A DNA stretch of 64,000 nt, from NCBI RefSeq assembly GCF_022045235.1, contig NW_027266343.1, positions 22,010,001-22,074,000 of the forward strand. Reading direction: 5' to 3'. The notes below the pieces were generated by a model, which was given only the letters and a program-made list of their open reading frames with translations, was not told the DNA's origin and made no database searches. This document shows, piece after piece, positions 1-64,000 of this stretch (its first letter is position 1; the number at the start of each line of letters is the position of its first letter). Both the position numbers and the translations under genes were made by a program. The DNA comes from Haliotis cracherodii (lineage: Eukaryota).

Positions 1-1199
1 GAAAACTCTAAAAATTACCAGTCCCACCCAATTTTTGTCAGTCTCAACTTTGAACTAATAAAAATGATAAGAAATTTGCCTGATTTTAAACTTTCAATTT
101 CAATGCAGTGTACTTTCATGGCTGACAAATTCAGTGATGTCTTTTCTGAAGTAATTTATTTAGATCTACATGAAATTCACACAAAGTTCAATCCTTATTT
201 TTCTTTTTTTTCCTGAATATTTCAGTTTGATTCACGACTAAGTTATTACAAATAGATATTTAACCTCACAGCAAAGCGAAATATTATTTTCTTGCACTAA
301 AATTAGATCAGGAGAAACCCTGATGATAACAGACAAGCTGACTTCATTTGAAAAGTATACTTTTTTAACTATCGATGATATTTTGTTCAACAACAAAGAT
401 TACTGGTAAACTGGAACACTGATGTAGATTTTATAAGATATTATATATAGTGGATAACTCAGGGATTTTGTAACAGTTCATTCTATCCTTTCATTAGCAC
501 TACCCATGGTTGTTCTATCCATGTTTTACTGTATTATTTTACCTTTATCGTTATACATTTAGCAAGTAAATTTCAAATTAACATAAGTAAAGGATATGAA
601 ACTGATGGGGTCGTGATTATGTGGTGTACAAATCTTGATGACCACATTGTTAATGGTAGATACACAGGTCTTGACCTTACACTACCCATATCGTCTTATT
701 GAGCATATGCCCTAAAGACAGACAATGCACCCCAACATTTACAATACTGAGTGAACAGTGTATCAGTAGTTATATTTCTAAGTGAATACATCTCAGTGAA
801 CTGAATAAACTGTACACTGACCAACAGCTAGATTAGCAGATAACATTGCATTACAACACATGTATACAGTAACTATGGATGTTGACCTTACATGAAGTCA
901 CTGTTGAAGGCAAGATCACAGGCTTATACATGGGATGGTGTCCCATGTTGCATCTTTTTCTCCTTTGTTACAACATTATGGAGATTTAGAGATTATAGCT
1001 TTTCTATTCAAAGGAAATAAACAATTTGGCAATATTTTAAACTCAAAAGTTATACTAGCCCGGATGAAGATAAATTGGTGAAATTGGGAATTTTGTTCTA
1101 GCCCACAGGAGTTTGTGCTTGCCTGGGGCTTGGGGGCTAGTGTTAATTTCTAACACTGTTAGGTCAGAATTACCTATATGGACATTTATGAGACTCTAG

Positions 1200-1423
1200 G
1201 CGTCAGCCACCCATGCGTGTCGTAAGAGGTGACTTTGCTTGTCGTGGGGCGAAACTAACAGGATTAGGTGGTCAGGCTCGCTGACTTGTGTCCCAATTGC
1301 TTAGATCGATGATCAAGATGTCAATCGCTGGGCTGTCTGGTCCAGACTCGATTATTAACAGACTGCTGTCATATACCTGGAATATTGCAGAGTGTGGCAT
1401 CAAACAACAAACAAACAAACAAA
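1200..1423 (+). mobile_element. Nin-domain-like SINE (partial)
   Basis: Core GTCGTAAGAGG(C/T)GACT, body ggtcaggctcgctgac...ccagactcgatt, (AAAC)n tail; matches four other copies in the window. Confidence 0.75.
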
Positions 1424-3729
1424 CTCTTGGAAACTTTGAGAATATTATGAAATTAGCAAATGTTCATATTTATTTATCATTTATTTATTTCTTTGAATGG
1501 CATTTAGAAGGGATACACATAACAAAGAAACTTTTCGGATGTCTACGTCTTTAGTATGATGAACAAAACATTTCAGAGTATATACTTACTCCTTCATCAG
1601 GTGAATGTGATGATGAATGAGTGTGTATATACTCCGTAACATTGTGTTCCTCATAATAAAGGCGTTGACATCCATAATTCTCTTCCTTATTTATTTCTTT
1701 GTCACCATGTATGTAGAGATTATTTTGTACACTGCAGTGCTTGAGTACTACAACTGATACTATTGATTGATGTAAAACATACCCCCATAAACATGTCACA
1801 CAACCTGTGTATGAGGAGCTTGTTTCACAGTGTGCATCTGTAGACAGTCACTCACACATACTGTTTCAATGGCAGAACCTTTGTTGTCTCCTGTTCAGAG
1901 GATTTACTTACAATCAACATTTCTCAGAAGATGTATCTCAATTCTCAGGAACTCTGGATTTGAGTAAATAAAGTTGAAGCTTCATTATTTTAAAGAATGA
2001 ACTTAGATTGTAATATTAAAACAAAGTTTCAACAGGTGCTTGTCTTGTTTTACATTGTTTGGGGTCAGTTTTTTAATGAAAATCAAACATTTGTTTTCCT
2101 GATGAGAGACATGAAAAACTATTTGTTTATCTTACATACAGTCCAAATGGAACAGGGGAGGATATACCTCTAGCATTCCAATCAGATAGGTTGAATGTGT
2201 AGCGGTTTGGAGGAATCCAAGTCAAATAGAGTTTCTTAACAACAGAGCATGTTGATGTGTGTTTATAATGGCCATTGTAAGGGAAGATATTAATGGGGAC
2301 AGCATTATTGATCTAATGGTGGACAGTTAGCTTTGACTAAGCCCTGCTGGCTTGTTTGTGTGGGTGTGTCATGGAGACAGGCAGACATGGGTAGGTGGGT
2401 ACAAAGCTCTGTCAACCATGTCACCATTTCTGTATAGATCACCTTACATCAGAACTGAGCTGAATATCCAAGCAAACAAGTCAGTGAATACCATTGACTG
2501 AGTACCTTGAACCTTGCAGATGAGACATACAACAGCAGGCTGATGACTGTATCATCATCATCATCAAAGTACTTTATGACCTGTACAAGTCCGACAAACT
2601 TAGTTCCCAATGTAAAAATATAACTTTGATTTCATATCTAATAATAACGTAAATTATACATACATATATTTCAATAGATATTGATTGTTAACAAAACAAG
2701 TAAATTTTATCGATATACATCAAAGGAATACTGTTTGTGCCAGTTGTATTTAACATGCTCTGAATTGATACATAATGTGATAAGTGGCCTGGTACGGGGA
2801 AGAACAGGATCATCAGACATTATTAATATTGGCCTGCATCCAAGAACCTGTTTATACTTACAAAATAAGTCATCAATACGTGTTAGGACAACAACTACTC
2901 AGCATAGTCAGAGAGACTATCCTGGTGCTTACAATGGGACGAAGCCCAACTGACATTCTTCAGCTGCGTGTATTGGAATAGAATATCGTAGGCTTTGTCT
3001 GGCTAATATTTCACCAACCTTGCTATATGTCAGTCCTATGGAGATGAGACCCATATTTTTAAGGAAAGGAGAGTTATGAGCATATTCCCCTAATTAACAC
3101 ATCCCTACTTTTTCATGTTGACAAAACATTCTCTTGAGGAAAATATTTGAAAAGTAAACTAGGACATTTTGTAGCCTGTATTTATACTGTGTTAGTTGCC
3201 CTAATGTGATACACATAGAATACGTTCTCTAGATTTGCTACTGTTGCACGTGCAGCAAGTTCCAACGCGAGCTGATATTTACAATGCATGGAACATGGCT
3301 CTTATTTTTTCCTTGGGTCGAAAATTAGTATTTTGTCAATCACTTGCATGTTGGGAATATGTGCTGACGGGGTTATAGGAAATATAGAGCCCTGAACAAG
3401 GATGTACATGTTGACCTGATGTTTATTTTTTGTCAAAGGTACATCTAGTTACTTTGAATATGAACATTGTTAAAGGTTACCTGCTGTAACAACATTATAG
3501 ACATATTATTTTTTGAGCTTGTAAGGGTTATGGAAATTTCTGTTCATTCGTGAAAAATAATGGCACATTTGCATAACAGAATAACATCACAGATGTATTT
3601 GAATGTAGAGCATTGATTTGTCTGATCCACAGCCTGCTTTGTATTGCCATTATTTATACAGAACTGCTTCATAATGCATTAAAGTTATTCCCTATTCTTT
3701 AAGTATGAGACATGTATACTTCAACATCT

Positions 3730-4318
3730 GAGGTGCCTTTTTGCCTGAAGTGGTGCCTTTTGCTATTTGCTGATTTTGGGCATTTTTATTTTTCTCAATT
3801 TCCATGGAAACAAATTGGACTTGGTCTCAAGAGGAGGTTTTGGATTTCGTTTCTGGAGCACAACTAAAAAAACGTGAAAGACTTTTTATCCAAACCTGGT
3901 ACATGTATTAACGAAGGACTGAAGTGGTGCCTTTTGCTATTTAGGAATTTTTCAAAATTTGACTTTTCCCTTTTTCCTTGGAAACATGTTTGACTAGCTG
4001 AAACAGAGGTAGGTGTCGATTCTGGAGCAGGACAATAAAACTATTCGACATTTTTTATCCAAACTTGGTACATGTATTAATCTTGGGCTGAAGTGGTGCC
4101 TTTTGCTATTTAGGATTTTTTTTTTAAATTTTTTTTTTCCTGTTTCCATCCAAATTCCATGGCATTGTTTTGATAGCTTCATAACTACTCTTGTATACGG
4201 ATAGACAGATTAGATAGAAATTCTCTCACCAAGTTAGATTTAAAGTAACAGTCAGATGATTTGTTCTTTCAAATTTGTTGAGGCCGGAGGGATTTGTCAT
4301 CTTCTGATGACTTTCCTT
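3730..4318 (+). mobile_element. Helentron-associated MITE (HINE), 5'-truncated
   Basis: Degenerate ~170-bp units containing gtggtgccttttgcta; 3' end gccggagggat plus hairpin gtcatc-ttct-gatgac, as in the full copies. Confidence 0.65.
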
Positions 4319-4642
4319 TTATTTATTCATCATCATCATCATTTTTGGACATTGTTAATAAATTTCTGAAAATGAGATACTGTACATCTCAAAAACTTCT
4401 GTACCAAATACTTTACATGTATGTTTCCATTCATATGGTTTTACAAAATATTATATTGATGTACACTACCCCTTCAAATCACACAGTCAATTTGATGTGA
4501 AAATTCTCTTTAACTGGCAGCCTCACTTTCTCTACTTGATGGCTGAAACTTTCAGCTGGACATTTATCTCGTGAGCAGCACTACCTTGGCACTATGATTC
4601 CATGTTTCAATGACATAATGTTGTGACGTGCATCTGTTTCAG

Positions 4643-4727
4643 CGTTAGAGCTGATGGTGAGATGGCCCAGCAAGACTTGAACAGCGTCACATCTATGGAG
4701 ACGGATCTTGATGATGAAAGGGAACTT
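4643..4727 (+). CDS. EVC2-like exon (VRADGEMAQQDLNSVTSMETDLDDEREL)
   Basis: tttcag| ... |gtacgt, phase 2->0, joins next exon in frame. Confidence 0.7.
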
Positions 4728-7700
4728 GTACGTCAGTTTGCTATTCACACTTTTCATCAGCTGCACAAAGACCACCTACATGACACACACATAAAGTAAA
4801 CAAAGGGGATCATTAGTCAGTATCTATATCCCATTATTTCCTGTAGTAAAGTCATACATAATACACAATACTTTTGAAAGAAACTAGTCAAACACGGTAG
4901 TAGTGAAGTTGACGGGACCTACATAAATACTTCGAGTTATCCGAGGTTTGACATAAACTGGTTTGGTTTGATTCTTTTTTAACTCTGCACTCAGCATTAT
5001 TCCAGCTATATGACGGAGGTCTGTAAATAATCGAGTCTTGACCAGACAATCCAGTGATTAACATCATGAACATCTATCCACGAAGTAGGGATACAATGAC
5101 ATGCATCAACCAAGTCAGTGAGCCTGACCACCCGATTCCGTAAGTCGCCTCTTACGACAAGCATAGTCTTTTACGGCAAGCATGGGTTGCTAAAGACCCA
5201 TTCCACCCCGAATCTTCACGGGTCTCGACACAACTGAAAATCATATATAGTATAAAGAAGGAATGCACAGGTTTTTACTTTGAGACAACCGTAAGTTTGA
5301 CACATCAAAGTTCGACACAACAGTGTTTGACTATAATAGACTTATAGGATGTTTTGGTTTGTGATGGTATATCCTTAATAAGTGCATGTCCTGTAGTTTG
5401 TCATGTCATATTTAACATTTCCCTGTTATCATGTTGTATAAGAAACTTGAGCAATGACATTTGATCTAACTCTGTGAACCAAGGCTGGGCAAATATTAGA
5501 GTTGACCAGTCATGCAGCCCAGAAATGCTTCACAAACGTTCAACTCACACAAGGCATAAATCTTCCGTGGCTGTCTTGATAATGTTTCCATTTGAGGGTC
5601 TCACTACAAATGACGTGGCTGACATGGCTCGAATATAATCACACAATATGACAGTTACTTTTTAACTCTTATCATTTACCTATTTACAGTTTAGAACCTT
5701 TATTTAAGAAGGTGTGTTTAGTCTAATGATGGATGAATTCAAGACATTCAAGACAACTATTTGTGACATGGACAAACTGACAACTAGTGTTACACACATC
5801 TCATTGAGAATACTATTCTGTGTGGAAGTGCTCTAATTGTCAGCAATTGAATCATTATGATTATTGATTGCAATCCTCCTCATGAATGATAATTTACTAT
5901 GACTTGCAGCTGCTGCTTCGCTGCCTGGACGGCCTGATGAAGACGTTGGTGGTGAAGAAGGACATCACAGAGGACTACTACAGGACGTTCATGAAGAGGA
6001 CAGGTGAAGACATCACAGACATCAGGAAAATTGTGCACACAGAGCGTCAAGAGGCGGAGGAGGTAACTCGGTTGGCTTCAGTGCTGAACTATAGATATCT
6101 CCACTTAGGATGTTGCTCAACAAGTTTCATTTCCATGACTCCTGCTCACATCTTTAATTGTAGCAGCTATTGCCATGCACATGCCTCAAATTAAGAAACT
6201 GAAGTTGAACATTGCTGAGCTCTTAAATGTCACCATGTTCTGTAATGTGACTGAGCTCTTGTATGGCATTATCTTCTGAATAACTGCTGAGCTCTTTCAT
6301 ATCTATGGTTATGCTGCTGTGCTCTTGCACGGCACTATTTACTGTAGTGTTGCTGAGCTCTTACATGACACTTCCCAGGTATCTGCTGTAGTGTTGCTGA
6401 GCTCTTACATGTCACTTCCCAGGTATCTGCTGTAGTGTTGCTGAGCTCTTACATGACACTTCCCAGGTATCTGCTGTAGTGTTGCTGAGCTCTTACATGA
6501 CACTTCCCAGGTATCTGCTGTAGTGTTGTTGAACTCTTACATGTCACTTCCCAGGTATCTGCTGTAGTGTTGTTGAACTCTTACATGACACTTCCCAGGT
6601 ATCTGCTGTAGTGTTGTTGAACTCTTACATGACACTTCCCAGGTATCTGCTGTAGTGTTGTTGAACTCTTACATGTCACTTCCCAGGTATCTGCTGTAGT
6701 ATTGCTGAGCTCTTACATGACACTTCCCAGGTATCTGCTGTAGTGTTGTTGAACTCTTACATGACACTTCCCAGGTATCTGCTGTAGTGTTGTTGAACTC
6801 TTACATGACACTTCCCAGGTATCTGCTGTAGTGTTGCTGAGCTCTTACATGTCACTTCCCAGGTATCTGCTGTAGTGTTGTTGAACTCTTACATGTCACT
6901 TCCCAGGTATCTGCTGTAGTATTGTTGAACTCTTACATGACACTTCCCAGGTATCTGCTGTAGTGTTGCTGAGCTCTTACATGACACTTCCCAGGTATCT
7001 GCTGTAGTGTTGTTGAACTCTTACATGACACTTCCCAGGTATCTGCTGTAGTGTTGTTGAACTCTTACATGACACTTCCCAGGTATCTGCTGTAGTGTTG
7101 TTGAACTCTTACATGTCACTTCCCAGGTATCTGCTGTAGTGTTGTTGAACTCTTACATGTCACTTCCCAGGTATCTGCTGTAGTGTTGTTGAACTCTTAC
7201 ATGTCACTTCCCAGGTATCTGCTGTAGTGTTGTTGAACACTTACATGTCACTATCACCTAAAATGTTGCAGGAGGCCAAGAACAACAGCAAGCTCAGCAC
7301 GGACCCCCAAGCACTCGACTCTCACCTTGAGAACCTTCAGACACAAGCCAGTAGCAAACAGGTATACAGACAGTTTAGATGGGCATGGATGTTGTTGGTT
7401 GGTTGGTTTGTTGTTTAACGCCGCACTCAGCAATATTCCATCTATATGACGGCGGTCTGTAAATAATCGAGTCTGGACCAGACAATCCAGTAATTAATAT
7501 CATGAGCATCGATCCACGCAATTGGGATTGATGACATGCATCAACCAAGTCAGCGAACCTGACCACCCGATCCTGTTAGTCACCTTTTACGACAAGCATA
7601 GTCCCCTTTTGCGGCAAGCATGGGTTGCTGAAGACCTATTCTACCCCAATCTCATTCAAATCAGACCTTAGTTCTCACTACTGCTAAACAAAGATCTGAA

Positions 7701-10700
7701 GACATCCCATTAGGGGTCACGTCAGAACGACCTTTCATCCGACCAATCAGTGTGTCACTTACCAGATTATGAAAGTGACAGTCGGAATGTGATTTCTAAT
7801 CATGCAATCTCGAAAACTTTAACATGGTCTATTCCGAACGATAGTTACTGGTTTAACGACTGAATACTTACAATCCAGACCATCTATTAGCCATTCCAGA
7901 ATGTTTGTTTGTTCAGGTTTCAAATTTGTAATGGAGAATTTGTCAAAATATGTTTCGAAGTGTAGTCGCCAATTTGAAATTTGTGCCGTAAAGCTGGAAA
8001 AAGCTGCCTTCTGATTGGTCATTCCATTGGTCGGTCAAAGTTCCCGCAAGGTTGGTCTGACGTGACCCGTCATGGGATGTCCTCAGATCTTTGTTTAGCG
8101 GTAGGTAGCAAGAACTAAGATCTGATTTTAATGAGATTGATTCTACCCCAGAATCTTCACGGGTCTGGGCATGGATGTGTACAAGTGGACATGTACATGT
8201 GTTACTTGTAGACTGCAACGTGTGATGATCACCTGACCTTTCTGAACAAGTAGTTAAAGGCTTTTTTAAAACAATCACATACATGAATCAAATGTTTACC
8301 AGTTGTCTTTACAGACAGATTAATACATAATACTGTCTATTTCGACATGGAGTATTAATGGTTACATATAACACAAGTACACACTGATAACTGTCTTTGT
8401 TCAGAACCGACTGCAGAGAGAACAGAGAGAGAAGATGAGACAAGATCTCATACGGTCGTCTAGAATGTCGGAAGCTGAGGTAATTTAGATGTCCGCTACT
8501 TTGTTTGAAGACCACCCAGTACAGATAATATTTTGAGCAATGGAGTATTTACTAGTTTGGGGAATTTGTTAAAATTTCATTATCGATCACTGGTTTCACA
8601 AAACCAATCGATTATCCATCATCAATCGATAATGAGTTCAGTGTTCAGAATTCAGATACCTGGTACTTCCCTGACTTATTAAAGCAAATGACATATTCAG
8701 GAACTGTTGTTTGATTTGTTAATGTCTTATGTGATGATCAGTTAACATAAACATGTCCATAACAAGTAGTCAGTTTGTCCATTATTCACTTCAGTGGTGT
8801 ACATGTATCATGTGTTGCCTGCATTCCATAAGTAAATACAGATCAGTAAAGGAATGCCTTAACGCAAGCACACAAGGCTGCATTATTATATTGTTGTTGT
8901 TCTTTCATGCATTCTTGTACACAAACTTTTCAACAGTGCATGGATAATGGTGATTTATTTTGTGTAGACTGTATTCGGCTTTCAATGTAACTGTCCCAAA
9001 TATGTTTGTGCGAGTGTTTTGATCTATGGCTTTTCCTATGAATGCTACATGGACATCAGATGTTCATTACCTAATTGTGGCCAGGTATTAGATGAGGCCT
9101 CCTTTGTTTTCCCCTTGAGGGGTAAGGTTAAAAGAAATGTCATACTGGTACTTTTCTTCGGTGCTATAGATATATGACATTGATGTTGTCCAGGTGGAAG
9201 CGCTGATGGAGAAGCTGATGGGGCAGATGGGAGCACTGGAAGAGAAGATTGGTGCAGAGCAAGCCAGGCAGAGAAGGGTAAGCATACGTCTCTCTCAACA
9301 TATTTTGGCAATGCCGTAGCAGATATACAGCATATATGGAAAGTCAGGTCATTTAAATATTCACTTATATATCTATGAAATTTGTTCCCTTGTGACATGA
9401 TGAGTTTGCTGACTCTCCCAACAAGACATATACAACCCAGATGTCCTTTGTGTGTTGTAGGCCCTGCAGGAGCGGCTGGCCAAGCGGCGACAAGTGTTGG
9501 AGTACAACAACATGCAGGCTGACAACCAGAACCAGGATATCAACACCCAGGTCACAGTGCTAGCCGACATCCTCACCGGCCTTGTAACTGACAAGAAACT
9601 GGCAGACAAGCAGCAAGAGGAATTACTGCAACAGTACCGAGAGGATGTAGACAATGTTAGGGCACACTACAATAAAGGTAACACCCTTCAGTCATCAGGG
9701 CACACTATCTTTCAAATCTCTGTTCATAACTTACCGTTTATGTCTTTCTCTCAGCTGCATTCTGTGCAAGGCACTTTGTGCACTTGACTGCGATAATTGA
9801 CTATTGACTTGGAATTGTGTTTTGTGGTCACTGCGGGCATACTTACAAACCTAAATGAGGTCATACAAGAATCGATTTCTACAATGGGATTCCGAATTAA
9901 TATTGACGCTTAATATCTCATTTAGATTGAGAACTTTTAAAGCTTTTGTTTTTCTTAAAATTATAAAGAAAATGCTTAAACATTACCATGTGTTTTGAAC
10001 TGATATATAACAGATGGATAACAAACTGTGCTCAACTTGGACCTTTATTGGCTATGCTGAAAATATAAGATTTCTTGTATCTCCGAAACTGCTTTGCCAA
10101 ATGTAGTTAATTCTGTAGTGAACTAGTTTGATTGTGTTGTAGAGGCAGTACGTCAGCAAGAAAGTCTGGCTGAGAAGCTACAACAACGACGACAAAGACG
10201 CATGCACAAGCTGGCCGAGAAACAAACAAAGGAGAGGGCAACCTTTGTCCACACATCTGACAAGGGGGTGTCAGCTACAGAGTTTATACAGGTAGCCAGT
10301 CCAGCTGATGCCATATTCACAAGTATGTCTCTCCATAATATAAATGTCTCCACAGGAATAGGAGGCTCTGAGTGATAGATGGAAGATGTATGTATACCCT
10401 CCTGCATAAACAGCAAGTATAAAGACAAGGAAAGAAATGCATAAGTACATATTTTATATTTATCCTGCATTACTCCTTAATGCATTTATTGCTTACTTTA
10501 TGACAGAAACAGAGCTGTGCGATGGTCTAGGCTGAAGGAAAAAGTTGTTCCATACAAGTGTGAAGTCTGAAGCCCGACCCAGCACAGCTACCACGTGACC
10601 CATGGAAATGATGACATCACATATCTTCAAATTCCTTCTTGTCACCGGACAGACATGTGTCCACTTTTGGTCCTCAACATTTGGCTTTAATTTTGTGGAT

Positions 10701-13700
10701 TGCGCTTTGCTTCCATGTAAAATTTCTTCTGTGACGGGTGGAATATATATTTATATAATTATTATGCTTTTGATATATGTAATGTGTAATGATATATATG
10801 AAATTCATGTGAAGAGACTGTTGTATTTTTCCTTATTGTGGTTCCATCCACCATCTGGATTTGAATACTTGTCTCTCTTCTATAGAATTCGAGGCAGTAG
10901 GTTCATTTTCGTTTTCTGGCTAGGTATTTATATTATAATTACCTATAGCAGCTAGTTGGCTTTTCAAGTGTTTTATGTTTGTCTTTTGATACAATAACCT
11001 ATAATTTTTAAACTTATCATATCTCACTCTGTACATCTCATACTTCTTCTTCTGCCCCTTGTGTGGAAACGTCCCAAAACAAAGTTACCAGCTTCTAAGC
11101 TCATTTTGCCCATACACCCATTGCATCACCATGACGACCACCTCCAGCAATCAGAGCACACACACGAATCTCATGCAGCCTGCTGGACATGACACCTGAC
11201 ACCCTCTGCCTCATCATTCTCATTCTCCTCCCCTCCCTGTGGAGACGTGTTATATTTTTGAGAGAATATTTAGGCCTTTACTTGCATCAAAATGGGCAAA
11301 GATCAACCAAAATGTCTGCGATAATTCTTCATCGGTGGATCTGCACAAATTATGTTGTGACTGTCAGGGGTTCTGCAAACCAGGTTTCCGTTGTACAGAA
11401 TGTTCCCATCTTTCCAAAGAGACGTTTGCAGAATATCTTAGGAAATGTCAGAAAAGGAACATTGATCGCAGATCTAAATCTAAAGGGACAGAACACGAAC
11501 CTTCCTTGTCAAAGGAACCCAAACATACGACTTAGGCTAGCGTCTATCCTCTTGAGTTGCATCCTAACGGTCGACATTCACAGGATAGATCGACATCGAG
11601 CCTTCAGGGTCGACATTCTAAGGAATGCACTTACCTCAAGTCTCTGTTCGCGGGATCGATTGTCCAAGAGTGGACATTCTAAAGATCGATACGCCAAGGG
11701 TCATTCTCCTCAACAACGATCATCACGAGAACGGACTTTGACACTGAAGCAATCCTCCAATGATGTGACCACAACCATTCCGACTCCACAGATTGTCTAC
11801 ACTCTATGGATTGATCCTATGATTATGACCACAGCCGTTCCCGTTCTACCGAACGTCATTGTCACCTCGATCCGATTGTGCTCCTCGGACTTTGACTCTC
11901 AACGTCATCCCTATTGACACTCATCTCGACATTATCGATACGAGATGGACTTTGACTGGGATCGACATCTATCTACATCCCAGCGATACCAGCCTATGTG
12001 ACACTATCCTTACCCCACACTGGATCGATATGGGGATCATCGATATTGGCCCTCCCCCGAATACTCATTCACGTTCCGAGTGGCCTGCTCATATGCTTCC
12101 AGACCAGCAATCACCCGACAAGTTGCACTCAACGGTCATGACGCTTCCCTCGCAACCTCCTGTGACGGACCCTTCCACCAGTACGGTTCCTCAAGTGACT
12201 TATCCCTTACCACCTTCATAGGATCATAGAGATCAGACCACACTTTCAGTTTCACAGATTGGATCTCAATTACAGTCCTTATTGGCGACTTTCTCAGCAA
12301 CGCACAGAACAGTCAGGAATAACACCTAGGGATGCTACAACCACGACTTAGGCACAGACGACTCCGGGTACTGCGGTTAGAGACTGGGTCGATAACACGC
12401 CAACTTCTCCCGATGCTAACCCTGAAAGCCAGGCTTCACCTCCATCATCTCGCAGTTGGGCCCAGGTTGACCCTTCTCTGATTCTTCCCTGGACCGCAGA
12501 CTCACTCAACCTATCTGAGGATTACCTCCTTGCAGGGTTTGCGATGTCAACTAACACAGCTTCTCCCATCATGTTACCTCCAGCAGTCACCATGACACAC
12601 CTTGGAGCTGGATGTTAACATTGCCACCATTGCCTCGAAGTGATCCTCTTCTACATCAGTTATTGATGACAAGGAACTGGTACATCTGGATATCACAATC
12701 AGAAGGATCCTACCTTTATTGTCCACCATATTATCGGCGACATGCAAGAAGTATTTCCGTGGCCCAGGCTAAGACATTAGAGGAGGACTACAGAGGGACC
12801 ATGAATTTAATCCAAAGCAAATTTCAGGACATCATGGATCTTATCACACATCAATTGGGATCACTTACTGCGCTCAGGCGTAGAGGTCTAGTCAAGTACT
12901 GTCCTTGGGAAGAACATCATAAAGTCAGACTCTTCCAAGTGCCTTGGTCAACTCCCTACTTATCTGATCAGAATCCAAGATGTTTGTACAGGTAGTCAAT
13001 GAGGATACTCATCTCCAAGTGTCAGTAGACCTTCTTTGATAGGCATTTGCAGTGTTAGAACTACACCGAAACATCGCTCTTAATTGTATTAAAGAAGTTG
13101 TTCATCCATAAATTTTATCCTTCATCAGTCTGATGTCTTATTCTTAAGACATCAGAGGCAACAACTGGAGGACCAGTAGAGACAGGACTGTTTTATGTCC
13201 CCAGTTCAAACCATCCCAACAAGATCTCTGCAACGTCATTAGTGGGAAGACAGGCTCTTTTTGTGGCAGAGGACGAGCCTAAAACGGCTCTTCTCTGAGA
13301 TCTGTCACCTTCTCCTCCACCAAGGACTCTGGAGAGTCCCCCAAGAGGGGCAATGTCTCCTTCAAGTGGCTCCGCCTGCCTCCGGGACTTCCGCCTCCAG
13401 TTGTACCCATTACTTTCACTCCAGTAGGCGGAACACTAGGTTGATTCGTAGCCAACTGGACCATCCTGGACGACCACTTCATGTCCCAGATCCTTCGAGA
13501 CTGACTGCCACTCAGAGGAGTCTCTCCAACAATGTCCACTCCACTCCAGACGGTGTATGCGGCCAAGCAGTTGACAACACAACAGGTCACAATAGGTACG
13601 TTGATATCCAAATATACCCCAGAGTCTTTAGGCCCCAGTCCCAGAACCCCAGGGTTCTACTTGCCAATATTTTTGGTTGCGAAAAATGACTGCAAGAAAT

Positions 13701-16700
13701 TTCGTATGATTTTCAACATGAAGCTTTTTGCATGATGTCTGTCGTTCTCCTTTGCACCATCATTCGACAAGGGGACTACATGGTCAGGCTGGATCTACAA
13801 GACGCTTACCTTCACGTAACCATCCATCGAGAGCACCGCCATTACCTCCGATTTATTTTCCAAGGTCGTCACTACCAATGAAAGGTGCTCCCATCTGGAA
13901 TTTCTTTGGCCCAGTAGCTTTTTACCCACCTTACAAAGCCCATCATGAAGTTTCTTCACGTCAGCGGGATTGTCTTTGAGTCATTCATCGATGATTGCAT
14001 CCTGGCCGGAATGTCTTAGTCAAATATCTCGCCTTCCCGCAGAGATTACTTCATCATCTCGGTTGGCTAGTCAACACAGAAAAGTAGAAAAACACACCCT
14101 CTCAGCAACTGCAGTTCATCAGAGCTCTTTTCGACACCGATCTCGGGAAGCTGTTTGTTCTTCCGGACAGGTAGAAGAAGATACAATGACTTGTGTCGTT
14201 AGCACTCAGGCAGTCTCTTCATCTTCGACAATGACAATTCCGGACAGGATTTGAGCAAGTAATGCCGATTGGCGCAGATGACATGCCATAGGGTTCCTTT
14301 GACACTTTTTGTCTTATGAGGGTTTATCTATATTGAGGATTACATCTGAAGTTATGCCCACCGCCGTTCCATCAGATACAGATGCATTAAGGAGTAATGT
14401 TTGTTACTCTTGTATGACTGCATTACTACGTCTAAGGGACTCCGTATTGCAGACCTGCCTCCTCACTATATCTTCAGACAAAACTATGTGTGACAAGCAG
14501 TAATATGAAGATATGTGACATCACCATTTCCGTTGGATATGTGGTAGCTGTGTTAGGTCAGGCTTCAGACTTCACAATTGTATGAAACAACTTTTTTCTT
14601 CACACAGGTCTATTTCTGTCATTAGGTAAGCAGTAGGTGCATTAAGGTGTAATGCAGGATAAGTATACAAATAAAAAAAATACTTAGATTTTACTAATGC
14701 TCAAACTAGTCATTTATCCTCTTCATATTCTGCACTGCAAACTAGGTGGCATGTCAGTATTTTTGCCCAGACCATAAAATGAAACAATTGTTTGTGTGTT
14801 GAGTATTAAAATCAACATTAGAGACCGTTTCCTGTGTCCGGAAGCACGGGTGTCCCCGTCATCTAAGGCCATGCAGTTTGCTGTGTCCCTTGGGCATGCC
14901 AAAAACCTGGTTCGCCCTGATTATGTTTCTAGGTTTTTCAGCACCATACCGGTGCTTGTCAGTTTCACCAAATTGATAAACGCCTGAGACATGTATCACT
15001 TCAAGCTTTCCTCCCTCATCAAGCTGACACGCTGTGATATGACTGGAATAACTGTTCAAAGCGGCGTCAAAAACAACTCATTCTTTTTGTGTCTTATTTC
15101 TGTATTTAACAAACTTGGTAAAGTGATAGCAACATAAGATTATGGCTAAGATTAAGATACGTAACAAATGAATGTAAGAACCTCATTCAACCATTGCATA
15201 TTTCAGTATCCAGTAATCTATCTGATAACTTTATAACTAAATAATCAGATGTGACTTCTTCTTGACAATTGTTATTCAGTTTCATTGTGTAATGAGTACA
15301 AATTCAATCCATGTCAATAATTAGTATTTTTCATCAGATATATGTTCATTAGATCATGGATTTAAGTAGGTTTCCACTGCATGTACCTCGTAGATATGAA
15401 ACATTTCTATATAGCAGCTTCTGTTTTCATGTTTGTCCAGCTTCTAATGCCTATCAAAGACTAACCACCATTCCGACAGTTAGGTTCTGAATCAAGATTG
15501 TACTGGTCATTGGTTCAGTCACTGACATTCACCACAGAGAGAAACTACATAAAGCAATTAATTAACAAAATCAACTAGCTATGCAGTGTTTCTAGTTATA
15601 TAGAAAACTGTGTGTCTTCTTGACTTAATTTTGTCTGTTGGTTATGTAAGGAGGATACTCAGTGTACTTGAAATCAAGATCAATATTTATGTTTCTATGA
15701 CCAGTTATTTAGACGACGTTGTGCATGAATTCTGATAGTCTTTTAGGTGTAAATTGAAGTCCGAGGAGCCAACCTGTAGACTGAGATATGATGTGCACAC
15801 AACAGCAGAGACGGCTAATGTTTATACTGATGCAAGTATGTCTGTACATACAGGGTTACCATAAACTGATGTGTCACCAACACACGGAGAGGGAAGAAGT
15901 TTGTGCTGAGCTGGACCAGTCAGACATTCAGGACATGGACAAGGTGACCAAGGTGAGGTGAAGGAGCACTGTGGCATTGTGGCAAGACTTCTGACAATAC
16001 AGCAAGTGGCACTTGGCATTTCCTTGGAGATGTTATGATTAGCCGATGATGTTGGGAGTGTGTCAGAAAAAAAGAATCTGGCAATGCTGACTCAGGCCCT
16101 CCTATATATTGGATTAAGAAGCATTGAATGCGTTTAGATTGAAGGCATATTGGTAGCATAGCTTTCGTATTGGAACCGAATGCATTTATTATGGGAACAA
16201 AAAGAAAAACTGTTGGATTTGACAGTGGCCATTAGCGGAATATGTGTACAACCGCTGTGGGAAACTCGATCAAATGTAGCGGAATTACTTCAGCTGCATC
16301 CGTCAAAAGCCAATCGTAGTCTATTGACAATGCCTTTTCAGGAAACACAGTGTGCAAGAAATGGTGGCGATAAACAAATCACCGACAAACAAAGTAATTT
16401 CTTTTGGTTAGTCTGACTCAAAGTTTTGACAATAAAACATAACATCCATGGTATTGAGCAACTAGTATTCATATGCACCAGAATTTGTTATCAATAGTGG
16501 GAGGCTTGAATTCTGGTATCTGCAATCTTGCTTATTGTGTGGTAGCCAAAATACACACATCGGGACCTGTTAATGGTATATATCAATAAAATACATATAA
16601 ATTAAGATTATTGTTTAAGTGCCAGTCAGCCACAGACGAATCCCTTGCTGTTGATGTTGACTGACAGAATTTTTTATTAGCACTGTTATATCAACAATTA

Positions 16701-19700
16701 TTGGGCAAATACTACATCTTGCTCTAAGACGTTAACGGTGAATGAAATTATGGGTGAAGCAATTTATCTAGCTCTATGACGGATAAGCTTTCCATTCGAC
16801 TCCATCAAAATACATTGATAATGCATACAAAATTTTTTTTTAATGAAAATGAATAATCTGTATCAGAGGGGAATTATAATTTACATTCAATGCGCATTAT
16901 CTTCTTACTAAGAATTACATTCTTTGGAAACAACTGTTGACACTTCCCATTTTCTCTTCTCAGCTACTGTTAGCCATGTTTGGCTGTGTGGTGATTCCAA
17001 TGAGAACCGCTGTTTTGACGATAGGTACTGCATTGGAAACTATTCCTTCGCATTTGGTAGCTATACACACAATGTTTCTTACATTAATTCCGATAATGCT
17101 TCTTTTCAATCAAAAAGATAGGAGGACTTGTGACTGAATCAAGAAATTAGGGGAATGGAAAATGAGTTACTTGTGATGATGAGGGTTATGACTCATTTCA
17201 TATGAGTTTTAACATTATTTTAGTGTTGAGAAGCTAAAGTTATGGATAGTATTCTCTTAGTTGTCCCAGAGTGGTGTGGGGATCCCGGGACTCACTGCTG
17301 ACCTGAAAGGTTCTCTCTGTAGTTGGGAAGTTAGGATACACTGAAAGTGACAGAATTAAGTGTTAACCTAGAAATTGTATGAGACTCTTCAACATGCCAT
17401 CTAGTTATGTGTTGTGTGTATATATATAAGTAAGGCCACAGATACACATCTGAGGACTTGTTGTAACTCAGAAAACTCTCTTTCTTCCCCAAATGGACTT
17501 GACCAATAAATCTAGCTTATGATTTGATGAGCTTCATGAAAGTTAAGAGTTGATAACAAGTACTACCAGATTTTTGGTATTTTGAGTTTATAATTAACTA
17601 TTCATGCACCACTGGCATCATTTATTGGGAACATTCATTTTTATGGGTTTTTCTGCCCATAATATTTCCTGTTATTGCATATTACATGTAGTGACCTTTT
17701 ATGATTTTCATTTGATTTATTATTTTATTGTATGGATACCAATAGCTTTGGTCCTTTTTTTGTTTTGTTTAGGAATTAAACAAATAATGTACGAGAGATA
17801 CATGGTAAAGTATAGTGTTTGTGTTGCAGGGACTGAGAGAGCAAGAGCTGTCTGAAGTGGAGGAGAAGTTAGGTACACAGATGGCAGAGGTGGGTCGGCA
17901 GGGGAACATGGGCAGCACCGACGTCAACCGCCTTCTCAGGCAACACCGTCAGCAGATGGACAACTACAACGGTCAGTGCATCATACCATCATTCACTGCA
18001 AACAGGCAGTCATTATGATTTTTACCATTTTGAGGTGTCAGTTATTTATATCTTGACTGTTTATACTAAGCCATGTGATGTTGATTGATCAGCTGACTGT
18101 TGACTGTTTCAGGTCGTAAACAGAAGGAGAGGCAGGCAATGCTGGCCCGCCTCCAGGAGCGCTTGGCATATAGACTGCAGGTCAGTTCAGTACAACACTG
18201 TGTTAAATGACACTTGTGTGATGGAGGTTAAGTGTCTAGGTTATATGACACTGGTGTGTTGCAGGTTATGTGTCTAGGTGATATAACACTTGTGTGTTGC
18301 AGGTTATGTGTCTAGGTAATATGACACTGGTGTGTTGCAGGTTGTGTGTCTAGGTTATATGACACTGGTGTGTTGCAGGTTGTGTGTCTAGGTTATATGA
18401 CACTGGTGTGTTGCAAGTTATGTGTCTAGGTTATATGACACTGGTGTGTTGCAGGTTATGTGTGTCTAGGTTATATGACACTGGTGTGTTCCAGGTTGTG
18501 TGTCTAGGTTATATGACACTGGTGTGTTGCAGGTTGTGTCTAGGTTATATGACACTGGTGTGTTGCAGGTGGTGTGTCTAAGTTATATGACACTGGTGTG
18601 TTGCAGGTTGTGTGTCTAGGTTATATGACACTGGTGTATTGCAGGTTGTGTGTCTAGGTTATTTGACACTGGTGTGTTGCAGGTTGTGTGTCTAGGTTAT
18701 ATGACACTGGTGTGTTGCAGGTTGTGTGTCTAGGTGATATAACACTGGTGTGTTGCAGGTTATGTGTCTAGGTTATATGACACTGGTGTGTTGCAGGTTG
18801 TGTGTATAGGTTATATGACACTGGTGTGTTGCAGGTTGTGTGTCTAGGTTATATGACACTGGTGTGTTGCAGGTTGTGTGTCTAGGTGATATAACACTGG
18901 TGTGTTGCAGGTTATGTGTCTAGGTTATATGACACTGATGTGTTGCAGGTTGTGTGTATAGGTTATATGACACTGGTGTGTTGCAGGTTGTGTGTCTAGG
19001 TTATATGACACTGGTGTGTTGCAGGTTATGTGTAGGTTATATGACACTGGTGTGTTGCACGTTGTGTGTCTAGGTGATATAACACTTGTGTGTTGCAGGT
19101 TATGTGTGTCTAGGTTATATGACACTGGTGTGTTGCAGGTTATGTGTCTAGGTTATATGACACTGGTGTGTTACAGGTTGTGTGTCTAGGTTATATGACA
19201 CTGGTGTGTTGCAGGTTGTGTGTATAGGTGATATAACACTGATGTGTTGCACGTTGTGTGTCTAGGTTATATGACACTGGTGTGTTGCAGGTGGTGTGTG
19301 TCTAGGTTATATGACACTGGTGTGTTGCAGGTTGTGTGTCTAGGTTATATGACACTGGTGTGTTGCAGGTGATGTGTGTCTAGGTTATATGACACTGGTG
19401 TGTTGCAGGTGGTGTGTGTCTAGGTTATATGACACTGGTGTGTTGCAGGTGGTGTGTGCCTAGGTTATATGACACTGGTGTGTTGCAGGTTGTGTGTCTA
19501 GGTTATATGACACTGGTGTGTTGCAGGTGGTGTGTGTCTAGGTTATATGACACTGGTGTGTTGCAGGTTGTGTGTCTAGGTTATATGACACTGGTGTGTT
19601 GCAGGTGGTGTGTCTAGGTTATATGACACTGGTGTGTTGCAGGTGGTGTGTGTCTAGGTTATATGACACTGGTGTGTTGCAGGTTGTGTGTCTAGGTTAT

Positions 19701-22700
19701 AAGACACTGGTGTGTTGCAGGTGGTGTGTGTCAAGGTTATATGACACTGGTGTGTTGCAGGTTGTGTGTCGAGGTTATTTGATACTGGTGTGTTGCAGGT
19801 TGTGTGTCTAGGTTATATAACACTGGTATGTTGCAGGTTGTGTGTCTAGGTTATATAACACTGGTGTGTTGCAGGTTGTGTGTCTAGGTTATATAACACT
19901 GGTATGTTGCAGGTGGTGTCAGACCAGGAGCAGGAGGAAGAGATGGAGATGGACACATTGAGGCAGCAGCAGACAGACACCCTCAACAAAGTCCTATCTT
20001 CCAACATTGAGCTCTCACTAGAGTGAGTCATTGCCTATTTGTCACAACTACAAGATGAATTCATTTGGTTTGTTATTGATGAGATACATATAAACATGCT
20101 CTGACATAGCTTTGTAAATGATGAACAGGGCCCGAGAACGGATTCTGAAGGAACACAACCAGAACATGCAGTCCCTTTCCAATCAGCTGCAGCGCAGTAA
20201 GATGAGGCAGCAAAAAAGGTGAGTGTACACCATCTACAAGATGTTTAGCTATTTAGTTCCCATATAGGATTAGATATAACCAATTTCTTAAAACATTGTT
20301 TGTGCACTTGTGCAAATATCACTTCACAAGCACCAACGTAAACATCATCAGGATGGCATTGTTTACATCATTCAAATCTTAGTGTGACACAAGGTCGGTA
20401 GGACGTCACACTATAAACATCATAGCTGAAGATTGTTGACGTCATTTGACAATTGTGGTTTTCTAAGATGGCGGTAATGATCAGTGTCTTTTTATGAAGG
20501 GGAACTCAAAAGGATTAGGAAATAATGGGTTATATAGAAACTATTACTCACATGTGTGTCATACTCATTTTACGAAACTCAAGTAAGAATTTAATACCCT
20601 CGTTCTCACTTTGGAAATATAAAAATTCTGACACTCATTTTGTAAAATCAGAGTCGTGAAACAATCTCTTTTGATTGACCATTTGGTTTGCAATAAGACA
20701 CAGCTCATATCTGAAGAAGACTTTGTGCATCAGTGTTGACATAATGGCAATGCTTTTCACAATAACAATGACACCACAATGGTAATGTCATCACAGCATA
20801 TTGTTGACCCTGTTAGCTTCTCAGCACAGTCTTCAATTCTGCCCAAGTTACATTGCTTCTTAACTTCATAAGATAATGTGTCAGAATTTATTAACATTGT
20901 ATTTCCCTTTAATATTCCGTTTTGGAGACCCATAATATGGACACTTGTTTCAAAAAACATGTATAACAGACTCGCATTTAGCATTTAAAATGAAAGATAT
21001 TACACTTCCGGTACTCATTCCAGCCTTGAAGTCAAACTGAATCAACGCCGGGCCAAACTAGAAGATATGCAAGCCAGACATGCAGAAATGAGAAGAGCTA
21101 AGCAAAATGCAAAACAGAAAGAAAAAGATAAACTGGAACAACAGCTGGTGGGTTTTTTCTGTTGGAAGGTGGTGGGTCTGATACAAGACTGGGATTTGGA
21201 GAAATTTTAAGAGAAATTCTGGAGAGTTGTGTTTTGCACACACCTACACACACACAAAGTTTGTAATGATGCACTAACTATTGCACTATATGAACAAACA
21301 TTCAAACTATATCAAATATGTCGTAACAGTTTGAGGATTAACAAGTTGACATTGTTGTAGGCTGCTGAAATGAGTGTGGAGGAGGGGAGGCTGGAGGCTG
21401 GCAGACAGGCAGCATTGCTGGCCCTGCAGCAGCAGCTGGCCCGGGAGACGGAGGAGGCCCTGCTGCAACAGGACCAGGAGATCAGCTTACTGATTGGCCG
21501 GCTCCAGGTAACCAGCAGGGAACATAGGACTTAGGCACATTGGAATCCAACATCAATTGGAACCACCCCAGGGGAGGGGAGGTAACTCTGTCATAACAAC
21601 ATGTCATAAATAGGACAACAAACAACCATAGGAGGAGGATTAAAAAAGATTTTATTAAGGCAGCATTTGGATATGCACTTCTGGATGTCACTTTTGATGA
21701 GTACAAAAACCAAAGTTTTGTTTAATCTGAAGTTTACATTTAATAATTCTTAATGTAATGAATTATTTCAATAGTCTGGACAGTTTTACTATGTATCATA
21801 AATAAGATCCATGAGAGTACCATCTGGCTAACACATTCAGTATCATGAATAACAGGCTATAGAAAACTGAATCTTTACCCCAAACAGACCTAAAAATCAA
21901 TGTCTTCTTTTCAAATGAAGAATGGTCAAACTCCTATAGAATCACTTGTCATCAGCTGTAAATCAAACAAACATGCACTGTAATTGTCCAATTGTCACTG
22001 TTGTACATTTAACTACTATCGATTCCTCATTAGTGTCACTTACAATCAGCAATCAAACTATCAGTGTCAGCAGTGCATGATCTTTGTCACCTTATTGTTG
22101 CAAGCATGGCATAGTCATGCAGTTTGTGTAGTGTTAAAATTACTTAAACTAGTCTCCTGTAAAGTCTCCTTATCTCTTAGACTATTTCCAAATTACCAAC
22201 TGCCATCACCTGCACATGTTTGTTTAAAGCAGGGTGTAACCATCTCACTCAGCAGGTCAGCTGTCATATTTCAACAAGGATGAGAAGAACTGAAAGTGAT
22301 GTCACCAATTTCCGCAGTTTCTGTCAGAAGACATGCTCTTTCTTTGGATTCCCAATGCTGCAATAGTTTTTCTTTGAATGCCAAATAATTCTGTTACTAC
22401 TGATGAATGTACCAAGAAGTTGATGATCAATTGGGTACCAAATTCATCCTAGGTTTTAAACATTCAATAATACATGGCATAAAAATTTGATCTACAATAA
22501 CTTCTTGGGTTGTTTCTGATTTGTGTTTGTGTTGGTTTTCTTTTGTTAAAATCCAAATTTCAGAATCGAAGTGCTAAAGAAGTCAAGCCGAATTGTTTTA
22601 GAAAGCTGACATCTGTTTGGCTCTAGAGTCCATTATCTTTCATTTAGGTATTCACTTAATGCAGCCATCTATGGAGGCCTTCACGCAGGTCTTCACTTAC

Positions 22701-25700
22701 ATAGGTACCTTATCAGAGTAAAACATCAGATGTTCAATTTGAGCACTTGCACCTCAATAGTTGAGAGTATATAGATATGAGTCATGCCCATCATGTTGTA
22801 GTACAATTGTAAAAGAAGTGAAAGATGTGACATCAATCTTGATGGATATTTTAAATTTGGATGTTTGTGTATATGTGCGGTTAAGTTTGATATGTATACC
22901 CTCCTTGTACAGGTGGGACAGGCGCGGAGGCAAGCTATATTGAGGAAGCAGGACAAGACAATGAAGGAGCTGCAGGTAAACCAACAGTCGAGGGCTAAGC
23001 AAAGTATCCATCTATCATGGCAGTGATCCATGTTATGAATGTTGCGATGGATCAGGGAAGGTGTTCATTGTCAGTTTTATCCAGGGGTCATTTAGCTTAG
23101 TAGCTGTATGTATTCATGTACCGAGAACAAGTTCCCAGTGAATCATTCACCATGTCAATAAATACTGTAATGTTAAAATAAGCATATGTGGTGTTGGAAG
23201 GTGTGTGATGTTATTCCTGTGGCCCCCACAGGACCAGTTGGAGCGGCGGATGACGCAGGGTGGGGACCTTCCTCGGAGCTACACAGATCAGCTCATACAG
23301 CAGCACCACAACCAGGTGGAGAACCTCAACGACCACATCCAGCGTAACAGACAGAAGCAGGAGAGGATTATCTTGGAGAAACTACAGACCAAACGCCATA
23401 TGAAGGAAAAGTCAGTCAGCATGCTTGTCAGTGTTGTTGTAAATTGTGATTATTCCTATTTTGTAAAAACTCTTAATCTGAGGAATATGTTTAAGCATTG
23501 ACATCAGTTTGTGGATTTACGCAAAGTGCGCACAATAGATTTTACGTTTATACCCCCATAAATGCAAATACATGTTGAAGTCAAATCTTATCAGTTGATA
23601 TGTCACCAATAACTTCACACTCTGCTTATTTAACACAATAAAACTGTAAATAACAATACGAATCAATGAGATCATTCAGCGCAATAATACAACACAAGCC
23701 CCACCCATTTTGTTATCAAACAATCAGGAAACAGTACATTTTGGCGTTGCCAAATTTAAAATAATCCTTCATGTACTGAAGCAGCCCTCTGTGTTTATGT
23801 GAGATATTTGTATGATTTTTAACTAGAAATAGTGTGGTGTCGTTTTTACCGAACAAGCAGGTATTGCCAAACAAAAATTCATTTCTTTGTTTTTTCTCTC
23901 ATATGTCTTGAAAGAGAAACTTCTGCCAGAATGGTTGTCTGCTTTGAATATGTAAATTAAGACATGCAGAAAAGAAAACAGATTTAAAGAAAAACAACGG
24001 GCATCACATCCATCCTAATATGTATAATGGGCGATAAAAGAGCTGAGCCAGCAAGTCTGGCCATAACTGTGACAGCCCTATCTAAAAATAACAACATGTC
24101 TATTTTAGTACAGTTACACAATTTTGGACCATCTTTGTTGGCCATATATGGACAGTACGGGTTGATCAAGGCTAACCCTGCACTTGTTCACCCTGTCATC
24201 ATTTACCAAACAAGTCTCATGGACCTCAACATCATGATGATAGTTGTGTGGTTAATGAGATTGGACATATTGATAGTGCAACAAACACTGTTGTATGTGG
24301 TTTATATACTGTTAAAAGAAACACAAAACAAGATATGTGTGTCTCTATACAATATTCTTCGGTGTCAGATCCTAATTAGTCTCACAGAATTGCCTTGGTA
24401 TCAGTATATGGCAGGAAAAAGTCCTACATGTACATCTTGATGTCCAGACTACTTTAATTAATGTAGAGGGAGCACAGCATATGTGCAGTCAGACAATAAA
24501 TGTATCTGACAAAGAACAAGAATCGTCAGCTCTGGAAATGTGTCCTGTTTCACAAACACAATCATTGTTTTAACAAGGAGTGAGTCACATTGTCCCAGCT
24601 ACCTCGTTCTCCCTAACTAATTGTTTTTTTTCACATGGAACAATTTGACCAGTCACCGTCGAGACCCCCGCAAGAACTACCATTTGACATAGAATCGTCT
24701 ATCTACAACAAATATGACTTTTAACGAGACAAAGTATGGCATTTTTGATATATGTATCCATTCTTTGTCAACTAATGTTCGTTTCAAGGCGCCAATAGTG
24801 GTAATTTGACTGGTTGCTATTTATAACGGTGAGTTGTGCAATCTTCCGATTGCTTCACACTTGATTTCGCCGAAGTTAATTAAAACAATATAAAAAGGAA
24901 TTTTGAATAAAATTAATGGAATAAGTTACAAACATAAGTCCAGATATACAATGAAAACATTTCATAACCAGACAGTGTAATTACAAGATTACATTGTGTA
25001 CTTCAGTACGGATTTGTTGACATGGTATTCCGGTGTTATGTGCTCACGGTAATGTCTTTGCTTTGGGGGGGCACGGGTGGCCCAGTCGTCTAAGGCGCTG
25101 CGATTCGCTGTGCAGAGTTGCGTCCCTTGGGCATGCCAGAAACCTATGATTGTGGGTTCGAATCCCGGTTCGCCCCAATTATGTTTCTAGGTTTGTCAGC
25201 ACCATACCTGTGCTCGTGGGTTTCCCCGAAGTGGTAAACGTCTTAGACCTGAATCACTTCGGGCTTTCCTCCCACATCAAGCTGACACGCCGTGATATAA
25301 CTGGAATACTGTTAAAAGCGGCGTTAAAACCCAACTCACTCACTCACTCTTTGCTTTGGGGGGAAAAACATCGAAACTCATTATGGCGTGTATAATGCGC
25401 ACCCCTTCTACACAGCTGTGTTTTTTTTGGAAAAAGGTACGCACTATACTCAAGAAAACTTTAAACATTAGGTTGCTAAATAACTTACTTTTTCATCAGG
25501 AACATGTTAGTTGGGGCATGTCGATAAACTTTTGAAAATATGCAATCATGACCTCATGTACATGTCAAGGGCAGTTAATCTCACGGCTTGGATGAGAGTG
25601 CTTTCCCTTTCACAGTGCACACTGCTGACTAAGGGGCACCTTGCCTTTTCATGCATCAGACTCTACAGTGTTATTTAATTTTTCACAATTCCAGTCACAT

Positions 25701-28700
25701 AAATCATTGTCGGCTGTAGACTGAAAGGTTGACCAGCAGGGATAACGGGGGTATGTGAGCTTTGCTCACTTCTTTCTTGTTTGATAGACCCATGAACATA
25801 AGAACTGCAGACCAGTAATATGTGCAGAACATATATTAGTAAAATGTTGCCAGTAAACCAAAACAAAGTAACATACAAATCATGAAAAGCTTGCATTACC
25901 TTCTATCAGTAAATATTACTGTGAATGTCAATAAAGTATCATCCATTTTGTTGTTGTATCTGTTCGGAAAATTTACAAATATTGTCTTCTAACAAATGGC
26001 GAGATGTGGATCGATTGTCAGTGATATAATGTGCAGACCCATACTCATTATAATTTTCTTGGGTTGCCTGGGATAATCTGGTCTGGCTTTTTTATAGATA
26101 GACAGTATAACTTGAAATATTACTAAGTGCATCTCACACTGAACTACTTTAAAGAAATTGGTCTGTACACTGGTCCCTCGCTACAACGCTACCAGCGGTT
26201 CACATGGTGGAGGGCGTGGGGGTTCTTCAACTTATGATTTCCGGTCTTGTTACAAGCAAGGAGCACTGTAACATGTTGCCTGGCTTTCTTGAAACCTGTC
26301 TTCTGCCTGGGGTCATTTTTCTCGGCGAGAGTCTTGTCAGGGAGCATCCTATAGTACAGGCCGGTCTCATCAGCATTGTATATCTGCTCATCATGCAGGC
26401 CTTCTGCGTCAATGATGTCTCGGAGTATCGTTGGATATGCTGCAGCAGATTCAACATCGGCAGATTTAGTCTCGCTGCTGACGGTGATGGACTTGATCCC
26501 GTCACGTCGCTGGAACCTCCAAAACCAGCCATCACTGGCCTTGAAGGTGTCGTTGTCCCCGTTTATCTTCCTCGACATCTTCTGAGCCTGGACCGTAAGT
26601 ATTTCATCCGAAAGGGGAATGCGTGAACCACTCGAACAAGGCCTTGTCCAGAGTAGTGTCGTCGGCTCCACGGATTCTCTCCTGTTGTGGCATTCGGTGG
26701 CAGCTGACTGAAGTTTTTCCTCATCTTAATCTAACACCAAATGGTCCCCGCTGGAACGCCGGACTGGCGGCTCACACTGGCCTGTGAAGCACCATCTCTA
26801 ACATTCTTCACGATGTCTAGCTTTTCTTGCACTGTGTACGCTTTCCTCATGTTGAAATTGGAATGCCCTTGATCTGATAAATTCACTTTATATACAGTAA
26901 CGTATGTCAAGCCAGATTAATTGGTTTGATACGGTTACTTGATCCAAATCAAAAGGAGTTGACAGTGTTGCCTCAAATTGGATTGCCCACTAATTAAGAA
27001 TATGAACTTCGCTCGTGGTTCTCTTTTATTGCATGCATGCGCTTCTAAGATCAAAGGATGTATAGAGTGAAAAGTTAACTAGTAGAACAATCGTGTTTCC
27101 GGGACTTGCCACGGATGTTTTCAAACAGATTATTAGAACTCCATTCAGCGATAAACGGTTGATTATGCAATGAGAAGCGTTATGTGCAAATGAACAACGA
27201 ACAACAATACAATCATGTCTGTGTAAAACTCTCAGTATACAAGTGTGCATAAATTTTGGGAGCCATGTGTTATCGCGCGTAGTAACCGAAGTAGCGCTTT
27301 ACCAAAGAGCGCAATAGCAAGCAATCACTTTATCATATGTTTTGAATATGTATATGAATAACTAATTGCTTGTTTTTAAAATTTGGTGTGATGCTATAAT
27401 TTTATGAACAGTGATTATTGAAGGCTCGGCCTCAGATGTTAAAGTATCATAAAATGATTATATAAGGACATGGCTCCATTATGACAGGCTCCGCCATCAT
27501 GCATGATAGCGGAGCTTCAAATTAAGACAAGAGATATTATTGGATGAAATGGTCGCGGATGTGGAGGTACTGGTGGACTACGGCAATGAGCTTAACCCCT
27601 GTTAAGCAACCCCAACTGCAGCAACTGCTGCCCTGCAACAACCGTTGCCAAGCAACCCATGTTGCTTACCAATGCAGCGCCTGCTGCCCTGTAACTACCT
27701 TTGCCAAGCAACCCATGTTGCTTACCAATGCAGCGCCCGCTGCCCTGCAACTACCGTTGCCAAGCAACCCATGTTGCTATGCAGCTATCGCTGCCAGGCA
27801 AGTACCATTGCCAAACCATGAGCGAGGGCAACTATTGTTGCCAAGCTGACCATCCGCTGTAAAGCGGACACTAAGCCATCTGCTGTAAAGCAGAATGGAT
27901 AACCATTGTTCCTGCTGTAAAGCGGGTAACCCTATCCTAAATAATTTATAATTTGGGATGTATCCCAAGACGCCAAATGTAACTTGTAATGCAGTCCACC
28001 AGCACCCCGCCACAAGCACCAAGGTGCTTCCCCACAACCACGACCATTCGCGCTCATGTACACCCACCGTGTTATCCTATACTGAAAATGTTTCCTACAA
28101 GCATACAGCGGAAAGGGAGCTGCCAATGTTTTGTGTGAAAAGATCAAGTCCGCCCGGTGACAAATGAACCCCGTGACGCAGGTACAGTTGCTGCTCCTGC
28201 CGGTTGAACACTGTGTGGGGAACCCGTATCCCCCCAAGCTCACGGGCCCTGTTCACCACTCGTCTGTTCAGCTTCTGCCTGGCCCCGGGCATGGCTGGCT
28301 ACATGCCAGTACCTCCGTGGCAGCATGTCTGAACACAGAATGACCGCACCAGGTAGGAGGAGGTGTATCCTCAGGAGTGCCAGCTTGATCTCATGATATA
28401 GCTGACCATATATATGTTCGAACCAAGGTGAATCACCACCGCCTTTGGTGGTGTCTGCATTGCTTTGACCTGGGCATCTATCAGCTCGGTCAGCTCCTCC
28501 CACCTCATGCCGCCCCTTGCCAACCAGAGACATCCCCCTGGAATACCGAAGTCAATGTCCTGTAGGTGCTCTCTCGCCCGAGTCAGGAAGCTGGACCCAA
28601 TCAACCATACTGAAAACATGAATCAATAGGAAGAAAACTGTTCTTGCATGGTTGGCGATTGAAATAATTGCAGGTATGGGTATATAGCTTTTATAACATT

Positions 28701-31700
28701 CTGACCCCCACCTACCAAAGTGCTGTATCAAATCTGAACTCACTCCGTTACCGGCTGCTGTCGTTGCTGCGCCAATCCTGAAGGAATGCGAAGAGTATGC
28801 TGCTGTGCAGATGCCGCTATGAAATTGATACCTGGTCAGGGGAGATTTATCAAAGTGTACGAAAGCTTGAGTCTGACCCTGTGATCTAACTGTTAGGTAT
28901 GCTTTAACTGCAGCCACTGGACACAGATTGTGGCTGTGCTCCTCGGTGCGGTCTTCCATGCTGTGTAGCCTATGGTACGTTGAGATACCGGCCATATACG
29001 TTCTTACCGTACTCGGTGCATGTCCTGACACTGACAGGTGAGCAATGAAATGTACCAGATGAGTTATTGGGAACGGCCAGACATCTCCCAGGTTTTGTGA
29101 TGCCCTGAATGCTTGCAATGCTTGGGTTCCTGCCTGGTAAGTTGCCCACGTGTTTGCCGCCAATGATCGCTGAAGGAGCCTCTCTGCCTCGATTGTTAGC
29201 CCTGCCAGAGATTGCCTGGAAGTGGTGTGGGATGCAGATAGGCTGATGGAGCTGCATTGCGGAATCGTTCCCACTGAAATCTCGACAGTGCATCTGCGAT
29301 AATATTGTCGTGTGTTGTTATATATCTGGCCTTGAACAAAATGTTGTGTTTGAGGCACTGCAGCACTAGCTGCCTAATCAGTGACATGATTCTGGGTGCC
29401 TTTGAAGACTGTTTATTTATTATTGACACTACAGCTTGGTTATCACAAAAGAAAAGTACTTTCCTGTTAGCAAAGGCTGTCCCCCACAGACAAACTGACA
29501 GCACAATCGGAAACAACTCCAGCAGTGTCATGTCACGAGTCAACCGTCCTCCACCCACTCACGGGGCCAGAGCCCGTTTGCCCAGTTCCCGTTATAGTAT
29601 GCGCCGAACCCCACACTGCTGGCTGCGTCAGTAAACAGCTGCAGACATGTATTGTCAGCCCACTTTTTATTCTGAAAAACTGACACACCATTAAATTCCC
29701 CCAAGAACCCGAGCCAAACCTCTAGGTCCTCCCGAACTCCCTGCGTGATGCGAACACGGTGTGCTTGATGACTTACCTTTGTATAGGCGTCAATCAGTCT
29801 GCGGCAAAACGGTCTACCCATGGGTATTGCCCGGCATATGAAATTTAGCTTACCCACCAGAGACTGCAAAGCTTTACGGGTCACTTTGTGCTTACCTGAG
29901 GCCAGCATATCGTGTATGATTGCGTTGATATTTACAATCTTTTCCTGTGGTATTCTAACCTGCATCCTGACAGTGTCGATTTCAAGACCTAGGAATGTTA
30001 AGCAGGATGCAGGACCTACTGTCTTCTCATGTGCTACGGGTACACCCAGCTCCTGGAAAGTACTGAGACATGCATCAAGGTTGTCACCACAGTCTTTCGT
30101 TCCTGCAGTTCCGCCTGTGAGAAAATCATCAAGGTAATGCATGAGTTGGCCGTTAGGCAACTTTTGCTGGACACACCATTGCAAAAAGGTGCTGAATTTT
30201 TCAAACCCTGAGCATGATATGGAACAGCCAAACGGCAAGCATTTATCAAAGTAGTATTTACCTTGAAAGCACAAGCCTAGCAACTCAAAGTCCTGAGGGT
30301 GTACCGGCATAATCCTGAAAGCCGATTTCACATCAAATTTTGCAAGTAGAGCATTTGGACCAAGTTGCTGTACCAAACTGACAGCCTCGTCGAACCGTGC
30401 ATATGACACGGAGCATGCTTCGCTGTCTATGTTGTCGTTGATTGATCTGCCTTGAGGATAAGAAAGGTGGTGTATTAAACGAATATCGTCTGTCCCCAGC
30501 AAGGACTGACTCTTACCCGTTTGCTTTTTGAGTACGAGACCGATGGGTGAAACTTGTAGGTTCAGCCGGGGCGGCGTTTCAAAAGGACCTGCCACCCTAC
30601 CTAATTTTACTTCCTTTTTCAATTTGGCAGCTACTATCTCTTGTAAAATGGGATCCCTGGCTGAGCGTAGATTCTCAGACCAACGACTTAGGCGTGCCCC
30701 ACTATATTCCAGTTGAAAACCTGATTCCAAACCTTGTAATAAATAAATGGCATGGGCATGGTTAGAATGCTTGTACAATTGCAAATGTCGCTTTAATCTA
30801 GTGAGTATGAGTGAAGTTGGGGCCAGTGCCTTTAGCATGGGTTGCCTGTGTGGAGTTAAGTTGTTTGGAGGGTCTACGACCCCCCTTTGCGCGAAAGCAA
30901 GAATAGGCGGGATGTTGTTCGCCACAATTGGAGCATTTATGAATAAACTTGCATTCTGGCCTGGCGCACCTTGACCTGTTGTAGTCCCAGCATGCGTTGA
31001 CTGTAAAGTCACGGCCCCTGCTGAAAGGCACTGTTAAGCGTTCAGTCTTATTTTCTTGTGCTTCAACCACAATTCACCGTCTATCTTGCCCCACTCCCGA
31101 ATTGGGTCTCGTGCCATACAGTGTCGGAATTGCTGGTCGTAGTTTAACCAGCCAAAACCACCGGAGCGGACTGCGGCATTACGGATTATTTCCATGTATG
31201 CCAACATGCCCTGTACGGTGGACTGACAAAATGTTTCACCACGTAAATGCTCATATATATGTGGAAAGCTGACGTCCATTGGCCTATGCTTAATGCCCTG
31301 GCGTGAGCCAGCTTGGCCGGCGAGAATCGCAGATTACCCGACGAATCCATCTGCATCTTAAATGCATCGTCATCGTCATGCGACTGTGCGCCTGGCAACA
31401 ATGTAGTCAACTCCACAAACTCCCCCCTCAATACTCTCTCCCGTACAACTTGACGGACGTGAGCGCTGATAGCATCCGATGACAACACATCGGGATTTCT
31501 TGACACCACCGCCTAGCATATCCAGTATGCTGTATGAATAACTAATTGCTTGTTTTTAAAATTTGGTGTGATGCTATAATTTTATGAACCGTGATTATTG
31601 AAGGCTCGGCCTCAGATGTTAAAGTATCATAAAATGATTATTGTCCCCCGTATGACATGTAATCCCTATCATAATCAATGGAACTATCATCAACAGGTGT

Positions 31701-34700
31701 TTTAAAACAACTGACTGCTGAGCATTTTTTTTTAATATTGTCAAGTATTGTGCACAACCACCAGCTAAAGTGATGTCGTAAATCCTGCTGGGGTATCATG
31801 CAGGAAGTCCTTATAAGATTATTAATGACACATCCCGATATGAGTAAATCTGCAGAAACGAAAAACTATATCTGCATGGATTATTTCATTTGATGCGCTC
31901 GTGGCAGTATTTGCACAGCCTATATATGTATCCTTTTCCTGGCTACATGTGGATGATTATTTCATCATCTGAATTCAGGAATAACTGGATATTAAGATAA
32001 CTTGTCAAACAATAATTTATCTGACACTGTTAGCTGAAAAAAATATGCTTAAATACTCTTGTTTATGCTTACACCACGCACGTTTGTGAAAGGAAAGTTG
32101 TTTCCCTTCTGATGTTGTAATACAACACCGTTAAAACAACGTGGAACCTGGAATAGGTGTGAAATCATTACAAAACCATCATTTGTTGAGTGAAAACATC
32201 AATAATGTTGATATACCACTATAAACAGCATGTTTTGTTAGTTTTTATTCCAGTTATAATTTCATTATTTCAACGTCCATTCGTGTTATGGAACAAATAC
32301 TCCCTGAAATTGAAAGTATAGGTGCATGTATTCCTTTTATTTAAGACCCCTTGTGAAATACTTGCACTGTACCACCTTGTATGTTGCAAATACTGGAACG
32401 GACTGTAAATTGCAAATTTCAGTAACAGGAACGAGGTCAGAGTTTATGACTAAGAGAACACAAAGAAAACTAAAGATGTCACGGTGAATCTATGAACAAA
32501 ATTCATAAAGTTCACCAACTGTTCAAAACAGCCCGACACGAGTGTTTGGAATAGCCCCAAAAGAGTGTTCAGAATAGCCCAAACTGGCGTCAAACCCAAC
32601 ACTCACGGATGTATCTAGGGACAAGGTACTTTCCGTTTTAAGTCACAATCCATATTGCATTTATTTTCTCCAAGAAGAAATGCAGATAACTTTCTTATTA
32701 AGGTTGTTAGAGGCATCTTACTTTCTGTACTTTCGACCTGTGAAGACTGGGGTAGAATAGGTCTTCAGTAACGCATGCTTGCAGTAAAAGGTGACTATGT
32801 TTGTTGTTAGAGTAAAAAAACGGGATTGGGTAGTCAGGCTCGCTGACTTGGTTAATGCATGTCATCATGTCCCAATTGTAAAGATCGATGCACATGATGT
32901 CAATCACTGGACTGTCTGGTTCAGACTGGATTATTTACAGGCCGCCGTCATATAGCAGGAATATTGCTGAGTGTGGCGTTAAACAACAGACAAAGAAACA
33001 AAATTTTAGAGATATCATTAACTCCAATGGTTATATAACTTTGTTATTATCCCCCGCCCCAACGAAGTTGGCCGGGGATATAGAANNNNNNNNNNNNNNN
33101 NNNNNNNNNNNNNNNNNNNNNNNNNNNNNNNNNNNNNNNNNNNNNNNNNNNNNNNNNNNNNNNNNNNNNNNNNNNNNNNNNNNNNNNNNNNNNNNNNNNN
33201 NNNNNNNNNNNNNNNNNNNNNNNNNNNNNNNNNNNNNNNNNNNNNNNNCAGAGCATAACTCAGAAACCGTTAAATATTTCTCTACGCAACTTTGCATGTC
33301 TATCAGACTCATGCTGAACTGGTGCCTTTTGCTATTTAGGAATTTTATAAATTTTTATTCTTTACGTTTCCATGGCAACAAGTTGGACTTAGGTTCTATA
33401 AGGGTGGTGTTTATGTTTCCATGACAACAAGTTGGATTTAAGTTTTAATATAGGATTGGTTTACTTAAGTAGTATAACAAATAAACTGTTAAATATTTCC
33501 TTGCCAAGTGGTGTACTGATTACATAGGCCTTGTGTTGTTACCGACATGCTAGTGGTGTACTGATTACATAGGCCTTGTGTTGTTACAGACGTGCTAGTG
33601 GTGTACTGATTACATAGGCCTTGTGTTGTTACAGACGTGCTATTGGTGTACTGATTACAAAGGCCTTGTGTTGTTACAGACGTGCTATTGGTGTACTGAT
33701 TACATAGGCCTTGTGTTGTTACAGACATGCTAGTGGTGTACTGATTACATAGGCCTTGTGTTGTTACAGACATGCTAGTGGTGTACTGATTACATAGACC
33801 ATGTGTTGTTACAGACGTGCTAGTGGTGTACTGATTTCATAGGCCTTGTGTTGTTACAGACGTGCTAGTGGTGTACTGATTACATAGGCCTTGTGTTCTA
33901 TAAGGGTGGTGTTCGTTTCCAGAGTGTAACTCAAAAACCGTTAAATACTTTTTTACAAAACTTTGCATGTCTACCGGGCACATACTGAACTGGTGCCTTT
34001 TGATATATAGCGCTTTTAGAAATTTTTATTGTTTATGTTTCCATGACAACAAGTTGGATTTAAGTTTTAATATAGGATTGGTTTACTTAAGTAGTATAAC
34101 AAATAAACTGTTAAATATTTCCTTGCCAAACATTGCATGTCTATATATAAAGCGCATACTGAACTAGTGCCATTTGATATTAAGGAGTTTTAGAAATGTT
34201 TATTTTAGAATTTCCATTGCAGCTATTTTGACAGGGCTAAGAGATATGTTGGGTCAGTTACCTGGTTTGGGACCATAATGTGTTAAAATGGGCGGGGGAT
34301 ATAGATGACTTTTTCAACTTTACGCTTGTTAAGGTAGCAAGAGGCATAGCTCTTTTTGTTTTAAGATTAGACATGTTTTTACCTAAACCACCGCATGTTC
34401 TCATAACTTAAATTAAACATACATTTTTCCCAAATGGAAGTGCATATAACTTAACAGGGTTATGATGGGAAACACTGGCTACAGGTATGGTTCCTTATTG
34501 CTGGTAGAAGAGATAGTGATAATATACAAAACAACAACATTGGTTCACAGGTTTCATACTCATTCACACAATGAGAGTGGAGAGAGAGAACATGTAAATT
34601 AACTGTACCCTGTAACATAAACATGGACTAACCCAACCACCCTTTACTTAGTAAACTAATCAAGAAGCCCACAATAGATATTAAACTAAAAAACTACTAT

Positions 34701-37700
34701 ACTATCAACTTAAATTAATATCGAAGAATAAAAGAACCTGAACTTGATAAGAAAAAATGAATTGTTTGATAGGCATTACTCAGAAGTTGACGGATGACAA
34801 AGTAGACACTATTTAGGGATAAAAACTTCTTTATTTACTGTAAAGGCGATGGTTCGGTACAGATCCTTATCCTTGTTTGACAAATGGTATAAGGATCTAT
34901 ACCTAAATATTGCCTTTATGGTAAATAAAGAAGTTGTTATCCATAAATTGTCTACTTTGTAGATTAAAATATTTACAATGAAACTATACTAAAACTTGTG
35001 TGTGCCACATAATACTTGTTGACTAAAGTATGGGACTTTCTGTTGTATCGTCGCACTGCCAATGTGGCATATTTTCCCCAACAGAAGTGATATCATTCAA
35101 CCAGTAATGTGTGTCACTTTCTTATTATAGTAGAGAAATATGCCATTCTAGTTTAAAGTTGTACATCATTGTGCATGAGTTTTCCAAAAGGGAACTTATG
35201 TCAGCAGACTTGAAGTGATGTCATTACAGCGGAAATGCATTTAGTTTTCTCAGTATGTTTGCAAGAGGCAAGGTACTTTAACCTGGTGTGAGGTTGTAGT
35301 AGACAAGGTCCCTTTTAATGGAATAGGTTGCAAACACTCTAGATTCTAGATGTTAAATGGTTCCTCCTATGTTTTCTTCCAGTCAGTTGGAGACACAGAT
35401 AGAGGAGGAGACGCAAGTGGAATACTATCATCAACAGCAGCACGGGGCAGGGTGAGCTGTGCATAATAGTGTATTGAGTTGTTTCAGACATGCTAGTGGT
35501 GTACTGATTACATAGGCCTTGTGTTGTTACCGACATGCTAGTGGTGTACTGACTACATAGGCCTTGTGTTATTACCGACATGCTAGTGGTGTACTGATTA
35601 CATAGGCCTTGTGTTGTTACCGACATGCTAGTGGTGTACTGATTACATAGGCCTTGTGTTGTTACAGACGTGCTAGTGGTGTACTGATTACATAGGCCTT
35701 GTGTTGTTACAGACGTGCTAGTGGTGTACTGATTACAAAGGCCTTGTGTTGTTACAGACGTGCTAGTGGTGTACTGATTACATAGACCTTGTGTTGTTAC
35801 AGACATGCTAGTGGTGTACTGATTACATAGGCCTTGTGTTGTTATCGACATGCTAGTGGTGTACTGATTACATAGACCATGTGTTGTTACAGACGTGCTA
35901 GTGGTGTACTGATTTCATAGGCCTTGTGTTGTTACAGACGTGCTAGTGGTGTACTGATTACATAGGCCTTGTGTTGTTATCGACATGCTAGTGGTGTACT
36001 GATTACATAGACCATGTGTTGTTACAGACGTGCTAGTGGTGTACTGATTACATAGGCCTTGTGTTGTTACAGACGTGCTAGTGGTGTACTGATTACATAG
36101 GCCTTGTGTTGTTACAGACGTGCTAGTGGTGTACTGATTACAAAAGGCCTTGTGTTGTTACAGACGTGCTAGTGGTGTACTGATTTCATAGGCCTTGTGT
36201 TGTTACAGACGTGCTAGTGGTGTACTGATTACATAGGCCTTGTGTTGTTATCGACATGCTAGTGGTGTACTGATTACATAGACCATGTGTTACAGACGTG
36301 CTAGTGGTGTACTGATTACATAGACCATGTGTTACAGACGTGCTAGTGGTGTACTGATTACATAGGCCATGTGTTACAGACATGCTAGTGGTGTACTGAT
36401 TACATAGGCCATGTGTTACAGACGTGCTAGTGGTGTACTGATTACATAGGCCATGTGTTACAGACATGCTAGTGGTGTACTGATTACATAGGCCATGTGT
36501 TACAGACATGCTAGTGGTGTACTGATTACATAGGCCATGTGTTACAGACGTGCTAGTGGTGTACTGATTACATAGACCATGTGTTACAGACATGCTAGTG
36601 GTGTACTGATTACATAGGCCTTGTGTTACAGACGTGCTAGTGGTGTACTGATTACATAGGCCATGTGTTACAGACGTGCTAGTGGTGTACTGATTACATA
36701 GGCCATGTGTTACAGACGTGCTAGTGGTGTACTGATTACATAGGCCATGTGTTACAGACATGCTAGTGGTGTACTGATTACATAGGCCTTGTGTTACAGA
36801 CGTGCTAGTGGTGTACTGATTACATAGGCCATGTGTTACAGACGTGCTAGTGGTGTACTGATTACATAGGCCATGTGTTACAGACGTGCTAGTGGTGTAC
36901 TGATTACATAGGCCATGTGTTACAGACGTGCTAGTGGTGTACTGATTACATAGGCCATGTGTTACAGACATGCTAGTGGTGTACTGATTACATAGGCCTT
37001 GTGTTACAGACGTGCTAGTGGTGTACTGATTACATAGGCCATGTGTTACAGACGTGCTAGTGGTGTACTGATTACATAGGCCATGTGTTACAGACGTGCT
37101 AGTGGTGTACTGATTACATAGGCCATGTGTTACAGACGTACTAGTGGTGTACTGATGCACATTCTGATGGAGCAGCGCCACCAGAAGGCAATGGTTGAGC
37201 TTGAAACTGAGATGAAGACAGAACTTGAGAAGTCCAAGGAGGAACTGAACACAGCCTTGGAACTGGAACTGCAGAAAGAGCTTGAGGTGAGATGAGTGAG
37301 GGTCTCAGTAGACAGCCAACTCAGGATAACGTCAGTCATATGAATAGGAGAGTCACAAACTTTGTACGATTATATATGTCATCACACAGTTAAATATATT
37401 CTCTCATACTGTGTTTTCGAGCCCTTAAGAAGTATTTGTCATTACGTGTTACTTCTAATAACACTGAAATTAAGTCATTCCTTTGAGAACATTTGGTTCT
37501 GTTTACAATTGGTTAGTCAGATGACCGCATCTTGTCAATTGAATCATGATAATGCCTCCCCAAGCAAGCAGCATTAGAAACTGGCACTAGTCCTGCAGTC
37601 CTTGCCAAACTGCCCAATAGTTAAGGTATCATAAGGACTAGTAGAAATTTGCCATTTTCAAGGGGTCTGCTATATGTTATCATGATAAGGACTTGTGAAC

Positions 37701-40700
37701 TAAAACTCTTTGTTTTCTACCGCTGGAGAGACCCGTCAATCAGGTGCTATCTTGTTACCGTCACATGATTTCGAACCCCTCCATGACAGTCAAGTTAAAA
37801 ACAGAGGCACAACATGATGAATTACATGACATTACTGACAGGAAGTTTACAAACTACATGACAAAAGCCTGCAACACATTGAGAGATTTAATTAAGTTGT
37901 ACAATATTTACTCTTTATCTGTAAAGTTAAAGCCTCATATAAGCCTCAAATACTGTATCTTTCACTGCCTTCACTGCTTCCACATACAATGTACTCCAGT
38001 ATTTATTGTCATGACTCTTCAATTACCGGTATGTACAACTCTGAAAAAAAACAATTAAAACCACCTAAACTCACTTGAAGCTATTCAGTTCCATAATACA
38101 ATTGATGAGAATAATCATAGGTATTATTTAATTTTAGACCAGTAATTGTTAAGGGGAGAGAGAACTACTGATTTCCTATCACTATGTTTTTTTTCCTAGA
38201 TCCATACTGATGAGTGATAAGATTGTCACTACCATGGTAGATGGTGAGGGATGGGGAGAGTTTCATAGCAAATGACAGCTCAGTGGATTTGGTGTGTAGA
38301 AGATAAGTCAATAGTTGTTGTCAATAGTGTTAAGTGCTTTGGTACAATGTCTGTGAATTATGCTGCTGCTTGTTCCTACATTTCAGAGCCACAAACAGCA
38401 GTTGCTGACACAATTGGCCGCTGTCAGTGGAATGTCCAATGATGACCTGAATGATGCAGTCAGTGCGGCAGCTACAGGTGAGAGATCTTGGAGCATCTTT
38501 TATACACCTCAGCAAGGTAGCCCCATTCTTCAAATGGCACTGGTCTTGTTTTGTTGCTGTGTGGACTTGTGTGATTCAGAGTTATTGGATGCAGTAAGAG
38601 CAGGTGATCTAGGAGTTCATCATGATTATCCCTTGATACTGTAGGTGCAGCCTTTCATGGATAGATAGCTGGGATCAAAATGGCCTGAACTGTTGGAGTT
38701 CAGATAGAAAGTGATACACTGCTTATCATTACTAAGAATATTAGTGTAAACTTTAACTTTGATAAGAATACATAAGACATATCAACATTCATATGATATA
38801 TCTTTGTATGGCACAAAGAGGGTAAACAAAATATATATGGGAAGCACACGGCCAAGGCCGGTTACTCATTACTCTCTTTTTCGCACCAGCCGAGTGGTTG
38901 GGGATAATTTCCTGAGCTTTGTAGTCCGAGCCACCCTATCAAAAGTTTTGCTCGGATTACATTCTTCAGACCCTTTAGCATCATATCTAGATGTTATATT
39001 TTTTACTTATCCTGGATTACTCCTTGATGCATCTACTTCTTACCTTATGATAAAAAAGACGATAAAAAAGACATGCGTAACGATGGTCCAAGATGAAGAA
39101 AAAAGGTTGTTTTAACTACTTTTGCAAGGACCCATCACTGCTGTCATGTGACCGTCCATTGTGACATCACATCTGGTCACATTCCTGCTGGTCACCAAAC
39201 AGACTTGTTCTGCCCTGTTTTGTTCCTCAACTTTTGGCTATAGTTTTGTGGTTTGCGCTTTGCTTTCACGTTAAATTTGGTCTGCGACTGGTGAAGTATA
39301 CCTTATCTTATTATTCTTGTATTTGTTTAATAATATGTATGTTTTCTACTTGAAAACACTTTGTCTTTTTCTTCCATGTGGCTTGGTGTTTCCCTCCATT
39401 TTGTAATTCGCTGTATGTTTGTCTCCTTAATTCGAGGCAGTCATTATAGTTTGCAATTCTTTGGCTCAGGATTATATTTTGTATGTATAAATACCTTAAG
39501 CCTTTAGTGGCATTGTCTAGAGTTTCAAGTTTGTATTTTATAGACATTAAAATTCTAAATTTTGCAGACTTAAACTTTGGTTTATTTATTGCTTTGTACA
39601 AGTACTACTTTCACTGCAACTTCAAGTTTTGCATAACTTATGTTTGCATGGTTGAAGTGACCATTCATCCTAGCAGGCAGACTGCAACTTCATCCCTTTC
39701 AGAGATTTCTGAGACCATTCCTAGACTATCCCGACCTCATTCTTCAACTACCACAAAGACTGAAGAAATATCTACTGTGTTGGACAGTCAATAAAATGTT
39801 TGGAGTTCAAAGCTGTCATCAAAGCTATAACGCATTTGGCCTCTCAACTCAAACACAAGTTCTAAATGATAAGAACAGACAACTCATCCATGGCCTTTTA
39901 CATCAATCTCCGAGGAATGATCAGATCGGCGACCCTTCTGTGATTAACCTTTCAACTAACAGTCTCAATTTACGCATAAGGGCAAGACACATCCAAGGAA
40001 CACTTTACATACGAGCTGACATTCTATCCTGGACGTCCCTACCATTTCCAACAGAATGGATGCTCCATCCGGAGGCATTCCAGCTGATAACAAGGGAAAA
40101 AGGTTGCCCATTCAATAGACTTATTTGCAACAAGGTTCAACAAGCAAATAGTGACATTTGTTTCACCTGTCACGGACCCCCCCCACCACTAGAAGGCCAT
40201 ATTCAGACAGAGTAGTCAAGGCAGTCTCCCTAACCCTCCAACTGACTGACTGAGTATGGTTTTACGCCGCTTTTGGCAATATTCCAGCAATATCACGGCG
40301 GGGGACACCAGACCTAACTGGGGGCTAACCCTTCAAAGTTCTACGAGGAATTTATACAATGATAAATGGAAGAATTTTGACCAGTTTGCGACTTATAAAG
40401 GGTTTATGGCAGCCAAAGCTACCTCACCACAAGTAGCAGAATTCCTATGCCATCCAAACAGTACGCGGAATCTCAAAGGTTCTACATGAGGTACCTATCT
40501 TACAGCGATTAGTTGTGCTGACCATGCATAACAGATTCAAGCTCACCAAAGTTCTAGAATTATTAGCCTTACTAAGATCAGTGAAGCGCATTAACCCTTA
40601 CAACATCTATTGCAGAAGACATAATTATCCCCCGCCACGAAGTGGAAGGGGGATATAGGAATGGGTGCCGTCCTTCCGTCCGGCCGTCACATTTCGTTTC

Positions 40701-43700
40701 CGGAGCAGATCTTGAAAACCGTACCATATTACTTCACCAAACTTGGCACATAGATAGATCTAGTGGTGAACTGGTGCCTTTTGATAGTTTGGGATTTAAA
40801 AAAAAAATATTTTTCGAGTTTCCATGGCAACGACTTTGATTTAGACTGAAAATGGCGTTAGTCCTGGTTTCCGGAGCAGATCTTGAAAACTACCATATTT
40901 CTTCACCAAACTTGGCACATAGATAGATCTAGTGGTGAACTGGTGCCTTTTGATAGTTTGAGATTTTTTTAAAAGTTATTTTTCGAGTTTCCATGGCAAC
41001 GACTTTGATTTAGACTGAAAATGGCGGTAGTCCTTGTTTCCGGAGCAGATCTTGAAAACCGTACCATATTTCGTCACCAAACTTGGCACATAGATAGATC
41101 TAGTGATGAACTGGTGTCTTTTGATAGTTTGGGATTTTTAAAAAAGTTATTTTTTGAGTTTCCATGGCAACGACTTTGATTTAGACTGAAAATGGCGTTA
41201 GTCCTGGTTTCCGGAGCAGATCTTGAAAAGTGTACCATATTTCTTCACCAAACTAGGCACATAGATAGATCCAGTGGTGAACTGGTGCCTTTTGATAATT
41301 TGAGATTTTTTTTAAAGTTTCCATGGCAACGACTTTGATTTAGACTGAAAATGGCGTTAGTCCTGGTTTCCGGAGCAGATCTTGAAAACTGTACCATATT
41401 TCTTCACCAAACATGGCACATAGATAGATCTAGTGGTGAACTGGTGCCTTTTGATAGTTTGGGATTTAAAAAAAAAATATTTTTCGAGTTTCCATGGCAA
41501 CGACTTTGATTTAGACTGAAAATGGCGTTAGTCCTGGTTTCCGGAGCAGATCTTGAAAACCGTACCATATTTCGTCACCAAACTTGGCACATAGATAGAT
41601 CTAGTGATGAACTGGTGTCTTTTGATAGTTTGGGATTTTTAAAAAAGTTATTTTTTGAGTTTCCATGGCAACGACTTTGATTTAGACTGAAAATGGCGGT
41701 AGTCCTTGTTTCCGGAGCAGATCTTGAAAAACGTACTATATTTCTTTACAAAAAGGCCCAGCGAACATAGTTCACAGAAGCTAATGCATTGTACACACCC
41801 GACATGTCATATTGGCGGGGGATGTGAGTATTTCATGCTTGTTTCTTCTAGCCTTAGCCAAAACAGGCAGAACAGTGGTAGAACATTTTTAGTCCACTAG
41901 TCCTTATAATGATAACATATAGCAGACCCCTTAAAAATGACAAATTTCTACTAGTCCCTATGATACCTTAACTATTGGGCAGTTTGGCAAGGATCACAGG
42001 ACTAGTGCCAATTTCTAACGTTGCAGAATGTCTGAGGTTCATGCAATTGATTTCTCACGTACTCGATTTGACAACGGCGAGAATGCATCAGCTCACTTCG
42101 ACCTGAGATGGGATTTTATCGCCAAGAATCAACTACCCAATCAGCCAGATGGACAGTTTCATATTCCACCACTGTCATTAATCCAGGGATCAGAGGACAC
42201 CGAGGATTTATTCCCTTGTCCAGTTCGAGCCTTTCGCATCTATCTACACAGGTAAAGCTCCAGATGACATAACCTAAGAAGATTGTTCATCCCATTATCT
42301 AGGAATAATACCACAGAGGTATCCAGAACAACCATTTTCTTCTGAATGAAAGCAGTAATCCTCAGAGTCAGAGCGGCAGTGCCCAGGTTGAACCCATTAC
42401 CAGCCGTAGGATTCAAGCAATAACTATGAGTCAGGATAAGATAAAATATGTAATTTTTGGGGTAAAATATTATTAATACTTATCCTGATTCATATGCTAA
42501 GGCGCCCACCCAGCTGTCCCCTCTTCCCCTCTTTCGGCTGAATTAACTACGTGAAATGAGAGAGTGACCGGGCTTCTGGTGTGTATGCGCAGTCTAGGGG
42601 TGCATTCGGGTGAGATATTTTCTCTGTTCTGGGAACAGAGTTCAGGAAGTTTCCACTACCTTTCTGAAATGAGTAGAGATAGGCAATAAGTATGGGTCAG
42701 GATAAGTATAAATAATATTTTTACCCTACAAAATACCTATTTCCCTTACTGTTCTCTGATTCCTCATTTCATTGCTTCCCACAGAGACTGGTGTTGGTCA
42801 CTGTTCTCTGATTCCTCATATCATTGTTGCCCACAGAGACTGGTGTTGGTCCCTGTTCTCTGATTCCTCATGTCATTAATGCCCACAGAGACTGGTGTTG
42901 GTCACTGTTCTCTGATTCCTCATGTCATTAATGCCCACAAAGGCTGGTGTTGGTCCCTGTTCTCTGATTCCTCATGTCATTGCTTCCCACAGAGACTGGT
43001 GTTGGTCCATGTTCTCTGATTCCTCATGTCATTGTTGCCCACAGAGGCTGGTGTTGGTCACTGTTCTCTGATTCCTCATGTCATTACTGCCCACAAAGGC
43101 TGGTGTTGGTCCGTGTTCTCTGATTCCTCATGTCATTAATGCCCACAAAGACTGGTGTTGGTCCCTGTTCTCTGATTCCTCATGTCATTGTTGCCCACAG
43201 AGACTGGTGTTGGTCACTGTTCTCTGATTCCTCATGTCATTACTGCCCACAAAGGCTGGTGTTGGTCACTGTTCACTGATTCCTCATGTCATTGTTGCCC
43301 ACAAAGGCTGGTGTTGGTCCCTGTTCTCTGATTCCTCATGTCATTACTGCCCACAAAGACTGGTGTTGGTCACTGTTCTCTGATTCCTCATGTCATTACT
43401 GCCCACAAAGGCTGGTGTTGGTCACTGTTCTCTGATTCCTCATGTCATTGTTGCCCACAGAGGCTGGTGTTGGTCCCTGTTCACTGATTCCTCATGTCAT
43501 TACTGCCCACAAAGACTGGTGTTGGTCCCTGTTCTCTGATTCCTCATGTCATTACTGCCCACAGAGACTGGTGTTGGTCAATGTTCTCTGATTCCTCATG
43601 TCATTACTGCCCACAAAGGCTGGTGTTGGTCACTGTTCTCTGATTCCTCATGTCATTGTTGCCCACAGAGACTGGTGTTGGTCACTGTTCTCTGATTCCT

Positions 43701-46700
43701 CATGTCATTAATGCCCACAAAGGCTGGTGTTGGTCCCTGTTCTCTGATTCCTCATGTCATTGCTTCCCACAAAGACTGGTGTTGGTCCCTGTTCACTGAT
43801 TCCTCATGTCATTAATGCCCACAAAGGCTGGTGTTGGTCACTGTTCTCTGATTCCTCATGTCATTAATGCCCACAAAGACTGGTGTTGGTCCCTGTTCAC
43901 TGATTCCTCATGTCATTAATGCCCACAAAGGCTGGTGTTGGTCACTGTTCTCTGATTCCTCATGTCATTAATGCCCACAAAGACTGGTGTTGGTCCCTGT
44001 TCACTGATTCCTCATGTCATTAATGCCCACAGAGACTGGTGTTGGTCCCTGTTCTCTGATTCCTCATGTCATTAATGCCCACAGAGACTGGTGTTGGTCA
44101 CTGTTCTCTGATTCCTCATGTCATTGTTGCCCACAGAGACTGGTGTTGGTCAATGTTCTCTGATTCCTCATGTCATTACTGCCCACAAAGGCTGGTGTTG
44201 GTCACTGTTCTCTGATTCCTCATGTTATTACTGCCCACAAAGGCTGGTGTTGGTCACTGTTCTCTGATTCCTCATGTCATTGTTGCCCACAAAGGCTGGT
44301 GTTGGTCCCTGTTCTCTGATTCCTCATGTCATTGCTTCCCACAGAGACTGGTGTTGGTCCCTGTTCTCTGATTCCTCATGTCATTACTGCCCACAAAGGC
44401 TGGTGTTGGTCACTGTTCTCTGATTCCTCATGTTATTACTGCCCACAGAGACTGGTGTTGGTCAATGTTCTCTGATTCCTCATGTCATTGCTTCCCACAG
44501 AGACTGGTGTTGGTCACTGTTCTCTGATTCCTCATGTCATTACTGCCCACAAAGACTGGTGTTGGTCCCTGTTCTCTGATTCCTCATGTCATTACTGCCC
44601 ACAGAGACTGGTGTTGGTCACTGTTCTCTGATTCCTCATGTCATTGTTGCCCACAGAGACTGGTGTTGGTCAATGTTCTCTGATTCCTCATGTCATTACT
44701 GCCCACAAAGGCTGGTGTTGGTCACTGTTCTCTGATTCCTCATGTTATTACTGCCCACAAAGGCTGGTGTTGGTCACTGTTCTCTGATTCCTCATGTCAT
44801 TGTTGCCCACAAAGGCTGGTGTTGGTCCCTGTTCTCTGATTCCTCATGTCATTGCTTCCCACAGAGACTGGTGTTGGTCCCTGTTCTCTGATTCCTCATG
44901 TCATTACTGCCCACAAAGGCTGGTGTTGGTCACTGTTCTCTGATTCCTCATGTTATTACTGCCCACAGAGACTGGTGTTGGTCAATGTTCTCTGATTCCT
45001 CATGTCATTGCTTCCCACAGAGACTGGTGTTGGTCACTGTTCTCTGATTCCTCATGTCATTACTGCCCACAAAGACTGGTGTTGGTCCCTGTTCTCTGAT
45101 TCCTCATGTCATTACTGCCCACAGAGACTGGTGTTGGTCAATGTTCTCTGATTCCTCATGTCATTACTGCCCACAAAGGCTGGTGTTGGTCACTGTTCTC
45201 TGATTCCTCATGTCATTGTTGCCCACAGAGACTGGTGTTGGTCACTGTTCTCTGATTCCTCATGTCATTAATGCCCACAAAGGCTGGTGTTGGTCCCTGT
45301 TCTCTGATTCCTCATGTCATTGCTTCCCACAAAGACTGGTGTTGGTCCCTGTTCACTGATTCCTCATGTCATTAATGCCCACAAAGGCTGGTGTTGGTCA
45401 CTGTTCTCTGATTCCTCATGTCATTAATGCCCACAAAGACTGGTGTTGGTCCCTGTTCACTGATTCCTCATGTCATTAATGCCCACAAAGGCTGGTGTTG
45501 GTCACTGTTCTCTGATTCCTCATGTCATTAATGCCCACAAAGACTGGTGTTGGTCCCTGTTCACTGATTCCTCATGTCATTAATGCCCACAGAGACTGGT
45601 GTTGGTCCCTGTTCTCTGATTCCTCATGTCATTAATGCCCACAGAGACTGGTGTTGGTCACTGTTCTCTGATTCCTCATGTCATTGTTGCCCACAGAGAC
45701 TGGTGTTGGTCAATGTTCTCTGATTCCTCATGTCATTACTGCCCACAAAGGCTGGTGTTGGTCACTGTTCTCTGATTCCTCATGTTATTACTGCCCACAA
45801 AGGCTGGTGTTGGTCACTGTTCTCTGATTCCTCATGTCATTGTTGCCCACAAAGGCTGGTGTTGGTCCCTGTTCTCTGATTCCTCATGTCATTGCTTCCC
45901 ACAAAGGCTGGTGTTGGTCACTGTTCTCTGATTCCTCATGTCATTGTTGCCCACAAAGGCTGGTGTTGGTCACTGTTCTCTGATTCCTCATGTCATTAAT
46001 GCCCACAGAGACTGGTGTTGGTCCCTGTTCTCTGATTCCTCATGTCATTGTTGCCCACAAAGGCTGGTGTTGGTCCCTGTTCTCTGATTCCTCATGTCAT
46101 TAATGCCCACAAAGACTGGTGTTGGTCCCTGTTCTCTGATTCCTCATGTCATTAATGCCCACAAAGGCTGGTGTTGGTCACTGTTCACTGATTCCTCATG
46201 TCATTGTTGCCCACAAAGGCTGGTGTTGGTCCCTGTTCACTGATTCCTCATGTCATTACTGCCCACAAAGGCTGGTGTTGGTCCCTGTTCTCTGATTCCT
46301 CATGTCATTGTTGCCCACAAAGGCTGGTGTTGGTCACTGTTCTCTGATTCCTCATGTCATTAATGCCCACAGAGACTGGTGTTGGTCCCTGTTCTCTGAT
46401 TCCTCATGTCATTGTTGCCCACAAAGGCTGGTGTTGGTCCCTGTTCTCTGATTCCTCATGTCATTAATGCCCACAGAGACTGGTGTTGGTCACTGTTCTC
46501 TGATTCCTCATGTCATTGTTGCCCACAAAGGCTGGTGTTGGTCACTGTTCTCTGATTCCTCATGTCATTAATGCCCACAGAGACTGGTGTTGGTCACTGT
46601 TCTCTGATTCCTCATGTCATTGTTGCCCACAAAGGCTGGTGTTGGTCACTGTTCTCTGATTCCTCATGTCATTGCTGCCCACAAAGGCTGGTGTTGGTCA

Positions 46701-48876
46701 CTGTTCACTGATTCCTCATGTCATTGTTGCCCACAAAGGCTGGTGTTGGTCCCTGTTCACTGATTCCTCATGTCATTGTTGCCCACAAAGGCTGGTGTTG
46801 GTCCCTGTTCTCTGATTCCTCATGTCATTAATGCCCACAAAGACTGGTGTTGGTCCCTGTTCTCTGATTCCTCATGTCATTGTTGCCCACAAAGGCTGGT
46901 GTTGGTCACTGTTCTCTGATTCCTCATGTCATTGTTGCCCACAAAGGCTGGTGTTGGTCCCTGTTCTCTGATTCCTCATGTCATTGTTGCCCACAAAGAC
47001 TGGTGTTGGTCCCTGTTCTCTGATTCCTCATGTCATTAATGCCCACAAAGGCTGGTGTTGGTCACTGTTCACTGATTCCTCATGTCATTGTTGCCCACAA
47101 AGGCTGGTGTTGGTCCCTGTTCACTGATTCCTCATGTCATTACTGCCCACAAAGGCTGGTGTTGGTCCCTGTTCTCTGATTCCTCATGTCATTGTTGCCC
47201 ACAGAGACTGGTGTTGGTCACTGTTCTCTGATTCCTCATGTCATTACTTCCCACAAAGGCTGGTGTTGGTCCCTGTTCTCTGATTCCTCATGTCATTGTT
47301 GCCCACAGAGACTGGTGTTGGTCCGTGTTCTCTGATTCCTCATGTCATTACTGCCCACAAAGACTGGTGTTGGTCCCTGTTCTCTGATTCCTCATGTCAT
47401 TACTGCCCACAAAGGCTGGTGTTGGTCCCTGTTCTCTGATTTCTCATGTCATTGTTGCCCACAAAGACTGGTGTTGGTCCGTGTTCTCTGATTCCTCATG
47501 TCATTCTTGCCCACAAAGACTGGTGTTGGTCCGTGTTATCTGATTCCTCATGTCATTAATGCCCACAAAGACTGGTGTTGGTCCTTGTTCTCTGATTCCT
47601 CATGTCATTGTTGCCCACAGAGACTGGTGTTGGTGATGAGAAAGCGAAGAAGCTAGCCAAAGAGTTACGTGTTGGCATCAAACGAGCTAAATCTTCCCTG
47701 ACTACAGCCCAAGATGACTCCGAGGAAGAATATGGTAAGTGAACATGTGCTTAAATCAGTGAAAAAGAAAATTGAATAAACAAATAAATGTGTTTACTGA
47801 ATGAGAATTTCTGTGTTCAACATATCCTTAGATGTATAGCCATTCAACTGGGGGAAAGGTCAAGGTGGGAAAAGGACTCTTTTTGTCCACTAGAAATATT
47901 GCAGAAACTTGTAATGATAGTATAAAAATTATCAGCCATGTTCAATGGTTGGCAACCAGCCTTTTGTCTTTGTTATACCTGCAAGGTTATACTTCTGAAT
48001 TCTTTAAGTACTAAAGAATAGCTAAAACGAGCAAAAAATAGTATTTTTTCAAATTTTAAAATATAATCAAACTTTGAGCAAGTCTGTGACCCTTGATGAA
48101 TGTTTTACCATATGTTTGTAATGTTATTATTTACTTCTCCTGAGAAAGACAACTGATGTTCAAATATGTATAAAATGCAAACTAAAAACCTCTCAAATCA
48201 ACCTTTTCAACACATTTTCACTTTAGTATACATTTGGTGTTGTTATAAACAAACAAAGTACAAACAAACAAGTGTTGACATAAACAAAGTCTAGTTCTCA
48301 TCAATATGAACACATGAAAACTTTCATATATATTTCTCAAAAGTTTGCTAAAGTAATTTCTTAAGTTACGTAGAACCTGTAGGCCAAAATGGGCCTTGCT
48401 AATCCTTTCATGTGAAATAGTCTGTATTAAGAAACTCCATACTTACCGGGGAAATGCCTCCTACCGCTGTAGTTACTCAAAATATATACTTTGTATCCAA
48501 GAGTTAAAAACTCATGAAATTGTAACTGCCTGTTCTGTTAATTTCTTTCTACAGTGGTTTTAACATACATATTAAGATGAAACACCTATCATGAATTAAA
48601 CCAGCACATTCCGATGTGTAGTGTCTTGCTGTCACAGTGCAGTAGGTCATGGTACTTGCTGCATGTGCATGCTGTGTAGCAGCATGGCTGATGTTTGTGT
48701 ATGTTTGGCCAGGTTTGCAAAGGCAGCGCACTGATCCAGATGGGTTAACTCTCGACTACAAGACCCAGGTGCCGCGTCCAGCCAGCAGCAAGAAGAAGAA
48801 AGGGTTGAAGGCCAGAGCTCAACCTGCCTTCGTTGAGAACTACGGCTACAGGAACGAAGATGATGATGATTTCTAG
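4643..48876 (+). CDS. EVC2: Limbin/EVC2-like (Ellis-van Creveld family) coiled-coil protein; 5'-partial, 21 coding exons, ~820 aa in window
   Basis: Manually spliced exons: 4643-4727, 5910-6062, 7272-7361, 8405-8479, 9194-9277, 9461-9677, 10143-10291, 15854-15952, 17830-17971, 18113-18180, 19913-20022, 20129-20218, 21024-21147, 21361-21507, 22913-22975, 23232-23410, 35383-35451, 37136-37286, 38387-38477, 47621-47734, 48713-48876. All are AG/GT bounded, all phases join, and there is no internal stop before TAG at 48874-48876. The Q/E/K/R/L-rich heptad protein is colinear, by recall, with the EVC2 cytoplasmic region (e.g. DLDDERELLLLRCLDGLMKTLV; LAEKLQQRRQRRMHKLAEKQ; LLTQLAAVSGMS; basic C-terminal patch). 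The gene model is strong; EVC2 versus EVC identity is unverified. Confidence 0.75.
4958..5224 (-). mobile_element. Nin-domain-like SINE
   Basis: Reverse complement of the SINE body, starting GACCCGTGAAGA. Confidence 0.8.
5910..6062 (+). CDS. EVC2-like exon (LLLRCLDG...RQEAEE)
   Basis: ttgcag| ... |gtaact, phase 0->0. Confidence 0.9.
6344..7252. repeat. 44-bp minisatellite (~20 copies)
   Basis: Unit gtagtgttg(c/t)tga(g/a)ctcttacatg(a/t)cacttcccaggtatctgct; degenerate shorter precursors from ~6210; ends ~20 nt before the acceptor at 7271. Confidence 0.97.
7272..7361 (+). CDS. EVC2-like exon (EAKNNSK...ASSKQ)
   Basis: ttgcag| ... |gtatac, phase 0->0. Confidence 0.85.
7392..8165 (-). mobile_element. 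Nin-domain-like SINE interrupted by a DNA-transposon insertion
   Basis: SINE body at 7392-7646 resumes at 8140-8165 (attctaccccagaatcttcacgggtc). Confidence 0.8.
7647..8139 (-). mobile_element. Non-autonomous long-TIR DNA transposon, AcademH-like
   Basis: ~90-100-bp imperfect TIRs (CAATCTCATT...); exact 9-bp TSD ATTCTACCC at 7638-7646 and 8140-8148; internal - strand peptide FSITNLKPEQTNILEWLIDGLDC resembling a RecQ-type helicase Q-motif. Confidence 0.7.
8405..8479 (+). CDS. EVC2-like exon (NRLQREQ...MSEAE)
   Basis: gttcag| ... |gtaatt, phase 0->0. Confidence 0.85.
9194..9277 (+). CDS. EVC2-like exon (VEALMEK...ARQRR)
   Basis: gtccag| ... |gtaagc, phase 0->0. Confidence 0.9.
9461..9677 (+). 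CDS. EVC2-like exon (ALQERLAKRR...AHYNK)
   Basis: ttgtag| ... |gtaaca, phase 0->1. Confidence 0.9.
10143..10291 (+). CDS. EVC2-like exon (EAVRQQESLAEKLQQRR...EFIQ)
   Basis: ttgtag| ... |gtagcc, phase 1->0. Confidence 0.9.
10435..14692 (+). mobile_element. Decayed DIRS1-type tyrosine-recombinase retrotransposon (internally deleted)
   Basis: Inverted terminal repeats ~10435-10630 and ~14505-14692; internal complementary region near 14380 (gcattaaggagtaatg); Cys-rich gag-like ORF 11239-11535; frameshifted RT motifs 13630-14270 (GFYLPIFLVAK, DYMVRLDLQDAYLHV, FIDDC). Confidence 0.85.
14843..15081 (+). mobile_element. tRNA-derived SINE (same family as 25071), B-box region deleted
   Basis: Aligns with 25071-25347 apart from a deletion over ggttcgaatcc. 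Confidence 0.75.
15854..15952 (+). CDS. EVC2-like exon (GYHKLMCHQH...DKVTK)
   Basis: atacag| ... |gtgagg, phase 0->0. Confidence 0.85.
17830..17971 (+). CDS. EVC2-like exon (GLREQEL...MDNYN)
   Basis: ttgcag| ... |gtcagt, phase 0->1. Confidence 0.9.
18113..18180 (+). CDS. EVC2-like exon (GRKQKERQ...AYRLQ)
   Basis: tttcag| ... |gtcagt, phase 1->0. Confidence 0.9.
18224..19918. repeat. 38-bp (36-40) minisatellite (~44 copies) filling an intron and containing the acceptor
   Basis: Unit gttgtgtgtctaggttatatgacactggtgtgttgcag; the last unit supplies the real acceptor at 19912. Confidence 0.97.
19913..20022 (+). CDS. EVC2-like exon (VVSDQEQ...IELSL)
   Basis: ttgcag| ... |gtgagt, phase 0->2; the acceptor lies in the last unit of the 38-bp array. 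Confidence 0.88.
20129..20218 (+). CDS. EVC2-like exon (ARERILKEH...MRQQK)
   Basis: gaacag| ... |gtgagt, phase 2->2. Confidence 0.88.
21024..21147 (+). CDS. EVC2-like exon (LEVKLNQRR...LEQQL)
   Basis: ttccag| ... |gtgggt, phase 2->0. Confidence 0.88.
21361..21507 (+). CDS. EVC2-like exon (AAEMSVEE...IGRLQ)
   Basis: ttgtag| ... |gtaacc, phase 0->0. Confidence 0.9.
22913..22975 (+). CDS. EVC2-like exon (VGQARRQ...MKELQ)
   Basis: gtacag| ... |gtaaac, phase 0->0. Confidence 0.9.
23232..23410 (+). CDS. EVC2-like exon (DQLERRM...RHMKE)
   Basis: ccacag| ... |gtcagt, phase 0->2. Confidence 0.9.
25071..25347 (+). mobile_element. Full-length tRNA-derived SINE with 16-bp TSD
   Basis: A-box-like TGGCCCAGTCGTCT, B-box GGTTCGAATCC, (ACTC)n tail; TSD TCTTTGCTTTGGGGGG at 25055-25070 and 25348-25363. 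Confidence 0.85.
26166..27332 (-). mobile_element. Tigger/pogo-family DNA transposon relic
   Basis: CENP-B-like HTH start MRKAYTVQEKLDIV at 26850; FKASDGWFWRF and IYNADETGLYYRMLP motifs in ORF 26189-26671; DDE C-terminus deleted; left end TA-CACTGGTCCCTCG; right TIR only weakly recognisable. Confidence 0.85.
27603..27925. repeat. Short imperfect tandem repeats in the Ngaro 3' region
   Basis: Recurrent ttgccaagcaacccatgttgct (~57-bp period) and gctgtaaagc motifs. Confidence 0.7.
28095..28619 (-). pseudogene. SGNH/GDSL hydrolase ORF of the Ngaro element (frameshifted)
   Basis: Blocks VWLIGSSF, RGGMRWEEL, VVIHLGSN, CSDMLPR and HGVHLSPGG spread over three frames. Confidence 0.8.
28660..29200 (-). 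pseudogene. Ngaro tyrosine recombinase, internally deleted
   Basis: SLAANTWATY N-terminal domain, LCPV, HSFRIGAAT, GRWGSECYKSY; the box-I Arg region is missing. Confidence 0.85.
29196..31012 (-). pseudogene. Ngaro pol: reverse transcriptase + RNase H (one frameshift near 29550)
   Basis: RLIHHLSYP, AKFDVKSAFR, CLPFGCSIS, HYLDDFL, FTDAAS; continues in ORF 29196-29558 as LELFPIV, FCDNQAVV, NIIADALSR. Confidence 0.92.
30798..31509 (-). pseudogene. Ngaro gag-like ORF, C-terminal part (frameshifted)
   Basis: GEFVELTTLLP, WTSAFHIY, GWLNYDQQFR, CCCH/CCHC knuckle CWDYN...C...CKFIHKCSNCGEQHPAYSC. Confidence 0.8.
32736..33001 (+). mobile_element. Nin-domain-like SINE
   Basis: Starts gacctgtgaagac..gggtagaataggtc; same body and tail as the other copies. 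Confidence 0.8.
33086..33248. other. Assembly gap (N run)
   Basis: Run of N characters. Confidence 1.
33508..33897. repeat. Ectopic block (~9 copies) of the 45-bp minisatellite
   Basis: Same unit and diagnostic variants as 35480-36280. Confidence 0.95.
34797..34960. repeat. ~160-bp foldback palindrome (MITE-like)
   Basis: aaagtagaca...cttctttatttac...agatccttat paired with ataaggatct...gtaaataaagaag...tgtctacttt. Confidence 0.8.
35383..35451 (+). CDS. EVC2-like exon (QLETQIEEE...QHGA)
   Basis: ttccag| ... |gtgagc, phase 2->2. Confidence 0.85.
35478..37155. repeat. 45-bp then 42-bp minisatellite (~39 copies) spanning an acceptor and exon start
   Basis: Unit ac(g/a)tgctagtggtgtactgattacataggcc(t/a)tgtgtt(gtt)acag; switch to 42 bp at ~36280. 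Confidence 0.97.
37136..37286 (+). CDS. EVC2-like exon (RTSGVLMHIL...QKELE)
   Basis: ttacag| ... |gtgaga, phase 2->0; the first ~20 nt belong to the 42/45-bp repeat unit. Confidence 0.88.
37569..37725 (-). mobile_element. ~150-bp MITE (inverted copy of 41873-42023)
   Basis: High reverse-complement similarity to 41873-42023; ends cagcattagaa / ttctaccgctg. Confidence 0.75.
38387..38477 (+). CDS. EVC2-like exon (SHKQQLLTQL...AAAT)
   Basis: tttcag| ... |gtgaga, phase 0->1. Confidence 0.88.
40625..41843 (+). mobile_element. Helentron-associated MITE (HINE) with ~6 tandem 170-bp units
   Basis: 5' ttatcccccgcc...gggggata hairpin, (gtcc)-type microsatellite, tandem units, 3' ggcgggggat; inserted at a TT inside the DIRS YR. 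Confidence 0.85.
41873..42023 (+). mobile_element. ~150-bp MITE with 5-bp TSD CAGAA
   Basis: Ends cagtggtagaa / ttctaacgttg; removing it plus one CAGAA restores the YR reading TGRMSEVH. Confidence 0.8.
42748..47634. repeat. 52-bp minisatellite (~94 copies, 4.9 kb) spanning an acceptor and exon start
   Basis: Unit ctgttctctgattcctcatgtcatt(gt/aa/ac)tgcccaca(g/a)ag(a/g)ctggtgttggtc(a/c); the last unit provides the acceptor at 47620. Confidence 0.98.
47621..47734 (+). CDS. EVC2-like exon (ETGVGDEKAKK...EEEY)
   Basis: ccacag| ... |gtaagt, phase 1->1; the first 14 nt belong to the 52-bp repeat unit. Confidence 0.88.
48713..48876 (+). CDS. EVC2-like terminal coding exon (GLQRQRT...NEDDDDF*)
   Basis: ggccag|, phase 1, ends at TAG; tail of ORF 48649-48876. 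Confidence 0.85.
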
Positions 48877-51146
48877 TGCCTTCACACCATACATACTTAC
48901 TCAACATTTCATAAGGACCACACCTTTGACTAAAGATGACTATTTTGGTTTTAGCTAATGTTGAGTAGTATCCAATAGGTTCCTGTTGATCAAGAGTGGC
49001 TGTGTACTGCTCTGTATGTCTGTGATAGTTTTGTTATATACTGACACTATTGTTGATTTAGTAGCTTTGTTTGCTGGAGAACACTTCGTTTGTACGGAAC
49101 CTACACACAGCATTGATTTCTACCATGTTGGGAAAACCAAATGTCACAAATTGTCAGAGATGTGTAACTGACAAGTTGCCTGGTAGTCCTGACAGTCGGA
49201 CACTGAATATTGCTCATGTTAACACTTCATTCTTTTCTTGAATACACTTGTTTAAAGAAACATGTGTGCTGTCAGCCATTTTACATTCATACATACTTCT
49301 GTACAACTAACTACCACAGGACGTTCTGGAAACCCTATTGCAAATGATGTATTTTAGTTATTTCTTACCTTGCAGATGAGAGCGGATACATTGAGAATGA
49401 TTGGTTCTATGTCAAGGACATTTGAATGTTTCACACAGTCAGGTATCTCCTGGTTCCTGGACTTGCAAGGGATAGGAAGTTACATGTTTTTATCTTAAAC
49501 CAGAAATAACTTCCTTTTGTAGAGGGACATTAGAGACATTATAGATGAAAATATCTATTAACCAGTTATTTTTCTAGATGAGTGTTTCCTATGATGCATT
49601 AAAATGAGAATGAATGCATATTAGGTGCATTGCGAGTCAACTTGGAAGCTTGTTCAGTTTTCATTTGACTGTCATTTCTATTATGATAGGAAATTAAATT
49701 CCCTTCAAATAAGTATAACTGAGGCTTAACAAATCATGATTTTTTTAAAAACAATTTGGTACAATTTTAGCCTGGGATGCCATGCCTTGGACCTCCCAAA
49801 ATGATTACTGAAAAAAACCAGTACTCACAAAAAGAACAAGGAAAGTCCCTGTATATTCTAGTCACTACTGGACATGTGCAAGGGACTTGATGACTCCATG
49901 ATAGAGAGTGGGATAACCAAAACTGTCTGCGTCTTTATGTAGTAGGTGCAGTGGGATAGCCTAGTGGTTAAATTGTACGTTTGTCACGCCCAAGGCCCAA
50001 AAACCTGCAGCTTACTGTGACAAATAGATCGACACATAAAGGACCCACACGTATTTGAAACAGGCTCAACATGAGATCAGCCTGCCACAGGCCTTCAGAC
50101 AGATGCTTATTTCGAACACTGCATCCTGTACAGATTTCTAATTGCACATCATCTGTCCATCTGCCATTGTGTAAACATTTTGAGTTCCAAATATTGATAG
50201 TAAATCAATCCATCAAAATTAATTTGTGACCATGTTCATGAAAGCCACATCAATTCTACAGCAGGTCCAGTCACTCAGTAGGTTCATATGTCACTTATGA
50301 CTAGGTCGTGCTGGAAGGCACTGTTTTCTGGAACACTATTTAATAAAATATTGATAGCTTTTAGCCTAAATTCAATCTGAGGACAGTTCAGATGACAATG
50401 CAGGCCTGCATCAATAGACATATTGGACATCCTCAGTCGACTATCAGATGTTTCTCTGAGGTTAGGTGCAGTACTCTCGTTAAATTAGGAATGGAGTGGA
50501 ATTCTCCCTTATACTTTTATAGTTGTAAAGATTTGTTTCTTTGAAAAATATCTTGTCCAGTATAGCAATATTGCCATACATGCTTTACAAGACAGTATTA
50601 AGAACATAAATATGGTAAAGTCAGTGTCTGAAAATGTCCTTAAATATATGTCGGTGACAATCGTGATGTAACCAAGATTCCCTACCTTTTGTATATCAAG
50701 ACCTGGTTTGCTTGTCACAAACACGTCATGTCGCTACCCATGTATACATTGATTAATCGTTCCAGCACTCAGCATTCCTTGAGTACATTGTAGAACTTTA
50801 CCTCCAACTTCATATTGTAGACATTTCTATTTATTTCCGGTTTTGGAACTTTAGCAAATATGAGAAAAACAATTTCTATGTCATGCATATTTTTTCCGTC
50901 ATCACATCTACTTGGATACCTTCATTGAGAGGATATGCACAATTCTCTGTATTTCTATACTTACACTTTTCTTATTCGCTAAGATTTATATCTAAAGAAA
51001 TGTGGCATCTATTTTTGCATACTGATATTGTTCTGCATATTTTGTACAACAGAATAGTTTTTAGCATTTTCTTCTATTGTCAGGATGATTTACATCATGT
51101 AGAAATAAACAGTTGAACAATACCAACATCACATGACTTGTATTTA

Positions 51147-52328
51147 TTATCCCCCCGACATATAATGACGGGGGGATATAGCCATCAGTATGTCCGTCCG
51201 TCTGTAATCATTGTTTGTCCGGAGCATATTTCCTAAACTGTACAACCTAGCTTCACTAAACTTGGTACATTTACCAATCAGGCTCAGTAGTAGTGCCTTT
51301 TGCTATTTAGAGATTTTTAGAATTTTATATTTTTGTCGTTTCCATGGAAATATGATGAACTTAGGAAATTTGAGGGTACTGCTCTTGTCCAGAGCATATT
51401 TCCTAAACCGTACAACCTAGCTTCACAAAACTTGGTACACTTACCAATCAGGCTCAGTAGTAGTGCCTTTTGCTATTTAGAGATTTTTATATTTTTATAT
51501 TTTTGTCGTTTCCATGGAAATATGATGAACTTAGGAAATTTGAGGGTACTGCTCTTGTCCAGAGCATATTTCCTAAACCGTACAACCTAGCTTCACAAAA
51601 CTTGGTACACTTACCAATTAGGCTCAGAAGTAGTGCCTTTTGCTATTTAGAGATTTTGAGAATTTTATATTTTTGTCGTTTCCATGGAAATATGATGAAC
51701 TTAGGAAATTTGAGGGTACTGCTCTTGTCCGGACCATATCTCCTGAACCATACAACTTAGCTTCTCAAAAGTTTTTGCACCTATCAAGCAGGTTATGTAG
51801 TGGTGCCTTTGCTATTAACAGATTTTATCTTTTTTCAATTTAAATTGAAATTTGATGAACTTAGGGTAATGTCCTCGTCTGGAGCATATCTTCTAAACCA
51901 TGCGGCAGAGATTCACCAAACTTTATGCACATATCAATCATGTTCACTTGTAGTGCAGTTTGTTATTTATAGATTTTAATCTTTTTAATTTGTAGTCCCT
52001 GACATATAATTCTAAGGTGTACTATTTACCGATATCATATACTATATATGATGTGAGCTACATAACCTAGTACATTCTCTTTATGCCTTTGTGTCATGAG
52101 GCTACTACAGAGCTATTCATATGCGAATCTGCGAAGTTATTGTTATTACAAGTTCATGAGATCATCAGAAAGTGAGCTACATGAACCAATATTTAATAAC
52201 CTTCATTATATTTCTGGTTTTGGCATCAAGGAAAAAGATTTCCTTGCCAATCTAAATACATTTGAAGGTACACACAGTTTACCGACATGCCACGTCGGGG
52301 GGATATGTCATCTTCGGATGACTCTTGA
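51147..52328 (+). mobile_element. Helentron-associated MITE (HINE) with ~4 tandem 170-bp units
   Basis: ttatccccccgac...ggggggata, gtccgtccgtct, tandem units, 3' gtcggggggata plus hairpin gtcatc-ttcg-gatgac. Confidence 0.88.
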
Positions 52329-53427
52329 ATTTATACTAGATCGGTACACAAAAATACATCATCTGTGAAGTAGTTTAGTTGACCTTGTAATTAAAAATAT
52401 ATTTCCATTGATTTTATTCCATCAATGTGATGAAAAAACATTCAACATACAGAACTATTTACCATTTTGTACAACAGAAAGGCTGTTCATTGAACTTTGC
52501 ATTTTAGATTTCTCAACACACATAAATACAACTGCAGTATTTAATAGTGCTTACTCAAAGATATCATACTTTCACATCAAACAGGCTGCAAACATGTCTG
52601 TCACGAATTAAAGAAATGCATTTTGATATTTTCTTTCGAGGGTATGCGCCTTAATCATTTCCAGATGGTCTCAAAAGTTTATGTGGTCAACAAATTAATA
52701 TATTGTTATTGTAATAGATGAATCACAATCATATTTGAATACAAAAATGTCACTCTCGTTTCTTTTGATATCAAATATATCAACACTTGTCAGTAGGAGG
52801 AAACCCTCATTGGCCAGCCTGGGAATTTGGCTACTTTAATTCTGCATATTCTGGTCGATCAAATGACACAAAGTACGTTTCTCTATGTAACAGTGTTAGA
52901 TATTATTGTCAAGTGCTTAGACTACTATTAAAGCATAAGCACTTGAAAATAAGACACATTTGGTGACATATGTCACAAAATAATTACTCCAAAATGTTCA
53001 TGAAACTCAACAAAATGATCATAAGTTAAGGTGACTAGTTTCAATCGTCATTGTGATTGGTATGATGAAGTAAAGTCAATATTTTCTTTTCTGATAACTC
53101 AGTGCTCTGTAATCCATAGATCTCACCAAAGTCAAGTGAGCCTTTGTCATGACCTGCTTGTCCAGCGTCTGACATCATTGTTGGCTTTGTCTATGAACAT
53201 CATCTCCTCAGAAACCTATGGACCAATGAAGCTGGAACTTCACATGATTATTCAATGATAACTACTGAATTTGTTAAGAGGTTACAATCTATTTTCAGCA
53301 TGGCCACCGTGGCAGTGATATTGAACAACCCATTAAAAGTCATCTCATGTGTGCCAGTAGTTAGTATTAGGGAGTAACACGTTTTTATTTGCGACATAAT
53401 GAAGTTTAACCTTGATTCTACCTATAC

Positions 53428-53600
53428 ATCCCTGTGGGGATTCCAGGTTAGAATAGGTCCCCAGCAACATTTGCTGGTCATAAGAGATGACCAAATAGAT
53501 CGGGTGGTCAGGCTCGATGACTTGGCTGAAAGCATGTCATCGTACCCCGACGGCATGGATCTTTGTTCACAATGTCAATTACATGATTGACTCGATCATT
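53428..53600 (+). mobile_element. Degenerate Nin-domain-like SINE
   Basis: ttagaataggtccccagcaac...ggtggtcaggctcgatgacttgg. Confidence 0.6.
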
Positions 53601-53765
53601 TACACATTTCACAAAAAGATGACTAATCTACTTACAAGGTAGAATGCTGAATCATTGCATGAATGGTATGGCTATAAACAGATTCAAGTTTGTTCAAGGC
53701 TTCATGATTGGCTGTCAGCCTAGGTATTATAGACGATGTGGCAAAGACTTTGTCTAGCGCCTTTT

Positions 53766-55163
53766 TTATCCCCCTGGTATATAATGCTGGGGGATATAGC
53801 GATCAGCCAGTCCGTCTGTCCGTCCGTCTGTCCGATCGTAATCATTTCCTTTTCCGGGGCAGAATTTGAAAATCATTCAGTGTATTTGATCGAAACTTGG
53901 CAAATCTATCAGGCACATACTGAAGTGGTGCCTTTTGATATTATGGGATTTTTCTATTTTATATTTTTTAAAAAATTTTCTGGAATGAAGTTGGACATAG
54001 ACTCAATTGGGGATGGGGTCAGTTTCCGGGGCAGAATTCGAAAACCATTCAGTGTATTTGATCGAAATTTGGCAAAGCTATCAGTGATATTTTGGGATTT
54101 TTCTAATTTTTATTTTTTTTAATTTTCATGGAATGAAGTTGGACATAGACTCAATTGGGGATGGAGTTTGTTTCCGGGGCAGAATTCGAAAACCATTCAG
54201 TGTATTTGATCGAAACTTCGGCAAAGATATCAGGCACATACTGAAGTGGTGCCTTTTGATATTTTGGGATTTTTCTAATTTTTATTTTTTATAATTTTTC
54301 TGGAATGAAGTTGGACATAGACTCAATTGGGGATGGGGTTCGTTTCCGGGGCAGAATTCGAAAACCATTCAGTGTATTTGATCGAAATTTGGCAAATCTA
54401 TCAGTGATATTTTGGGATTTTTCTAATTTATTTTTTTTTATTTTCATGGAATAAAGTTGGACATAGACTCAATTGGGGATGGAGTTTGTTTCCGGGGCAG
54501 AATTCGAAAACCATTCAGTGTATTTGATCGAAACTTCGGCAAAGATATCAGGCACATACTGAAGTGGTGCCTTTTGATATTTTGGGATTTTTCTAATTTT
54601 TATTTTTTTAATTTTTTCTGGAATGAAGTTGGACATAGACTCAATTGGGGATGGGGTTCGTTTCCGGGGCAGAATTCGAAAACCATTCAGTGTATTTGAT
54701 CGAAACTTGGCAAATCTATCAGGCACATACTGAAGTGGTGCCTTTTGATATTTTGGGATTTTTCTCATTTTTATTTTTTTAAATTTTTATGGAATGAAGT
54801 TGGACATAGACTCCATTGGGGAACGAATTCGTTTCCGGGGCAGAATTCGAAAACCATTCAGTGTATTTGATCGAAACTTGGCAAATCTATCAGGCACATA
54901 CTGAAGTGGTGCCTTTTGATATTTTGGGATTTTTCTCATTTTTATTTTTTTAAATTTTTATGGAATGAAGTTGGACATAGACTCCATTGGGGAACGAGTT
55001 CGTTTCCGGGCCAGAATTTGAAAACCATTCAGTGGGTAAACAATGTATGCTTCTTAAAGAACATTCAACTGTTGACTCATTACATACAGTATTGCACATT
55101 TACTAGTGGTTACTTTACAGACAGCTGCCGGGGGGATACGTCATCTTTCTGATGACTCTTGTT
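53766..55163 (+). mobile_element. Helentron-associated MITE (HINE) with ~7 tandem 150-170-bp units
   Basis: ttatccccctgg...gggggata, (gtcc/gtct)n, tandem units, 3' ggggggata plus hairpin gtcatc-tttct-gatgac. Confidence 0.88.
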
Positions 55164-55886
55164 TCAGAATATATTGCACCAAATATTCAAAAGTCATCAT
55201 ACAAACTTGCCAACATTGTAAGGTTGAAGTGATGTAAAATCATCAAAATTGATAATTGACTTCTTTTAAAGAGAAAAGATTAAGCATTCAAAGATGTTAA
55301 GACAACTTTATTCTGAGAAGTCACATGGCCAAGAGAGTGGAGACTTTGTTCGAATGACAATACATACTTTCATATGACATTTGCTACCAGAAAGTCAAAC
55401 TTCGAGGTCACTACATACAACTGATGAATATAGGAAATAGATTCACGTTTTACAATGTAATGGTGTCACCAAAGTGAAATTATGTTGCATAGGGGAACAG
55501 TGACAAAAAGTAGGTTACTCTGTGTAACAGAATTGTAACATCAATAGCAGATGACACTCCCTCCCAAAAGCAAATATACTTATTCAGCCATCAAATAAAG
55601 AATGCATGAGGGACTGCGAGGTAGGTTGTCCCTTGTATCTATAGCTGATTGTTTCATTTGTGGCAGACATATATAATGTCCCAAGGGTGAGATAATGCCC
55701 TGCTCATGATGTTACCATGTAGACTTGATTATGTCAAGGGATGCTGCCCATTGTATTGTCATGGTTCTCAATTTCTTGTGGTTTCCCACTTGACTATAGC
55801 AGCCCTTTTGAGTTTATATATTTTCATAGTTAGAAAGGCTTAAGTAATGAGCTAGAAGGAGAAGGAATAATCTTGGTGAATTCATA

Positions 55887-58800
55887 TCACAAGATTAATG
55901 TGTTAACTACATGATGGTTGTCCAACACCTGAAAACAGACCTCCCTGAAACTGACGCCATTATGACACTCATTCCAGGTAGAAATACAAACACAATTGTA
56001 CTTAATGTTGAAGAAGCTCTTTCTCCAGCTGCAAGCCAAAGGCAGCTGAAACAATTCAATGTATAGATGCGAAGACATATTTCAACAGCAACATTGATGA
56101 TGGAGAAAACTACTTATGTAACAAGTGTGGTGAATGTTGGCACTATTCATGCTATTCCTTTGTACACAAACTTCATGACATAGTAATAGAGCCACAGGTG
56201 TTTTAACTTACCTGAATGTTTCTGGAATATTTGAAACATTAGATCATGAATAAATCAACATACATAAGTTGTCATAAATTCTGCCATGTTAAAATCAAAT
56301 GAACAAAAAATTACTGGTAATATGGTTTGACTTAGGTCTGCTGGTGAAAAAGAATATATTCATGAAAATGATGTTAATTAACATGATGTTATTTTGACAT
56401 TACTACAAGTGGTATAAAGCTGAATAAACTAGTATGTTCCCCCAACATCAGCAAGTAACAATTTATAGGGGAGGTGTCCAGTTACTGCTTATGTAAGTGC
56501 ATACATAATACTTAATCTGTGAACACAATATAACTCATGTATGAAAACCCTTGTGAAATGATCCTTCAAACTTAGTCACACATGGCCCAGTATTGTTATA
56601 TTGGTGACAAGTTACTGTGCACTTGGTTGTGCCAGTCTTGGGCTTTTGTGCCTGAGGGTTTATGATATTTAAAACCCGAATAGGTGGCATAAGGTTTTTA
56701 AGTATGATAAAAACCAGAGGGGAAGTGTTTATCTATCTTATAAACCAATTAAATAAACTGAAAACAACATTTATCAACATTGTTATCTTTTAAACGTACT
56801 TTCCATGAACCTTGGGAAATGAACATAAAATATGTGCAGCTGGCATAGGGTACCAGGACACATCTCTTCCTCAGTGGGGGAAATAGGCGATGCTGTGTTC
56901 ACCAGGACATATCTCTCACCAGTGTGGGAAACAATCAATGCTGTGATCACCAGGACATATCTCTCACCAGTGTGGGAAATAGACGATGCTGTGTTCACCA
57001 GGACATATCTCTCAGCAGTGTTGGAAACAATCAATGCTGTGTTCACCAGGACATATCTCTCACCAGCGTGGGAAATAGACGATGCTGTGTTCACCAAGAC
57101 ATATCTCTCACCAGTGTGTGAAATAGAAGATGCTGTGTTCACCAGGACATATCTCTCACCAGTGTGGGAAATAGACGATGCTGTGTTCACCAGGACATAT
57201 CTCTCACCCAGTGTGGGAAATAGACGATGCTGTGTTCACCAGGACATATATCTCAGCAGTGTTGGAAACAATCAATGCTGTGATCACCAGGACATATCTC
57301 TCACCAGTGTGGGAAATAGACGATGCTGTGTTCACCAGGACATATCTCTTCTCCAGAGTGAGAAATAGACGATGCTGTGTTCACCAGGACATATCTCTCA
57401 CCCTGTGTGGGAAATAGACGATGCTGTGTTCACCAGGACATATCTCTCAGCAGTGTTGGAAACAATCAATGCTGTGTTCACCAGGACATATCTCTCACCA
57501 GTGTGTGAAATAGAAGATGCTGTGTTCACCAAGACATATCTCTCACCAGTGTGTGAAACAGAAGATGCTGTGTTCACCAGGACATATCTCTCCCCCAGTG
57601 TGGGAAATAGACGATGCTGTGTTCACCAGGACATATCTCTCACCAGAGTGGGAAATAGACGATGCTGTGTTCACCAAGACATATCTCTCACCAGTGTGTG
57701 AAATAGAAGATGCTGTGTTCACCAGGACATATCTCTCCCCCATTGTGGGAAATAGACGATGCTGTGTTCACCAGGACATATCTCTCACCAGTGTGGGAAA
57801 TAGATGATGCTTAGTTCACCAGGACATATCTCTCACCAGTGTGGGAAATAGACGATGCTGTGTTCACCAGGACATATCTCTCAGCAGTTTTGGAAACAGT
57901 CATTGCTGTGATCACAGGGACATATCTCTCAGCAGTGTGGGAAATAGGCGATGCTGTGTTCACCAGGACATATCTCTCACCAGTGTGGGAAATAGACGAT
58001 GCTGTGTTCACCAGGACATATCTCTCACCAGTGTGGGAAATAGGCGATGCTGTGTTCACCAGGACATATCTCTCCCCCAGTGTGGGAAATAGACGATGCT
58101 GTGTTCACCAGGACATATCTCTCACCCTGTGTGGGAAATAGACGATGCTGTGTTCACCAGGACATATCTCTCAGCAGTTTTGGAAACAATCAATGCTGTG
58201 TTCACCTGGACATATCTCTCACCAGTGTGGGAAATAGACGATGCTGTGTTCACCAGGACATATCTCTCACCAGTGTGGGAAATAGACAATGCTGTGTTCA
58301 CCAGGACATACCTCTCCTCAGTGATAAGGATTATCAAGGGAATAAAAAACCGGTGGATCACACGTAGTTCTCGTAAATTGCAATCATGATACGATCGCCT
58401 GTTCATGGTCTGATGTTTGTCCAAACGAATTCGAATGGTGTAGAGTTCACCTCCTTCATCTGCGCCGACAGAACGTAATGGACTGATGTTTAGACGTGGT
58501 TAGGGACACTGCTGGATTACTACACATCATTTTGGAATTATGATGTCTTTTTTGTTTAACCTTGATGTCAAATAAAGGTGATTATGTTGAAAGAAACATA
58601 CGTCAAGAGTGGTCACAAAAAGACGCATGATCCTACCGGTTAGATATGAATAAACGTTATGGAAGGAAGAAACCAAATGGCTCTACTGAAGGAGTTATTA
58701 GTAACAGACAGTTTACAAACAAAATACACAACAATGATAAAATGTTGGTCCTTCACCCAACTATTAATGTACGAGGGGATATCAAAAAGTTTTCAATGCG

Positions 58801-60128
58801 CTACACCTGATGTACATGAATGTCTTAGCTACTGATGCTTTGTAGAAACATATTGCTGGCTGCAATTATTTTGTCACAACACTTCGTGGGAGAGACCTAC
58901 CCCTAGTGAATTGGCAAAATGGACAAATCTGAGTACAGAGCGGTGATAAAGTTCCTTGTCCAAGAGGGTCAATCTGCCAAACAGGTGGAAGAGTGATTGA
59001 CTGCAGTTTATGAAGTGTCTTCCCCATCGTCTGCAACTATCAAACGGTGGGTGAAGGAATTTCAGCGTGGCAGAGAGAGCATAGAAGATGACGCCCGGTC
59101 CGGACGGCCATAAACCAGTACCAGCCCTGAAAACATTGACACTGTACACAAACTAGTGATGGAAAACCGCCGTATTACTCTTCATGAGCTAGAAGAAACA
59201 ACAGGCCTATCATATGGATCCATACATAATATAATTCATGGCAAACTCCACATGTCCAAAGTGTGTGCCAGTTGGGTCCCAAGAATGCTTACAGATGACA
59301 TGAAGCTATCAAGGGTCACCATCAGTGGAGCCTTGCTAACTCGGTACAACGCCAACCCAGATGATTTTCATTTTAGGATTGTAACCAGTGATGAAACCTG
59401 GGTTTATCATTATGATCCGGAGAGCAAACAGGAGTCGATGGAATGGAAACACGCCACTTCAAAGAAGTTCAACGCCACCAGATCCACCAAGAAGGTTATG
59501 ATGACATCTTCTGGGACAGCAAAGGAGTGATTCACATCGACTACCTGCCCCATGACACCACAATGAATGGGGAGTAGTACGTCAAGTTATTGAAGCAGGT
59601 GCGCCAATCCATCAAGGTGAAATGCCGTGGAAAAATCCGTCGTGGGATTCTGCTACACCATGACAACGCACCAGTCCACACGATCCGTGTTGCAATGGCA
59701 GCTGTGCAAGAATGTGGCTACGAACTCCTCCCTCACCCACCCTATTCTCCAGACCTAGCCCCCAGTGACTTCCACCTCTTCCCAGGCTGAAAAGAAACAC
59801 CTCCGGGGCCGGAGATTTGAAGATGACGATGAGCTAACTGCTGCTGTGGAAGGTTGGTTAGGGGACCAGAATGTTGACTTCTACCGATCGGTCATCAGTG
59901 ACTGGCAAACTAGGTGGAGCAAGTGTGTGGAGTTGGGAGGGGACTATGTTGAAATATAAAGTAGTAACAATCCAATTCTTTTACCTTTTCTGTGTGAGGC
60001 TCAAAACTTTTTGATATCCCCTCGCACTTACCGCCAGGTAAGGCTGTTAAAACATGACAGTAATCAATGGTATCATGGAGGTAATCAGCCTCACTGCTTG
60101 TCCTCTCCTGGTGACTAGGTCCCGCCAT
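55887..60128 (-). CDS. Candidate small spliced gene, 98 aa, unknown product
   Basis: Exons 60131-60032 (cacag|AGGATGG...G|gtaagt), 58459-58312 (cgcag|...AG|gtatgt), 56221-56212 (ttccag|AAACATTCAG|gtaagt) and 55928-55887 (tttcag|...TGA). Phases 1, 2, 0 join into one ORF. No homology recognised; the last two exons are the least certain. Confidence 0.4.
56850..58325. repeat. 48-bp minisatellite (~30 copies)
   Basis: Unit ccagtgtgggaaatagacgatgctgtgttcaccaggacatatctctca. Confidence 0.97.
58772..60024 (+). mobile_element. Mariner (DD34D) transposon, full length, transposase inactivated
   Basis: TIRs CGAGGGGATATCAAAAAGTTT at both ends; TA left flank, CA right flank; WVPRML, DETWVYHYDPESKQESMEW, HDNAPVH, YSPDLAPSDFHLF; stops and frameshifts. 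Confidence 0.95.
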
Positions 60129-61271
60129 CCTCTGTGGGTAATCAACCCCAGTGACAAGTTCCCATCATCCTCTGGGGGTAATCAACCCTAGTGACAAGTT
60201 CCAATCATCCTCTGGGAGTAATCAACCCCATTGACTATTTCCCATCATCCTCTGGGGGTAATCAACCTCAGTGACAAGTTCCAACCATCCCCTGGGGGTA
60301 ATCAACCCCAGTGACAAGTTCCAACCATCCCCTGGGGGTAATCAACCCCAATGACTAGTTTCTACCATGCTCTTGAGGTAATCAACCCCAGTGACTAGTT
60401 TCTACCATGCTCTGGAGGTAATCAACCCAAATGACTAGTTTCTACCATGCTCTGGGGGTAATCAACCCCAGTGACTAGTTTCTACCACGCTCTGGAGGTA
60501 ATCAACCCCAGTGACTAGTTTCTACCATGCTCTGGAGGTAATCAACCCAATGACTAGTTTCTACCATGCTCTGTTGGTTATCAACCCCAATGACTAGTTT
60601 CTACCATACTCTGGAGGTAATCAACCCCAATGACTAGTTTCTACGATTCTCTGGAGGTTATCAACCCCAGTGAACAGTTTCTACCATGCTCTGGAGGTAA
60701 TCAACCCCAGTGACTAGTTTCTACCATGCTCTGGAGGTAATCAACCCCAATGACTAGTTTCTACCATGCTCTTGGCGTAATCAACCCTAATGACTAGTTT
60801 CTACCATGCTCTGGAGGTAATCAACCCAATGACTAGTTTCTACCATGCTCTGTTGGTTATCAACCCCAATGACTTGTTTCTACCATACTCTGGAGGTAAT
60901 CAACCCCAATGACTAGTTTCTACGATTCTCTGGAGGTTATCAACCCCAGTGAACAGTTTCTACCATGCTCTGGAGGTAATCAACCCCAGTGACTAGTTTC
61001 TACCATGCTCTGGAGGTAATCAACCCCAATGACTAGTTTCTACCATGCTCTGGACGTAATCAACCCTAATGACTAGTTCCTACCATGCTCTGGAGGAAAT
61101 CAACCCTAGTGACTTGTTTCTACCATGATCTTGGGGTAATCAACCCCAGTGACTTGTTTCTACCATGCTCTAGGGGTAATCAACCCCAATGACTAGTTTC
61201 TACCATGCTCTGGAGGTTATCAAACCCAGTGACTAGTTTCTACCATGCTCTGGAGGTAATCAACCCCAGTG
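60120..61271. repeat. 40-bp minisatellite (~29 copies)
   Basis: Unit ggaggtaatcaacccca(g/a)tgactagtttctaccatgctct. Confidence 0.97.
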
Positions 61272-62989
61272 CAGTTTCATGTCTCAGTTTAGTCAGTTCT
61301 GTCACAGTGTTTCAAGTCGAGTGCTGCATCAATATTGTATGTGTCCTCATACAGATCTTATATTGTTACCGTTTCTATAAATCAATCGATAAGTAATCGT
61401 GAGGAAAATGAGTCAGGGTCACGCTGACCGGGAATATGGATACTGGTCATCCGTGCTGTGTCTGTATCAACTTACATAGGTATCGATGTATGTTGTCGCT
61501 GTGTTGTCGTACAGAAAGGTCATGTATCGCTACAGAAATGGATGATACATTTATTACATAGTGAGCAATTGATCAATACATGTATTTGAGAGACCGCCAT
61601 TGTTACTTGACATGACACACGTTATCTGGAATTATTCTGGTTGGATCTCACGTTGAGGATGAGCTACGCCCCCTCATTAAGTATCGTCTTTTTCTATGCC
61701 ACGGTCGGAATATAGGAAAAAGACAGACAAGAAATAAAAGCTTCGTGGTCCAGAGTACATTGAATTGTTGTAACCTTTAACTCAACTGGCGTGTAATGTC
61801 AGGTGCGCTTATGTAGCCGCAAGTCGACTGTTGTCCGTCGTCGTCCTTAAGGAGTTTGCATTTGTTATTTTTCTCTCACGGCAGCCAGGACAAAACGCAA
61901 AGGGACGGAAACCATTTGGGTGAGATGGTCGCCAAATGTAGTTTGGAATTAGTCAGAGGCATTTTGATCGGAAAATATTGAAAAAAACTGTAATTTACGT
62001 GAATACATTACCTCTAATTATTGGGGATCACACTATCAAATCTTTAGATATTCAGACGTCATCTTCACAACCAACAGATCTAATTAGTTTTGATGTAAAC
62101 CCTATCCTTACCCATTTTATGTTCGCACTGTAACAAAGCAGAGGATTAAATCAGAGAAGGTGTCTCTTTCTGGTATGAAAAAGTCCGCTTCGGAGTGACA
62201 CCAGGGTGACAAGCGTGACGTTCATACCCCAGCTCACGAGTCAGATCATGACAGATCGTTTTCAACCATAGATTACCATTCGCCCAGACATACCGGGTAA
62301 GTCAAGGAAGGGAACGGTAGGAAATATCAAGACTCTCACATTTCTCCATCTACCCATGATTTACATGATAATAATCGTCCACCACGATCGTCTAGTCGCA
62401 GGTGGACTGGATTTCATTGTCAATCTCCACAGGCCTATAAGCGTTATGCCTCAAGACGACATGAGGAAGCGAGTGCAGTTGCTTCGAGACCTGATGAATA
62501 TGTCCCTTTACTACTGGTGGTCAAGCGCACGGGTAGAGTTCAGGCGAACCTAGGTCGCCATCCTATCACGGTTATTCAGCATGCTCCTCATGCAGTTCAA
62601 GCCACAGGTAGTTCAAACTGTCTTCAACAGATTAAACTTTATCACTGAAGAAATCATCCACTCAACTAACCAGAAATTTTAACATTCCAACGTCAGTATG
62701 GCATCTAGACTTCAGAAACGCCTGGAACCTGGAAACTACTCGGTTTAACGGGAAAAGACATGTGGCTCCAGGGTGGAACTCTTTTCGTGGCCAAACTTGG
62801 AAAGGTAGAGCATCACGCCAAAGATGAACATACCTACCCCAAACGTGGCAGAAGCCAAGGTAGAGGCGTCTTCAGAGGCGGACCTTGTTGTCCATGACTA
62901 TGGTCACGTTCTACAGGCTCATCCAAATCCTGTAGACCTTTCAATTCGATTGCAGATTACCAGTTTTCAACATAATGCAAACCCGGTGT

Positions 62990-63140
62990 AAGGTGCCAAA
63001 ATCTACCCCCCTTCAGAGTATACCTGGGTAGATTATGGGAGCTCCTAGAATCTACCCCGGGGTAGTTTTTGTGGACTTCCCAGAATCTACCCCCAGGGGG
63101 TACAATCTGGGAGTTACCAGAATCTACCCCAGTGTAGATA
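62990..63140. repeat. Short palindromic tandem repeats (aatctacccc...gggtaga), possible transposon subterminal region
   Basis: Four aatctacccc motifs with inverted partners. Confidence 0.55.
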
Positions 63141-63439
63141 ATGATAAATTGTTATCGAATCCAAAATTCAAAATGTTGTTTTATACATGCAACAAATAGA
63201 GAAAACTAACATAAAATATGAGAGCTATTTTATTCTCAAAACCAATATCCATTGATTCCATGAATTATGACAATGTCACTGGACATTAATTACAACGTCA
63301 AAGTGTTCATGGAGGTTGGTCAGATACACTGCACCAATGGAGAGCTTCTCAAGCGTGAATGATGCTGGGTAGCATAGCCATTTCAGCTCCTTTCCATAAT
63401 GGGCATAGACAACAATGTCAGTGGTCGTCTGATGCAGTA

Positions 63440-63800
63440 CGCTGAAAATTGCAAGTTAAGCAACAACGACCCCTGGCTTCTCGACATTGTAAGAAGAGGG
63501 TACAAGCTTCATTTCCTACAAAGCCCATAGGGCAGAAGCCAAGCTAGCAGCCGTGAACTTGGCCACACACAAGCAACTAGACTACAACCGAGTTGCCGAC
63601 CTTCTCTACGATTCACAGTCAACGGAAAGATGAGTTCCACATTCTACCGTTTGACATGTCAATCGCTTCATGGTTTATTGGGTATTACCACCCCCTTCAC
63701 CGGGTTTGCTCAACTGAGTCTAGTAAGATTTCACGACAACATCAATGACTTCCTATCGACCAATCTAGAAAAGTAAAAAAATCAAGCACAACACACTCCT
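63440..63800 (+). mobile_element. Highly decayed DIRS-type RT fragment
   Basis: NNDPWLLDIVRRGYKLHFLQSP and FHILPFDMSIAS resemble DIRS RT N-terminal and LPFG motifs. Confidence 0.5.
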
Positions 63801-63874
63801 ACTAATTCAGCTACTCTCATATCGAGGGTTCCTTGTTCACCCCTACAAGTCAGAGCAACAACCAACTCAAGGAT

Positions 63875-63886
63875 CCCCCCCCCCCC

Positions 63887-63917
<31 letters not shown>

Positions 63918-63937
63918 ACCCACACACCCACACACAA
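63875..63937. repeat. poly-C / (CA)n microsatellite
   Basis: Direct inspection. Confidence 0.9.
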
Positions 63938-64000
63938 CCACCCATGGTTCACGAGATCGCTACTACGTCTCATGGACGAAACACACAACACGTTACTCCT

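What the first reader, a model, noticed from the sequence alone, without database searches (positions are those of the whole stretch)
6344..61271. All six long minisatellite families are anchored on splice sites: tandem amplification of intron-exon junctions
Seen: six sequence-unrelated arrays (44, 38, 45/42, 52, 48 and 40 bp units) each end at a splice site. Four are at acceptors of the EVC2-like gene (7271, 19912, 37135, 47620). Two are at a donor (58311) and an acceptor (60132) of a candidate - strand gene, so those two depend on that weaker gene model. In five arrays the unit clearly includes the splice position plus exon bases. The arrays always grow into the intron and leave the coding frame intact. 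Exons occupy under 5% of the window, so chance placement looks unlikely. Inference: either a mutational process tied to splice junctions (R-loops, co-transcriptional breaks, RNA-templated repair, or slippage seeded by exon/intron microhomology) or a splicing-based tolerance lets junction repeats expand. This would be an intron-growth mechanism that builds ladders of decoy splice sites. Single AGGT tandem duplication as a route to intron gain is known; I do not know of systematic 20-90-copy junction arrays being described, but I could not search the literature.
Basis: partly seen in the sequence, partly recalled or inferred. Interest (0 to 1): 0.9.

Follow-up and report, generated by a model that had tools for sequence, protein, structure and literature searches.

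The report
Splice-junction "mirage" minisatellites in abalone gene
Three introns of an abalone cilia-type (EVC-like) gene are swollen by long head-to-tail copies of their own intron-end/exon-start junction. This repeat type is already known from lancelets ("mirages") and from human F7. The other three arrays in the claim are not shown to be built on splice sites.

Summary
All six arrays exist and are private to this locus. Three of them (38 bp x45 at 18202-19919, 45/42 bp x39 at 35480-37156, 52 bp x94 at 42748-47634) contain a real 3' splice site plus 7, 21 and 14 exon bases. The copy attached to the exon is the genuine one. Exon borders were fixed with Haliotis rubra and H. asinina orthologues.

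Array 1 (44 bp) ends 19 bp before an acceptor and does not include it. The two minus-strand arrays rest on an unsupported gene model. No RNA contig covers the proposed exons, no protein family matches, and a sister species carries a net 11-bp deletion inside one of them.

The kind is not new. "Mirage" minisatellites were described in amphioxus (PMC3087553, PMC3902484), and a donor-spanning VNTR is known in human F7 (PMC1557585). This scan has already noted the phenomenon 28 times elsewhere in this genome.

As a sample not chosen for arrays, I examined two dynein heavy-chain genes. Three of their 17 arrays span a junction and three more abut one (P = 0.029 and 0.0018 against random seeding). 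This suggests junctions are favoured. No mechanism is shown.

Verdict: new member of a known kind, moderate interest.

The parts
18202..19919 (+). Array 2. 38-bp unit x44.8: 25 intron bases ending TTGCAG, about 7 exon bases (GTKGTGT), then 6 more. It fills intron 18181-19912 except its first 21 bp.
   Evidence: TRF; register; 41 of 44 copies keep AG; intron make-up.
19913..20022 (+). Exon 11 (VVSDQEQEEE...), attached to the last copy of array 2.
   Evidence: tblastn of P0002 residues 494-530, 84% identity; sequence.
18113..18180 (+). Exon 10 (GRKQKERQAMLARLQERLAYRLQ). Its donor GT at 18181 lies 21 bp before the first, degenerate unit of array 2.
35480..37156 (+). Array 3b. About 39 copies: 45-bp units distally, 42-bp units next to the exon. 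The unit is the intron end (..TGTGTTACAG) plus 21 exon bases (ACGTGCTAGTGGTGTACTGAT). It fills intron 35452-37135 except about 26-28 bp.
   Evidence: TRF; the repeat finder; 33 of 39 copies keep AG.
35383..35451 (+). Its donor lies just before array 3b.
   Evidence: tblastn of P0002 residues 730-756; sequence.
37136..37286 (+). Exon 18 (RTSGVLMHILMEQRHQKAM...). Its first 21 bases are repeated in every unit of array 3. The residues are kept in a 46%-identical orthologue (FASHVLTKSLLEQRH).
42748..47634 (+). Array 4. 52-bp unit x94: 31-38 intron bases ending CCCACAG or CCCACAA, plus 14 exon bases (AGACTGGTGTTGGT). It takes 4.9 kb of the 9.1-kb intron 38478-47620.
   Evidence: TRF; 32 copies CAG and 62 CAA.
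47621..47734 (+). Exon 20 ((E)TGVGDEKAKKLAKELR...), attached to the last copy of array 4.
6342..7252 (+). Array 1. 44-bp unit x20.7, with degenerate units back to about 6190. It ends 19 bp before acceptor 7271 and does not contain it. It sits beside a junction but is not shown to be derived from it.
7272..7361 (+). Exon 3 (EAKNNSKLSTDPQALDSHLENLQTQASSKQ).
   Evidence: tblastn 87% identity; sequence.
33507..33897 (+). Array 3a. 8.7 copies of the 45-bp variant of array 3, embedded in a copy of the dispersed 171-bp family. It starts 259 bp right of the N gap and lies 1.5 kb upstream of exon 17, so it is not at a splice site.
33086..33248 (.). Assembly gap (N), inside intron 16. Nothing was filled in.
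   Evidence: orthologue residues are contiguous across exons 16 and 17.
56852..58323 (-). Array 5. 48-bp unit x30.5 with a 145-bp higher-order period. Only the terminal copy reads ..GAGAG|GTATGT; 24 others read AT. The proposed donor at 58311 depends on an unsupported exon.
   Evidence: no RNA contig, and a net -11 bp in the sister species inside the proposed exon.
60111..61278 (-). Array 6. 40-bp unit x29.3. The terminal copy reads ..CCCACAG|AGGATGGCGGGACCTAGTCAC. The proposed acceptor at 60132 depends on an unsupported exon.
   Evidence: no RNA contig; no Pfam hit.
4584..48870 (+). Host gene: 21 exons encoding residues about 93-928 of an EVC-like coiled-coil membrane protein. Orthologues are XP_046570216.1 (H. 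rubra) and XP_067657325.1 (H. asinina). The first exons lie upstream of the window.

Best explanation
Arrays 2, 3b and 4 are 'mirage' minisatellites.

Origin (inferred): a 38-52-bp segment spanning a 3' splice site (intron end plus the first 7-21 exon bases) was duplicated in tandem. It then expanded to about 40-94 copies by slippage or unequal exchange, with homogenisation inside the array.

Why they look as they do: only expansions that leave the exon-attached terminal copy and the reading frame untouched survive. So the arrays appear to grow into the intron, inflating introns that were once tens of bases long to 1.7-9 kb.

Consequence: most extra copies are complete look-alike acceptors. 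The genuine site must be picked by context (the exon body and its downstream donor), not by the local signal. That step is also inferred.

Background: this genome is extremely rich in minisatellites, about 7-17% of the sequence I sampled. Many arrays are therefore born everywhere, and junction-spanning ones are tolerated. A moderate excess at and near junctions is suggested but its cause is unknown.

Array 1 is a near-junction intronic array. Arrays 5 and 6 are ordinary local minisatellites until an exon is shown there.
For: Shown:
- The arrays are real and locus-specific.
- Acceptors and exon starts match orthologue proteins to the residue.
- Unit homology runs 7, 21 and 14 bp into the exon and then stops.
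- The exon residues encoded inside the units are kept in a 46%-identical orthologue, so the exon came first.
- Introns 18181-19912 and 35452-37135 hold only about 21 and 26 non-array bases.
- Variant structure typical of real arrays (45 to 42 bp shift, irregular CAG/CAA pattern) is.
- Seed simulation within this gene gives P about 1e-4.

Independent replicate: in two dynein heavy-chain genes, three junction-spanning arrays (one acceptor, two donors, one carrying 21 exon bases in 14 perfect copies) and three abutting ones among 17 arrays. P = 0.029 and 0.0018.

Literature: mirages in amphioxus with normal splicing (PMC3087553, PMC3902484); F7 IVS7 VNTR (PMC1557585).
Against: - No RNA reads were laid on the three confirmed junctions. 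Use of the terminal acceptor rests on RefSeq models of two other Haliotis species and on RNA-like runs holding an exon-sized share of the stretch.
- The arrays were not checked against long reads or other individuals.
- The within-gene P value is biased because the window was flagged for this pattern.
- The unbiased sample is small (17 arrays). Its exon map is incomplete, which would raise the null.
- 11 of those 17 arrays, and five or more large arrays just downstream of the window, are not near any detected exon.
Confidence: 0.85

Rival explanations
1. A mutational process tied to splice junctions seeds these arrays preferentially at exon-intron borders. Candidates are co-transcriptional breaks, R-loops, RNA-templated repair, or microhomology between the exon start and the intron. 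It concerns the cause of the excess and does not conflict with the arrays being mirages.
For: - Excess over random seeding in this gene and in two genes not chosen for arrays.
- Arrays that abut a junction without spanning it are also in excess: array 1, and the dynein arrays 7 and 24 bp after a donor and 12 bp before an acceptor.
- 28 earlier notes of the same thing in this genome (leads only).
Against: - No mechanistic signature was found.
- The units fold no better than shuffles.
- Most arrays lie away from exons, and overall minisatellite density is very high.
- One earlier follow-up (s1-834456) reported no preference.
- The sample is small and the exon map incomplete.
Confidence: 0.3
2. 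There is no junction preference. Minisatellites are born uniformly at a very high rate, junction-spanning ones are simply tolerated, and this window looks striking because it was selected from many.
For: - About 10 arrays per 100 kb in the unselected dynein loci.
- The null already predicts about 4% spanning and 4% near per array.
- Undetected exons would raise that null.
- The scan looked at hundreds of windows of this genome.
Against: 6 of 17 arrays spanning or within 25 bp, against about 8% expected (P = 0.0018). In this gene, 3 of 5 span an acceptor.
Confidence: 0.25
3. Arrays 5 and 6 are also mirage arrays, anchored on the donor and acceptor of a real minus-strand gene.
For: - The terminal copies carry GAGAG|GTATGT and CCCACAG|AGG.
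- The two open frames have compatible phases.
- GT occurs only in the exon-side copy of array 5.
- The arrays are locus-specific.
Against: - Three RNA-like runs cover only the mariner element between the proposed exons, not the exons themselves.
- A sister-species contig has indels of -7, -1, -4 and +1 at 58350-58372, inside the proposed exon. That is a frameshift.
- No Pfam hit.
- A splice-like acceptor can also be read on the plus strand at the same array end.
- The next 30 kb holds several large arrays with no evident coding frames.
Confidence: 0.15
4. The reverse direction: the exon starts were recruited from pre-existing intronic minisatellites (exonisation of the last unit).
For: Sequence identity between unit and exon start does not by itself give a direction.
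Against: The residues encoded by the shared bases are conserved in H. rubra, H. asinina and a 46%-identical orthologue, for example RASGVLM against FASHVLT, and the G of TETGVGDE.
Confidence: 0.03
5. The arrays are assembly artefacts.
For: One N gap lies in the window, and block 3a beside it sits in a duplicated context.
Against: - Irregular internal variants and higher-order periods.
- The array 5 unit has about 48 times the baseline depth in another species' DNA contigs.
- The same repeat type occurs in independent loci.
Confidence: 0.03

Closest known systems
'Mirage' minisatellites of amphioxus (Adh3, globins BflGb6/9, troponin C, PGBD5)
   Same: Tandem repeats whose unit spans an exon-intron boundary, at either the 3' or the 5' end of an exon. 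Many units keep AG/GT signals. The real junction is the terminal copy, and the coding sequence is untouched. Boundary copies are excluded from homogenisation (PMC3087553; PMC3902484).
   Different: - The host is a gastropod mollusc, not a cephalochordate.
- Copy numbers are far higher: 39-94 here against 3-6 for the globins.
- Two whole introns are built from the array.
- Several arrays occur in one gene.
- Normal splicing and length instability, shown in amphioxus, were not tested here.
Human F7 intron 7 37-bp VNTR
   Same: Its first element spans the exon 7-intron 7 boundary, so the real donor is followed by identical pseudo-donors that stay silent (PMC1557585). This is the same layout as dynein arrays cand2 and cand3, and as array 5 if its exon is real.
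   Different: - F7 is a donor-side array, and the genuine site is the first copy, chosen by 5'-to-3' scanning.
- The three confirmed arrays here are acceptor-side, and the genuine site is the last copy. That scanning rule does not explain them.
Intron gain by tandem duplication of an AGGT-containing exon segment (Rogers model; potato RdRp case PMC4974935)
   Same: Tandem duplication creates extra splice signals. Introns 18181-19912 and 35452-37135 consist almost wholly of repeat units.
   Different: The units contain intron-specific sequence (25 and 21-24 bases) that is not found in the flanking exons. Only TGCAG|GT.GTGT is shared with the exon 10/11 join. So these look like expansions of existing short introns, not new introns. 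Absence of the intron in relatives could not be tested.
Recursive splice sites (juxtaposed AG|GT in long introns, from general knowledge of Drosophila and vertebrate recursive splicing)
   Same: Units of array 2 (TTGCAG|GTTGTG) and array 1 (TTCCCAG|GTATCT) place an acceptor directly before a donor-like GT.
   Different: This is a sequence resemblance only, with no RNA evidence. Arrays 3 and 4 lack the GT.

Membership tests
Mirage minisatellite | Head-to-tail array of short units (tens of bases) | tested here: met
   TRF: periods 38-52 bp, 20-94 copies, 88-96% matches.
Mirage minisatellite | The unit spans an exon-intron boundary (intron end plus exon start, or exon end plus intron start) | tested here: met
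   Met for arrays 2, 3b and 4: AG plus 7, 21 and 14 exon bases, with borders fixed by orthologues. Not met for array 1, which ends 19 bp short. Inconclusive for arrays 5 and 6, whose exons are unsupported.
Mirage minisatellite | The genuine junction is the terminal copy and the reading frame is intact | tested here: met
   All orthologue residues are accounted for across exons 10/11, 17/18 and 19/20.
Mirage minisatellite | Normal splicing despite the look-alike sites | tested here: inconclusive
   RefSeq models of H. rubra and H. asinina use the terminal copy. RNA-like runs hold 0.14-0.15 of the words of 19900-23600, close to the exon share. No reads were laid on these junctions, because the single read-laying run went to the minus-strand model.
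Mirage minisatellite | Length polymorphism or instability between alleles | not tested
   No second haplotype or individual was examined. An intronic 27-bp minisatellite is polymorphic in H. discus hannai TSSK1-like (PMC6905558), but it was not described as junction-derived.
F7-type donor-spanning VNTR | The first repeat element spans the exon end and the 5' splice site, followed by identical pseudo-donors | tested here: inconclusive
   Array 5 has the layout, but its exon is unsupported and 24 of 25 copies read AT instead of GT. The feature is met outside the window at L022:6966-7646 (14 perfect copies) and L008:860-1351.
Intron gained by tandem duplication of exon sequence | The intron sequence is a rotated copy of the flanking exon sequence, and the intron is absent in relatives | tested here: not met
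   Units share only 12-13 bases with the exon 10/11 join. The rest is intron-specific.
   No Pfam family on P0002, P0024 or P0009, even at E up to 10. Atlas features put P0024 next to clusters carrying EVC_N and EVC_C (score 0.94). This is a lead pointing to EVC rather than EVC2.

The most novel reading that the evidence does not exclude
In abalone, exon-intron junctions are preferred birthplaces of minisatellites. In my small samples about 2-7% of junctions carry or touch one, which would mean thousands genome-wide. If so, a junction-linked mutational process, shared with or convergent to that of lancelets, is a major driver of intron growth. It would also provide a natural library of up to about 90-fold decoy splice-site ladders.
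Probability: 0.3. Interest if true: 0.7.

Novelty: new member of a known kind. Interest (0 to 1): 0.45.

Why it matters
- **Scope.** The phenomenon is not confined to lancelets and one human gene. In a mollusc it reaches dozens of copies, several arrays per gene, and introns made almost wholly of the repeat.
- **A natural splicing experiment.** For acceptor-side arrays, 30-40 intact look-alike 3' splice sites, each with a branch-point-like CTGAT and 21 identical exon bases, precede the genuine one. The 5'-to-3' scanning rule established for F7 donors cannot explain that choice, so these loci would test exon definition directly.
- **Annotation.** Such ladders invite wrong exon calls and spurious micro-exons.
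- **Intron growth.** If the excess at junctions holds genome-wide, it points to an unrecognised link between splice junctions and tandem duplication, and to a fast route of intron growth.

Tried and rejected
- **Pfam on single exon frames**: no hits.
- **The search for homologous proteins** with P0002: timed out.
- **Original amphioxus paper** (PMC117041): not held.
- **Read laying.** The tool turns away long repeats, so I did not send any array. I used the single call on 58250-60250 to test the minus-strand model. It gave no support for those exons. This is no proof of absence.
- **RNA hairpins hiding the decoys.** Units fold no better than shuffles, z from -2.2 to +2.7. Rejected.
- **TE-borne or dispersed origin of the six families.** Rejected: each is locus-specific, whereas the 171-bp family gives at least 1454 places.
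- **Intron-gain reading for array 2.** Only 12-13 bases are shared with the exon-exon join, so I did not adopt it.
- **Literature.** I found no report of junction minisatellites in molluscs in the held library.
- **Joined coding sequence.** None was built or searched. Exons were searched one by one by reference and mapped with orthologue proteins.
Full report
**Observation**

| Array | Position | Unit | Copies |
|---|---|---|---|
| 1 | 6342-7252 | 44 bp | 20.7 |
| 2 | 18202-19919 | 38 bp | 44.8 |
| 3a | 33507-33897 | 45 bp | 8.7 |
| 3b | 35480-37156 | 45/42 bp | 38.7 |
| 4 | 42748-47634 | 52 bp | 94 |
| 5 | 56852-58323 | 48 bp | 30.5 |
| 6 | 60111-61278 | 40 bp | 29.3 |

Searches of the window's own 1.18-Gb assembly find each of the six families only at this locus. 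Array 2 has weak 70-74% matches to other GT-rich arrays. The same search gives at least 1454 places for the 171/342-bp tandem family, which also forms arrays in the window at 40696, 51215 and 53851. So the six families were made locally and are not carried by a mobile element. 'All six long families' holds only if that seventh, dispersed family is set aside.

**The gap**

The N run at 33086-33248 lies in the 12-kb intron between exons 16 and 17. The orthologue's residues run on without loss from one exon to the next, so no coding sequence is missing as far as that model shows. The 259 bp to its right nearly duplicate 33920-34129. They end in array block 3a, which sits inside a copy of the dispersed 171-bp family. 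The placement of that block is therefore the least secure part of the picture.

**The host gene**

- One exon frame (9461-9784) searched against 1.8 billion representative proteins found P0002. This is XP_046570216.1 of Haliotis rubra, named 'trichohyalin-like', 928 aa and 82% identical over the exon.
- Its cluster mate P0024 is from H. asinina. P0009 is a 46%-identical orthologue.
- tblastn of P0002 on the window maps 21 exons from 4584 to 48870.
- The first exons lie upstream of the window.
- Pfam finds no family on any of the three proteins.
- The ESM Atlas places P0024 beside clusters carrying EVC_N and EVC_C, score 0.94. This is a lead towards EVC rather than EVC2.
- I never joined the exons into a model. 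They were searched one by one by reference.

**Which arrays are built on a splice site**

I read the last copies of each array in register with the junction.

- **Array 2.** Unit GTTATATAACACTGGTGTGTTGCAG|GTTGTGT.. against the real junction ..TTGCAG|GTGGTGTCAGACC. The AG and about 7 exon bases are in the unit.
- **Array 3b.** Unit ..TGTGTTACAG|ACGTGCTAGTGGTGTACTGAT against the real ..ACAG|ACGTACTAGTGGTGTACTGAT|GCAC. 21 exon bases are shared, 20 of 21 identical.
- **Array 4.** Unit ..TGCCCACA[A/G]|AGACTGGTGTTGGT against the real ..CCCACAG|AGACTGGTGTTGGT|GATGAG. 14 exon bases are shared.

The exon starts are fixed by the orthologues: RLQ|VVS[ED]Q, HGAG|R[AT]SGVLM, AA[VT]|(E)TGVGDE. The distant orthologue keeps FASHVL and the G of the third. 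The exon sequence is therefore older than the arrays, which rules out recruitment of exon starts from a repeat.

Array 1 ends at 7252, 19 bp before acceptor 7271. In register, only 8 of those 19 bases match the unit. It is a near-junction array, not a junction copy.

**Effect on the introns**

| Intron | Length | Non-array bases |
|---|---|---|
| 18181-19912 | 1732 bp | 21 |
| 35452-37135 | about 1682 bp | about 26 |
| 6063-7271 | about 1208 bp | about 300 (less, counting degenerate units from about 6190) |
| 38478-47620 | 9.1 kb | 4.3 kb (array takes 4.9 kb) |

So short ancestral introns have been inflated many-fold.

**Decoy sites**

| Array | Copies keeping AG |
|---|---|
| 2 | 41 of 44 |
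| 3b | 33 of 39 |
| 4 | 32 of 94 (CAG); 62 read CAA |

In array 3 each unit also carries a branch-point-like CTGAT about 22 nt upstream of its AG. It has the same 21 exon bases as the real site, so local sequence cannot mark the genuine acceptor. I infer that the exon body and its downstream donor do. Folding gives no sign that the decoys are hidden in structure.

**The minus-strand pair**

The sequence pattern is as described. The terminal copy of array 5 reads CACTGAGGAGAG|GTATGTCC while 24 others read ..AT... The terminal copy of array 6 reads CCCACAG|AGGATGGCGGGACCTAGTCAC. Every minisatellite ends in a partial unit, however, and AG or GT is easy to find there. A good acceptor can also be read on the plus strand at 58323.

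Because read laying turns away long repeats, I laid four runs on 58250-60250 only.

- The three RNA-like runs cover only the mariner-type element (58794-60023, 90-95% alike). They do not cover the proposed exons.
- A DNA contig of a sister species joins 58767 directly to 60022, so the element is absent there.
- That contig carries indels of -7, -1, -4 and +1 at 58350-58372, a frameshift inside the proposed exon.
- Pfam finds nothing on these frames.
- The 30 kb beyond the window holds five or more large arrays, for example 34 bp x240 (8.1 kb) and 34 bp x145, with no evident coding frames.

I rate the splice anchoring of arrays 5 and 6 at about 0.15.

**Chance**

I collapsed each array to one unit and seeded five units at random in the gene. 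Three or more span an acceptor with P about 1e-4, or any boundary with P about 6e-4. This figure is biased, because the window was reported for this very pattern.

For an unbiased sample I located dynein heavy-chain genes with PF03028 and fetched two 100-kb loci. They carry about 9 and 14 minisatellites per 100 kb. Exons were found by matching open frames between the two paralogues, giving 33 and 32 exons. Of 17 arrays in the mapped parts, three span a junction:

- L008:4117-4430(-): GTCCTGTGTTGTAG|A.., an acceptor, 5 copies.
- L008:860-1351(-): CTGAG|GTAGGTTGTCAC, a donor.
- L022:6966-7646(+): CACTGGCAGCCCATCCTGGAG|GTAGG, a donor with 21 exon bases in 14 perfect copies.

Three more arrays begin 7 or 24 bp after a donor, or end 12 bp before an acceptor. 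Random seeding predicts 3.9% spanning and 4.3% within 25 bp per array. That gives P = 0.029 for three or more spanning and P = 0.0018 for six or more spanning or near. Undetected exons would weaken these figures somewhat. The excess is thus suggested by independent data but not settled.

**What is known**

[quoted passage not shown] They have been reported for its globin, troponin C and PGBD5 genes, with normal splicing and length instability, and their mechanism of origin is called unclear (PMC3087553, PMC3902484). The human F7 intron 7 VNTR has its first element across the exon 7 boundary. Its pseudo-donors stay silent because the most upstream donor is chosen by 5'-to-3' scanning (PMC1557585). 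I found no mollusc report in the held library. A polymorphic 27-bp x62 intronic minisatellite is recorded in H. discus hannai without this interpretation.

This scan's own notes already hold 28 reports of the same thing on other pieces of this genome. They gave me the term 'mirage' and the F7 lead, both of which I checked in the papers.

**Verdict**

- The interpretation as junction amplification is right for those three.
- The claim of novelty is wrong in kind, but the scale and the animal group are new.
- A splice-linked mutational cause remains open.

Noticed in passing
window 58768-60021: A mariner/Tc1-type element (HTH plus DDE_3 frames on the plus strand) lies between arrays 5 and 6. A sister species' DNA contig joins 58767 to 60022, so the insertion is absent there. 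RNA-like contigs match it at only 90-95%, meaning that other copies are the transcribed ones.
   Followed up: partly
window 40696-41753, 51215-51826, 53851-55034; also L002-L003: A 171/342-bp tandem family forms arrays in an intron and in intergenic DNA. It is dispersed, with at least 1454 candidate places in the genome, many at 90-96% identity. It is not at splice sites.
   Followed up: partly
window 33249-34129: Block 3a of the array 3 family (8.7 units) is inserted within a copy of the 171-bp family, flanked by a perfect 100-nt duplicate (33408-33507 = 34030-34129). It lies right beside the N gap. How junction-derived units came to lie 1.5 kb upstream of exon 17 is unexplained. It could be an ectopic exchange or a misassembly.
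   Followed up: partly
L004-L006 (window end +1 to +30 kb): This domain is very rich in minisatellites: 34 bp x240 (8.1 kb), 34 bp x145 (4.9 kb), 59 bp x34, 25 bp x18.5 (unit starts GTAAGC), and 51-bp and 30-bp arrays. Together they make about 57% of 30 kb. No evident coding frames lie between them, and one array end abuts a SINE.
   Followed up: partly
L007-L026 (two dynein heavy-chain loci): About 10% and 7.5% of these genic 100-kb stretches are minisatellites with 11-110-bp units. Six of the 17 arrays in the mapped parts span or abut splice junctions.
   Followed up: yes
window 18202-19912 and 6342-7252: The units of arrays 2 and 1 place an acceptor directly before a donor-like GT (TTGCAG|GTTGTG; TTCCCAG|GTATCT), like recursive splice sites. 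Exon 10 also ends in CTGCAG, so use of a decoy would recreate a donor-like site. There is no RNA evidence.
   Followed up: no
window 11135-14251 (+) and 28555-31033 (-): Long open frames of retroelement type lie inside introns 7 and 16 of the host gene, including a 497-aa frame at 29543-31033 and an RT-like stretch near 13700-13980. SINE copies are scattered through many introns (for example 7400-7520 and 32880-33085).
   Followed up: no
window 42748-47634: In array 4 the CAG and CAA variants of the decoy acceptor are interspersed irregularly. The first three distal copies and the exon-attached copy are CAG. Two thirds of the copies therefore carry a disabled acceptor that has spread within the array.
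   Followed up: partly
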